64,000 bases of DNA from Macrostomum lignano (GCA_002269645.1 NIVC01003745.1:15156-79155), one strand, 5' to 3'; numbered from the stretch's first letter, positions 1 through 64,000 are shown. Notes: generated by a model from the letters alone, not told the origin. A program made the numbers and translations.

Positions 1-390
1 GTTGGAAGATGGGAGAATAGGTTGGGAGATGGGAGAATAGGTTGGGAGATGGGAGAATAGGTTGGGAGATGGGAGAATAGGTTGGGAGATGGGAGAATAG
101 GTTGGGAGATGGGAGAATAGGTTGGGAGATGGGAGAATAGGTTGGGAGATGGGAGAATAGGTTGGAAGATGGGAGATTGGAGAATAGGAGATGGGAGATG
201 GGAGATGGGAGATGGGAGATGGGAGATGGAGAATGGGAGAATGGGAGAATGGGAGATGGGAGTATGTGAGGTAGGAGAATGGGAGGTAGGAGAATGGGAG
301 ATGGGAGATGGGAGATGGGAGATGGAGAATGGGAGAATGGGGAGAATGGGAGAATGGGAGAATGGGAGATGGGAGAATGGGAGAATGGGA
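1..390. repeat. G-rich minisatellite (20-bp GTTGGGAGATGGGAGAATAG units decaying into GGGAGAT/GGGAGAAT)
   Basis: About 8 near-perfect 20-bp units at 1-170, then shorter degenerate units. It runs off the window edge. Confidence 0.9.
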
Positions 391-1075
391 TAACGGTATA
401 GAGCAGAGAGTTGCGATCAAAGCCACGGGCTCGGGGTTTCCAGAAGGCAGCCAGCCAGCCCTGTCCGAGCTGGTCATCGGACACCTGGAATGGCCGGACA
501 GTTAGAGGGAATAAAGCGGCTGAGAAGGCTGAGTAAGTTGGACAGTTGAAGTGGGACTTAGCAGGCGGATTAAACGCGCGCATTATTTCAAGTGCTTGAG
601 TCCACGCGCATATCGCTGACCGGTAAAGCGCAGCTGCAGCCCCCCCCCCCCTGTTTGTGCCACTTCGTCCCAAAGCTCGCCCGCAATGCAAGTGAAAAAT
701 TAAAATTGCCCTGAGCCAATAATCGGGCGCCAAGTCCGACCCGCAAAGCCGCTCGCTAATTCCGCAGCCTGCACCTGAACTGGGGGGGGGGGGGGCAACT
801 CACGGAAAATATTTCATCGGCAGCTCAGCGCGGGCATTAACAGAAACTGCCATTGGGAGGTGTGCGAAAGACGTGGAGGCCCGGCCCTTGGCACGCCCAG
901 CCAATCAGCGGCCGCGCACCGCCCCCCCCCACCCGAGGGGACCCCAGACAAAATAAGAGGCCTTGAGATTCGCAGAGCGTGCGTGCCAGTCTGCAAACCC
1001 CGAAGCTCCTCCTGCCACTCTGTCGCGTGTCCTCTCGAGTTTCTGTCTGAAAGCCCAGCAGAGACGCCCAGCCCC

Positions 1076-4000
1076 ATGGCTCCAGCCACGCCGCGCCTCA
1101 GCCGCAGCAGCGGACGCAGCTTCCGCCGCCTTCGCAGCCTCACACGCTCCTGCCGGCGCAGGCAGCCGCTGCCACCCCGCCCGGAGACGCCGCCAGTGGC
1201 GCTGCTGGCCGCCTCGCCCTGCCCGCTGCGTTTCCTCGCCTTCTCGGTGCCCCCCAGCCCGCTCGCACCGCCGCCCTCCGCCTTGGCGCCCGCTGCCCAG
1301 CCGCCGCAGGCCCCGCAGCAGCAGCGGCCCTCCTGGCTGCGGCGGCTCGGCGGCCGGCTGCCGCGGACTCCGTTCCGCCACCGCCTGCGGCTCCCCGCCG
1401 CCGCGGCTGGCCGGCTGCTGCATCGCCAGAAGGCGCAGCGGCTTCGGCAGCAGCAGCTGCAGCTCACCGTCACCCCCACCCTGTTTGCCGCAGCCTGCCA
1501 AGCCGCGCTCGCCGCCCGCCGCAACCGCGGCCTGGCGGAGCTCCCAGCCGCCGGGGACGCCACACCGGTCGCCTTCGCCGCCCGCCGGGAGACGCCGCAG
1601 CCGCAGCCGCCGGCGCCGCCTGCCAGATTCCCGCAGCCAGCGCCGGAACTCGACTTTGGTGTGAGTTTCATTTCACTTTTTCATTTAGCGTGCATGCGCG
1701 CTGTGCCTACTTTTGGCAGCGTCCCTAGTAGTAACGATAGCGTAGGAAACGTATTTTTATGCTCGAATTTTACAATTATCTGTCTGATTTTGGCTAAGGG
1801 CTTAAAGGAAAAGCTGCAGGATTGATGTTGAGGCATATTTACTGATGCACAGTGACACACAACTATCATCATATTTACTGATGCACAGTGACACACAACT
1901 ATCATTTGTACTCATTTTTCATTAACAGCGATCCACTGAGAAGGTCGTCCACTCCAGGAACGGCTCGGCTGTCAGCTTGCAGCAGCAGCAGCAGTCAGCG
2001 GCAGCGCCGAGGGTGAGTCGGATTCTCGCTTTCCTACTGTTACGAGTACTGTTAAGCACTGGCTTATGCTGGGGTCAATGCTTGCATGTGTTGGCGGTGT
2101 CTCCAACTATTTGCATAAACTATTTGCATAACCAAGCAAGCCCACGATATGTATCGAAACTGGTTACAGCTCAGCCTAAAACCTCGATATGTATTGAAAT
2201 CATGACAGCCCTAGAACCCACCAGTCCCAAAGCCGATATGTATGGAAAATAACAAAACCAAGCCCACTGCGTACAGTCGGCGGAGCCCGCGGCTTCCGTT
2301 GAGCTGCGCCCCAAGCCGGCGGTGCCGCAGCGCCTGTCCCGGCAGCGGCCGAGCTCCCAGCTGCTGCAGCCGCCGCCAAGCGCCGCCACTGCTGTCTCCG
2401 GGGACGTCGCGGAGCCGCACGTGACGCTGAGGCCGAAGCGGCCGTCTGCCAGGCGGGCCTCCTCAGTGGCCGCCGAGAGCCGCAAGGTGGTGCTCATGAG
2501 GAATCACAACCCAGTGGCTAATCGCAGCTTGAATTGGCGTGCCGTGTGACTTAATCAAATCTGTTATCATTAATATCGGACAGCAAATTTAATCATTGAC
2601 TAACTTGCTTACAGCGGCAGCTTATCGGTTAAATGATTAAAAAACTGATTCGGTTTTCAAAGCTTTTACTTTTAGTAGTCTGTCACGCGAATTATGCGAT
2701 AACTCATAGTTGCCTTATCTTCGGCTCGCGTAGTTGCAACACGCTTTCCCAGCCTCATCGGACGCGTCATCACTCAAATCCCAAATCCTGCCATTGCAGA
2801 ACCTGACGGCCACCCGACCGCAGCAGCAGCAGGCGGCCACGCTGGCAGCCAACCCGCTTCCGGTTGAAGTCGAAATTCGAACTCGGAATACCGTCAACCA
2901 GGCGGCCCAGGTGAGCCTAATTAGCCCTTAATCCCGTCCTTAACTGCATGAAGCCTCACTGAGCTTAAATTGAAATTTCACCTCCTGCTGCCTCTTTCAC
3001 CTCTGCAGGACCGGCGGCAGCCAGCGGCCCCCGCAGCGCCGCCCCCGCAGATTCCGCTGAGGGACAAGCGGAGCAGCCAGCTGCATCCGGTGAGTCCGCA
3101 GTTCCTGTGCTCTTCTGAAGGGCTTTGACTGCCCTGTCCCACCCCTGTCTCTTGTCTGTCCCACCCTGTCTCTTGTCTGTCCCACCCTGTCTCTTGTCTG
3201 TCCCACCCTGTCTCTTGTCTGTCCCACCCCTGTCTCTTGTCTGTCCCACCCTGTCTCTTGTCTGTCCCACCCTGTCTCTTGTCTGTCCCACCCTGTCTCT
3301 TGTCTGTCCCACCCTGTCTCTTGTCTGTCCCACCCCTGTCTCTTGTCTGTCCCACCCCTGTCTCTTGTCTGTCCCACCCTGTCTCTTGTCTGTCCCACCC
3401 TGTCTCTTGTCTGTCCCACCCTGTCTCTTGTCCGTCCCACCCCTGTCTCTTGTCTGTCCCACCCCTGTTTCTTGTCTGTCCCACCCTGTCTCTTGTCTGT
3501 CCCACCCTGTCTCTTGTCTGTCCCATCCCTGTCTCTTGTCTGTCCCACCCCCTGTCTCTTGTCTGTCCCACCCCCTGTCTCTTGTCTGTCCCACCCCCTG
3601 TCTCTTGTCTGTCCCACTCCCTGTCTCCTGTCTGTCTTGTCTCCACCCTGCTCCCCAGTCTAATCTGTCAACCAGCTCGGATCATCTCAAAGCAGCTCTA
3701 ATCGCCTCTAATCATGTCTAATCGTCTCTATAATCGTCTAATCATATCTAACTATCTCTAATAATCTCCAATAATCTCTAATCATATCTAATCGTCTCTA
3801 ATCATCTCTAATCATCTTTAATCATCTCTAATCATCTCTAATCATCTCTAATCATCAATAATAATCTAATCAGCACCCGTCTAACCAGCCGCCGCACCCC
3901 GCCTCCTCAGGAGTCAGCCGCGCCTCAGTCGCAGCCGCAGCGCCGCTCCCACCTGTTCGGGTCGTCACCCGATGCAGCCCCGGCGGTGTCGGTGGGTCCC

Positions 4001-5047
4001 GGCCGCGCCATCCCCGTCAAGCAGGGCGTGCTGGCCAAGCGCTGCACTGGCGGTATCTCCTCCGAGTGGCGCCGCAAATTCGTCACCCTGGGCGAGGACG
4101 GCCGCCTCACCTACTACGCCAGCCTCCACGAGTACATGGAGAACGGCCGCGGCCGCTGCGTGGACCTCGGCCAGGCCACCGTCCGCCTGCAGGACCACCC
4201 GCACCACCACCACAAGCGCGGAAAGTCCGGCGGTTCCGGCAGCGAGGCCGCCGGATTCGAACTCGTGACCTTGGACGGCCGGGTCCGCCAGTTCGAGGCG
4301 CCCAACCGCGACGTCCGCGACGCCTGGGTGACCGCCCTGCGCGCCGCCACCCTCGGCCGCCTGCGCGCTGGCCGCGACGGCGACGTTGATGGAAACGACG
4401 CTGCCGCTCTGCTGGACGCGGCCCGCCGGTTGCCAGGCAACGAGCGCTGCGCGGACTGCGGCGCCCCGCAGCCAGACTGGGCCAGCGTCAGCCTCGGCCT
4501 CCTCATCTGCCTGCGCTGCAGCGGCGCCCACCGCCAGCTCGGCACCCACCTGAGCCGCGTCCGCTCGCTGCACCTGGACTCCTGGACCACCGGCCACGCC
4601 TTGCCGCTCAGCGTCGTTGGCAACGCGCTTGGCAACGGTGTCTGGGAGGCGCGCCTGCCGCCGGGCGCTCGGCCGTCTCCAGACGCGGACAGCGCCGAGT
4701 GGGAGGCCTTCGCCCGCGCCAAATACGAGCGCGGCGACTTCCTGCCCGAGGCCGCGCGGCCTTCCGACCTCGCCGACGCCGCTGCTTCCGGCGACACCCG
4801 CCGACTGCTGGCCGCGCTGGCCCGCGCCAGCCCCGCCGACCTGGACGCCGTCCCCGCCGACCCCAGCCGCCTGCCGCCGCTGCACGCCTGCGCTGCCGCG
4901 GGCAGCCGCGCCCACCTCCAGCTGCTACTGTGGCGCGGCGCGAGCCCCGGCGCCAGAGACCGGCGCGGCCGCACGGCAAGCGACTGCGCCAGGGCGGCGG
5001 GCCACGCGGACTGCGAGAAACTCCTGCGGCTGGCCTGCAGCTCCTGA
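1076..5047 (+). CDS. AGAP: AGAP/centaurin-gamma-like ArfGAP with PH domain and ankyrin repeats
   Basis: Exons 1076-1660, 1929-2012, 2277-2486, 2800-2910, 3009-3089, 3911-5047, all phase 0 with GT-AG introns. Motifs: RRSHLF and GPGRAIPVKQG (AGAP signature before the PH domain), CADC-x16-CLRC-SGAHR ArfGAP zinc finger with arginine finger, ankyrin-like PPLHACAAAG. The start codon and first exons are less certain than the last exon. Confidence 0.85.
3128..3650. repeat. Intronic pyrimidine-rich minisatellite (21-23 bp, CCCACCCTGTCTCTTGTCTGT)
   Basis: About 23 units in AGAP intron 5, followed by a 10-bp TAATCATCTC array at about 3713-3870. Confidence 0.9.
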
Positions 5048-5559
5048 CGGCCTCCCCGCCTGCCCTCAGCCTCCGTCTGCCAGATTTCTCTTCAAGTTTC
5101 TGTACACAAGTGTTGCGCTGAGCGCTCCGTTTCTTGCCTGCCTGTGGCTCTCCGTGTCTTCTTGCGCCCTGCGCTGCCCCGGGCCGCCCCTCCGTCCTGC
5201 TGCCGACTCTCCCGCTGCCCTCCAGTGCATCGCTTTGATGAGTTTTACGCACTGCACTACCTACTCACTGGTTAGTAGTAATATTTGCGGTTTTAACAAT
5301 CGTTCTCTACAGTGATTACACTCTGTTAGTGCTACTGACTTCCTCAGTAATATATAGCTGATAACATATTGTTTTGCCCTCATTTTATTCTCTGAAAGAT
5401 TTGTACAGATGTGCACTCGATGAATAATAATACATATAAAGTGTATGCTAAACTCTTCACTGCATTGCCATAACACTTATCATAACCGCAACATTTGTTT
5501 GACACATTTTTTATCAATTTGTGAATTGGTTACCAGATCTGAATACCCGAGGACAGAAA

Positions 5560-6157
5560 GGTGGATGCTGGGACAGGGTGGGCGCGGATGCTGGGACAGG
5601 GTGGGGGCGGATGCTAGGACAGGGTACAGGTGGATGCTGGGACAGGGTGGGTGCGGATGCTGGGACAGGGTGGAGGCGGATGCTGGGACACGGTGGGGGC
5701 GGATGCTGGGACACGGTGGGGGCGGATGCTAGGACACGGTGGGGGCGGATGCTAGGACAGGGTACAGGTGGATGCTGGGCCAGTAAGGGTGGATGCTGGG
5801 CCAGTAAGGGCGGATGCTAGGACACGGTGGGGGCGGATGCTAGGACAGGGTACAGGTGGATGCTGGGCCAGTAAGGGTGCATGCTGGGCCAGTAAGGGCG
5901 GATGCTGGGCCAGTAAGTGCGGATGCTGGGCCAGTAAGGGCGGATGCTGGGCCAGTAAGGGCGGATGCTGGGCCAGTAAGGGCGGATGCTTGGCCAGTAA
6001 GGGCGGATGCTTGGCCAGTAAGGGCGGATGCTGGGCCAGTAAGGGCGGATGCTGGGCCAGTAAGGGCGGATGCTTGGCCAGTAAGGGCGGATGCTTGGCC
6101 AGTAAGGGCGGATGCTGGGCCAGTAAGGGCGGATGCTTGGCCAGTAAGGGCGGATGC
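5560..6157. repeat. Compound minisatellite (23-bp GGATGCTGGGACAGGGTGGGGGC then 21-bp GGATGCTGGGCCAGTAAGGGC)
   Basis: Two related units sharing a GGATGCTGGG core lie in tandem. Confidence 0.9.
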
Positions 6158-6584
6158 TATGGAATGGGCTAGGTATTGAATTCATGTTGTATTATAATTC
6201 ACGCTACGCTGCCCGCCATCTCAAGATGACATTGATAGCCGATGACGTGGCCGAGTGGCTAGACTACATGTACATAGGCTAGCAAGCGATTTTCAATGAT
6301 TTCTCCTACGCCCTTCAGCAGAGCTGCGGCAAAGTATTGACTCAACGCTGATCCCGATGCGTAGCTAAATGACCTACATGTAATTAGTTGCTTACTGTAT
6401 TGCTTCATAATCGAATTGCTAAAGTGCCAGCTCTCCGAAAAGTTTGCCGAAAATGCGGGGCCGGGGGGTCGTGCTTTTCTAGCAAAACATCCACTTCCCA
6501 TTTGTCCAATTAGAAGTGACCATTGACCCGTCCTTCAAACCGCGCTGCCAAGCAACCGAGTGACGTCATTGCGCAAGCCTGCTA

Positions 6585-6790
6585 TGATTGGCTTCGGGAT
6601 TCAGGATTGGCTTCAGGACTGGCTTCAGGGTTAGCTTCAGGATTCGCTTCAGGTTTGGCTTCAGGGTTAGCTTCAGGATTGGTTTCAGGATTGGCTTCAG
6701 GATTGGCTTCAGGGTTGGCTTCAGGGTTAGCTTCAGGATTGGTTTCAGGTTTGTTTTCAGGATTGGCTTCAGGGTTTTAAGGCTTCAGGG
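6585..6790. repeat. 12-bp minisatellite (GGATTGGCTTCA)
   Basis: About 16 units. It explains the ASGL/GFRI repeat ORFs. Confidence 0.9.
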
Positions 6791-6889
6791 TCCATACCAT
6801 CATCACGGAGCGGACCAAGATGATCAAAAGCAGCCTGCTCACTCTCAGGCTGCTGAGGTTTTGTATTTTTCTGCGAACTCCGTGAAAGC

Positions 6890-7036
6890 TGTAGTTACAA
6901 TTGCGAGCGTACTGAGCGCTGGTAGAACAGAAGTTTTATTTAATGGAAAGGCTGCGCCGCCCGCGCTTAATTTAAAGCAGTACAGAACAAGCCACGGCAA
7001 AGGTGTGACAAAGATGGCAGTAGTTAAAGTACAACA
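6890..7036 (-). repeat. Putative 3' LTR (about 147 bp, TG...CA) preceded by a polypurine tract
   Basis: On the minus strand, PPT AGGGGGGAAA (7046-7037) is followed directly by TGTTGTAC, with an internal AATAAA and the end TGTAACTACA at 6890. The distal boundary is inferred because no second LTR is available for comparison. Confidence 0.65.
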
Positions 7037-7599
7037 TTTCCCCCCTGATCTCAAGATCAAATGTCAGGATGGTGCATAGCGCTGGGGTGGCGACCTCCTG
7101 GGCGCGGTAGTCCGTTGACTTCCACCGATACGCCTCGGGTTGGACCCGTCACTTGGCCGCGTGGCCACTCGTCCGTGCACCCGGCATTTGGCTTCACGAA
7201 CACTTCAGTACCGGGAAGAAACATTGCGTTGGCTTCGGGTGCATCCTTGACTCTCACAGATGGGGGCTTCCAGTCGTAGTTGGAGATGATCCTGCTGGGT
7301 ACGCTGTCGGCACAGGTGCCATTCCTGGGGGCCAGATTATAGCAGAAAACCATGTCAAGGATGTCGCGGCCGGTTCTGGTTGACATGCGCTTAATGGTCC
7401 TGTGGTTCCGTTCCACGATTCCGTTACCGGACGGGCGGTGAGCGCATCGGAAGATGGCTTGCACTCCCCATGCGTTGCACATGATGGCTACCTCAACCGA
7501 GCGAGACGTCGGCGAGTTGTCGAGTAGCGGCTGACATGGAGGACCTCGCTCCCGGAACACTTGTAAGAGCAGTAGTGCGTCACGTCGCAGGCTATACGC

Positions 7600-8169
7600 C
7601 ACCAGTTAGATTCAACTTCAAGATCGCCGTGATCCCAGCTAACTGCAGCAGGGTCCCACCAGTTTGATTCAACTTCAAGATCGCCGTGATCCCAGCTAAC
7701 TGCAGCAGGGTCCCACCAGTTTGATTCAACTTCAAGATCGCCGTGATCCCAGCTAACTGCAGCAGGGTCCCACCAGTTTGATTCAACTTCAAGATCGCCG
7801 TGATCCCAGCTAACTGCAGCAGGGTCCCACCAGTTTGATTCAACTTCAAGATCACAGTGATCCCAGCTAACTGCAGCAGGGTCCCACCAGTTTGATTCAA
7901 CTTCAAGATCGCCGTGATCCCAGCTAACTGCAGCAGGGTCCCACCAGTTTGATTCAACTTCAAGATCACAGTGATCCCAGCTAACTGCAGCAGGGTCCCA
8001 CCAGTTTGATTCAACTTCAAGATCGCCGTGATCCCAGCTAACTGCAGCAGGGTCCCACCAGTTTGATTCAACTTCAAGATCACAGTGATCCCAGCTAACT
8101 GCAGCAGGGTCCCACCAGTTTGATTCAACTTCAAGATCGCCGTGATCCCAGCTAACTGCAGCAGGGTCG
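7600..8169. repeat. 57-bp tandem array x10, in frame within the integrase
   Basis: The unit encodes DPAAVSWDH(G/C)DLEVESNWW. Ten copies were counted in ORF 7488-8357. Confidence 0.95.
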
Positions 8170-9270
8170 ACCGACTTGCAGCGGCCGCAGCTGTCAACCA
8201 CCCGCTCCACATCCTGACGCTGTACTTGGCCGTCCAGGAAGCTTAGTCTGGCAAAGTACAGTGTCTTATCCACGCCGAAGTGATGTTGCTCATGGCATTT
8301 CTTGATGTCTTCGTCGATAGGGAGCAGCCCGATCGCACACTGAGGCCCCTGGCGCAACCACTTGCTGCGGCACCCGTGTGAGTGCGTCGGCCTTATTTAG
8401 CGAGGACACCTCTGGCGACGTCTAATTCCAAGCCTCACCCCTGCCGTGTCGCGGATCAGTGCCAGCCGTCTTCTTGCCAGAGATTCACCCAGACCCTTGA
8501 CTCTGATGGGTTTCTTGCCGGCGATCAACGATCGGATCCAGCCGTACACGGTCGCCGAGTCAGTCACGATTTCCACTCTCTTCGTGCCCCAGCCGATTGC
8601 TAGGTTGAGCCCCTTGATGATCGCTTTGAGTTCAGCCAAGTTTATGTCGTCTGGCTTACGTAGCCACGAGGCGTCTTCAGCGATGACACCACGTTTACTT
8701 CTAGGCACGCACCGATCGCTCTGCTGCTGGCGTCGCACCATGCCATGTCGGAGTTGTGGTTAGCATTGCTAAGAATTTCTTCCAGATTGATTATTTTTAT
8801 TTCAGCTTCATTCTGAGGATATTCGTAACGGAATTGGTAATTTTGGTAGTACTTGGTGTCTGCAGTCTTGTTCAAATAGGCTCTGCTCCACTCCTTTTAG
8901 CTCCATGTCCGACTCCACATGATTCATAAAGCCGAAACAGCGACTTGCGAATCAGTGTTTGTCCCAGATAGCATCGTATACATATAACTATATTTGTCAC
9001 TTCACAGATTTGTGCGTGCACTACTACTAGGACCATAATAAAGGAGTAAAAATTGAAGAAATAATAAGACAAATTTTACAAGTAAATTTACAAACACGAA
9101 AGATATAAATATCTTTTTCAAGACATCGATTTCCATCTTAGGCATTTTATTCGGTTATACTCAACGCTTTCCCGGAAAATCGTTAATATGATATTTAACA
9201 TCCTTTTTAGGGCACCACTCGTGTTTATATATAAATCATGAGAGCCGTAGGCATCTATCTATCAATTTAT

Positions 9271-10660
9271 CTATCTCCGACGACGACGATCATTCTCCAC
9301 GGTTGTTGTCGGAGTGGTTGTTGTTGGAGTGGTTGTTGTTGGAGTGGTTGTTGTCGGAGTGGTTGTTGTCGGAGTGGTTGTTGTCGGAGTGGTTGTTGTC
9401 GGAGTGGTTGTTGTCGGAGTGGTTGTTGTTGGAGTGGTTGTTGTTGGAGTGGTTGTTGTCGGAGTGGTTGTTGTCGGAGTGGTTGTTGTCGGAGTGGTTG
9501 TTGTCGGAGTGGTTGTTGTCGGAGTGGTTGTTGTCGGAGTGGTTGTTGTCGGAGTGGTTGTTGTCGGAGTGGTTGTTGTCGGAGTGGTTGTTGTTGGAGT
9601 GGTTGTTGTCGGAGTGGTTGTTGTCGGAGTGGTTGTTGTCGGAGTGGTTGTTGTCGGAGTGGTTGTTGTCGGAGTGGTTGTGGTCGGAGTGGTTGTTGTT
9701 GGAGTAATTGTTGTCGGAGTGGTTGTTGTCGGAGAAGTTGAGGTTGGAGTGGTTGTTGTCGGAGTGGTTGTTGTCGGAGTGGTTGTTGTCGGAGTGGTTG
9801 TGGTCGGAGTGGTTGTTGTTGGAGTAATTGTTGTCGGAGTGGTTGTTGTCGGAGAAGTTGAGGTTGGAGTGGTTGTTGTCGGAGTGGTTGTAGTCGGAGT
9901 GGTTGTTGTCAGAGTGGTTACTGTCGGAGTGGTTGTAGTCGGAGTGGTTGAAGTCGGAGTGGTTGTAGTCGCAGTGATTGTAGTCGGAGTGGTTGTCGGA
10001 GTGGTTGCTGTCGGAGTGGTTGTAGTCGGAGTGGTTGCTGTCGGAGTGGTTGTCGGAGTGGTTGTGGTCGGAGTGGTTGTCGGAGTGGTTGTGGTCGGAG
10101 TGGTTGTGGTCGGAGTGGTTGTGGTCGGAGTGGTTGTGGTCGGAGTGGTTGTGGTCGGAGTGGTTGTGGTCGGAGTGGTTGTGGTCGGAGTGGTTGTGTT
10201 CGGAGTGGTTGTGGTCGGAGTGGTTGTGGTCAGAGTGGTTTTGGTCGGAGAAGTAGTTATTTGGGTGGCAATTGTAGTTGGCAGTTTTTTCACGGACGCC
10301 CCAGAAGCTGCTGTGGTTCCTTGGTCTCCTGCAGTCCAGTTCGAGCTCCTGATGTGGCTGACGCAGCCAGGTGCCGCAGACTCCACAAACAGAGCTCCCA
10401 GCTGCTCAGCGGTACCGAAGTAGCACGCGGAGTCCCGTTGCAAAGCTCTGTGCAGCACGGAGCAGCTGATGGCGGAGGCGCACTCAGCAAAGCAGGCCCG
10501 AGGGTCTCGAACGCCTTCGAGGCGTCTCAGCTTAGCGAGGCTGGAGTTGCCAGATGGGCACCGGGCCGCCCGGTGGAACGCAACCTTTGCTGCCGATGGC
10601 TGAGCCTCTGGCTACGGACAGCGCGATGAGCAGGAAGATGAGACAAGCCTTAGAGATCAT
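9271..10660 (-). CDS. Secreted Cys-rich (PAN/apple-like) domain plus Thr-rich PTTTT mucin-like protein, with one apparent +1 frameshift near 10609
   Basis: ATG at 10660 begins a signal-peptide-like MISKACLIFLLIALSVA. Removing one base at about 10609 gives ...SVAEAQPSAAKVAFHRAARC...CFAECASAISC...CYFG...C, which is continuous with ORF 9271-10458 containing about 60 PTTTT units (15-bp repeat, about 9300-10250). The 3' end could splice further. Confidence 0.55.
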
Positions 10661-11199
10661 TCTGCTGCTGGCTTGTCGGGTGAAAATTTCTGTATGCTTC
10701 TGCTTTGAGCGCCATTTAAATACATGTAGGAGCGCAGATCTGCCCTGAGCAGCTGTGCATGCCATTTGGGCCGAAAAGGCAGATGGCACGCCAAGGAGGA
10801 AACTACCAGGTACAGCTGGTACCCCGGTCTCCGAAAGGATAAAAAATTGACGTTACATCCGCTGCAGTTTTTCAAGGAGTCTTCCTTCACCCCTCAGTCG
10901 GTCTGAAAGCTCAACATTCTTCTTCGACGCTCAGATCAGGAAGCTCATGCGTCGCTTTCTGTCCCATTGTTCTCGAGTTTATCCTTGACATCTTGTTGGC
11001 GCTCCGCCGGAACACCACCGGAAGGCGGTGAGAGCTGTGCCGGCACTTCCGGCCAAAGCATCCTGTTGAAACAATGGCTGCTGACAAAGGCAAATTGCGA
11101 TGGCAGTCACTGAGGCTGCCAGTCCGGTCCTAAAGATGCATTTACGATCTAAATGAAACTGACACAGGTGTGCTGAGATTAATGAAATTTATGGCAGCA

Positions 11200-11990
11200 G
11201 AGGGAATGGCACTGGCAGCAGGGGAATGGCACTGGCAGCAGGGGAATGGCACTGGCAGCAGGGTAAGTGGCACTGGCAGCAGGGGAATGGCACTGGCAGC
11301 AGGGGAGTGGCACTGGCAGCAGGGTAAGTGGCACTGGCAGCAGGGTAAGTGGCACTGGCAGCAGGGGAATGGCACTGGCAGCAGGGGAATGGCACTGGCA
11401 GCAGGGTAAGTGGCACTGGCAGCAGGGGAATGGCACTGGCAGCAGGGGAATGGCACTGGCAGCAGGGGAATGGCACTGGCAGCAGGGGAGTGGCACTGGC
11501 AGCAGTGGAATGGCACTGGCAGCAGGGTAAGTGGCACTGGCAGCAGAGGAATGGCACTGGCAGCAGGGGAATGGCACTGGCAGCAGGGTAAGTGGCACTG
11601 GCAGCAGGGGAATGGCACTGGCAGCAGGGTAAGTGGCACTGGCAGCAGAGGGAATGGCACTGGCAGCAGGGGAATGGCACTGGCAGCAGGGGAATGGCAC
11701 TGGCAGCAGGGTAAGTGGCACTGGCAGCAGGGGAATGGCACTGGCAGCAGGGGAGTGGCACTGGCAGCAGGGTAAGTGGCACTGGCAGCAGGGTAAGTGG
11801 CACTGGCAGCAGGGGAATGGCACTGGCAGCAGGGGAATGGCACTGGCAGCAGGGTAAGTGGCACTGGCAGCAGGGGAATGGCACTGGCAGCAGGGGAATG
11901 GCACTGGCAGCAGGGGAATGTCACTGGCAGCAGGGGAATGGCACTGGCAGCAGGGGAATGGCACTGGCAGCAGGGGAATGGCACTGGCAA
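11200..11990. repeat. 20/21-bp minisatellite (GGCACTGGCAGCAGGGGAAT / ...GGGTAAGT)
   Basis: About 38 units in two interleaved variants, intergenic. Confidence 0.9.
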
Positions 11991-12315
11991 CAGAGCGTTC
12001 CAAAGCTTGAGTCGATCTCAACTTCTCCAAGTCACTCAGAAATATTCTGTCAGTGCGTCAAGACAGACCTGAGTCGGAGCCCAGGTGCGCGGCGGCCAGC
12101 TCAGCGCAGAAAATGATGGCTATTAGCGAGGCTCGGTCCCGCTATTCGAATCCGCAGCTCGGTGGCTCAAGTAGGCATCAATCGAGCCTGATTGCGGAGC
12201 TCGAGGCTGCTTGAGGCTCACTGATTGCGGAGCCCCCGTCCTGATCGCATCTTCGCATCGAGGTGAATGAATAAATAGGCGGGCGCGGGCGGCGGCAGGG
12301 AGTTGCCGAGCTGTC

Positions 12316-15300
12316 ATGAGCTGCCTGAGTCCGTGGCCGCTGCTGCTGCTGCTGGCGCTGCTCCTGAGGCCGGGCTTGGCACAGCGCCAGCGGGTGCACC
12401 TGCTGTGCGTCACTACGGAAGGCAGCTTCAGCTGGCCCGACATTGAGTACATGGAGTTCTCTGCCAGCTACATTAACGGCAACCTGAGCCATCTGTTCCC
12501 CGGCTTTGAGCTCAACATCACCTATACTACTGCTGATGGGGTGAGGCTGCGGTGATTGTCGCATGATGCTTGTAGCTCTCATCCCGCAATCGTTGTTCTC
12601 AGGCTCCAGCTGCTTCAACTTCATCATGCCTTCGAGTGACAGTCTGAACAGTCAGGGGCCCAGCACTAGGGGTGCCGAGCCTGCTGTGAGAGGGGTCGGC
12701 ACACATTTCGTGAAGGAGCGCCACACCTGCTGTGAAGGGGCGCCAGACCTGCTGTGAAAGGGGCGCCACACCTGCTGTGAAGGGGCGCCACTCCTGCTGT
12801 GAAGGGGCGCCACACCTGCTGTGAAGGGGCGCCACACCTGCTGTGAGAGGGGTCGGCACAGATTTCGTGAAGGAGCGCCACACCTGCTGTGAAGGGGCGC
12901 CAGACCTGCTGTGAAAGGGGCGCCACACCTGCTGTGAAGGGGCGCCACTCCTGCTGTGAAGGGGCGCCACACCTGCTGTGAAGGAGCGCCACACCTGCTG
13001 TGAAGGGGCGCCACACCTGCTGTGAGAGGGGTCGGCACAGATTTCGTGAAGGAGCGCCACACCTGCTGTGAAGGGGCGCCACACCTGCTGTGAAGGGGCG
13101 CCACACCTGCTGTGAAGGGGCGCCACACCTGCTGTGAAGGGGCGCCACACCTGCTGTGAAGGGGCGCCACACCTGCTGTGAAGGGGGCGCCACACCTGCT
13201 GTGAAGGGGCGCCACTCCTGCTGTGAAGGGGCGCTACGCCAACCAAATTATCGAGTATTTCTGTATTTTCCCATCTCCGCAAAGCGAATGCGGTCGTAAA
13301 TAACTCGCTTACATTCTCCCACCCGCAGTTCGGGACGGGCAGCGCCGCGAAGGCCTTCATGGACGGCTACCTGCGGCCGCCCAACAAGGCACTGCTGCTT
13401 GGGGCCGCGTTCTCGCAGCAGTCACAAATCGTGGCGGACATCGCTCAGTATTACTACCTGCCGCAGGTGAGGCTCAGTATTAATTTACCTGCCGCAGGTG
13501 AGGCTCAGTATTAATTTACCTGCCGCAGGTGAGGCTCAGTATTAATTTACCTGCCGCAGGTGAGGCTCAGTATTACTACACTTATAAACAGTATTAATGT
13601 GCCTCGAGCCGCTATCACGGAAAAGAATTTGCCTCACATTCTTGTCTCGCTACTCAAATCTGTGACCCGAATTTCAGATCGGCTACTCGAATGTCTCGCC
13701 AACGCTGAGCGACCGGTCAAAGTACCCGTTCTACTTCCGCATGTCCGTCACATCCAGCCTGTTTGTGGATCCGACCATCGCCCTGCTGAAGCGCTACAAC
13801 TGGGAGCAGTTCGGCCTGCTCACCTCCGACTCGGACCTGGTGTACTCGGTGAGCTGATCCACCAACGGTTGCACAAAGGGGCGTAGGCACCCTGGCTTTG
13901 ACCTGACCTGGCCCAGTGCCGCCACCTTGTCTAGACTCAGCCACCTAGACCCAGCCACCTAGACTCAGCCACCTAGACTCAGCCACCTAGACTCAGCCAA
14001 CTAGACTCAACCACCTGGACCCAACCACCTAGACCCAGCCACCTAGACCCAGTGCAACCCAGACCCAGTGCAACCCAGACCCAGTGCAACCTAGACCCAG
14101 TGCAACCTAGACCCAGTGCAACCTAGACCCAGTGCAACCTAGACCCAGTGCAACCTAGACCCAGTGCAACCTAGACCCAGTGCAACCTAGACCCAGTGCA
14201 ACCTAGACCCAGCCACCAGACCCAGCCACCAGACCCAGCCACCAGACCCAGCCACCAGACCCAGCCACCAGACCCAGCCACCAGACCCAGCCACCAGACC
14301 CAGCCACCAGACCCAGCCACCAGACCCAGCCACCAGACCCAGCCACCAGACCCAGCCACCAGACCCAGCCACCAGACCCATGCTTGCCCTGAAGTGTCCA
14401 GTGCCCCGCCTGCTCACCGGCAGTCCACCGAGGATTTCGAGGCCGCGCTGATCAAGAACAACCTGACCTCGTACACGAAGATCATTTTCGGCAGCGACCC
14501 ACGAATGCGCTCAAAAGCGTGCTGGTGAGTCGAATCTGATGGAGCTGCTTTGAGCTGTTGAGAAGTTCAGCCTGACGTCCCCTTTCTCCCTGAGCTGCGG
14601 TTCCGTGCGACCCTTGCAGATGAACGACCTTCGCATCATGATTGTCATCCGCATGGCGACTACGGAAGCTGCTGGGAAAAGATTTGAATGCCTGGTGAGC
14701 AGCTCGAATACCTCCTGCTCTAGAATGAAAAATGACGCAACACCGAAATTGTTAAATGCTTTTTGTTTGTCTCCAACTGACCAACAAGTTTGAGAGTCAC
14801 AATTGTATTATTAAGAAATTCGAGATGCAGTGACGTTTCGAATTCGAAGTGACTCACAGCGAAAGTTCAGCAGATAACCTGAACAACTTTGAAGTCTTTC
14901 TCACTGCCATCTGGACTTGACCTTGAGCTGCTGATGGAATCCAAATTCAATTACAGCTGAAGTCAATGGGCCTCTATGGACCGAAGTACTTCCTCATCCA
15001 GATGGGGTTTCCGTACACCACCAGAGCATTTCCCGGCTCCTGCCCGGATGCTGACAGGGCGCAGAGTCTGGAGGGCTCCATCGAATTCGACAGCGCCGTT
15101 CTGGACCCGAGCATCATCGAGTCACGGATCGGCATTGCGGAGAAGGTGGGCAGCGCTTGGCTGAAAACAGAATTGCAGATGCAGGTTCCTTGCGCGCGAC
15201 ATACAGCTCATCATTAGCAGCCTCCCAACCCCTGCAGAACAGCATGCAGCTCATCATCATTAGCAGCCTCCCAATCCCTGCAGAACAGCATGCAGCTCAT

Positions 15301-17505
15301 CATCATTAGCAGCCTCCCAATCCCTGCAGAGCAGCATGCAGCTCATCATCATTAGCAGCCTCCCAATCCCTGCAGAACAGCATGCAGCTCATCATCATTA
15401 GCTGCCTCCCAATCCCTGCAGAACAGCATGCAGCTCATCATCATTAGCAGCCTCCCAATCCCTGCAGAACAGCATGCAGCTCATCATCATTAGCAGCCTC
15501 CCAATCCCTGCAGAACAGCATGCAGCTCATCATCATTAGCAGCCTCCCAATCCCTGCAGAACAGCATGCAGCTCATCATCATTAGCAGCCTCCCAATCCC
15601 TGCAGAACAGCATGCAGCTGTACCCTGATCTGCTGGCGATGTTTCCGTCTATCGCCTCCTCGGCGACAACGAAGGGTGTCGGCGGGTTCGACGTCCGGTT
15701 CGACTCGCTGATGAGCGCGGCGCTGGCCCTCAACGAGACGCTGCAGCGCTCTGAATACACGGAGGCCGTGCAGCTGGCGAACTCATCATTCAAGGCCGAG
15801 CTGTTCGCCAGTCTCACGCGGCTGGACTTCCTGGGACTGTCAGTGAGCTGTGTGACAGGTCTACTCGAGTTGCAAGCGGAAGCATGAGTCATAGGGAAAC
15901 TAATTGCGGAAGCATGAGTCATAGGGAAACTAATTGCGGAAGCATGAGTCATAGGGAAACTAATTGCGGAAGCATGAGTCATAGGGAAACTAATTCCGGA
16001 AGCATGAGTCATAGGGCCGTATGCAGAAAGCCTAGTCCAGACTAGCTAGTCCGGACTTGGGTAGTTCAGTCTATAGTCTATGGTCTAGCTACCCTAGCTC
16101 TGCTATAGTAGACTGGTCTAACTTTGTGTTTCTGCATACCAAATCCAAGTCCAGACTAGCTTTTCAAGACCGGACTACCCTAGACAGAGCTTTCTGCATA
16201 CGGCCCATAGGGAAACTAATTGCGGAAGCATGAGTCATAGGGAAACTATTTGCAGTAAACGAAACCAAATTCTCTCCTTCCAGAGCCGGGTGAAGTTCGA
16301 TGAGCGGGGCGACCGGTCATCAAAGGTGGAGTTCTACCAGCTGAGAAGTGCGCACTGCTGCTAAAATGAGGCGCTCGTTTCGAAATCGCATCCGCCATAG
16401 CATGTCCAGTTTTATTAATTTGCCCACCCTCAGACGTGACCCGAGATCTGGTGGCCAAGTACGACCCGATCAGCCGGAGGATCAGCTGGATCAAGGAACT
16501 CTGGTTTTCTGGTACGGCCGATTCCCCGAACTCTAACGAGTCTCTCAGCTCCCCACACTTTCCGACCCCTTCACCCACTTGGAACGAAACAGGCGGGAGT
16601 GGCTGTCAATTGTGACCTCAGTTGACCTGCCGGCTCACCTGATTCATTTGTTCAGGCGGCTCGCCTCCAGTCGACGAACCACAGGTGGAGATTCTCAGCC
16701 TGCTGATTGGAAGGCCGGCCGCCATCTCCATCATCTCAGTCTCCTCGCTGGGCATGGCTCTGTCTGTGGCGGCGGTCGCTGTGAACTTTCACTACAGGAA
16801 GCTGCGCCTCATCAAGATGAGCAGCCCGCTGGTGAACAATGTGATTGGCGCTGGCTGCCTCATGTGCTACGCCTCCTGCATTGTGATGGCCGCGAACTCG
16901 CAGTGGTCCACTAGCGCCTTGAAGTGCTGGGCGCAGACGGGTCTGCTGAACTTCGGCTACTCCGCCGCCTTCGGCGCCATGCTGGCGAAGACCTGGCGGG
17001 TGCACCGCATCTTCACCAACGTCAAGCTGCGCAAAATGGTTGGTGGAATGCAACGGGAGAGGCTGATGGGACAGAATTCGGAATAACTGGGTGCAAGATT
17101 TGAAGAAGGGAGGGAAGTGGGAGTGAGTGAAGCGAGAGTGAGTAAAGCAGGAGTGAGTGAAGCGGGAGTGAGTGAGACTGGGAGAGAGTGAAGTGGGAGA
17201 GAGTGAAGCGGGAGTGAGTGAGACTGGGAGAGAGTGAAGTGGGAGAGAGTGAAGCGGGAGAGAGTGAAGTGGGAGAGAGTGAAGCGGGAGAGAGTGAAGC
17301 GGGAGAGAGTGAAGCGGGAGCGAGTGAAGCGGGAGAGAGTGAAGCGGGAGCGAGTGAAGCGGGAGAGAGTGAAGCGGGAGCGAGTGAAGCGGGAGAGAGT
17401 GAAGCGGGAGAGAGTGAAGCGGGAGTGAGTGAAGCGGGAGTGAGTGAAGCGGGAGTGAGTGAAGCGGGAGTGAGTGACGTGGGAGACTGAAGTGAGAGAG
17501 ACTGA

Positions 17506-17587
<82 letters not shown>

Positions 17588-18970
17588 TGAGTGAAGCGGG
17601 AGTGAGTGAAGCGAGACTGGGAGTGAGTGAAGCAGGAGAGTGAAGCGGGAGCGAGTGGAGTGGGAGTAAGTGAAGCGGGGGCGAGTGAAGCGGGAGTGAG
17701 TGAAGCGGGGGCGAGTGGATTGGGAGTGAGTGAAGCGGGAGCGAGTGGAGTGGGAGTGAGTGAAGCGGGAGTGAGTGAAGCGGGGGTGAGTGAGACTGGG
17801 ACTGGGACAGACAAGGGCCATCCGCTTCCGCAGGCCATCAAGGACTCGCACCTGTTCGCGGTGATTCTGCTGCTGCTGGTCACTGACGCCATCGTCCTGA
17901 CCGCCTGGGGAATCGCGGACCCGCTCAAGATGCAGAGGGTTTTCCTGTCGTCAACCGTGAGTGCCAAGAGGTTTTCACTAAAGCCAAGGCTAACAACAGG
18001 TTGCTCATAATGAGTTCGAATGAATTTCCCAGGAGGCGGAGGACGGCACCGTGCGACGCCTGGAAGTTGCGAAGTGCGCATCGGAGCGGCTGAACGTGTG
18101 GCTCGGCGTTCTCATCGGCATCAAAGGTACATGCAAGCCATAGAGACAGCGCATAGCTCTTGACCTGCAGCCTGGCAAGGGCAGGGGGCGTCGCCATAGA
18201 TTTATAAGGTGGGAGGACAAAAGCAGAAGTTGGCGTCCACAGCACTGCAGGCGCGAGATTGAAATCAGCCTCATAGGCGGAGATTTGGCTCTTGTTAAAT
18301 GTACTCATAGCATGGTAGCTGAGTGCAGGTAGGTGTCAAGTTTTCGAATTAAGGCTATTGATACAAAGTTTAGAATTTTTTAGCTTTGGGAAGCTCTGCT
18401 GTCTGAATGTATGACCGCTGCATGACCGCTGCATGACAGGCCTAATGCTGGTGGTGGCGCTGATCTTCGCCTGGGAGACCCGCGGCGTTCAGCTGGAGGC
18501 GCTCAACGACTCCAAGACCATCGGAGTCTGTGTGTACAACACCACAGTGATGGGGCTGATCGGCGTGGCGCTGCTCTTCGTGCTGCCAGACTCCGGCCAG
18601 AACCTGCGCGTCATCTTGCTGGCGGCCTGCATCATCTTGTGCGCCACCACCACCCTGCTGCTGGTATTCGGCAGCAAGGTGAGGCCGCACGGGTGCTCAG
18701 TCTGGGACGACTCAACTCACTCTATCAGCTACATGTAACTCATGAGCTCTCTCCCTATCAGCTAGCTCCTCATGAGCTCTCTCTCTCTCTCTCTCTCTAT
18801 CAGCTAGCTCCTCATGAGCTCTCTCTCTCTCTATCAGCTAGCTCCTCATGAGCTCTCTCTCTATCAGCTAGCTCCTCATGAGCTCTCTCCCTATCAGCTA
18901 GCTCCTCATGAGCTCTCTCTCTATCAGCTAGCTCCTCATGAGCTCTCTCTCTATCAGCTAGCTCCTCATG

Positions 18971-19014
<44 letters not shown>

Positions 19015-19028
19015 GCTAGCTCCCCATG

Positions 19029-19064
<36 letters not shown>

Positions 19065-19168
19065 GCTAGCTCCTCATGAGCTCTCTCTCTATCAGCTAGC
19101 TCCTCATGAGCTCTCTCTCTATCAGCTAGCTCCTCATGAGCTCTCTCTCTATCAGCTAGCTCCTCATG

Positions 19169-19264
<96 letters not shown>

Positions 19265-19278
19265 GCTAGCTCCTCATG

Positions 19279-19316
<38 letters not shown>

Positions 19317-20369
19317 GCTAGCTTCTCATGAGCTCTCTCTCTCTCTCTATCAGCTAGCTTCTCATGAGCTCTCTCTCTCTATCTATCAGCTAGCTCCTCA
19401 TGAGCTCTCTCTCTCTCTCTATCAGCTAGCTCCTCATGAGCTCTCTCTCTATCAGCTAGCTTCTCATGAGCTCTCTCTCTATCAGCTAGCTTCTCATGAG
19501 CTCTCTCTCTCTCCCTATCAGCTAGCTCCTCATGAGCTCTCTCTCTATCAGCTAGCTCCTCATGAGCTCTCTCTCTATCAGCTAGCTCCTCATGAGCTCT
19601 CTCTCTATCAGCTAGCTCCTCATGAGCTCTCTCTCTCTCTCTATCAGCTAGCTCCTCATGAGCTCACTCTACCAGCTATACTAGCTCCTCATGAGCTCAA
19701 TTACCAGCTAGCTCCTCATGAGCTCACTTTACCAGCTAGCTCCTCATGAGCTCACTCTACCAGCTATACTAGCTTCTCATGAGCTCACTTTACCAGCTAT
19801 ACTAGCTCCTCATGAGCTCACTTTACCAGCTAGCTCCTCATGAGCTCACTCTGTACCAGCTAGCTCCTCATGAGCTCACTTTACCAGCTAGCTCCTCATG
19901 AGCTCACTTTACCAGCTAGCTCCTCATGAGCTCACTTTACCAGCTAGCTCCTCATGAGCTCACTTTACCAGCTAGCTCCTCATGAGCTCTCTCCCTACCA
20001 GCTAGCTCCTCATGAGCTCACTTTACCAGCTAGCTCCTCATGAGCTCACTTTACCAGCTAGCTCCTCATGAGCTCACTTTACCAGCTAGCTCCTCATGAG
20101 CTCACTCTGTACCAGCTAGCTCCTCATGAGCTCACTCTGCCAGCTTACTCCGGACTTGTTCTTCAGCACTAGAATTCAATCACGCGGCTGTCAGAATTTC
20201 AATTTCAGGAAAATGCTGTGCAATAATCAGTGTACGAGCACTGGCAGCAGCCTAACCCCGCCATCTTACACCGCAGGTCTACCTGCTGGCGAAGTTCGGG
20301 CCGGCAGTTGTTGAGAGAATGGCCGCCGCCCAAGGCTCGGTCGGTTTGGCCATGGCCAGCAGGCCGTGA
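12316..20369 (+). CDS. GABA-B-receptor-like class C GPCR (Venus flytrap domain plus 7TM)
   Basis: Exons 12316-12540, 13329-13466, 13678-13848, 14424-14524 (one base short), 14620-14694, 14957-15145, about 15607-15842, 16284-16347, 16434-16511, 16656-17038, 17834-17956, 18033-18126, 18440-18678, 20277-20369. Signal peptide present. GABA-B-family motifs: SPTLSDRSKYPFYFR, GGSPPVD, KLIKMSSP.VNN, AKTWRVHRIF, FAWETR.V..EALNDSK.IG..VYN. Seven hydrophobic segments. AATAAA lies about 26 nt after the stop. Confidence 0.85.
12676..13235. repeat. Intronic 22-bp minisatellite (CGCCACACCTGCTGTGAAGGGG) with a recurring longer variant block
   Basis: GPCR intron 1. The variant GAGAGGGGTCGGCACAGATTTCGTGAAGGAG recurs at about 180-bp spacing. 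Confidence 0.9.
13443..13575 (+). repeat. 31-bp tandem duplication of an exon end and splice donor
   Basis: CAG|GTGAGG occurs at 13467, 13498, 13529 and 13560. Confidence 0.9.
13932..14378. repeat. Three abutting related minisatellites (14, 16 and 13 bp; core AGACCCAG)
   Basis: CTAGACTCAGCCAC, then CTAGACCCAGTGCAAC, then CAGACCCAGCCAC, in GPCR intron 3. Confidence 0.9.
15208..15620 (+). repeat. 46-bp tandem array containing the splice acceptor and the first exon bases
   Basis: Unit CAGCCTCCCAATCCCTGCAGAACAGCATGCAGCTCATCATCATTAG, about 9 copies. The last copy runs into coding sequence (MQLYPD). Confidence 0.85.
15876..16246. repeat. 30-bp minisatellite (GCGGAAGCATGAGTCATAGGGAAACTAATT) interrupted by a MITE
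   Basis: Five units lie before the insertion at 16014-16206 and one lies after it. Confidence 0.9.
16014..16206. mobile_element. 193-bp MITE, probably PIF/Harbinger-type
   Basis: Perfect 18-bp TIRs GGGCCGTATGCAGAAAGC / GCTTTCTGCATACGGCCC. A 3-bp ATA duplication flanks both sides (16011-13, 16207-09). No coding capacity. Confidence 0.8.
17112..17795. repeat. GA-rich 15-bp minisatellite (GTGAAGCGGGAGAGA) with an internal (GA)n microsatellite
   Basis: Fills the GPCR intron 17039-17833. Confidence 0.9.
18722..20135. repeat. Minisatellite with core CAGCTAGCTCCTCATGAGCTC and variable (CT)n spacers
   Basis: Fills the last GPCR intron. The spacer switches from (CT)n-AT to ACTTTAC at about 19660. 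Confidence 0.9.
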
Positions 20370-20635
20370 TGCAAAGCAGCCGTATAAACAATGAAATAAA
20401 ACTATCTGAACTATGCTACTGGAATTTCAACAGCAAGCAGTAGTATGACGGACAAAATTAGCTAGTTTTCTGCACCACCTGCCCATAGCTGCATGCACTC
20501 TTACGAGCGTAGAATATAGATTTTAAACCCTTGCGTGGGAGCAATTCGTTGCGCAAGGCGGATTAAATACACAGGAGAGCTTTCCCTGCTTCTGGCTTGA
20601 CTCCGGCATACAGAAAAACTGACTGCCTTGCTGTA

Positions 20636-21012
20636 CTCACTGAAGCACTGAGGGGGGGGGGAGCAGCGGAGCTCACTGAAGCACTGAGGGGGGGGAGGGC
20701 TGCGGAGCTCACTGAAGCACTGGGGGAGGGCTGCGGAGCTCACTGAAGCACTGGGGGGAGGGCTGTGGAGCTCACTGAAGCACTGGGGGGAGGGCTGTGG
20801 AGCTCACTGAAGCACTGGGGGGAGGGCTGCGGAGCTCACTGAAGCACTGGGGGGGAGGGCTGCGGAGCTCACTGAAGCACTGTGGGGGGGGGCAGCGGAG
20901 CTCACTGAAGCACTGGGGGGAGGGCTGCGGAGCTCACTGAAGCACTGGGGGGAGGGCTGCGGAGCTCACTGAAGCACTGGGGGAGGGCTGCGGAGCTCAC
21001 TGAAGCACTGGG
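20636..21012. repeat. 31-32-bp minisatellite (GAGCTCACTGAAGCACTGGGGGGAGGGCTGCG)
   Basis: About 12 units between the convergent GPCR and USP 3' ends. Confidence 0.9.
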
Positions 21013-21035
21013 GCAGCAACAGCAGTCACTGAAAG

Positions 21036-21345
21036 TATAATAATAAATGATAACAATTCTAGCACACCTAGAAGGCAGATGTGCAACCGACAGCTCAACC
21101 GCAGCTATTACGCGGCGCATCTGAAGGCTGCGTACGGCTGTTCAGTCCAAGGACTGGTGGGTCGCCACACACACCCCTCTCGATTACCCCAGCTAATGCT
21201 GGCACCCATTTTACAGCTGGATGAAATGAAGCAATGCAGAGTTAATTGTCTTGCTCAAGGACACAAATTGTTCCAGTAAGATTTAGAATCGAACCCCCGA
21301 CCTGCAAGTCGTGAGTCGGACGCCCTGACCACTAGGCTACACCCC
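21036..21345 (-). mobile_element. tRNA-derived SINE with a CORE-like central domain and (ATT)n tail
   Basis: On the minus strand: A box TAGCCTAGTGG (21339-21329), B box GGTTCGATTC (21295-21286), then TGTGTCCTTGAGCAAGACAATTAAC...CAGCTGTAAAATGGG resembling the CORE/MIR domain, ending in ATCATTATTATTAT. Confidence 0.75.
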
Positions 21346-21782
21346 GTTAGAAAGTACGCAAAGACACGGGAGCAGAACGCTTACCAATTTTATCCTTAAG
21401 ATCACAAAATGTCACGGCGAAAAAAGACAATTACAGATCTTCGAATTTCATTCCACTTGTATAATTGACCGCATAAAAACCACCCAGATCTTTAATAAAG
21501 AGCAAACTCAGTGCTATTCAAAATATAGGAATCAAAGACGGGCACGGGAGCAGCACATCATGGCAAACATGCAGTGGGAGGGCAGGAAACAGACAGCAAT
21601 GCAAATGCGAGCCTGCACCCTGAATGGAGCATCGAGCTGGTCAAACGAATATTCTGAGCAGTCCGCGACCAGAATGACAGAGAAGGCTGACATGGCAATG
21701 AGGCACTCGGATTTACGAAATCAAATTTCATGTTACAATGCGCAGCAGTCACGAACGAAAGTGCATCAAGAACTCATGCTGG

Positions 21783-24700
21783 TCACGTACAGGCGGCCTG
21801 AGGCTGCCGAAGACTCGCGCAGGCAGGCGAAGGGTCCGCAGTGGCCGACTCGCGAGGCATCGGCTCTGAGTCAGCGGGCACCGGCTCAGCGGGCACCGGC
21901 TCAGCAGATACTGGCTCAGCAGATACTGGCTCAGCGGGCACCGGCTCAGCAGACACTGGCTCAGCAGATACCGGCTCAGCAGATACTGGCTCAGCGGGCA
22001 CCGGCTCAGCAGATACTGGCTCAGCGGGCACCGGCTCAGCAGATACCGGCTCAGCGGGCACCGGCTCAGCGGGCACCAGCTCAGCGGGCACCGGCTCAGC
22101 AGACACTGACTCAGCAGGCACCGGCTCAGCGGGCACCAACTCAGCAGATACCGGCTCAGCGGGCACCGGCTCAGCAGATACCGGCTCAGCGGGCACCGGC
22201 TCAGCGGGCACCAACTCAGCAGATACCGGCTCAGCGGGCACCGGCTCAGCGGGCACCGGCTCAGCAGGCACCGGCTCAGCGGGCACAAACCCAGAAGTCG
22301 CGGACTCCGCCGGTTGCGAGTCTCCAGCCGATGTCTCAGGGCCAATCCTGGCATAGAACAGCAGGTAGGCCTCCGCGTTCAGCGCCTGAGCCTCTGAGGC
22401 GGGAGACACGTGCGAGTCGCTGATGTGGTACCAGCGGCCGGACTGGGCGCACACGTAGGCGGTGTAGTGACCGCCGGCCAGGCTGCCGGAGTGCTCAACA
22501 ATTGAGCAGAGCTGGAAATCAATCAGCTGGCCGGAAGCAACAGCGAGGCGCAGCAGCAGCGGGCAGCGGATGTGGCTGCCCGACTTGCGCAGCTGGCGAC
22601 CCTGCTGGGCGAAGCGCTTCAACTGCAGCGTCAGCAGCCGCGGCGGCTGGTCGATGAGCAGCCGCTTGCTGTGATCAGTGGAGGCGCCGCAGCCTTCGCA
22701 GCGAACCCGGTTGCCAGCGGTGAGCAACTCGGCGGCAGTGAACTGGAACAGGCAGTGCTCCAGCGTGCCAGGTGGGGGCAACGGCTCTGACCGCAAAGGC
22801 TGCGACGCTGACGGAGGCGCTTTAGTCGAAGCCTTATTGTCTGTCTCCTCGGGTTCGCTGCTGTCCGCCAGGCAGCCCTCCAGCGTGTCCGTGCGGTTCA
22901 GCAGCTCCGGCGTGCCGGACTCCGCCTCCATGCCGGAGTCCACGTCGCTGCGAGCGTCCTGGACAGCTTTCTCTTTTGAAGCATCCTGCTGAGCCTCCTT
23001 CACCACCGACTCCTCAGCTGCCGGCTTCTCTACACCCGCCTCCTTCATCTCCAACTCCTCATCTGCCGGCTTCTCTGCACCCGCCTCCTTCATCTCCAAC
23101 TCCTCAGCTGCCAGCTTCTCCGCACCCGCCTCCTTCATCTCCGACTCCTCAGCTGCCGGCTTCTCTACACCCGCCTCCTTCATCTCCAACTCCTCATCTG
23201 CCGGCTTCTCTGCACCCGCCTCCTTCATCTCCAACTCCTCAGCTGCCAGCTTCTCCGCACCCGCCTCCTTCATCTCCGACTCCTCAGCTGCCGGCTTCTC
23301 TGCACCCGCCTCCTTCATCTCCGACTCCTCAGCTGCCGGCTTCTCCGCACCCGCCTCCTTCATCTCCGACTCCTCAGCTGCCGGCTTCTCTGAACCCGCC
23401 TCCTTCATCTCCGACTCCTCAGCTGCCGGCTTCTCCGCACCTTTGCCCGCGCTCCCGTCGGCCTTGTCGGGATTCTCAACGGCGCGGGAGTCCAGCTCCG
23501 CCTTCTCAATCTCAGGCTCGTCCGCCTTATCACCCAGGGTGAGGCTTTCCAGCTTCTTCTCCGCCTCCATCTCGTCCAGCCGGCCCTTCTCAATCTGCTG
23601 CTGCCGCTGCTGCTTGGCCGCGCGCTTCTGCTGCTTTTTGGTGAGCCGCTGCTGGCGCCGGTTCTTCTCCCGCAGATGCTTCGGCTCGGGGGTCCTGGCT
23701 GTGGACGAAGTCGAAGGCGACACAGAGCGCGGCGCCGCCGAAGGCCGGTGGTGGACGGTCTCGGTGATGGGCAGCATGAGGTCCTGGAATATCTCTGGCG
23801 TACGGGACGCCCTGCCGCACTGCAGGCAGACCAGCTCGGAGACCAGGCGGCCGGAGAACTCGGCGTCAATCACCGTGCTGTCCCTGGCGCTGTGGTTGAG
23901 GGCGCGAGCTCGATCCCGTAGCTCCTGCGGCACCTGCAGTGACGGAGAAGGTAAAATATGCTGAGTCATGAGTTCAACGGGCTTGGGTGCTCCGTACCGC
24001 TCAATAAGTATGGAAAGGGAAACTGCAGCTTGGGAAACACCGCTGCAAAAATTGCCCTCATCCTGACATGGTGAGGATGATGTCATGATGTGACATGGTG
24101 AGGATGATGTGACATGGTGAGGATGATGTGACAAGGTGAGGGATGATATGACATGGTGAGGGATCATGTGACATGGTGAGGATGATGTGACATGGTGAGG
24201 ATGATGTGACATGGTGAGGATGATGTGACATGGTGAGGATGATGTGACATGGTGAGGGATCATGTGACATGGTGAGGATGATGTGACATGGTGAGGGATC
24301 ATGTGACATGGTGAGGATGATGTGACATGGTGAGGGATCATGTGACATGGTGAGGGATCATGTGACATGGTGAGGATCATGTGACATGGTGAGGATGATG
24401 TGACATGGTGAGGGATCATGTGACATGGTGAGGATCATGTGACATGGTGAGGATCATGTGACATGGTGAGGGATGATGTGACATGGTGAGGATGATGTGA
24501 CATGGTGAGGGATCATGTGACATGGTGAGGGATCATGTGACATGGTGAGGATCATGTGACATGGTGAGGATGATGTGACATGGTGAGGGATCATGTGACA
24601 TGGTGAGGGATCATGTGACATGGTGAGGATGATGTGACATGGTGAGCAGGTGGCTCATCAGCTTTTGCTTTTGCAATTCGTGATCCCCACAGGCACAAAA

Positions 24701-25718
24701 AGCAACTCATTTAGCGCAGACTATGAATTCGGGGAGACTCACCTGCTTGGGATCGGAGCCCTTGCCGAGTCCCAGGCTGGCCAGGATGGCCGTCTGGATG
24801 CGCCGCACCTCCTCGGTCTTGGAGGCGTCCAGCAGCGTCCTCAGCAGCTCGTGCGCGTCCTGCTGCTGGCGGCCCCGGAAGCGGGGTTCCGCTCCATCAC
24901 CTGGCCGAGCAGGTCGGACGGCCGGTGTGGCGCCTGCTGGCCGCTGCGGATGGCCGCCAGGGTGGCCGCCAAGCACTTCGTGGTCCGGCCGGCTGGCTCG
25001 GTGAGGCGCAGCCGCAGCGGCTCGGCTCCGGCCGGCAGCGTCAGCTCGCCAGAGGCGGCGACCGCGTGCTGTGCGAGCAGATCGGCCAGGCCGGGCAGGT
25101 GGGCGAGGCACTGCAGGATGGAGTTGAAGAAGCAGGTGTTGCCCAGGTTCGACAAGCCGCGGCACTCCCGCCCGGCGGCGGCGGAGACAGCACGACGCCC
25201 GTCAGCAGCGGCGGCAGCCGGCAGGGCGGCCAAGCGGTCGGCGTGGCAGCGCAGCAGGTTGCAGGCGGTGGCGAACTCGCCGGAGCCGCTGGTGGGCAGT
25301 TCGCGGTCGCAGACGTAGCACCAGGCCTGGGGAGGCAGCAGGATGGAGCAGAGCAGTCAGGGAGGGCGTCTTAAAAATTTCTATGCGCCCAGACCGACGG
25401 AGAAAAAATGGCGTCACTTACCTGCAGCTGGTCCATCGACACAGCGACCGGATGGCTGGCTGTTTTGAAGTGCTTCAGCGCCTGTCGGCAGTCGGTGTAG
25501 CGGCCGCAGCCTGTGGCGGCGCAGCGCAGGCAGAGCCAGAGCCCGCCGGTGGCGCCGCCAGCGCAGCCGTCACAAACCGGCCTGCACGGCTGCGCGTCCG
25601 CCGTGCCGCCGAGCTGGCGGAGCGTCTTGCGGACCGCGGCCAGGTCCACCCCGGCTTGGAGGTGCGGGCAGCGGCCGCCGCCAGCCGGTGCTGCTGACTG
25701 GCGCTTCTTTTTTGGCAT
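21783..25718 (-). CDS. Ubiquitin carboxyl-terminal hydrolase, USP16/USP45 family
   Basis: Exons 25718-25422, 25326-24743 (one base short in the run at 24883-86), 23933-21783. zf-UBP (CPHL...WLCLRC..GCGR...H...AWCYVCD), Cys box GLSNLGNTCFFNSILQCL, QQDAHE, His box VEHSGSLAGGHYTAYV, and WYHISDSHV. Confidence 0.9.
24066..24646. repeat. 19-20-bp minisatellite GTGACATGGTGAG(GATGAT/GGATCAT), USP intron 2 copy
   Basis: Same unit family as 26117-27367. Confidence 0.95.
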
Positions 25719-26116
25719 TGCGGGTGGGGCTGCAAGAGACGCATTGAGGCTGGCTTATTACTGATGTCGCGACTTTCTTAGTCATTTCTTTATTCAACTT
25801 CACTCGTCCCTGTTTACTCTGTTCTTTCTCTCTCTGCCTAGTTCAATCTTGCTATTCTTATCTCTCTCTCCCTCGCCGCCTTCTGATTGGCTCTCCATTC
25901 TCGCCTCTCTCTTTAGTCGCGCACTCCACCCCTCTCTTTACGAGTATTATTCTGGGCTCAACCCCCCTCCTTAAGTTAGTTTTATGAATACATTGGTTTG
26001 GGCCCTGCGCCCACTTACTGCTCCTTTCAGTGTTACAATTCAATTCAACTCTTATTTAAATATTCTTTAGTTTAGATCTATTCTTCTCTTTACAACTGAT
26101 GACATCGTGCGGCTTC

Positions 26117-27367
26117 GTGTGACATGGTGAGGGATTATATAACATGCTGAGGATGATGTGACACGGTGAGGGATCATGTGACATGGTGAGGGATCATGTG
26201 ACATGGTAAGGGATCATGTGACATGGTGAGGATGATGTGACACGGTGAGGGATCATGTGACATGGTGAGGATCATGTGACATGGTGAGGATCATGTGACA
26301 TGGTGAGGATGATGTGACATGGTGAGGGATCATGTGACATGGTGAGGGATCATGTGACATGGTAAGGGATCATGTGACATGGTGAGGATGATGTGACACG
26401 GTGAGGGATCATGTGACATGGTGAGGGATCATGTGACATGGTGAGGATCATGTGACATGGTGAGGATGATGTGACATGGTGAGGATGATGTGACATGGTG
26501 AGGGATCATGTGACATGGTGAGGATCATGTGACATGGTGAGGGATCATGTGACATGGTGAGGATCATGTGACATGGTGAGGATGATGTGACATGGTGAGG
26601 GATCATGTGACATGGTGAGGGATCATGTGACATGGTGAGGATCATGTGACATGGTGAGGATGATGTGACATGGTGAGGATGATGTGACATGGTGAGGATC
26701 ATGTGACATGGTGAGGATGATGTGACATGGTGAGGATCATGTGACATGGTGAGGATGATGTGACATGGTGAGGGATCATGTGACATGGTGAGGGATCATG
26801 TGACATGGTGAGGATCATGTGACATGGTGAGGATGATGTGACATGGTGAGGGATCATGTGACATGGTGAGGGATCATGTGACATGGTGAGGATCATGTGA
26901 CATGGTGAGGATGATGTGACATGGTGAGGATCATGTGACATGGTGAGGATGATGTGACATGGTGAGGATCATGTGACATGGTGAGGATGATGTGACATGG
27001 TGAGGGATCATGTGACATGGTGAGGGATCATGTGACATGGTGAGGATCATGTGACATGGTGAGGATGATGTGACATGGTGAGGGATCATGTGACATGGTG
27101 AGGGATCATGTGACATGGTGAGGGATCATGTGACATGGTGAGGATCATGTGACATGGTGAGGATGATGTGACATGGTGAGGGATCATGTGACATGGTGAG
27201 GGATCATGTGACATGGTGAGGGATCATGTGACATGGTGAGGATCATGTGACATGGTGAGGATGATGTGACATGGTGAGGATGATGTGACATGGTGAGGGA
27301 TCATGTGACATGGTGAGGATCATGTGACATGGTGAGGATGATGTGACATGGTGAGGGATCATGTGAC
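26117..27367. repeat. 19-20-bp minisatellite GTGACATGGTGAG(GATGAT/GGATCAT), upstream-of-USP copy
   Basis: About 63 units in the same orientation as the intronic array. Confidence 0.95.
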
Positions 27368-27940
27368 GGAACACGGTGTGATAAAATGTAGTCTTGAGTG
27401 ACTTTCTGAGGCTGGGGCAAGTTCTGGTGCAGCAGTTGCTTACAGCTTGCAAGTCTTTCTACCCAGTCCTATGGATACCTATGGATAAGCAATTTCAATG
27501 GCTTTCATGATGTTTTAAATATTGATCTTCCAGTAATGAGCTAAAATATTAAAGGTTGGAAAAATCAAAACTCAAGGTTACACAATTAATTAAAAATAAT
27601 CAGTTTATGATATAATGCAGATCACGGAGTAGTTACTAGTTTAATTCATACTGAGCAGTGACATTGGCAGCTAAAGCCTGCAGAGATTGCTAATGGAATT
27701 AAAGGTCAGCTGACTGGCATACTAAGATGAGCCAGTGAATACAGAGGCACCGCCAGTGGTCCAGCGGGCACAAATAAATAAAAGTGCAAAATAAATCTTG
27801 TTTAAATATCAGCCAATTGCTCAATTGCTGGATTATCGACCGATTGGCATCTCTGCCCAAGACGCGCCTCTCATTTTCACATCGCCCAGCCCAGCTGTGC
27901 ACTGCAGCCGTGCTCTGGCCAACAGTAAAATATTAACGGT

Positions 27941-28262
27941 CACATTGAAGTTGTGATAGCGGGCCGCGGCGGGCTAATGTACAGAAGGCGGGTCACATTG
28001 AAGTTGTGATAGCGGGCCGCGGCGGGCTAATGTACAGAAGGCGGGTCACATTGAAGTTGTGATAGCGGGCCGCGGCGGGCTAATGTACAGAAGGCGGGTC
28101 ACATTGAAGTTCTGATAGCGGGCCGCGGCGGGCTAATGTACAGAAGGCGGGTCACATTGAAGTTGTGATAGCGGGCCGCGGCGGGCTAATGTACAGAAGG
28201 CGGGTCACATTGAAGTTGTGATAGCGGGCCGCGGCGGGCTAATGTACAGAAGGCGGGTCACA
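27941..28262. repeat. 53-bp tandem repeat x6
   Basis: Near-identical units of CACATTGAAGTTGTGATAGCGGGCCGCGGCGGGCTAATGTACAGAAGGCGGGT. Confidence 0.95.
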
Positions 28263-28446
28263 GAGCCCAGTCACAAAGCACTCACAATGGAACCCAGAGG
28301 AACCAATTTTGGGAAATATTCGGGAATCTCTCAACGGTCTCGAATGCTGCTGACTTGCAACCTTCTGAAAAGGGAAATCGAGAGCTGCTCCGTGAAGCTG
28401 CTTTATTCGGGAGACCACCTGCGTTCGCAGCAGCGCTGCACTCCGC

Positions 28447-31139
28447 TCAGCCGTCCACCTCGGTGTTCAGCGAATTGTACACCGCACCCGACTGCCTCTC
28501 GCGTCGGCGGAACCAGCGGCAGGCGCCAACGAAGGCCAGCATGGCGCAGGTGAGCAGCAGGAGGCCGCCGGCCAGCAGCAGCTGCACGCGGCTGCTCAGC
28601 CCGCCTAGGATGCCGTCGCCGCCTTCAACGCGGCACCGCTTGATGAGCTCCGGCAGGCTGAGCCGCATGGGCGCCAGGCCGGCGAGGGCGCTGGCCAGCG
28701 GGCAGGGCTGCCCGGGCTTCGGACAGCCCGGCGGCGGCAGGGTGAACAGCTGCCGCTGGCTGCCGGTGCCGTTGCTGAAGAAAAACTTCAGGCTGAACTG
28801 GCCGGAATCGGAGTGCAGCTCGAACAGCACGGCCGAGGCGAAGTCCGGCCACACGAATTCTGTGTTGCCCAGGGCGGCCAGCGCGGAGGCCACCGTGGTG
28901 TCGTGGTCGGAGTAGAGGCGCAGGCGGGCGCCGCTGAAAACCGACGGGGATTCTCCATTGCATGCGACGTTTCATGCAGTCTGCATGCAATAGCTTGTTT
29001 GGGGTCAGGAGAGCCAAACAGCCTGGGGGTCTGGAGTCAGGAGCCAAACAGCCTGGGGGTCAGGAGCCCAATAGCTGGTGTCAGATGGGGAGCGATCAAG
29101 ATCCCCACACGGAACGGGGGAGTGACCAAGATCTCACACAGGGCAGGGAGTGACCCCGATCCCCGACACGGAACGGGAGAGTGACCCACAGGGCAGGGAG
29201 TGACCCCGATCCCACACAGGGGCAGGGGAGTGACCCGATCCCACACAGGGCAGGGAGTGACCCGATCCCACACAGGGCAGGGAGTGACCCCATCCCACAC
29301 AGGGACAGGGAGTGACCCCATCCCACTCAGGGACAGGGAGTGACCCCATCCCACACTGGGGCAGGGAGTGACCCCATCCCACACTGGGGCAGGGAGTGAC
29401 CCCATCCCACACTGGGGCAGGGAGTGACCCCATCCCACACAGGGACAGGGAGTGACCCCATCTCACACAGGGGCAGGGGGTGACCCCATCCCACACAGTT
29501 CAGGGAGTGACCCCATCCCACACAGGGCAGGGAGTGACCCCATCCCACACAGGGCAGGGAGTGACCCCATCCCACACTGGGGCAGGGAGTGACCCCATCC
29601 CACACTGGGGCAGGGAGTGACCCCATCCCACACAGGGGCAAGGAGTGACCCCATCCCACACAGGACAGGGAGTGACCCCATCCCGCACAGGGCAGGGAGT
29701 GACCCCATCCCACACAGGGCAGGGAGTGACCCCATCTCACACAGGGCAGGGAGTGACCCCATCCCGCACAGGGAGTTCTCCCAATTACCGGTCAGGAAGC
29801 CGGCCGTGGCTGATGTTGTCCATGGTGCCGAGGATTTCGTCCAGCAGCCGGCCGGAGCCGAAGCGCACCAGGTCCGGAGTCCAGGAGTACTCATTCCACT
29901 GGAAGCTCCCACGGTCACGAGGCGCTGCCAGTCGGGCCCGCTGTAGTTCAGCCAGGCGGGGGCGGGCAGGCCTTCGACCTTGTTGATCCACAGCGTGTCC
30001 AGCACTTTGTGGACGGAGGCAGGGGTGACGGCCATGCCCGCGCCGGCGCTCAGGCGCTTAAGAAAGTCGGCGTAGGGCCGATAGAACTGCAGCCTTGCCG
30101 GGTCGGCGTTCACCTGCTTGAACTGGCGCTCCCGTTCTGGGCACGGGAAATCGGGGGCCTCCAGCAGGTAATCCTTAGCCTTCGGTACCGTGTGCACCGG
30201 GATTGGTTGCCATGGTAACTGCGAGTTCCAGCGCTGATCTCCAACTGGCGGGAAGAGGCCAGCAAGGCAGGACTGGGCGCTCATGAGGGTGCGGTCGAAG
30301 TCGGTGGAGCGAACGTAGTGCGCGCTAGAGTTGTAGCGACTGCCCAGGAAGGCGTCGTACCTGGCGGAGGCGAGTGAAAGGTGAGTGCAGAGGAGGGAGT
30401 TCACAGAAGGGGAGTGCAGATAAGGGGAGTGCAGAGGAGGGAGTTCACAGAAGGGGAGTGCAGAGAAGGGGAGTTCACAGAAGGGGAGTGCAGAGAAGGG
30501 GAGTGCAGAGAAGGGGAGTGCAGAGGAGGGGAGTGCAGAGAAGGGGAGTGCAGAGAAGGGGAGTGCAGAGAAGGGGAGTGCAGAGAAGGGGAGTGCAGAG
30601 AAGGGGAGTGCAGAGAAGGGGAGTGCAGAGAAGGGGAGTGCAGAGAAGGGGAGTGCAGAAGAGGGAGTTCAGAGAAGGGGAGTGCAGAGAAGGGGAGTGC
30701 AGAGGAGGGAGTTCACAGAAGGGGAGTGCAGAGAAGGGGAGTGCAGAGAGGGGGAGTGCAGAGAAGGGGAATGCAGAGAAGGGGAGTTCACAGAAGGGGA
30801 GTGCAGAGGAGGGAGTTCACAGAAAGGGACTGCAGAGAAAGGGACTGCAGAGAAGTGGAGTGCAGAGGGGAGAAGGTGAGTGCAGGGAAGGTCGCCAATG
30901 ACTCACCTCTTCCTGAGGAACTGTCCCAGGTTAAACTCGTTCATCTTGCCAATATTGGTGAGCTCGCCAAGCCCGTCCTTCCAGTAATTGTCGACAGTGA
31001 AATTCTGGCTGGGCAGAAGCTGCACAGGCGACCGGTGACCGTGGCGGAACAGCACGGATACGTGAACCAGCTCGGTCGTTGCCATGCCAACCAGAGCGCA
31101 CAGCAACAGCAGCAAGCGGTGAATTGAGACCGACAGCAT
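28447..31139 (-). CDS. Lysosomal-type histidine acid phosphatase (ACP2/ACP3 family), type I membrane protein
   Basis: Exons 31139-30907, 30360-29789 (one base short at 29908-10), 28933-28447. Signal peptide, RHGHRSP catalytic motif, STDFDRTLMSA, WQPIPVHT, YSDHDTT, a C-terminal TM segment and a YNSL tyrosine-type sorting motif. Confidence 0.9.
29125..29775. repeat. Intronic 25-26-bp minisatellite (CAGGGAGTGACCCCATCCCACACAGGG)
   Basis: Phosphatase intron 2. Confidence 0.9.
30385..30880. repeat. Intronic 15-bp minisatellite (GGGGAGTGCAGAGAA)
   Basis: Fills phosphatase intron 1. Confidence 0.9.
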
Positions 31140-31493
31140 GGTGGACTGTATCCCAGGCTGAAGTTCGAGAAGCAATTTTTTTTAAATATGTGAGAGGTCA
31201 GTGCGAACATATGCTGCGATAATATAAGGAAGGTGCGAAGTTCAAGCATCAGCGAGCGCTTGCTGGAAAGACGGGAGACAAGAGAGCTACAATGTACAGG
31301 CAAATGTACACAAGTGTGGTGAGCGCACTGGGCAGGCAGTCAGCTCTCTCTCTGTGCCTGCCAATCTGCCTATCCACCCAAGGCACAAGCAAAGCAATGC
31401 CGGGTCAGCTGCAGTTTGCGAATCAGACAGGGTGGCCTCGGCTAATTCGATAGAAAAGCTGCAATCTGCCCCGCCAGAAGCAGAGGAGTGGGC

Positions 31494-32661
31494 ATGAGCT
31501 ACACGCTAAGGCAGGCAGAGCAGCACGAGCTGAGCAGGCGGGACCTGCGCCAGCTGGCGTTTCTGCCCTACGACTACACAGCGCACCGGGTGGCTCTGGG
31601 CTACGCCAGGCACTGGGCGATTCTGGTCTTGGCCCTGGCGGCGACGGCGGCCGCCCAGCTGGCCTGGGGCTGCCCACTGCTGTCAGCCGGGGTGGCCGCC
31701 TGCGTGCCGCTCTACGCCTAAGCGCATAGCCGGGCCTTCGACTGGCTGGTCATCCAGCGCGGCCAGCCGGACTACTGGGACTTCGCCGCCGCCTGGCGCC
31801 TGCCGCACCGCGTCTACGTGGCAGAGTGCGATAGCAACAGTGAGCACTCCTACAGGCCAATATTGAGCACTTATCTCTAGAAGGGTGCAAGGCATTTTCT
31901 AAAGGGAATGTCACGGACACTCAGTGAGATGTCAGTCCCGTACATCTGAGCCCAGTATCAGCCGAGACAGCATGGGAAGGATTGGCAGATCGGTAGCATT
32001 GGAGAGAGCAGAGACAGTGAGTACACTGCAGTGATCGCTGGGTGGTTTCATCGATTCTGTGTGGGCATAACGGATATCAGGGGTGTCAACAATCTCTATA
32101 TGGTTCAGAGGACCGCTGGGGTGTTAAGAGAGCTTCAGTTGGGTGTCAGTGGCTTTTGGAGGTTGTCAGCGATATCTAAATGTGTCGCGCATCACCATAG
32201 CGATGTCAGAGTTCTCTCCATCACTAATGCAGCAGAGCCTGCACCCCTTGCACCTGAGTGACACCATGACCTGCAGACCCTATTTTGTCACCCCCCACCC
32301 AGAGCGGCTGATCGGCGTGGTCTGCCTGCAGCACCAGCCAGACGGAAGCTGCGACCTGCAGCACGCTGCCGTGGTGGCCAGCCGTCGCCGCGGAGGAGTC
32401 GGCAGCGGGCTGGTGCGGCTGGCGCTAACGGAGGCTGGCCGGCTGGGCTACAGCAGGGTGACCATGTACAGCACAACAGTGCAGGCGGCAGCGGTGGCCA
32501 TGTACAAGCGGCTGGGGATCGGGGTGGACCGCGTGCACAGCGTCGGAGTCAGCAAGCGAATTCCCTTCCTGCCGAAGCCGTTCGCCTACGTGCGCATGAG
32601 CGCGGAGCTGGGCAAGCAAGGGGGACTCGAATGCCTGCCCGAATCGCACAAGGACTGCTAG
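31494..32661 (+). CDS. NAT8/Camello-like membrane GNAT acetyltransferase with an in-frame TAA at 31719-31721
   Basis: Exons 31494-31839 and 32303-32661 (phase 1). N-terminal hydrophobic hairpin, VYVAE..K.LIGVV, acetyl-CoA motif RRGGVG, GYSRVTMYST.VQ.AA.AMY..LG. The reading frame continues cleanly past the TAA. Confidence 0.75.
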
Positions 32662-33495
32662 CCATGAACTCGGCTAGCAAGAGGCGCAGAATGGAAAAGC
32701 TTTATTGGACAAGACAGAACTCTGCAATTCGCTTGTTGCTGGTCTCCCAAATCCATGTTTCATATTGAAGTTAGAGGTACACAAAAAACCTATATTTGGC
32801 GTTGGAAATTTCAGTATTAATGTCTGGGATTTGGAGTGCTGCGAGACTGATTGATGCAGAAGTCACTAACAGACTTAGATTCTTTCTTCAAATCCGCTTT
32901 GTACTCACACTCAGACTGTACTCAGACTGAGTGTTAGAGCTATAATAAAACATAAATAAATGAAGCTCAAGCACAGCGAATGAAACAGACGCAGTCTTGC
33001 CGTAAAAAAAGGCATTTATTGATTGCTCACTAGCAAGCACACAATGGGATACAAAGCTTTCTCCAGGTTTATCTTAATAAAAATGCGCGAACAAATGACT
33101 CGCCAAAACTTAGCAATCTGGAATGGAAACCCGCTGGCCCCAGCTCAAGCTGCTTTACGTAATGACTGACGTCGGATCTTCAACAGTAAAACTGCTTGCG
33201 GAACTTACTTAGCCGGGCATGGAAATTGCGATGGGGCCAGCTTGTTCCTCCCCATACTTCCAAGTACCAGATAGAAGTCCTTGACCAGCAGCAGACTAAC
33301 CAGCAATTTTCGCCCGAATGCGAGCTCCAAGCCTTCAAGGCCGTTCAGACAGTGTAGGATTCCTTTTTTAAGATGCAAATTAAAAACCATGCTTCATCAA
33401 GAAGCAGAAACAACTGTCGGAGAATCCCCTACTTGTCAGTTCTACTGCTAAAGGAACAGAAAAAACGCAGTCACGTGACCGGCTCAAGCAGGAAC

Positions 33496-34917
33496 TCAGC
33501 CGGAAGCCACGGCGGCGCTGCTGCTGGCGGCGCTGGCAGCCAGGCTCTGGTCGTACCTCAGCTTGCTCCAGCGCTGGTTCACCGGCAGGAACGGGTCGGA
33601 CAGGACCCAGTTGTGCACTTCGTTGCCGCGCACTGTGAAGTACTTCTTGCCGATGCTGTCCCCAGCATGGCCCGCAGCAGGGTGTTCCGGCGCACCTGCT
33701 TCTGGTAGAAGCTGGCGCCACCCCGCGGATAGGCGGCGGCTGCGCGCTTGTCTACGCGGGCGTCCAGCGATTTGCGGTACGCGGAGTGCCACTGGTAGGC
33801 CATGACGGCCCACAGGCTGGTGGAGGCCGCCACCAGAGCGGACAGCAGCAAATTCCTCCCTAGGCGGGGCGAGCAAACAGGGGGCTCGTGTTAGAGAATT
33901 CAGTGTGGCGTCTGTGCGACAGGCGTCACGGCCCTGTGGAAGCTTGCGTGCCTGCGTACGTAGCTGTGTGCCTATGCGTGCTCAGGTGTGCATGTCTACG
34001 ATGACCTCTTCCTGCACCCAGCCAGAGCATGACTACAAAGCAATTGAAAACTCAGCAAATCGCTCACTGTTGGCCCGGCCTTTCAACAGGTTATCAACAA
34101 ACTGCCGACCGCTGCCCCTGGTGAACCAGAAGGTGGTGCCGATCACCCCGCTGGCTGCCAGGGTGCCGACAGCGGGCGGCACGTGGACAGCGTAGGAGTT
34201 CAGGTAGGCGAGCTCTCGTGCGAGCGCGAAGCCCAGCTCGTCCTGATTGAGCAGCAGGCAGTCGCGGTACAGCTCCCGGCCGCGCTTCGTGTTCAGCGAT
34301 AGCGGCCTGTCGTCAAAGAAGAAGACGTGCCGCTGCTCCTTGTCACTGGCCGAGTAGCCGAAGTGCTGCGGCAGGCCGAGGAAGGCCTGCGAAAAAGCAG
34401 CAATGCGAGCCTCAGCAGTACGCATCAAAGTGTCGGACTGTTTGAGTAAAACAGAAAAACTGAGCTTTCAAGGTGATTGAGAAACGAATGAGAAGTGATT
34501 CAATTGCTTTTCAGGCACCCACAGAGACGGTAAAGCCACGTGCGTCACGGCTTGGATCGGGAAGAAAAGGCAGCAGGACAACTAGGAACAATCAGGGATT
34601 CTTACCTGAAAGCCCTGGCTGGCGGACAGCCGGCCGAAGCGCACCGGGTCGACGCCGCGGCCGACGAACAGGCTGAGCTGGTCAATGCAGGCCGGCTGAA
34701 TGCCCAGCCTGTCCGCTGCGGCTCTCAGAGCGGAGCGGAGCTCCTGGGACACGGCGAGCATCTCGGAGCTGCCCTGCTGGGTGCAGGCGCAGCGGTAGGC
34801 CCGGTAGGACTGCGTCAGGTTGTGCAGCCCGTAGTATGCGGCATCTGCGGCCAGCGTGCCGGCCAGCATGGCCGACAGCAGCTTGTGGGAGCGGATCAGC
34901 GACAGCAAGTGGGACAT
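33496..34917 (-). CDS. TMEM177: TMEM177-like mitochondrial inner-membrane protein
   Basis: Exons 34917-34606, 34386-34068, 33859-33496 (one G short at 33660-63). FALARELAYL and AY.RGG.SFYQK....N..LR..LG..GKK.FT..GN match the TMEM177 pattern as recalled. Confidence 0.75.
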
Positions 34918-34934
34918 GCGGCTGCGAATGGGGA

Positions 34935-35822
34935 GGAGGGTGCAGATGAGGATTGGAGGATTGGAGAGGGTGCAGATGAGGATTGGAGAGGGTGCAGATG
35001 AGGATTGGAGAGGGTGCAGATGAGGATTGGAGAGGTTGCAGATGAGGATTGGAGAGGGTGCAGATGAGGATTGGAGAGGGTGCAGAAGAGGATTGGAGAG
35101 GGTGCAGATGAATATTGGAGAGGGTGCAGATGAGGATTTGAAAGGGTGCAGATGAGGATTGGAGAGGGTGCAGATGAGGATTGGAGAGGGTGTAGAAGAG
35201 GATTGGAGAGGGTGCAGATGAGGATTGGAGAGGGTGCAGAAGAGGATTGGAGAGGGTGCAGAAGAGGATTGGAGAGGGTGCAGATGAGGATTGGAGAGGG
35301 TGCAGAAGAGGATTGGAGAGGGTGCAGAAGAGGATTGGAGAGGGTGCAGATGAGGATTGGAGAGGGTGCAGAAGAGGATTGGAGAGGGTGCAGAAGAGGA
35401 TTGGAGAGGGTGCAGAAGAGGATTGGAGAGGGTGCAGATGAGGATTGGAGAGGGTGCAGATGAGGATTGGAGAGGGTGCAGAAGAGGATTGGAGAGGGTG
35501 CAGAAGAGGATTGGAGAGGGTGCAGAAGAGGATTGGAGAGGGTGCAGAAGAGGATTGGAGAGGGTGCAGAAGAGGATTGGAGAGGGTGCAGAAGAGGATT
35601 GGAGAGGGTGCAGATGAGGATTGGAGAGGGTGCAGATGAGGATTGGAGAGGGTGCAGAAGAGGATTGGAGAGGGTGCAGATGAGGATTGGAGAGGGTGCA
35701 GAAGAGGATTGGAGAGGGTGCAGATGAGGATTGGAGAGGGTGCAGATGAGGATTGGAGAGGGTGCAGATGAGGATTAGAGAGGGTGCAGATGAGGATTGG
35801 AGAGGGTGCAGATGAGGATTGG
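34935..35822. repeat. 22-bp minisatellite (GAGGATTGGAGAGGGTGCAGA[T/A])
   Basis: About 40 units directly upstream of the TMEM177 acceptor. On the sense strand it is pyrimidine-rich and contains CCAAT. Confidence 0.95.
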
Positions 35823-36421
35823 TGAGTGAATCGCAGTAGTTAGGTAAATTGTACAAGGCTTTACTACTAGCAGTAAGCCAAAAGCAAGACAAAGAAGCGG
35901 TGCTTTTCTGCAGCAAGGCTAATTCAGCTGAGCAGCAGTTGTATTATCAAAGCGTAGAAATTATCAATCATCAGGGCAGGTGGGCAAAGAGACTCAGTCG
36001 GATTGACAATCAGCGAGAAATCAACACTTGATATTCTACTGAAATAAAATGACTCGTATGTACAAGGGTTACAAGGACTCAATGAGTGGACATGAAACTC
36101 ATATGATAATACTTGAAACCAGAGACTATCATATGAGCATGCAGACAGACAGAACAGCTCTCAAACAGAACAATTAATCTCTTTCGACAGGATATTACAG
36201 ACGAATCTTATTAAATAGCTCATTCTGGTGACATTGGGCCATGAAGAACTAAATAGAATAAACCAGCATTCCCTGCAGAAAATGCAGAATCCGGTATTCA
36301 GCACGCAGTGCCAACACCAGCTGACAGAAGTTGGGACCCAGCAGCTCCACATTGATTGGAGACTAAACGATGTTGCAATTAAAAAGCATCGAATGGCCCA
36401 GCGTAGGCAGGGACGCAGCAA

Positions 36422-39400
36422 TCAGACAGGCCGCTGGAACTCGCTGGCCGGCTTCAGTGGCAGCAGTTCGCCAAAGTAGAAGTGCTGGATGATGGGGAAC
36501 TTTGCCAGAATCTCCGCCTTGTACATCTTCACCAGGCCGGAGTTCACCTTGTCCCAGGAGTACACCCCGCTGATGCCGTGCAGCGTGCTGGAGTGCTCCT
36601 CGAAGGGACCGGACTTCACCTGCGGTTGGAGAGGAGCAGTGAGTTAGAGGCGACTCACTGTGTGCTGCGGTGGGGATTCCCAGTGTTCTGCAGTGGGGAT
36701 TCCCAGTGTGCTGCGGTGGGGATTCCCAGTGTTCTGCAGTGGGGATTCCCAGTGTGCTGCGGTGGGGATTCCCAGTGTGCTGCGGTGGGGATTCCCAGTG
36801 TGCTGCGGTGGGGATTCCCAGTGTGCTGCGGTGGGGATTCCCAGTGTGCTGCGGTGGGGATTCCCAGTGTTCTGCAGTGGGGATTCCCAGTGTGCTGCAG
36901 TGGGGATTCCCAGTGTGCTGCAGTGGGGATTCCCAGTGTTCTGCAGTGGGGATTCCCAGTGTGCTGCGGTGGGGATTCCCAGTGTGCTGCGGTGGGGATT
37001 CCCAGTGTTCTGCAGTGGGGATTCCCAGTGTGCTGCGGTGGGGATTCCCAGTGTTCTGCAGTGGGGATTCCCAGTGTGCTGCAGTGGGGATTCCCAGTGT
37101 TCTGCAGTGGGGATTCCCAGTGTGCTGCGGTGGGGATTCCCAGTGTGCTGCGGTGGGGATTCCCAGTGTGCTGCGGTGGGGATTCCCAGTGTGCTGCGGT
37201 GGGGATTCCCAGTGTGCTGCGGTGGGGATTCCCAGTGTGCTGCGGTGGGGATTCCCAGTGTGCTGCGGTGGGGATTCCCAGTGTTCTGCAGTGGGGATTC
37301 CCAGTGTGCTGCGGTGGGGATTCCCAGTGTGCTGCGGTGGGGATTCCCAGTGTTCTGCAGTGGGGATTCCCAGTGTGCTGCGGTGGGGATTCCCAGTGTG
37401 CTGCGGTGGGGATTCCCAGTGTGCTGCGGTGGGGATTCCCAGTGTGCTGCGGTGGGGATTCCCAGTGTGCTGCGGTGGGGATTCCCAGTGTGCTGCGGTG
37501 GGGATTCCCAGTGTGCTGCGGTGGGGATTCCCAGTGTTCTGCAGTGGGGATTCCCAGTGTGCTGCAGTGGGGATTCCCAGTGTGCTGCGGTGGGGATTCC
37601 CAGTGTGCTGCGGTGGGGATTCCCAGTGTGCTGCGGTGGGGATTCCCAGTGTGCTGCAGTGGGGATTCCCAGTGTGCTGCGGTGGGGATTCCCAGTGTGC
37701 TGCGGTGGGGATTCCCAGTGTGCTGCGGTGGGGATTCCCAGTGTTCTGCAGTGGGGATTCCCAGTGTGCTGCAGTGGGGATTCCCAGTGTTCTGCAGTGG
37801 GGATTCCCAGTGTGCTGCGGTGGGGATTCCCAGTGTTCTGCAGTGGGGATCCCCAGTGTGCTGCGGTGGGGATTCCCAGTGTGCTGCAGTGGGGATTCCC
37901 AGTGTGCTGCAGTGGGGATTCCCAGCCCAGTCTTCCGCAGTGGGGATTCTCAGTGTGCTGCGGTGGGGATTCCCAGTGTGCTGCGGTGTGGATTCCCAGT
38001 GTGCTGCGGTGGAGATTCCCAGTGTTCTGCAGTGGGGATCCCCAGTGTGCTGCGGTGGGGATCCCCAGTGTTCTGCAGTGGGGATTCCCAGTGTGCTGCG
38101 GTGGGGATTCCCAGTGTGCTGCGGTGGGGATTCCCAGTGTGCTGCGGTGGGGATTCCCAGTGTGCTGCGGTGGGGATTCCCAGTGTGCTGCGGTGGGGAT
38201 TCCCAGTGTGCTGCGGTGGGGATTCCCAGTGTTCTGCAGTGGGGATTCCCAGTGTGCTGCAGTGGGGATTCCCAGTGTTCTGCAGTGGGGATTCCCAGTG
38301 TGCTGCGGTGGGGATTCCCAGTGTTCTGCAGTGGGGATCCCCAGTGTGCTGCGGTGGGGATTCCCAGTGTGCTGCAGTGGGGATTCCCAGTGTGCTGCAG
38401 TGGGGATTCCCAGCCCAGTCTTCCGCAGTGGGGATTCTCAGTGTGCTGCGGTGGGGATTCCCAGTGTGCTGCGGTGTGGATTCCCAGTGTGCTGCGGTGG
38501 AGATTCCCAGTGTTCTGCAGTGGGGATCCCCAGTGTGCTGCGGTGGGGATCCCCAGTGTTCTGCGGTGGGGATTCCCAGTGTGCTGCGGTGGGGATTCCC
38601 AGTGTGCTGCGGTGGGGATTCCCAGTGTGCTGCGGTGGGGATTCCCAGTGTGCTGCGGTGGGGATTCCCAGTGTGCTGCGGTGGGGATTCCCAGTGTGCT
38701 GCGGTGGGGATTCCCAGTGTGCTGCGGTGGGGATTCCCAGTGTTCTGCAGTGGGGATTCCCAGTGTGCTGCAGTGGGGATTCCCAGTGTTCTGCAGTGGG
38801 GATTCCCAGTGTGCTGCGGTGGGGATTCCCAGTGTTCTGCAGTGGGGATCCCCAGTGTGCTGCGGTGGGGATTCCCAGTGTGCTGCAGTGGGGATTCCCA
38901 GTGTGCTGCAGTGGGGATTCCCAGCCCAGTCTTCCGCAGTGGGGATTCTCAGTGTGCTGCGGTGGGGATTCCCAGTGTGCTGCGGTGTGGATACCCAGTG
39001 TGCTGCGGTGGAGATTCCCAGTGTTCTGCAGTGGGGATCCCCAGTGTGCTGCGGTGGGGATCCCCAGTGTTCTGCAGTGGGGATTCCCAGTGTGCTGCGG
39101 TGGGGATCCCCAGTGTTCTGCAGTGGGGATTCCCAGTGTGCTACGGTGGGGATCCCCAGTGTTCTGCAGTGGGGATTCTCAGTGCGCTGCAGTGGGGATC
39201 CCAAGTGCGCTGCAGTGTGTCACCTTGAATATGTAGTCGAGGCAGCCGAAGAAGAGGTTCTCCTTGGCCAGCTGCTCCGCCTTGCTCCTGTTGGGAATGT
39301 CGGCCGGCTGCACCTTTGGATTGCCGATCAGCTGCGCGCTGCCCCAGATGAAGGGCACGAACTGGAAGTCGTCCAAGCACCAGACTCCGTGGCTGCCAGC

Positions 39401-40460
39401 CGGCTCCATGCGGTAGGTCACCTGGCATGAGCGGGAATGCAAACCATCCGGCATGTAGAAGGTAGAAAATCCTTGCATACTAATCTAAGCCTACGATTAA
39501 ACCTTAAGTCCGAACGGGCCCTCAGAAGCAACTGAAGTCAGCACCAATCAGCCAGATTCCCAGATCCCAGCTTCTGCATCCAGTCACAGATCCCAGCTTC
39601 TGCATCCGCAACACCGCAGATCCCAGCTTCTGCATCCGCAACACCGCAGATCCCAGCTTCTGCATCCACAGTCACAGATCCCAGCTTCTGCATCCGCAAC
39701 ACCGCAGATCCCAGCTTCTGCTTCCAGTCACAGATCCCAGCTTCTGCATCCACAGTCACAGATCCCAGCTTCTGCATCCAGTCACAGATCCCAGCTTCTG
39801 CATCCGCAACGCCGCAGATCCCAGCTTCTGCATCCACAGCCGCAGATCCCAGCTTCTGCATCCACAGCCGCAGATCCCAGCCTCTGCTCCAGCATCCGCA
39901 CTCATAGCTCCCAAAACGCTCACCTGCAAACGCCGCACCAGGTCCAGGTAGCGGGCAAACACGGAGAGCGCAACAGCGGCGCAGTCGGCGGTGACGAGGA
40001 AGCCCGACTTGAACAGGCAGCAGAGGAAGGCCACAAAGGCCAGCTCATGGCCGGTGCCGTAGTCGATGCGGGTGCCGTTGCCAAACGATTCGACAAAGTA
40101 GCGGACGAGCTCGGCGCGCCGCTGCTCCGACAGATCCTGGCTGAGGCCGTCGGCCAGGCAGTCGGCCAGCAGGCCGGGCGCCTCGGACTCGAGCCGCTGC
40201 AGCCAGGTCTTGAAGGCGCGGTTGCCGAACCTGGCCGGCTGCTCTACCGGCGGAATCTCGTCAATCCAGGAGTCCAGCTTGGCCAGCAGGGAGTTGAGGC
40301 GGCCGCAGCGCTCGGACACAGAGTAGCTGTCCGGGCCGGCCTGCAGCGGCTTGCCCCGCACCGAGCTACTCACTGCCGCGATGAAGCCCAGAATCTCCTG
40401 GTAGGCCAGCGACCGCTCCCAGTCGCGCATGTTGGCTGGTGACCGCACGAGCTTCTCCAT
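36422..40460 (-). CDS. PTPA: Serine/threonine-protein phosphatase 2A activator (PTPA/PPP2R4)
   Basis: Exons 40460-39924, 39421-39224, 36619-36422. Motifs [94 protein letters not shown]. Confidence 0.95.
36658..39218. repeat. 2.56-kb 23-bp satellite (GTGTGCTGCGGTGGGGATTCCCA) with higher-order structure
   Basis: About 110 units fill PTPA intron 2. It is the source of the 849-982 aa repeat ORFs. Confidence 0.97.
39555..39890. repeat. Intronic 27-28-bp minisatellite (CAGATCCCAGCTTCTGCATCC...)
   Basis: PTPA intron 1. Confidence 0.9.
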
Positions 40461-40663
40461 GGCAGATCGGGGCGGCTGCTGCGGGCAGGGAAGTTCAGTG
40501 CCGCAATAATCAAAGGCGGGCTTGAGAGGCTGCCAGCAGAAAGCGAAATTTAAATTCGAAATTTAATTAGGCCATAATTTTATTGTTTACGTAGCGAAAA
40601 ATTCTGTCACTTTCACTTTCCAAAAATTTACCTGATCAAAATTGCGAGCTTGTAACGTTTTGG

Positions 40664-40900
40664 GTTAGTGAAGATAAAGACCTCTATGCATTAAAGGTTA
40701 GTGAAGATAAAGACCTCCATGCATTAAAGGTTAGTGAAGATAAAGACCTCCATGCATTAAAGGTTAGTGAAGATAAAGACCTCCATGCATTAAAGGTTAG
40801 TGAAGATAAAGACCTCCATGCATTAAAGGTTAGTGAAGATAAAGACCTCCATGCATTAAAGGTTAGTGAAAATAAAGACCTTAATGCATTAAAGGTTAGT
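40664..40900. repeat. 33-bp tandem repeat, about x7 (GGTTAGTGAAGATAAAGACCTCCATGCATTAAA)
   Basis: Lies in the PPIL2-PTPA spacer. Confidence 0.9.
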
Positions 40901-40996
40901 AAAATTTTGGTAAATCATCAGAGAATATTTCCTAGCTTGTCACCTACAGCTGTTTGAATAAAAAACGCAAGAATCATATGAAAAAGCATTATTATA

Positions 40997-41774
40997 CGAG
41001 GGGTGTCCCAAAAGCAGTGTCACTTCTCACCACATCTCTCGTGCTGCTGATCCAAATAACATCATTTTGCACAGATTTATAGCGGCAACTCTCTTCTTCA
41101 TATTAATTTTAACATCATTAAAAACAGACAATGGAAACAAAAGTTATGAACCAAAATGTAGCAGGAACTCGACCATAGACTTACAGCAAGTAAGCAAGTT
41201 AACAAAAATTCGAAGTGGTAGCTCACAAACAGGTAACAGGCTGCAGTGAATGCTGCAAAATGACTGCGGTGAATGACTGCGATAGACCTATGAGCCGATG
41301 AAAGTTGAGCATGAATCTCGGCTCGACTGTGCCCCGTCCCCAAAAGGGTGTATAACACACTCCTCTGAGCAACACTTGAATGCACATCCCTGACTTTTAG
41401 CGCAGCAGAAGGAGGGAACAAAAAGCAATAAAGCTGAAGCCCAGTTTGAAATATTCTGTTGCTTTAAAAGCTATATGCTTCTCCAAGTTTTTCCATAGAC
41501 ATCTCTTTGTCACAGCAGCCTAACAAAGAAGTCTGAGTGCATTCAATCAAAACTTTCGCTACTTTCCGCTATCTTGTCGAATTACTGTAAGTCTATGGTC
41601 GAGTTCCTGCCACATTTCAGTTCATAACTTTTGGTTCCATTGTCTGTTTTTAATGATATTAAAGTTAATATAAAGAAGAGAGTTGCCGCTATAAATCTGT
41701 GCAAAATGATGTTATTTGGATCAGCAGAACGAGAGATACAGTGAAAAGCAACACCACTTTTGGGGCACCCCTCC
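40997..41774 (-). mobile_element. Non-autonomous mariner-type DNA transposon (778 bp, about 190-bp TIRs)
   Basis: 40997-41186 is an approximately 90% identical inverted copy of 41585-41774. Ends are TA|CGAGGGGTGTCCCAAAAG and CCCCTCC|TA. The internal minus-strand remnant QRSVLYTLLGTGHSRAEIHAQL resembles a mariner transposase N-terminal HTH. Confidence 0.85.
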
Positions 41775-41939
41775 TAGCAACAATATTATATATTTATTGC
41801 GTGCTTGCTCAGTTTAAGCTTGAGGCAAAAATTTCGCACAGCACAAATACAGCTGGAGCAGAGGAGTGAGTTGGTCAGGGCCACGCAGCATCAAGAGCAA
41901 GCAAATCAGAGTTTCTTAGAAACGCAGAACTGGTGGCCA

Positions 41940-44900
41940 TCACCAGCCGCTGAAGTCGCTCAGCTGGCTCGTGTCCTTCACAGAGCGGGGCTTCTTGGGC
42001 GGCCCCGAATCCGGCTGAGCCTGCGGGACTTGCCGCTTGCCCTGCTGCTGCTTCTGCAGCTGGCGCAGGTTGAGGAACTGCCCGACGCCGGTGCCGAAGG
42101 CCTTCTTCGGCTGCGAGGTCACCGCGGGAGTCGCCGAGGTGGTGGCGGCGGACTGCGAGGAAGCGGGAGCGGCTGCAGAGGCGATAGCGGCCCGCTCAGA
42201 GGCCAGAGCTGCGTCCACCTGCTCGAAGGGGTCCACGAACACCTGCGAATATCGGCGTGGTGCGGGGGGCGGGGTGAGGAGACTCCAGCCACAACCGCCT
42301 TTACTTACTGATTTCACAGTTTGCGCCCTCAGAACAGATTCAGCAAAAATATCACAAGTAACCAAAATAAAGCTGGCATTTCACTGAGCTCTGCAGCCAA
42401 GAATACAAGTACATCCGCACTCAGTGACCTGAGCTCTGCAGCCAGGAATACAAGTACATCCGCACTCAGTGACCCGAGCTCTGCAGCCAAGAATACAAGT
42501 ACATCCGCACTCACTGACCTGAGCTCTGCAGCCAAGAATACAAGTACATCCGCACTCACTGACCTGAGCTCTGCAGCCAAGAATACAAATACATCCGCAC
42601 TCAGTGACCCGAGCTCTGCAGCCAAGAATACAAGTACATCCGCACTCAGTGACCTGAGCTCTGCAGCCAAGAATACAAGTACATCCGCACTCAGTGACCC
42701 GAGCTCTGCAGCCAAGAATACAAGTACATCCGCACTCAGTGACCTGAGCTCTGCAGCCAAGAATACAAGTACATCCGCACTCAGTGACCCGAGCTCTGCA
42801 GCCAAGAATACAAGTACATCCGCACTCACTGACCCGAGCTCTGCAGCCAAGAATACAAGTACATCCGCACTCAGTGACCTGAGCTCTGCAGCCAAGAATA
42901 CAAGTACATCCGCACTCAGTGACCTGAGCTCTGCAGCCAAGAATACAAGTACATCCGCACTCAGTGACCCGAGCTCTGCAGCCAAGAATACAAGTACATC
43001 CGCACTCACTGACCCGAGCTCTGCAGCCAAGAATACAAGTACATCCGCACTCAGTGACCTGAGCTCTGCAGCCAAGAATATAAGTACATCCGCACTCAGT
43101 GACCTGAGCTCTGCAGCCAAGAATACAAGTACATCCGCACTCAGTGACCTGAGCTCTGCAGCCAAGAATACAAGTACATCCGCACTCAGTGACCTGAGCT
43201 CTGCAGCCAAGAATACAAGTACATCCGCACTCAGTGACCTGATTTCTGCAGCCAAGAATACAAGTACATCCGCACTCAGTGACCTGAGCTCTGCAGCCAA
43301 GAATACAAGTACATCCGCACTCAGTGACCTTTGCTCTGCAGCAAAGAATAAAAGTACATCCGCAATGTAATTAATTAACAATTTCATTCTGACGTGTTGG
43401 GGGTTGTCGCTGACTATTGACTGGCTAGATATTAAACTGACTCACTTTGTGCCCTACTTACCCTGCATAGCGTCCACCCCACTCATGCGTACATCAATGC
43501 GCACATAGCGTACTTTCAAATCTAACTTTTATCAATAACTCAAATATCGTTTTATACCACTACGTATTTAAATAACTGAATCTAGCTTTTCTTTGTTGTA
43601 ATATTTACTCAGCAAATATATCAGTTCGCTGCATTATTGTTCAAATTAAACAAGCCTTGTCTGCGTCGCGTCACATCCTGCAGCCAAATCACTGAACTCT
43701 GCAGCCAAGAATAAAAGTACATCCGCACTCAGTGACTCGAACTCTGCATCCAGGAATAAAAGTACATCCGCACTCAGTGACTGAGCTCTTCAGCCAAGAA
43801 TAAAAGCTTACCTGGGCACTGAGAATTCGCACGTCCTCAATCGGCCGGTCATTCTTGTCAACCTCAACGGTCTCGATTCGGTCCAGCGTGTCCGAGCCGC
43901 CGACCAGTCGGCCGAACACGGTGTGCCGCCTGTCCAGATGCCGACAGGACCTGTAGGTGATGAAGAACTGGCTGCGGTTCGAGTTCGGGCCCGAGTTCGC
44001 CATGCTCAGCACGCCGCGGCTGTCGTGATTGAGAAACGGGCGCAGCTCGTCGCGGATGGAGCCGCCCCAGGCGCTCTCACCGCCCGAGCCCGTGCCGGTG
44101 GGGTCGCCGCCCTGCAGCACGAAATGGCGCACGGATCTGGGAGTGACAGTCCGGGAGTGACGGAGTGGCATGAATTTCAAGTCGTGACGCTTTTAGAATT
44201 AATCTGATCGAATCTTCACCAGATAAGTTTTTATCCGGGTGTCCAAGACTGAGATTTGAGCTCGCGATAGGCCAGAGCCGCTGAGCCAGGACCTCAGCCA
44301 CGGACACACGGATTCAAAGTTCTATCAAATGATCAGTACGCCGCACTTTTGCGCGCACACTCGAGATCTGCTTCAAATTCATTTTTTTCAACTCGTTAGT
44401 AGGCCGGGCTATTTTTAATATGCGACTGACACAATAATTCATCTTATTAAAGTCTTCACAATAAATGAAGCCCGCAAGTCTCACCTATGAAACACGGTGC
44501 CATTGTAGTAACCCTTGCGGCACAGAAGGATGAAATTCTCGCAAGTCTTCGGACAGTGCTCGCAGTCCAGCTCCAGGTTCAGCTGGCCGAAGTTGGTCTC
44601 CAGGCGGACGTAGCCTTTTGTTTTGACCCGGGGTACCTCACCTGGTCGTCATCGAGCCTGGCCGCTTCCAGGTGGGTCACTCGGTCCATTGTGGTGGAGG
44701 TGAAGCTAGCCGCCGCTGCGCCAGTTGAGTAATGAGCTGCATTGATGGTGTCATCTGCCTGCGGGAGGTCGGATTGAACTCACTGCTCAGCATGTCGCAC
44801 TCAGCCCCTTGAACTCTGTATCCCATCTAAATCCCATCTGCTTGACCTCACATCCCCGTCCCACCGTCGCCTCACCTTCCTCCGCAGGCCGGCGCCCTCG

Positions 44901-46318
44901 GCAACATCGGGGCCGCGGAGCGCCTCCCGGTTGGCTTTGGAGTTGGCGGCCGCATCGGCTCGAATTTTGGCCACAGAAGCCAGGGCCTCGCGGGCCTCCT
45001 GAGACGCCACCCGAGCCGACTGGCCGCCGCTGCCGTCGTCCAGCTTGACTCGGTTCTTGACGTGGTAGAAGTTGGTGATGTCCCGCTTGTCAAAGTTCAT
45101 GGGATCCTGGATGGTGATGATGTCGGAGCGGGCGAACGGCTTGCCGTCCAGCAGGTCCTGCCAGTTTCCCGGCTTCACGTTCAGCTGGTCGACCGCGTCC
45201 TGGCGACGGAGCAGAAATCCAGGCTTTGTGCTTATGGTGCGGTGAGGGCCAGCCTAGCAGCAACTTATTCAGCTTTTCTTGCCAATCTGCCATGTGTCCA
45301 ACCCAAACTGTCATGTGTCCATCACAATCTGCCATCTGTCTATACCAATCTGCCATTTGTCCATCTCAATCTGCCATCTGTCCAGCAATATCTGCCATCT
45401 GTCCATCCCAATCTGCCATCTGTCTATACCAATCTGCCATGTGTCCATCCCAATCTGCCATGTGTCCAGCCCAATCTGCCATCTGTCCAGCAATATCTGC
45501 CATCTGTCCATCCCAATCTGCCATCTGTCTATACCAATCTGCCATGTGTCCATCCCAATCTGCCATGTGTCCATCCTAATCTGCCATCTGTCTATCCCAA
45601 TCTGCCATGTGTCCAGCCCAATCTGCCATCTGTCCATCCCAATCTGCCATCTGTCCAGCCCAATCTGCCATCTGTCCAGCCATATCTGCCATCTGTCCAT
45701 CCCAATCTGCCATCTGTCTATACCAATCTGCCATCTGTCCATGACAATCTTCCATCTGTTTAGATTCATCTTTCAAATATCTTTCACGATATTTAACGTC
45801 CAATTCTATTCCACATCACTCTAAACCCAACTGTCGCCTCTATCCCAAATATTATTAACTGCCGCCAGCCAATATTCCCAATGTCATTGACTACCGCCTG
45901 TATCCTGAACTGCGGTCATCGCCACAAGACTCACCTTAGAGTAAACATTGCCGGAGGTCGTTATGGCAACGATATGGCTGCTGGGCGTGAAGACCTTGTA
46001 GGTGACGGGACAGAAGTAGCGGCCCTCCGCGTTCTTGTGGAAGTGCAGCTCCACCAGGTCGCGCCGGGTCATCTTCTCGCCCGTGACGGGGCTGACGCCG
46101 AACTGCTTGAGAAAGTCCTGAATGTTCTTCAGGTCGAACACCACGCCATCTCGCGTGCACAGCGGCGTCGTGAACGGCTGCAGGCTGAGGGCGCAGAAGT
46201 CAAACGGCAGGCGCTTCAGCACGGTCTGGGCGGGCCGGCCGGTCTTGCCGCCGAAGTCCTCCGCCCACTCGGTGGGTCGGATGTGCAAAGTGTCCTTGGA
46301 GTGCTGCTTCTTGCCCAT
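41940..46318 (-). CDS. PPIL2: RING-type/U-box E3 ubiquitin ligase cyclophilin PPIL2 (Cyp60)
   Basis: Exons 46318-45935, 45199-44876, 44758-44485 (one base short at 44630-33), 44136-43812, 42242-41940. Motifs [103 protein letters not shown] on the minus strand at 41798-41793. Confidence 0.95.
42384..43366. repeat. 45-bp minisatellite, about x22, in PPIL2 intron 4 (further degenerate copies at 43693-43805)
   Basis: The unit length is a multiple of 3, which produces spurious 349/352-aa ORFs on both strands. Confidence 0.95.
45285..45750. repeat. Intronic 21-bp minisatellite (CCAATCTGCCATCTGTCCATC)
   Basis: PPIL2 intron 1. Confidence 0.9.
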
Positions 46319-46349
46319 TGCTGCTGCGGGGTGGCAAGGCTGGCTGTAA

Positions 46350-46560
46350 GCTGGCCAATCAGAGCGGGCTGTGACTGACTGGCCAATCAGAGTGGGGTGT
46401 GACTGGCTGGCCGAGCAGAGTGGGGTCTGACTGGCTGGCCAATCAGAGTGGAATGGGACTGGCTGACCAATCAAAGTGGAGTGGGACTGGCTGGCGGGGT
46501 GTGACTGGCTGGCCAATCAGAGTGGGGTCTGACTGGCTGGCCAATTAGAGCGGGGTCGGA
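46350..46560. repeat. 28-bp repeat carrying GGCCAATCAG immediately upstream of PPIL2
   Basis: About 7 units of CTGGCTGGCCAATCAGAGTGGGGTGTGA-like sequence. Confidence 0.85.
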
Positions 46561-47234
46561 CTGACCCCACCACAATCGGAGTGAGGGCAGGTCAATAAAA
46601 GTTGGCGGTCTAAATGTTCCACCAGATTTTTTAAAATAAAAACAAGCCCCGACGTGCTGTGGTACAAGGAAAAAATTTATTGACAAATATTAAATATGTA
46701 TATTGCTCAAGCGGACACAGACCCGTACAAAGCGAGTTGCCATTGAAAAAAACTTTAAAGCCGCATAAAACACGATGCCTTAAACGGAAAACTACGGTAT
46801 ATATGAATCAGTTGGCAAAAAGCAGGTATAGCGATCAGATTACTGAATTAATATTTGTAATTGCTGAGTACAGCTGGCTTATTGCAACAGAAAAAACACA
46901 ACTGCGCGTCAGTAACTGAAGCATTGGAAATATACAGTACTAATTACTGGCTTAACCCAGACTTCAGTAAGCAGTCATGATTTATGGGAGTTCAATAAAC
47001 ATAAAATTCAAAACCAATCACAAAGATCTCTATGGGGCATCGAAAACCTCATCTGCATTTGGTGCGGATGCACAATTCGATTCGCCAAGATCCCCTACTT
47101 GTTCACAGCGGTGTTGAGCACACTGCTCAGGAAGGTCTCACAGCTGATGCAGATCCCCGAACCCAGATCCCCTACTTGTTCACAGCGGTGTTGAGCACAC
47201 TGCTCAGGAAGGTCTCACAGCTGATGCAGATCCC

Positions 47235-49050
<1,816 letters not shown>

Positions 49051-49924
49051 TACAACAACACAAACAATGGCCCGAAAGCAGGCAACCAAGAGGCGAAGCT
49101 GAGATGCTGGAGACAGCAAAATCGCGCCATTTATTGCATTATTGACAACAATTAGATAAAGAGAGCCAGAGGCTACACAGTGCTTTCAGAGTTATTCTTA
49201 TTGCTAGGAGAAATTACAGCCACCAAAATTAATTATCCTATTTATTAATGACTAACAATAATCATAATTATCAACTATCAAGAACTGAGGAAAGACAAAA
49301 CAGACAAGATTTTCAACGCTGCTACAAAATTAGAACAGAAGTGTCACTAGTCGATGGAAACAGGGCTACGGACCAACACAGTAGAATATAAGTAACTGGC
49401 TGGCGGATACAAGCATGCCCGGCACTGAACGGGTGCTCATACTCATAATGCCAAATAAAATTTCACTAAAATTCACTAAAATTAAGAACTATAAGTTAAA
49501 AACAATGGGAAAAATTCATGCTACACCTGATAATTTTTATGTTAACATTAAAAAACCACAATGAAGACCTGATTAACAGAGTAATTTAAAACAACAGACA
49601 GTAAATAAAGAACCAAAATTACATCAGCCTCATCATCAAGAATCTGTGACGCCACAACAGTTATAATAAGAACAAAGCAAACGGGCAGTGCGAAAAGAAA
49701 AAAGCGGTGACAGCAAAGCATAAAGCAAAGTAAGCTTTGATTAGCAAAACAAGCTGCAATTTAAAAACAGCTGACTACTAACGGTCTTAATAGGCTACTA
49801 GTACAGCAGGGCACGCCAGTCTACACTGGATTTAGTAGAATAAACAGAGGCAAATAGTAACACCAGAAGTCAGTGATGCCAGCAGCTTGATCAAGGCTGG
49901 TGGGAATAAACACACAGGCACACA

Positions 49925-51095
49925 GGCAATAAATACTAAATAGCGCTAACTAGATGACGAGCCCACTCCCCTATTCAGTAAATAAATACTAAATAGCGCT
50001 AGCTATGATAGATGGCCAGGGTGAGCGCCACTCCCCTATTCAGTAAATAAATACTAAATAGCGCTAGCTATGATAGATGGCCAGGGTGAGCGCCACTCCC
50101 CTATTCAGTAAATAAATACTAAATAGCGCTAGCTATGATAGATGGCCAGGGTGAGCGCCACTCCCCTATTCAGTAAATAAATACTAAATAGCGCTAGCTA
50201 TGATAGATGGCCAGGGTGAGCGCCACTCCCCTATTCAGTAAATAAATACTAAATAGCGCTAGCTATGATAGATGGCCAGGGTGAGCGCCACTCCCCTATT
50301 CAGTAAATAAATACTAAATAGCGCTAGCTATGATAGATGGCCAGGGTGAGCGCCACTCCCCTATTCAGTAAATAAATACTAAATAGCGCTAGCTATGATA
50401 GATGGACAGGGTGAGCGCCACTCCCCTATTCAGTAAATAAATACTAAATAGCGCTAGCTATGATAGATGGCCAGGGTGAGCGCCACTCCCCTATTCAGTA
50501 AATACTAAATAGCGCTAACTATGATAGATGGCCAGGGTGAGCGCCACTCCCCTATTCAGTAAATACTAAAAATAGCACTAACTATGATAGATGGCCAGGG
50601 TGAGCCACTCCCCTATTCAGTAAATACTAAAAATAGCACTAACTATGATAGATGGCCAGGGTGAGCCCACTCCCCTATTCAGTAAACACTAAATAGCACT
50701 AACTATGATAGATGGCCAGGGTGAGCCCACTCCCCTATTCAGTAAACTAAATAGCACTAACTATGATAGATGGCCAGGGTGAGCCACTCCCCTATTCAGT
50801 AAATACTAAATAGCACTAACTATGATAGATGGCCAGGGTGAGCCCACTCCCCTATTCAGTAAACTAAATAGCACTAACTATGATAGATGGCCAGGGTGAG
50901 CCACTCCCCTATTCAGTAAATACTAAATAGCACTAACTATGATAGATGGCCAGGGTGAGCCCACTCCCCTATTCAGTAAACTAAATAGCACTAACTATGA
51001 TAGATGGCCAGGGTGAGCCCACTCCCCTATTCAGTAAACTAAATAGCACTAACTATGATAGATGGCCAGGGTGAGCCCACTCCCCTATTCAGTAA
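49925..51095. repeat. 58-65-bp minisatellite, about x18, with a polar divergence gradient
   Basis: Core ATGATAGATGGCCAGGGTGAGC..ACTCCCCTATTCAGTAAA. Left units carry AAATAAATAC and GCGCTAGCT; right units are shorter and carry GCACTAACT. Confidence 0.93.
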
Positions 51096-51343
51096 AAATA
51101 TGAAAATTGCTACTCGGAGGAAAAAATCATTAATTTAACTATCAAAAATTGAATATTGAATATAATGAATGAAAACTCAGACATAAGGTTCCATGAATTC
51201 TTTGGAACAAGCATTTTGCAGGACTAACAATTTAGAATGGACTGGAAGCGACAGACGGCTTCCAATCCATAGGATTCAGGTGTCCATGGGAATAACTGCA
51301 CAGGAACTCGAACACGAAACCATCCCGGGGCCAACACAGGCCC

Positions 51344-53224
51344 TCAGCCCCACACCATGAGGGCGGACTCGCCCGAGGCGGTGATCCGCCGGGCCATCAG
51401 GCGGCAGGCGTGGATGGAGAAGTCCGGATCGCCCAGTCGGCGGGCCAGGGCCGGGCAGCAGGGAGCCGCATCTGGCGGCAGCAGCTTCCGCTCCCATGGC
51501 AGCTCGAAGGGGTTCCGGCTGAGATCGGTGGCCGGAAGAAATGAGAGAGCGGCAGAAGCTGGCACCGGAGGCCCAGCGCTAAGGGGAGCAGCCAAGTGGT
51601 CGGCAGAGCTGAGCTCAGCAAAGCAGGAGTTCACCCGCCTGATGGAAGTCGCTGGAGGGCCGCAGGCGGCAGCAGAAGCAGCAGCAGGCAGCAGAACTTT
51701 GCGTTTCTTGCCGCCATGCTTGCCGCGATACACAATTCTGGCGGTCTTGAACACGGGCCTGGGGGTCCAGCACAGGTAAAGTGGCGGTCTGGGCGCCACG
51801 GCCTCAACGGGAGTAGCGGAGCCGCAATCGGTAGGCGAGTCTACCATTGACTGGGGGCTGCTGCTGCTGCTACTGGTGCCCGAGTGGCTATCGTTGCCAT
51901 TGGTAACGCAGGCCGCCATGGGGCTGGGCGTTGTGGCTCGTGAGATTCCATTGCTTGCCCGTTCAACCTTGGCTGCGTGAAATCGCTGCACGTGACGCTT
52001 CGGCGATGAGGTGCCGGAGAAAGCTTCGTCGCAATTATCGCATTCCATTCGCTTTCTTTTTGCAGTATTTTCTGACTCAGGCTTGCGAGACTTCAAACAA
52101 GGCAACTGAGGATTGGCATTTTTCTTACAAGCAGCTATGGGGACAGGAGCAGACTGCTTTTTCCCGGCCTTGCCTGAGCCTGCGTTTGACTTTCTTCTAA
52201 TAAACTCGTCAAATTCGATTTCCACTTTACTAGCGGACTGGCTGGTTGCATCTCCGCTGAACTGCTCTGCCTCCGCTGTGTTTGATCGCTGGCGCCTGTC
52301 GGACTGGAATTTCTTTGAAACGTGGGCGCGCAATTTTTTTGCTTGACTACCAGCGCCGGCTTTCGCCTTCTTGCCAATAAAGAGTTTAACTTTCTCTCCG
52401 ATCTCGGGCTTGTCTTTATGATGTCTGCGGTTGTGGCGATACAGTGACGACTTGGTAGCGAAGGAGCGCCTGCACAATACGCAGCTCGCCGAGCCGGGCA
52501 CATTAACCTCGCCGTTGGATTTCTCAGAGGCAGATTTGACAGCCGATTGTGTCTCTGACGGAGCAGAGGCCGGAACACTGCTTGTCTCGGAGCACACTGG
52601 AACTGTGGCGGATGCAGTTCTCTGAAAACTTTTGCTACCTTCAGTCTTGCTCTGGCTGGCAGCGCCAACGCAGCCTCGCTGAAGGTGCCGAAGCAGAACA
52701 ACTTGGTGGCGAAACGACTTCGAGCAATGGCGGCAAGATGAAGGCTCCGGCTTGCCATTTCTGTTAGCGCAGCTCACCTTACTGTCTTTCACCTCTCTTA
52801 CTGAAGGTAAGCCATTCAGTTGCCTCCTGCTTGGCAGTTTTGCAGACAGCACTTTGGCTGCTCCGTTTGCTGCAGAATTCTTTTTCTCACCATGAGTATT
52901 TTTACGCGGCTTCGGGCCCCGCTTCTTCGCTGGACTTGACTGGAAGACAGCCTGCCTCCCAGCATCTCCCTCATCTTTGCCGCTACTGTTGGAAATACTT
53001 CCAGCAGGGACCTGCACACCGTTTACGAGCCCAGCAGATGGAGCTTTCAGCTTCTTGGTTCTCGCCGCAACCTTTTGCTGCCTGCAGTGACAGACCATGT
53101 GAGTGCTGAGGCGCTGGCTGCTGAGAAACACCTTGCGGCACAGGCGGCAACTGGGACTGCGGTTTGCCGTTTTCGTCTCAGGTCGCCCACCAGCACCCGC
53201 TCTTAGCTGCCTTCGATCTTTCAT
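51344..53224 (-). CDS. C2H2 zinc-finger protein with four dispersed fingers, basic and Ser-rich
   Basis: Uninterrupted ORF 51344-53296 with the first in-frame ATG at 53224. Fingers CRLC..F...RL.THMVCH, CRHC..F...VL.RHLQRGC, CVLC..F...SL.RHNRRH, CDNC..F....KRHVQRFH. A splice acceptor TATTTCAG lies at 53278-77. Confidence 0.75.
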   Translation of the reverse strand: MKDRRQLRAGAGGRPETKTANRSPSCRLCRKVFLSSQRLSTHMVCHCRQQKVAARTKKLKAPSAGLVNGVQVPAGSISNSSGKDEGDAGRQAVFQSSPAKKRGPKPRKNTHGEKKNSAANGAAKVLSAKLPSRRQLNGLPSVREVKDSKVSCANRNGKPEPSSCRHCSKSFRHQVVLLRHLQRGCVGAASQSKTEGSKSFQRTASATVPVCSETSSVPASAPSETQSAVKSASEKSNGEVNVPGSASCVLCRRSFATKSSLYRHNRRHHKDKPEIGEKVKLFIGKKAKAGAGSQAKKLRAHVSKKFQSDRRQRSNTAEAEQFSGDATSQSASKVEIEFDEFIRRKSNAGSGKAGKKQSAPVPIAACKKNANPQLPCLKSRKPESENTAKRKRMECDNCDEAFSGTSSPKRHVQRFHAAKVERASNGISRATTPSPMAACVTNGNDSHSGTSSSSSSPQSMVDSPTDCGSATPVEAVAPRPPLYLCWTPRPVFKTARIVYRGKHGGKKRKVLLPAAASAAACGPPATSIRRVNSCFAELSSADHLAAPLSAGPPVPASAALSFLPATDLSRNPFELPWERKLLPPDAAPCCPALARRLGDPDFSIHACRLMARRITASGESALMVWG

Positions 53225-53706
53225 ATCTAGATTAAGAAGACTCAAATCGGAATCAGCATACCACAGTGCTGTGCACCTGAAATACACATTAGTCATTATG
53301 AGCTTACTTGGGCAATTTCCAAATGTATTTAAAATTTCAAAATCTATTTTAAGCTTTATAAATATAAAAAAACGGTTACTTCTAGTCTAAGGAGGCCTTG
53401 GTACATAAGCTAAACAAACATGGGAAGCTAAACAAGACGAGACTAGGCAAATAGGCACGGCACCTAAGTTTGACAAATAAAGAGACAATTTGCGGCTTTC
53501 AATTGTGAACAAACAAATGCAACTTTGATGCTACTGTGTATTTCCATATAACCAGAGTTGAACTCGCACACAAAAGAGCCGATCTAACGGAACCAGTGAT
53601 GAACAAGGAAAGCAATAGAAGAATAGAATTAGCAAAACCAAAACTGAAACCAAGCTGACCATGGAAACTCAATCCACGCACAGGTCAGATTGGCAGAATC
53701 GGCAGC

Positions 53707-55320
53707 TCAGGTGTATAAGTAGGCGGAGGAGCCGTTGGCGCCTGGCTGGCGGCACAACAGCCGCATGACGCGGTCTGAGTTGGGCGGCCAGGCGGGCCGG
53801 CAGTAGCGCAGCGGCTGGCAGGCGAGCGCAGGCCGGAAGGCGGCCATGGCGGCCGGGTCAGGCGGCAGCAGCCGGTGCGGCTCGCCGTCACAGTCGGCCT
53901 CGGCCACGAAGGCAACAAAGGCGGCGGCCGGCACGCGGCGCATCTGGCAGACGCTGAGCAGCTGGGCGGGCAGGCCGGTCAGCAGGTTCGGTGGCTCCAG
54001 TTGCTGCACGGCGTCACCTGCCGCCCTGTGGGACAATTTTGTATTGAGGCCTATTGCCTGAGTTTGTATTGAGTAACAAAGACCTGTCAATCACTCACTT
54101 GCCCTGTCCGAGCATGGCGCTGGACCGCAGGCAGCGCAGCAGGGGGCCAACCAGAGAGGAGGCCGGCTCAGCCGACTGGAAGCTCGTCAGCGGCTGCGTG
54201 CCCAGCACCGCCAGATCCAGCGATTCGACGTCCAGCACAGACAGCAGCAGCTCCACGAACTCGTGACAGTCGGCAGGAGGAACTGGGGCGGCGGCGTGGC
54301 AGACCAGCACCTGCGTGCGATGGGGAAACTGCGTCACAGGCTGCACTGATCAGCTTCATCATCCACACCAATCAGCTCCATCACCCACACCAATCAGCTC
54401 CATCACCCACACCAATCAGCTCCATCACCCACACCAATCAGCTCCATCACCCACACCAATCAGCTCCATCACCCACACCAATCAGCTCCATCACCCACAC
54501 CAATCAGCTCCATCACCCACACCAATCAGCTCCATCACCCACACCAATCAGCTCCATCACCCACACCAATCAGCTCCATCACCCACACCAATCAGCTCCA
54601 TCACCCACACCAATCAGCTTCATCACCCACACCAATCAGCTTCATCACCCACACCAATCAGCTTCATCACCCACACCAATCAGCTTCATCACCCACACCA
54701 ATCAGCTTCATCACCCACACCAATCAGCTTCATCACCCACACCAATCAGCTCCATCACCCACACCAATCAGCTTCATCACCCACACCAATCAGCTTCATC
54801 ACCCACACCAATCAGCATGAGTACGAGTGGTCGTTTGCGTACAGTATTGGCGCACTTTTATGTGTGTCTCAGCGCTGGTTGTGTGACATAGTGTGTCGCC
54901 AAAGGCGTTGCACCCTCCCACCAACCTGCGGGTTGCACTTCAGCCGATACAAGAAGCAGCCAAAGTCCCCCAGCGCAGTCTGCCCCAGGCTGTTGGCCAG
55001 CCCAGCCTCCGGGAAGCCACAGCTGATGAGGCCCAGAATCTCAGCGTCATCGCCCAGAACGCAGGCGGTTAGGAAGCCGCAGGCGGCGGGCCCGACGCCA
55101 ACCAGCAGGGTGCTGCAGTCGAGGACCCGCCGGTCCCCAGCCGCCAGCTGCTGCGAGCAGCGGGGCTGAGGCGCATCGCGCAGCTCCGGACATCGGAGGC
55201 CTTCAAACGGCCACTGTCGCCTCCTTGATCCTCGCCGCCGTCCCAGTCGGAGTCCTCGGAGTCGTCAACGGCGCGGGAGAACTCAGGCAGCCGCTTGGGA
55301 AACGGGCCGTCGGCGGCCAT
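53707..55320 (-). CDS. PSMG1: Proteasome assembly chaperone 1 (PSMG1/PAC1)
   Basis: Exons 55320-54926 (one base short at 55162-65), 54310-54099, 54025-53707. Motifs FSRAVDDSEDS, LLVGVG..ACGFL, FLYRLKCNPQVLVC, LEPPNLLTGLPAQLLSVCQ...PA, and a C-terminal YLYT* resembling the conserved PSMG1 terminus. Confidence 0.8.
54360..54815. repeat. Intronic 23-bp minisatellite, about x20 (CCAATCAGCTCCATCACCCACAC)
   Basis: PSMG1 intron 1. Confidence 0.93.
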
Positions 55321-56224
55321 GGAGAAGCAAGAATTTGTGGCAACTGCGGCTTGGCGAGCAAAACTGAAGCGGTTTGTTCAGTGCAACTGCCATCAGCTCT
55401 GGTGTGAGATAAAGTCAAACGAATATTAATTGTACAGCAGTCTGTAAATTAACTTTGACAGCAGTCTGTAAGCTAATTTTGACAGCAGTTTGTAAACTAA
55501 TCTTTATAGCACTCAGTAATAATTTTTACTAAAATAAATATAGGTTATAATTTTTAGCATATACAAATGGAAGGATTAAACTTTTTTTAAAATAAAAACC
55601 TCCTTACATAGTTACATTGTCATTGCTTCTTTTATGATTCATAGATGACCCATCCCCCCCCTAGTCCATTATGCTAAGCATGTAGCAGCCTAATTAGCAT
55701 TAACTTAGTATGCTAGTGTGCCAAGTATGCCAGACAAAATGCACTAGTGCACCAGGTGTGCCAGCAGTGAGTCTAAAATCTCTTAGCTGCTGACTCCAGT
55801 ATTGATATAAACATTTATATAAATTTAATCCATCCCAGTCATTTTGTCCTCTGTCCAGTGCGTGCTCCCAATGCTTGAACGATTTCTTTATGCTATTTAA
55901 ACTACCGTTTTGGGCTCTATCATTTTCATGCTCTTCCATCTCCTCTGTTTTCTTCTCCTTTTATGTTAAATTTGCATTGTTTTCGATTGACTACCAAGCC
56001 TATTTAGCCCAACCGCAAAGTTTATTAATTTTAGTTTAATTTCTTTATTGTAACTTAGCACCCCGGTATAGCTGCGAACCAATCTCTGTTGACAAATTAA
56101 TTACCTTAACCCACCTGCTACTCATCATCAGACACCTAGCCTTTTTTTGCTTGAATAATAATATTAATTACCATAATAAGTTATGCCAATTAATTTTTTG
56201 TTGATCATTAAGCCATAGCCCATC

Positions 56225-57997
56225 TTGAGTTATTTGCCCGTGGTCCTTGTGAATCTGGACATCGCCACAACCTATCCCACAGTCGTCAGGATGGAGCTGC
56301 CAGATAATCTAACGTTTGGTGAGTTCAAACAACGATTGTCTGAACGTTTTACGCATGTGGCCGACACGCTGGAGTACCGGGAGCAGTTCCGAAGCTGCCA
56401 GCAAGGCAAGAACGAGAGCATTGACGACTAATCAGTCGACTAATTGCTCGGGCCGATAGAGCATTTCCGCATTTTACCCCGGTTCAGAAGCAGGCTAAAC
56501 TGGTGGATCAAATTCACTGTGGGAGTGCGAATCGCTCAGTCGGCCAGAGAGCAGCTAATCCTGGTGCGACCGCAGAACCTGACCGCAGCGAGACGGGCCG
56601 TGCTACGCCTCGAGACAGCAGCTAGCCTGGCTCAGCGAGTAGCACCGCCGCCAGCAGCGAGACATGTCCGGGTTCTCGAGGATGACAACAGTTAGCCGCC
56701 CAGCAGCAGCAGCGGCAGCAACAGTCGAGTTCGCGCCCGCCGCCCTATCAGCTGCGGCGAAAAATGCAATGTGCTACAGGTGCAACCGCGAGCATCGCGC
56801 CGAAGAGTGCCCACACCGACGGTCGACCAGCACCGCGTCCCAGCGCAACGGCAGCTCGGGAAACGGGACGGCTGGACGCGCCATCGGGGGCAGCGCCATC
56901 TAGCAGCCGAGCCAGCACTAAAGTCCCCGCTGCGGACTTTAGTCGCTCGCCAGGCCACTGCTGAGACCGCCTCCGCCGCACCTGTACAGAACCCTGCACC
57001 CAAGCGACCTCGAAGGGATCCGTTTTTAACTGATGAGATTCAAGGCCGTTATTTTGCTTTTCTGCTTGACACCGGCTCCAAGTGCGAAGTCCTAGGATTC
57101 AGCATCTGGCACCGACTATGTACCGACGACCCGACCCTGCGTGGCCAAATCGAGCCCTGCCTGTAGCGCATCGTGACCTATAACGGAGAACCTATTCAAA
57201 TGGCAGGCCAATTATCTATTAAAGTTAGAATTGGAAATTTCGAGCCTACAGTCAAGTTTCTGCTAGCGAAAGGATCGCATGACAACATCCTGGGTTTCGA
57301 GTTCCTGGAAAAGTACAGCAACTCCCTAGAGTGTGAACTCAAGTCCAGTTGAAGTTAAATTGCCAGAATCATCGCTAGTAGGTCTAGCCAAGCCAGTGCG
57401 AGCTAGAGAACTTACTATCTATCTAGCGAGATAAATCAATCAGAGCCAGTTACCGGACGTGTCAATCAGGCGCAATCTAAAGACGAATCTTGGATTAGTG
57501 AAATTAACATTAGCGAAAAATTAACAAAGGAGCAAAGAGAGAAAGTGATTCAGCTCGTGTGAGAACACGGTGAAGCCCTTTCGCAGAATGAATTGGACAT
57601 GGGCTTAACTCAGTTAGTGACGCATGAAATTTCATTAAAAGATTAAACACCTGTTAGGATTCCGAATAGAAGGATTCCCTCTCATCCCCAGAAGCAGGTT
57701 GACGCTCAGTTAGATGACATGCTAGCTAAGAATTTAATCCGACCATGTTACTCTACGTACTCAACACCCTTGGTGATTGTATCCAAGAAGGATGGTACTA
57801 ATCGCATTGTGAGTGATTTCAGAGTACTGAAGTCTAGAGTAAATTACTTCTATCTGTTGCCTAATATTCAGGAAGCATTCTCGCATTTGATGGGCAGTCA
57901 GTATTTTAGTAGCATTGATGACCTAAATTCTGGTTATTGGCAGGTTCCAATCAAAGAAGAGCATAAATTCATGACTGCTATATTAATGAGTTATTAA
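56225..57997 (+). mobile_element. Decayed Ty3/Gypsy gag-pol fragment (gag, zinc knuckle, protease, start of RT)
   Basis: gag-like F.EFK..L.ERF....EYR.QF....Q..NESID, knuckle CYRCNREHRAEEC (about 56770), protease FLLDTGS (about 57060), RT start ML..NLIRP..S.YS.P.V.V.KKDG..R...DFR.L...LPNI.E....L.GS.YFS..DL.SGYWQVP. Many stops and frameshifts; no LTRs identified. Confidence 0.85.
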
Positions 57998-58118
57998 TGA
58001 GTATATTAATGATCAATTTAATAAAGTACAGAACCCTGGTTCTGTACCAGAAATATCTTTTTCAAAAATCACAAAGTATAGTATTCAAAACTTTCATTTA
58101 CCTTGTACTACAAGTCAA

Positions 58119-60812
58119 ATGTTTCACTTAATACAATATTTTGGGCTTCTTTTTGGTAACTTATTTGATATTGAAAATGAGATTTGGTGTCTATTCTTAT
58201 ACCATCATTTATTCATTGATATTGTGTTTTCACCATACAGTGATAATGCAATGAATGATGACCCTATATATTTCCAACATTTAATTGCCTATCAAATAGA
58301 AAAAGTCTTTGAATTTACCAATAATAATCCAAAATATAAATGTAAGCTTCATTTTATTTGTCACTATCCAGATCTATACATTCTATATATTGGTTTGTAT
58401 TATCTTTGGACTATGCAAAGTGAATCACAACATCAAGTGGTAAAAATATCAGTAGAAAGTCAAGAAATTATAAAAAATATTGCATTGATATATGCTATAA
58501 AGTTTTAAGTACAAAAGGCATTGATAATTTCTAGTTATGTACTTCTTGAGTTTCAATATTCTAAACTATCACCAGTGGCACTTGATTCATTCTTGCAATA
58601 TTTTGGTCAATTAAAGCTATGTGAAAAAAAAATAAACCATAGAAGTCTTAGTGACATTTGTTTCTCTTCAAAAGATCATTTTTTATAGGTGTTCATTATT
58701 TAACTCCAACAGTAAATAAGAGGTTTGTTGTTCTAGTTGCTAACAATAATAATGCCATAGAATTTTTACTTATTGACAATATATTCTAAGTCCAAAATGC
58801 ATGGGTCATAGTCTGCAAGCAAGTAAAAAGTACTTTTATCTATAATCTAAATTCTTTTTATGTATAGTTGATAATGATAGTATAGTTATAATTCAGCCTA
58901 GGGAGCATTTATTACATAAAGCAGTTCCATTAGTGCTATTAAATGGTCACCTATATGCTTCCTTAAAATATAGTTTTAATATAAATTAAAGTAGATCAAG
59001 CAATTAGTCATAAATTCTAATGTAATGATGTATGTAGAGTCTTTAGACTCTATGCAAAACAAAAGCAGTTATCTTGGTTTCTAGTATCCTCTTGTAGGGT
59101 TAATGAAGATTGTCAATGGCAGTCTGACAACACAAATATCATGGTAGCTATACTGGTTTTCTAGATATTTCCTGCTATAAAAGATTCTAATTTGCTGCCA
59201 GTTGGTTTGGTTTACTTTTGTGTCTTACAGAGTCTATAAGAATACTTATTTCATATTTCATATTTTATCTTCTGTCTACACTTTAAGGAGTCAAAGGAGT
59301 CTTGTAGGGTAGAGTGTCTAATATATGCAGCTTATCTCAGAAGCAATGGGAAATTGGGGATAAGTTGGGAAATCATACACACACACACATAACATATACA
59401 CAGCAGAAAAGTATAGAACCTTAAAAACTTATATTATTCTCCCAGCTTATAAACAGACTCTAGGTGTCGATCCCACAAACTTTCATTTTAGCTTCAAATT
59501 AGCAACTGTAATAAGTCATTGAAGAAGCTTATTGTAGCTTCATCTCACACTGCTCTGCTATTGCAAGGCTGTTCTAAGCTAGGAATTAATGCCATTGAAG
59601 GCATACGAATCCTGACATTAGTCCCATTGGATGGATTTGAAGTCGATGGAGATGAGTTCCTTCCTGAGCTTAGCAAGGCAAGAAGCGAGCTTTTCTTCAT
59701 TGAGCCTAGCCAGTCTTTGCCTGAGCAATGCTTGTCTGGTAGAGCGGCAACATCTGGTGGAGCGGCAGTGTCTAGTGGAGTGGCAGCGTCTAGTGGAGTG
59801 GCAGCATCTGGTGGAGTGGCAGCATCTAGTGGAGCGGCAGTGTCTGGTCTAGTGGAGTGGCAGCATCTGGTAGAGTGGCAGCATCTGGTGGAGCGGCAGC
59901 ATCTGGTAGAGCAGCAGTGTCTAGTGGAGTACTAGCATTTGCCTTACTAAAGCAGATGCCTAAAACAGCTGCAGTGCATGAGGTGGAATCTCATATCCAA
60001 ATCTCAAGAATGCCATGGCCCACCATCTATTCATTGCCACCAATGCAAGATTTGGATTTAGCCCTTCAGGATCTACATTGCACTCCATCGAAAGGACCAG
60101 ATTCAATGTTAAAAGGAAGCTTTGTCAATAAGTTTTTGAAATACATAATCATTGACATCTTTAACAAGTACAAAGACAAGCATGACCTATATCTTAAGGG
60201 TCATGAGTTTGACAATGTATGCTGCTCAATTGTTGCTGCATTTCTAGGGCTGCGTGATGGATCCAGTGAAGGAGTCCAGTTTTGGTGGAAAAGGATTCAT
60301 TGTAATCTTAAAGAATTAAGATCAATGATACTCAGAGTGCAGCAGTCCTGTGGTAATGGAACTCTGACGCAAGCATGGGCAGAAACGAACGAGAGTTGAG
60401 ACTGAGGCCAACAAAGAAAATGATGACAATTATGACAATGACGAAGATGACAGCAAAGAAGAACCTGCTCCAGTATTTGTTCTGCACTATCAAGAAACAA
60501 CAAGAGCTTGAATTATACAAGCCATTGGCATTAGCACCCATGCTTCTTCAGGAGGCATTTTTTATGATCAAAATATATAATTCAAAGTGCAAGTCAGACT
60601 ACATCCTGCCCCATTCACCTGAAGACATTAAGTTAAATGTCTATGCTGCTCTGCATATTATATGGGACAAGCGTTTATTGATGAAGCAGTTCAAGTTGTG
60701 TAAAAGGGTTGTTGAAAGTAATGCAGAGTCCGAAGATAAAGTGCTCCAAAATGGCATCTCTTTGCTTCTTGGCTGCTTGAAGCTGGATCCAGACTTTGAT
60801 TTTTTCCTCTGA
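58119..60812 (+). mobile_element. Highly decayed DNA-transposon remnant, probably CACTA/EnSpm-like (transposase C-terminus plus accessory ORF)
   Basis: K.HFICHYP.L......LWTMQSESQH..VK..V.SQ..IKNI resembles the HY..HYP....GP...WTMRFE.KH..FK...NFKN block of animal EnSpm-type transposases. Y....EFDNVC.SIV..F..L.D.....WWK.I...L..LR resembles the accessory ORF of such elements. Recalled by eye only; no TIRs found. Confidence 0.45.
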
Positions 60813-63800
60813 GTTGCCAATTCACATTTTGAGAAAAGAAGAGGTATGGAATAATGTGTCCATGAATGGTGCCAAGCTGCTGTTTGACAATGTTTAGGAC
60901 ATTGTTGTACTTGCCACATTCTCTGTTGCCTTCAATTTGCAGCACATGCCTTCTCTAGAGGCATTTCTAGAGGCATTCGAAGTTATTTCTAACTTGCGTC
61001 AGTGTGATGCCATTTCTCGAGAGTCTGCACAGTTGCTGGTAGCAGGCTTTTGTTAGATGTGGTGCACTTGACACTCTTAAAGTAGCAGTTGAACACATTA
61101 TACAATTTTGTCATCAACAAAGCTGTTAAGATTAAAATTAAAAAATAAACAAATCAACATAATATTAATTCATATTAATTCTTAATTAATATACGAGTAT
61201 AATTTCTAATTCAGTATCTTTAAAAAGCATGAATTTAAGAATAAAGAATTTTTTTGCCTTAAATAATTTTTTATGCAATATTTGTAACTCATAAGGGAAA
61301 ATTAAGGGCTGGGCTGGACCTCTGTATGGACCTTATATTGGACTTTAACATCCAGACCTTTACAAACATCTGGACCTTTAGAGGTCCGTATATAGTGACA
61401 GTGCAAACCTTTGCATATGGACCTTCTGTGGACCTTTTTGGGACCTTCTTGGTTTACAGTATAGAACTAGAAGACCAGCTGAGAAGCTATGTCAACAAGA
61501 AGTAGAATCAGCATCATCAGATGAAGAAGACCAAATCAATTGGCAATGCAAGCTCTGTGATGGAAATGAATCAGTAAGAGGAAGTGACTTAGAGATAGAA
61601 GTAAAAATTAGGGAGGAAGGAAGTGAAGAAGAGAGTACACAGCATGAGAGCTCAGAGGAAGAGATTGAGGAAAGTGAGAAGGGAGAGGATGAAGGAGAGA
61701 GGGAAAGTGAGGAGGAGGTTGCACGCAAGTGTAGTGAGTCAAAGGAGGAGATATCGCATGCTGAGCAGAGTGAAGGACAGGATGACATAATACTAGCCAA
61801 AAGGTATAACACGTACAGTCAGACCAAGCCCTCAAACAGACATCAGTGCTATCTGAAAAGTCGAGTCTCTGTGTGGAGTCTATTAGAGGGATTAACATTC
61901 TAAATATAAGGAATTGGTAGCAAGGGTAAGGCACAGAATCAAAGCAAACAAGTAAGACTTCATTGGGCAAGGGGAAGATAAGTATAACAGCCAATTAGAA
62001 GTCAGCTATTGGGAAGGCCAGGACTAGTCAAAAGGGAAATCAAGGCAGTCAGCCAATGAAAATTCAGCTTTTGTCTAAAAGAATTGATGGGCAAATTAAA
62101 ACAAAAACGCCTGGGAAAGGGTGCCAAGCCTATATAAACAAGAACTCAAAGGCGAGAGAAAGTCAATTATAGTTGTGATAACAGATATTAACCATTCTGG
62201 CTTGAATAACCATGTTGGAAAGTAAACCACTATAATGGAAGACACAATTGACATCATTGTGGATGATGATATTCTCGACAGGATATTATGCTAATATGGA
62301 GGTAGACATTAGACAATGAGATAAAAGTGAGCTCAAGCATGAGTACGCCAATGATAGTCACTAATGCCAGTTGCTGCGACTGCAGAAGATGCCGTGATGG
62401 CACCAACAACAATGGTGGCACTAGTAGATTTGACTGCAGAGAACAACGCCGTGATGGTGCCAACCATGGCAGAAAGCCAAGATGTCGAGCAGCTAGTTAG
62501 GCAGCTCAAATCAGTTGTCATTAAGTATACTGCAACAGGAGAGCAGGAAGTCTAGGCAGCCAAGTGGCCAACCTTGGAGAAACAACCACTGGTGTTGCAT
62601 GATCCAAAGGTGCGAGCTCAATTGCTGAGAGACAGGCCAGCAAACTGGTGCCAATTATCGTGGCCATTATGAGGAGACAGCCACAAGGTGCGAGAAGTGC
62701 AGTTTGCATCATAAGACAGTATTGGCCGATTCAACTGAGACCACTGCCAGCAGTTATCAGGTGCCAGCCAGGGGTGACAGCTTCAGCAGTTGGCAGGTGA
62801 CAACCAACGACAGCAGTGTCAGCAAATGGTTGCCTGTGATGACAATGTTAGCAGCTGCTCCGACACAACTGGTAGACAGAACAGCAGTCTACAATTCTGA
62901 AGCAGGGTCAGCAATGGTCCCAAGATTCAGCAGCACAAGGATCAGTCAATGCTGTTTTGTCACCAGATCTCAGTTTGGGCGCCAACTTCCTGACTGTTCT
63001 AGACAAGCTCCCAAGAAGTCAACATGAGCAAATCAAGAGGTTCGTGAAGATGCTAAAGGGACATCTGATACGCATGGCCTATATGCGCACAGACTGGCCC
63101 ATACCTTGCCAGTGCACTCAGGCCAAGCCAGTACTGCGATTGATGGTTCAACAGTTTGACCTTAAGTTGTGGATTGCAGTGGTACAGTACACGCTGTACA
63201 ACCTGAGTCAGGTGGGCCAACATTTCATTGCCTACTATTTCACATTAAGGTCTGGTGGATGGCTGATCAGCTTAGCTGACCATTTTAATGACCAGCTCCC
63301 AGACAAGTTTGAACTGGAACATAACTAAGTAAATTAGATTATTATTAACTATGAACTTTTGCATTAGCATGCTATAATACTATACTTATGCCTTGTGCAT
63401 TTTATAAAATTTATCCTATGCTTATTTCATTTGCATAGTTTCATATGACTCTGCAAATTACATGCTTATTCTGTTTATTTTTATGTTGCTTAATTTCATG
63501 TGACCATAAGAATATGCTTATCTTTGCATGAATTTTACTTGTATGTTACACCTATGCTTTTGCAAGCTCCAAGCCTATGTGAACTTTGCAAACTTTATTT
63601 GATGTGAACTTACTTTTATTTGTGAACCCAGTGAACTATATGTTTTTTATGTTAATAGTCTGCTATTTCTTTGTGACCATTATATTGCTCAGTTTTTGAT
63701 CCTTATGTATTGTGTTTTCTTTCATCATATATTTTATTATTTGTTCACTTAATAATTTGCAAAATAATATTCAGGGAAACCCAATTGGATTGGTGTATTT

Positions 63801-64000
63801 TATTTTAAGAAATATTAGTATTTTATTACCAAGTCAAATTCCTACAAAAATATCATATACACATTATTTGTTTAAATGCACTAGTTGTTTTTAACAAAGT
63901 AATTTTGTTTTAGTGAATTGAATTAATTTGTTTTAGTAAAGTCTTTGTTTAAATGAAGGTAGAGCTAGCTAATGGAAAGAAAGATTTGTCAGTATAAATT

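Follow-up and report, generated by a model that had tools for sequence, protein, structure and literature searches.

Six neighboring genes on one strand of a Macrostomum lignano scaffold, with potential splice acceptors just before their start codons, raise the question of whether they are transcribed together and resolved into separate mRNAs by SL trans-splicing. We analyzed a 64,000-nt stretch of DNA (the window), in which positions 56309-34579 are base-for-base identical to scaffold NIVC01003745.1 of the M. lignano assembly Mlig_3_7 (GCA_002269645.1), and exon 1 of the PTPA gene shares 99% identity with an M. lignano protein. The GenBank gene calls give an uninterrupted minus-strand run of PSMG1, a C2H2 zinc-finger (ZnF) gene, PDCD6, PPIL2, PTPA and a TMEM177-like gene, and together with our gene models they bear out the order and shared orientation proposed in the initial annotation. 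The genes are immediate neighbors, no opposite-strand gene was found inside the run, and the first such gene, a convergent GNAT gene, comes only after TMEM177. The 8 kb upstream of PSMG1 contain no annotated gene, and the six-gene order is identical in all three genome copies. The six genes are very probably transcribed jointly and separated by SL trans-splicing, and we put the probability that they form an SL-resolved polycistronic cluster, such as has been described before in M. lignano, at roughly 0.75.

PSMG1 (proteasome assembly chaperone 1, PAC1; 53707..55363) has three exons (55320-54926, 54310-54099 and 54025-53707), with its ATG at 55320 and its stop at 53707. Compared with the sister copy, its frame is shifted by 1 nt near 55153, and the frame-corrected model scores 100.7 bits for Pfam PAC1 (PF16094; gathering cutoff 28.4; E = 1e-28); the GenBank model (PAA49991.1, BOX15_Mlig030201g2) is truncated. 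Two candidate acceptors precede the ATG, gccgcag at 23 nt upstream (first exon base 55343) and cttcag at -43 (first exon base 55363), the latter previously missed and the better of the two. The ZnF gene (51344..53276) comprises one coding exon (ATG 53224, stop 51344), with the acceptor tatttcag 52 nt before the ATG (first exon base 53276) and a further one, ctag, at -2, which had also been overlooked. Its GenBank CDS on NIVC01003745.1 is 5'-partial and begins at 53272, 2-4 nt past the acceptor. The earlier estimate of about 430 nt from the PSMG1 stop to the ZnF acceptor was confirmed by measurement. The ZnF-PDCD6 spacer (48393..51096) contains tandem arrays at 49959-51096, 48817-49055 and 48393-48804, and minus-strand AATAAA hexamers at 49246 and 49135.

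The PDCD6/ALG-2-like penta-EF-hand gene (47235..48316; GenBank PAA49989.1, BOX15_Mlig030201g5 or g6) encodes EF-hands in two exons (48314-48107 and 47587-47235), with its ATG at 48314 directly behind the acceptor ttctccag/ccATG (first exon base 48316; slash, splice junction). On the paralogous scaffold L004, TTGCATG, the 3'-terminal heptamer of the SL, replaces TCTCCAG and abuts the PDCD6 ccATG. This is the sole occurrence of the heptamer on that strand within 23 kb of L004, and the assembly that contains L004 was Pilon-polished using RNA-seq. The AATAAA that had been assigned to PDCD6 is present at 46681-46676, approximately 330 nt from the PPIL2 acceptor, or 120-140 nt once a 214-nt array is subtracted. 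This minus-strand tandem array (46350..46563) is conserved in the paralogous copy, and 12-240 nt separate it from the PPIL2 acceptors downstream; its units contain CTGATTGGCCAG, a match to the NF-Y/CCAAT-box consensus. The array is a candidate for either a neutral intercistronic repeat or an internal promoter.

PPIL2 (41940..46343; GenBank PAA49988.1, BOX15_Mlig030335g2) has five exons (ATG 46318, stop 41940), a 1-nt frameshift near 44633 and an AATAAA at 41798. Its U-box-like N-terminus gives weak Rtf2/zf-NOSIP matches (PF04641/PF15906), its C-terminus matches cyclophilin (PF00160, E = 7.5e-33), and it is 52-59% identical to metazoan proteins named PPIL2. There are three candidate acceptors: ccgcag/cagcaATG (first exon base 46323), ttacag at -25 (first exon base 46343; missed previously) and caag (first exon base 46309), which is also the annotated CDS start. 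A GT donor, ctg/gtga, overlies the PPIL2 stop codon (41940..41943). Directly after the AATAAA, a 779-nt MITE-like or foldback insertion (40995..41773), with terminal inverted repeats of about 192 bp that are 90.6% identical, inflates the PPIL2-PTPA spacer; it is absent from the paralogous copy L004.

PTPA (PP2A activator; 36422..40529; GenBank PAA49987.1, BOX15_Mlig030335g3) has its ATG at 40460 and three exons (40460-39924, 39421-39224 and 36619-36422), the first two of which match PF03095 (E = 8e-52 and 6e-27); intron 2 holds a 2.5-kb minisatellite with a 23-nt unit. Acceptors lie at -69 (ggcag, first exon base 40529), at -18 (first exon base 40478) and at -15 (cagcag, first exon base 40475), the last previously missed and coincident with the annotated 5'-partial CDS start. 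The final gene (33496..34921) has its ATG at 34917, exons at 34917-34606, 34386-34068 and 33859-33496, the acceptor cattcgcag/ccgcATG (first exon base 34921) and a 1-nt frameshift near 33660. Its 296-aa GenBank protein (PAA49986.1, BOX15_Mlig030335g4) has no match in Pfam or PDB, and we call it TMEM177-like from a single collinear BLASTP alignment (27% identity, E = 1e-13) to a human TMEM177 sequence. The PTPA-TMEM177 spacer is occupied by a 22-nt minisatellite of about 40 copies (34956..35826), which stops 34 nt short of the TMEM177 acceptor. The suggestion that the run is enriched in proteostasis genes found no support: it draws on five names and an uncharacterized zinc-finger protein, and the literature documents no more than a general tendency for trans-spliced genes to be conserved ones.

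All of the acceptors quoted in the initial annotation are present beside the start codons, but the sites apparently used are not all those it named, since PTPA has -15/-18 as well as -69 and PSMG1 has a better site at -43. Under a definition set after seeing the data (a YAG with six or more pyrimidines among the eight preceding bases and its end no more than 6 nt from the ATG), strong acceptors accompany four of the six start codons, which exceeds chance given a background across the window of 54 in 2036 ATGs (2.65%; binomial P = 7e-6). For the downstream genes, the annotation gives CDSs that are either 5'-partial or ATG-initial and that begin 0-25 nt past the predicted acceptors. The match is exact at the PTPA -15 site (two copies), at the PTPA -69 site (ML2 model P0001) and at the ZnF acceptor of copy L004; the annotated 5' end of TMEM177 lies 20-25 nt past its acceptor. 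As several annotated ends are not at an AG, the annotation confirms the acceptors only approximately, and we infer SL addition at each site of the NIVC01003745.1 copy. No SL RNA gene was found in the window; the M. lignano SL and its SL RNA gene have been described (PMC8629364).

On our reading, the spacers look long only because minisatellites and the MITE have accumulated in the stretches that separate poly(A) signals from the following acceptors. From PSMG1 to TMEM177, the stop-to-acceptor distances after subtraction of tandem repeats are 430, 1238, 550, 1172 and 629 nt, and the fourth falls to about 390 nt when the MITE is also removed. Measured from the poly(A) hexamers, the only basis on which we placed the putative poly(A) sites, the distances after subtraction of TRF arrays and the MITE are approximately 30-60, 170, 120-140, 250 and 70 nt; a canonical AATAAA is absent after PSMG1 and after PTPA. 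The published M. lignano operon criterion is a repeat-adjusted distance of <1 kb, and the distances have their mode near 100 bp (PMC8629364). All hexamer-to-acceptor distances are below 1000 bp, while the stop-based ZnF-PDCD6 distance is 1238 nt.

The GenBank identifiers bear on how the cluster is divided. In M. lignano, a multi-gene transcriptional unit is a precursor RNA that has been cleaved at trans-splice and poly(A) signals, and the name prefix denotes a transcriptional-unit cluster (PMC5730564); on our reading of the methods text, a common prefix would correspond to a common precursor transcript. On NIVC01003745.1, PSMG1 (g2) and PDCD6 (g5/6) share Mlig030201, and PPIL2 (g2), PTPA (g3) and TMEM177 (g4) share Mlig030335; ZnF shows no name there. 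The sister copy has PSMG1 and ZnF as BOX15_Mlig030201g7 and g8, and PPIL2, PTPA and TMEM177 as Mlig013084g1, g2 and g3. Shared prefixes cover PSMG1/ZnF/PDCD6 and PPIL2/PTPA/TMEM177, and none spans the PDCD6/PPIL2 spacer in the three genome copies. On this evidence, the minimum units are PSMG1-ZnF-PDCD6 and PPIL2-PTPA-TMEM177. The core of the original proposal, an SL-resolved polycistronic arrangement, is upheld by published biology and the scaffold annotation, but its single six-gene unit is not, given two prefixes of which neither crosses PDCD6/PPIL2. As a caution on the prefixes, StringTie-type assemblies can also fuse neighbors via read-through.

It is possible, at somewhat under even odds, that one primary transcript nevertheless spans all six genes and maybe a seventh (acid phosphatase, 31157-28450), with every cistron SL-resolved and the PDCD6/PPIL2 annotation break present only because the repeat blocks transcript assembly. 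The short distance from the PDCD6 AATAAA to the PPIL2 acceptor is well within the published limit for operons, and transcriptional units are known to be split in repeat-rich spacers (PMC8629364). The ML2 model P0247 even joins PDCD6 to PPIL2, from a donor (aa/gtag) over the PDCD6 stop to ttacag. However, all three copies break at this point, and the fused ML2 models are unreliable, one of them (P0256) translating GNAT antisense; no other PDCD6-PPIL2 bridge was found. In copy B, PTPA and the acid phosphatase have a common prefix, Mlig015018, and the phosphatase has cttcag 18 nt before its ATG, but its prefix differs on NIVC01003745.1 (Mlig003826) and the opposite-strand GNAT gene intervenes. 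Thus, a six-gene transcript is plausible by distance but not more, since no prefix crosses PDCD6/PPIL2.

We consider it unlikely that the genes are independent same-orientation units, each with its own promoter and a short outron replaced by the SL, and that the annotated multi-gene units are read-through artefacts. About 60% of trans-spliced M. lignano genes lie outside operons (PMC8629364), the raw spacers measure 0.4-3 kb, CCAAT-containing arrays sit directly upstream of PPIL2 and TMEM177, and a transcript of a more distant congener (L003) has an unspliced 150-nt PTPA leader with no SL. Yet in the transcript L001 of another congener (Logan SRR28338165, PTPA 91% identical), the last PPIL2 coding exon is spliced onto the PTPA leader, at the -15/-18 acceptor and from the point homologous to the GT donor over the PPIL2 stop codon, and the stop codon and 3'UTR of PPIL2 are missing. 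This junction requires PPIL2 and PTPA to be on one RNA in the congener. Furthermore, two copies give PPIL2, PTPA and TMEM177 consecutive numbers under a shared prefix, unique sequence from hexamer to acceptor amounts to only tens to about 250 nt, and CCAAT-type minisatellites also occur in introns (54349-54816 and 45282-45759). It is highly improbable that these are the acceptors of ordinary cis-spliced introns in the 5'UTR, behind unannotated non-coding first exons and with no SL: acceptors alone cannot separate cis from trans, and flatworm cis- and trans-splicing use common acceptor sites (PMC12582326), but none of the three copies has an annotated upstream exon, 5'-partial CDSs begin at the acceptors, the SL heptamer lies exactly at the PDCD6 junction in L004, and M. 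lignano trans-splices 30% of its genes, conserved ones preferentially.

We propose that, in the SL-resolved polycistronic cluster, RNA polymerase II would start upstream of PSMG1, in the AT-rich region at approximately 55.4-55.7 kb, and read through several cistrons. Each upstream mRNA would be cleaved and polyadenylated, and each downstream mRNA would gain the single 35-nt SL (CGGTCTCTTACTGCGAAGACTCAATTTATTGCATG), joined at an AG acceptor that precedes its ATG by a few to about 70 nt. As an alternative to one unit, a promoter within the CCAAT-box array may drive a second unit that begins with PPIL2.

Operons in Caenorhabditis elegans typically have intercistronic distances of about 100 nt and contain 2-8 genes. 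The cluster resembles these SL1/SL2 operons in its predicted polycistronic precursor, in the predicted coupling of 3'-end formation to downstream trans-splicing and in its housekeeping bias, but differs in the kilobase-scale minisatellite and transposon insertions in its spacers. A C. elegans-type SL2 operon does not apply, as the literature reports a single SL for M. lignano and no specialized SL2 (PMC8629364). In parasitic flatworms and Ciona, one SL type resolves polycistrons, as proposed here, and rare cis-splicing from an upstream gene into a downstream trans-splice acceptor yields chimeric transcripts and models (PMC12582326), which L001, P0247 and P0256 resemble. Against the threshold used for those systems (<=300 bp, no repeat correction), the cluster would fail on raw distances.

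The closest comparison is with the operons of M. lignano itself (Wudarski et al. 2017, PMC5730564; Ustyantsev & Berezikov 2021, PMC8629364), described from the same organism and assembly, with a single SL. This species has one 35-nt SL, with 30% of genes trans-spliced and 15% in operons (PMC8629364), of which 75% contain two genes, 18% three and the largest nine; if both units here are one, six genes would fall in the upper tail. The top published acceptor motif, [T/C]TNCAG, is matched exactly only by ZnF (tttcag) and PDCD6 (ctccag). The likeness otherwise extends to same-strand neighbors, repeat-inflated spacers reducible to tens or hundreds of nucleotides, CAG-type acceptors and conserved housekeeping genes, and we found no categorical difference. 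The finding is correct but ordinary, because the arrangement is already documented and annotated for M. lignano and for scaffold NIVC01003745.1.

The region from 56309 to 34579 was compared with scaffold NIVC01003745.1 of GCA_002269645.1 (Mlig_3_7) and no base differed over 21,731 nt; thus, the gene cluster sits in a published, annotated flatworm genome. PTPA exon 1 shares 99% identity with a Macrostomum lignano protein. The window is GC-rich (~55%) with dozens of minisatellites, many of which occupy introns and spacers of the cluster. Gene identification bore out the strand and order given in the initial annotation, with six genes on the minus strand: PSMG1 (ATG at 55320 to stop at 53707, three exons, Pfam PAC1 at 100.7 bits), a C2H2 zinc-finger (ZnF) gene (ATG at 53224 to 51344), PDCD6 (48314-47235, two exons), PPIL2 (46318-41940, five exons), PTPA (40460-36422, three exons) and a TMEM177-like gene (34917-33496, three exons). 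TMEM177 is the least secure of the six names. Pfam and PDB searches with this protein gave no match, and the putative assignment follows from a collinear 27% alignment to the human protein.

Gene order is unchanged in a third genome copy, NIVC01001098.1. Relative to the sister copies, single-base frameshifts are present at ~55153 (PSMG1), ~44633 (PPIL2), ~33660 (TMEM177) and ~29905 (acid phosphatase), at least three of the four in short C or G runs, and shorten the GenBank proteins (111-aa PAC1, 292-aa PPIL2, 296-aa TMEM177 and 317-aa phosphatase). The sister-copy PSMG1 has a separate frameshift, in exon 2. The scaffold frameshifts are probably uncorrected long-read errors, the alternative being decay of duplicate copies. 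These homopolymer frameshifts, truncating annotated proteins of NIVC01003745.1, may be of use to those who work with the genome.

All of the splice acceptors quoted in the initial annotation were found, each at its claimed distance from the start codon. The AATAAA (46681-46676) and the 430 nt between PSMG1 and ZnF were likewise verified. A YAG preceded by at least six pyrimidines in eight positions, and lying ≤6 nt upstream of an ATG, accompanies 2.65% of the 2036 ATGs in the window versus 4/6 cluster start codons (P = 7e-6, for a criterion picked after the data had been seen). For the downstream genes, the annotated CDSs lack a genomic 5′UTR and are 5′-partial or begin from the ATG; their starts follow the predicted acceptors by 0-25 nt. 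PTPA starts exactly after cagcag (-15 relative to the ATG) in two copies and exactly after ggcag (-69) in P0001, an older ML2 gene model for which no placement was found on the contigs on record. ZnF starts exactly after tttcag in NIVC01001098.1. Other 5′ ends, those of ZnF on this scaffold (53272), PPIL2 and TMEM177 (34896, and 34899 in the sister copy), are shifted by up to 25 nt with no AG, the ZnF and TMEM177 ends lying downstream of their acceptors, and the 5′-end support for the acceptors is therefore approximate. Trans-splicing of PPIL2 at caag (first base 46309), with the AUG of the spliced leader (SL) itself as in-frame initiator, was considered and dropped as a firm claim because the TMEM177 and ZnF ends are similarly displaced, hence imprecise. 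For PSMG1, a good acceptor (cttcag) lies at -43, and its annotated CDS in the sister copy starts 10 nt beyond, so PSMG1 itself may be trans-spliced.

The one SL of M. lignano is 35 nt long and ends in ...TTGCATG; ~30% of genes are trans-spliced and 15% are in operons (PMC8629364). The 3′ part of this SL includes ...CTCAATTTATTGCATG. Neither an Rfam gathering scan of the window nor a search with the 35-nt SL, allowing ≤3 mismatches, gave a match, so the window has no SL RNA gene. At PDCD6, NIVC01001098.1 reads tttttgcatg/ccATGG (the slash marks the splice junction) where the window reads ttttctccag/ccATGG, with TTGCATG at 7041-7047 in place of the acceptor TCTCCAG (homologous to window 48323-48317). 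No other TTGCATG occurs within 23 kb of that strand, and the end of this one coincides exactly with the predicted PDCD6 junction. Since the Mlig_3_7 assembly was polished using Pilon with RNA-seq as well as genomic reads, the simplest reading is incorporation of SL-bearing reads into the assembly, the alternative being a genuine SL relic. Artefact or relic, the footprint indicates a mature PDCD6 mRNA of SL/CCAUGG. SL bases apparently entered Mlig_3_7 through RNA-seq polishing, and footprints of this kind could be either exploited or corrected. Other SL-suffix matches in the window (e.g. TATTGCATG ending at 28984) were discarded, as they lie away from exon starts and are no more frequent than expected by chance.

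The spacers collapse on removal of repeats. With the nearest hexamer of poly(A) type taken as the presumed poly(A) site, and with tandem arrays subtracted, ~30-250 nt are left up to the next acceptor. The unique sequence amounts to ~30-60 nt between PSMG1 and ZnF and ~70 nt between PTPA and TMEM177 (variant hexamers only in both), ~170 nt between ZnF and PDCD6 (AATAAA at 49135), ~120-140 nt between PDCD6 and PPIL2, and ~250 nt between PPIL2 and PTPA, where a 779-nt MITE was also subtracted. Repeat-subtracted distances between trans-spliced neighbours have a mode of ~100 bp, and the operon threshold is 1 kb (PMC8629364); the collapsed spacers are the published operon signature. The 779-nt element (40995-41773) is an AT-rich insertion of MITE or foldback type with ~192-bp terminal inverted repeats (90.6% identical), directly downstream of the PPIL2 poly(A) signal. 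This copy carries the element, another paralogous copy has at least part of it, and NIVC01001098.1 lacks it.

Among assembled M. lignano transcripts, almost 7% are precursors that contain more than one trans-splice site. These 'transcriptional units' were divided into genes at SL and poly(A) signals that had been mapped by experiment, the genes of each transcriptional-unit cluster having a common name prefix (PMC5730564). We obtained the GenBank names through exact-sequence look-up. On NIVC01003745.1, PSMG1 bears the name BOX15_Mlig030201g2 and PDCD6 the name Mlig030201g5 or g6, while PPIL2, PTPA and TMEM177 are Mlig030335g2, g3 and g4; no name was shown for ZnF. The sister scaffold NIVC01000581.1 has Mlig030201g7 (PSMG1), Mlig030201g8 (ZnF), Mlig030201g5/6 (PDCD6) and Mlig013084g1, g2 and g3 (PPIL2, PTPA and TMEM177). 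From the methods text of PMC5730564, we infer that a common prefix with consecutive numbers denotes one precursor-like transcriptional unit as the source, and on that reading the published data would already hold two three-gene units. No prefix crosses the PDCD6/PPIL2 spacer in any of the three copies. The literature supplements searched held no mention of the cluster gene identifiers.

In a related species, a Logan transcript contig (SRR28338165), with PTPA 91% identical to that of M. lignano, runs through the last PPIL2 coding exon to ...SDFS and then, without stop codon or 3′UTR, directly enters the PTPA leader 12-15 nt upstream of the ATG. A junction of this kind needs both genes to be on one RNA. 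The M. lignano counterpart of this junction is a GT donor over the PPIL2 stop (ctg/gtga, 41943) with the -15/-18 acceptor.

Taken together, the annotation, this junction, the PDCD6 footprint and the spacers uphold the SL trans-spliced polycistron in substance. We favor, with a probability of about 0.75, a minimum of two SL-resolved polycistronic units with three genes each. Operons of two genes make up 75% and those of three genes 18% in this species, the maximum being nine (PMC8629364). A single transcript with all six genes, as first claimed, is a more doubtful proposition, which we hold at somewhat below even odds: the PDCD6-PPIL2 spacer is within the distance threshold, yet it is the sole junction with no RNA-level bridge. 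Directly upstream of PPIL2, this spacer has a conserved array in which the CTGATTGGCCAG unit is repeated five to seven times; the units fit the NF-Y CCAAT-box consensus and could form an internal promoter. CCAAT-containing minisatellites are also intronic in the window, which counts against this role. The CCAAT/ATTGG pentamer occurs in the unit of 6 of ~37 minisatellite families, against roughly two expected (46350-46563, 54349-54816, 34956-35826, 45282-45759, 15208-15619 and 6600-6773), some intergenic just upstream of genes and others intronic; the longer CTGATTGG form is found in two of these six.

Upstream of PSMG1, an AT-rich stretch is followed by opposite-strand retroelement ORFs, and no genes are annotated within 8 kb. 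By eye, the remnant at 56200-58500 (+) shows a zinc knuckle of gag type, a DTGS motif like that of aspartic proteases and reverse-transcriptase-like ORFs; Pfam gave no match to it at E ≤ 0.01. A further retroelement remnant, at 7060-8760 (-), has integrase/RNase H-like ORFs. Downstream of TMEM177 lies a convergent GNAT acetyltransferase gene (31485-32658, +) and beyond it, 2.3 kb from TMEM177, a histidine acid phosphatase on the cluster strand (31157-28450, -), with an acceptor, cttcag, 18 nt before its ATG. The phosphatase shares its prefix with PTPA in one genome copy; in NIVC01003745.1 the prefixes differ. The ORFs at 25754-24710 (-) carry zf-UBP and a UCH cysteine box, which indicates a putative ubiquitin-specific protease, and its 5′ exons are possibly unannotated because the GenBank CDS begins only at 23777, downstream.

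GT donors at or just before stop codons also occur in PDCD6 (aa/gtag, 47238) and PTPA (gcga/gttcc, 36440). It is highly improbable that the six genes, or seven with the acid phosphatase, form one primary transcript in which stop-codon donors compete with the SL for downstream acceptors, chimeric mRNAs and in-frame fusions (PDCD6-PPIL2, PTPA-TMEM177) being regulated products and not noise. Rare cis-splicing into polycistron-resolving acceptors, giving chimeric gene models, is described in parasitic flatworms (PMC12582326), and the fused ML2 models are typical mis-annotations at operons. P0247 joins PDCD6 and PPIL2 (48314-41940), and P0256 joins PTPA, TMEM177, antisense GNAT and acid phosphatase (40529-28450); in the PDCD6-PPIL2 and PTPA-to-phosphatase fusions, the GT donors used coincide with the upstream stop codon or adjoin it. 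We rejected P0247 and P0256 as RNA evidence of co-transcription, since P0256 translates the antisense of the GNAT gene. Among other models, P0261 fuses an antisense retroelement to PSMG1 (57098-53707), and in P0125, from another locus, a PDCD6 paralogue is fused to an N-terminal region that matches TRAP-delta in Pfam (PF05404). A PTPA transcript contig from a more distant congener (Logan SRR30276804) starts with an Illumina adapter remnant (1-19, acgtgtgctcttccgatct) followed by a 150-nt unspliced leader, of which the short block AATTTCGAGTTTAAA alone aligns upstream of the M. lignano -69 acceptor. Another Logan contig, with PDCD6 67% identical, was set aside as it is not a Macrostomum transcript and has no SL.

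The suggested enrichment in proteostasis genes is unsupported beyond the known conserved-gene bias of trans-spliced genes. The cluster reading is correct in substance, and both the phenomenon and the annotation of the locus are already public. Little is added to the biology: SL trans-splicing, operons and repeat-inflated spacers are published for M. lignano, and the genes already have transcriptional-unit-based identifiers. Acceptors adjoining start codons allow SL operons to be flagged correctly in raw flatworm sequence from the sequence alone. The cluster is a member of the M. lignano SL operon class and works like that class. It has no SL2, in contrast to C. elegans operons, and its spacers are inflated by repeats, whereas parasitic-flatworm operons are scored at ≤300 bp.
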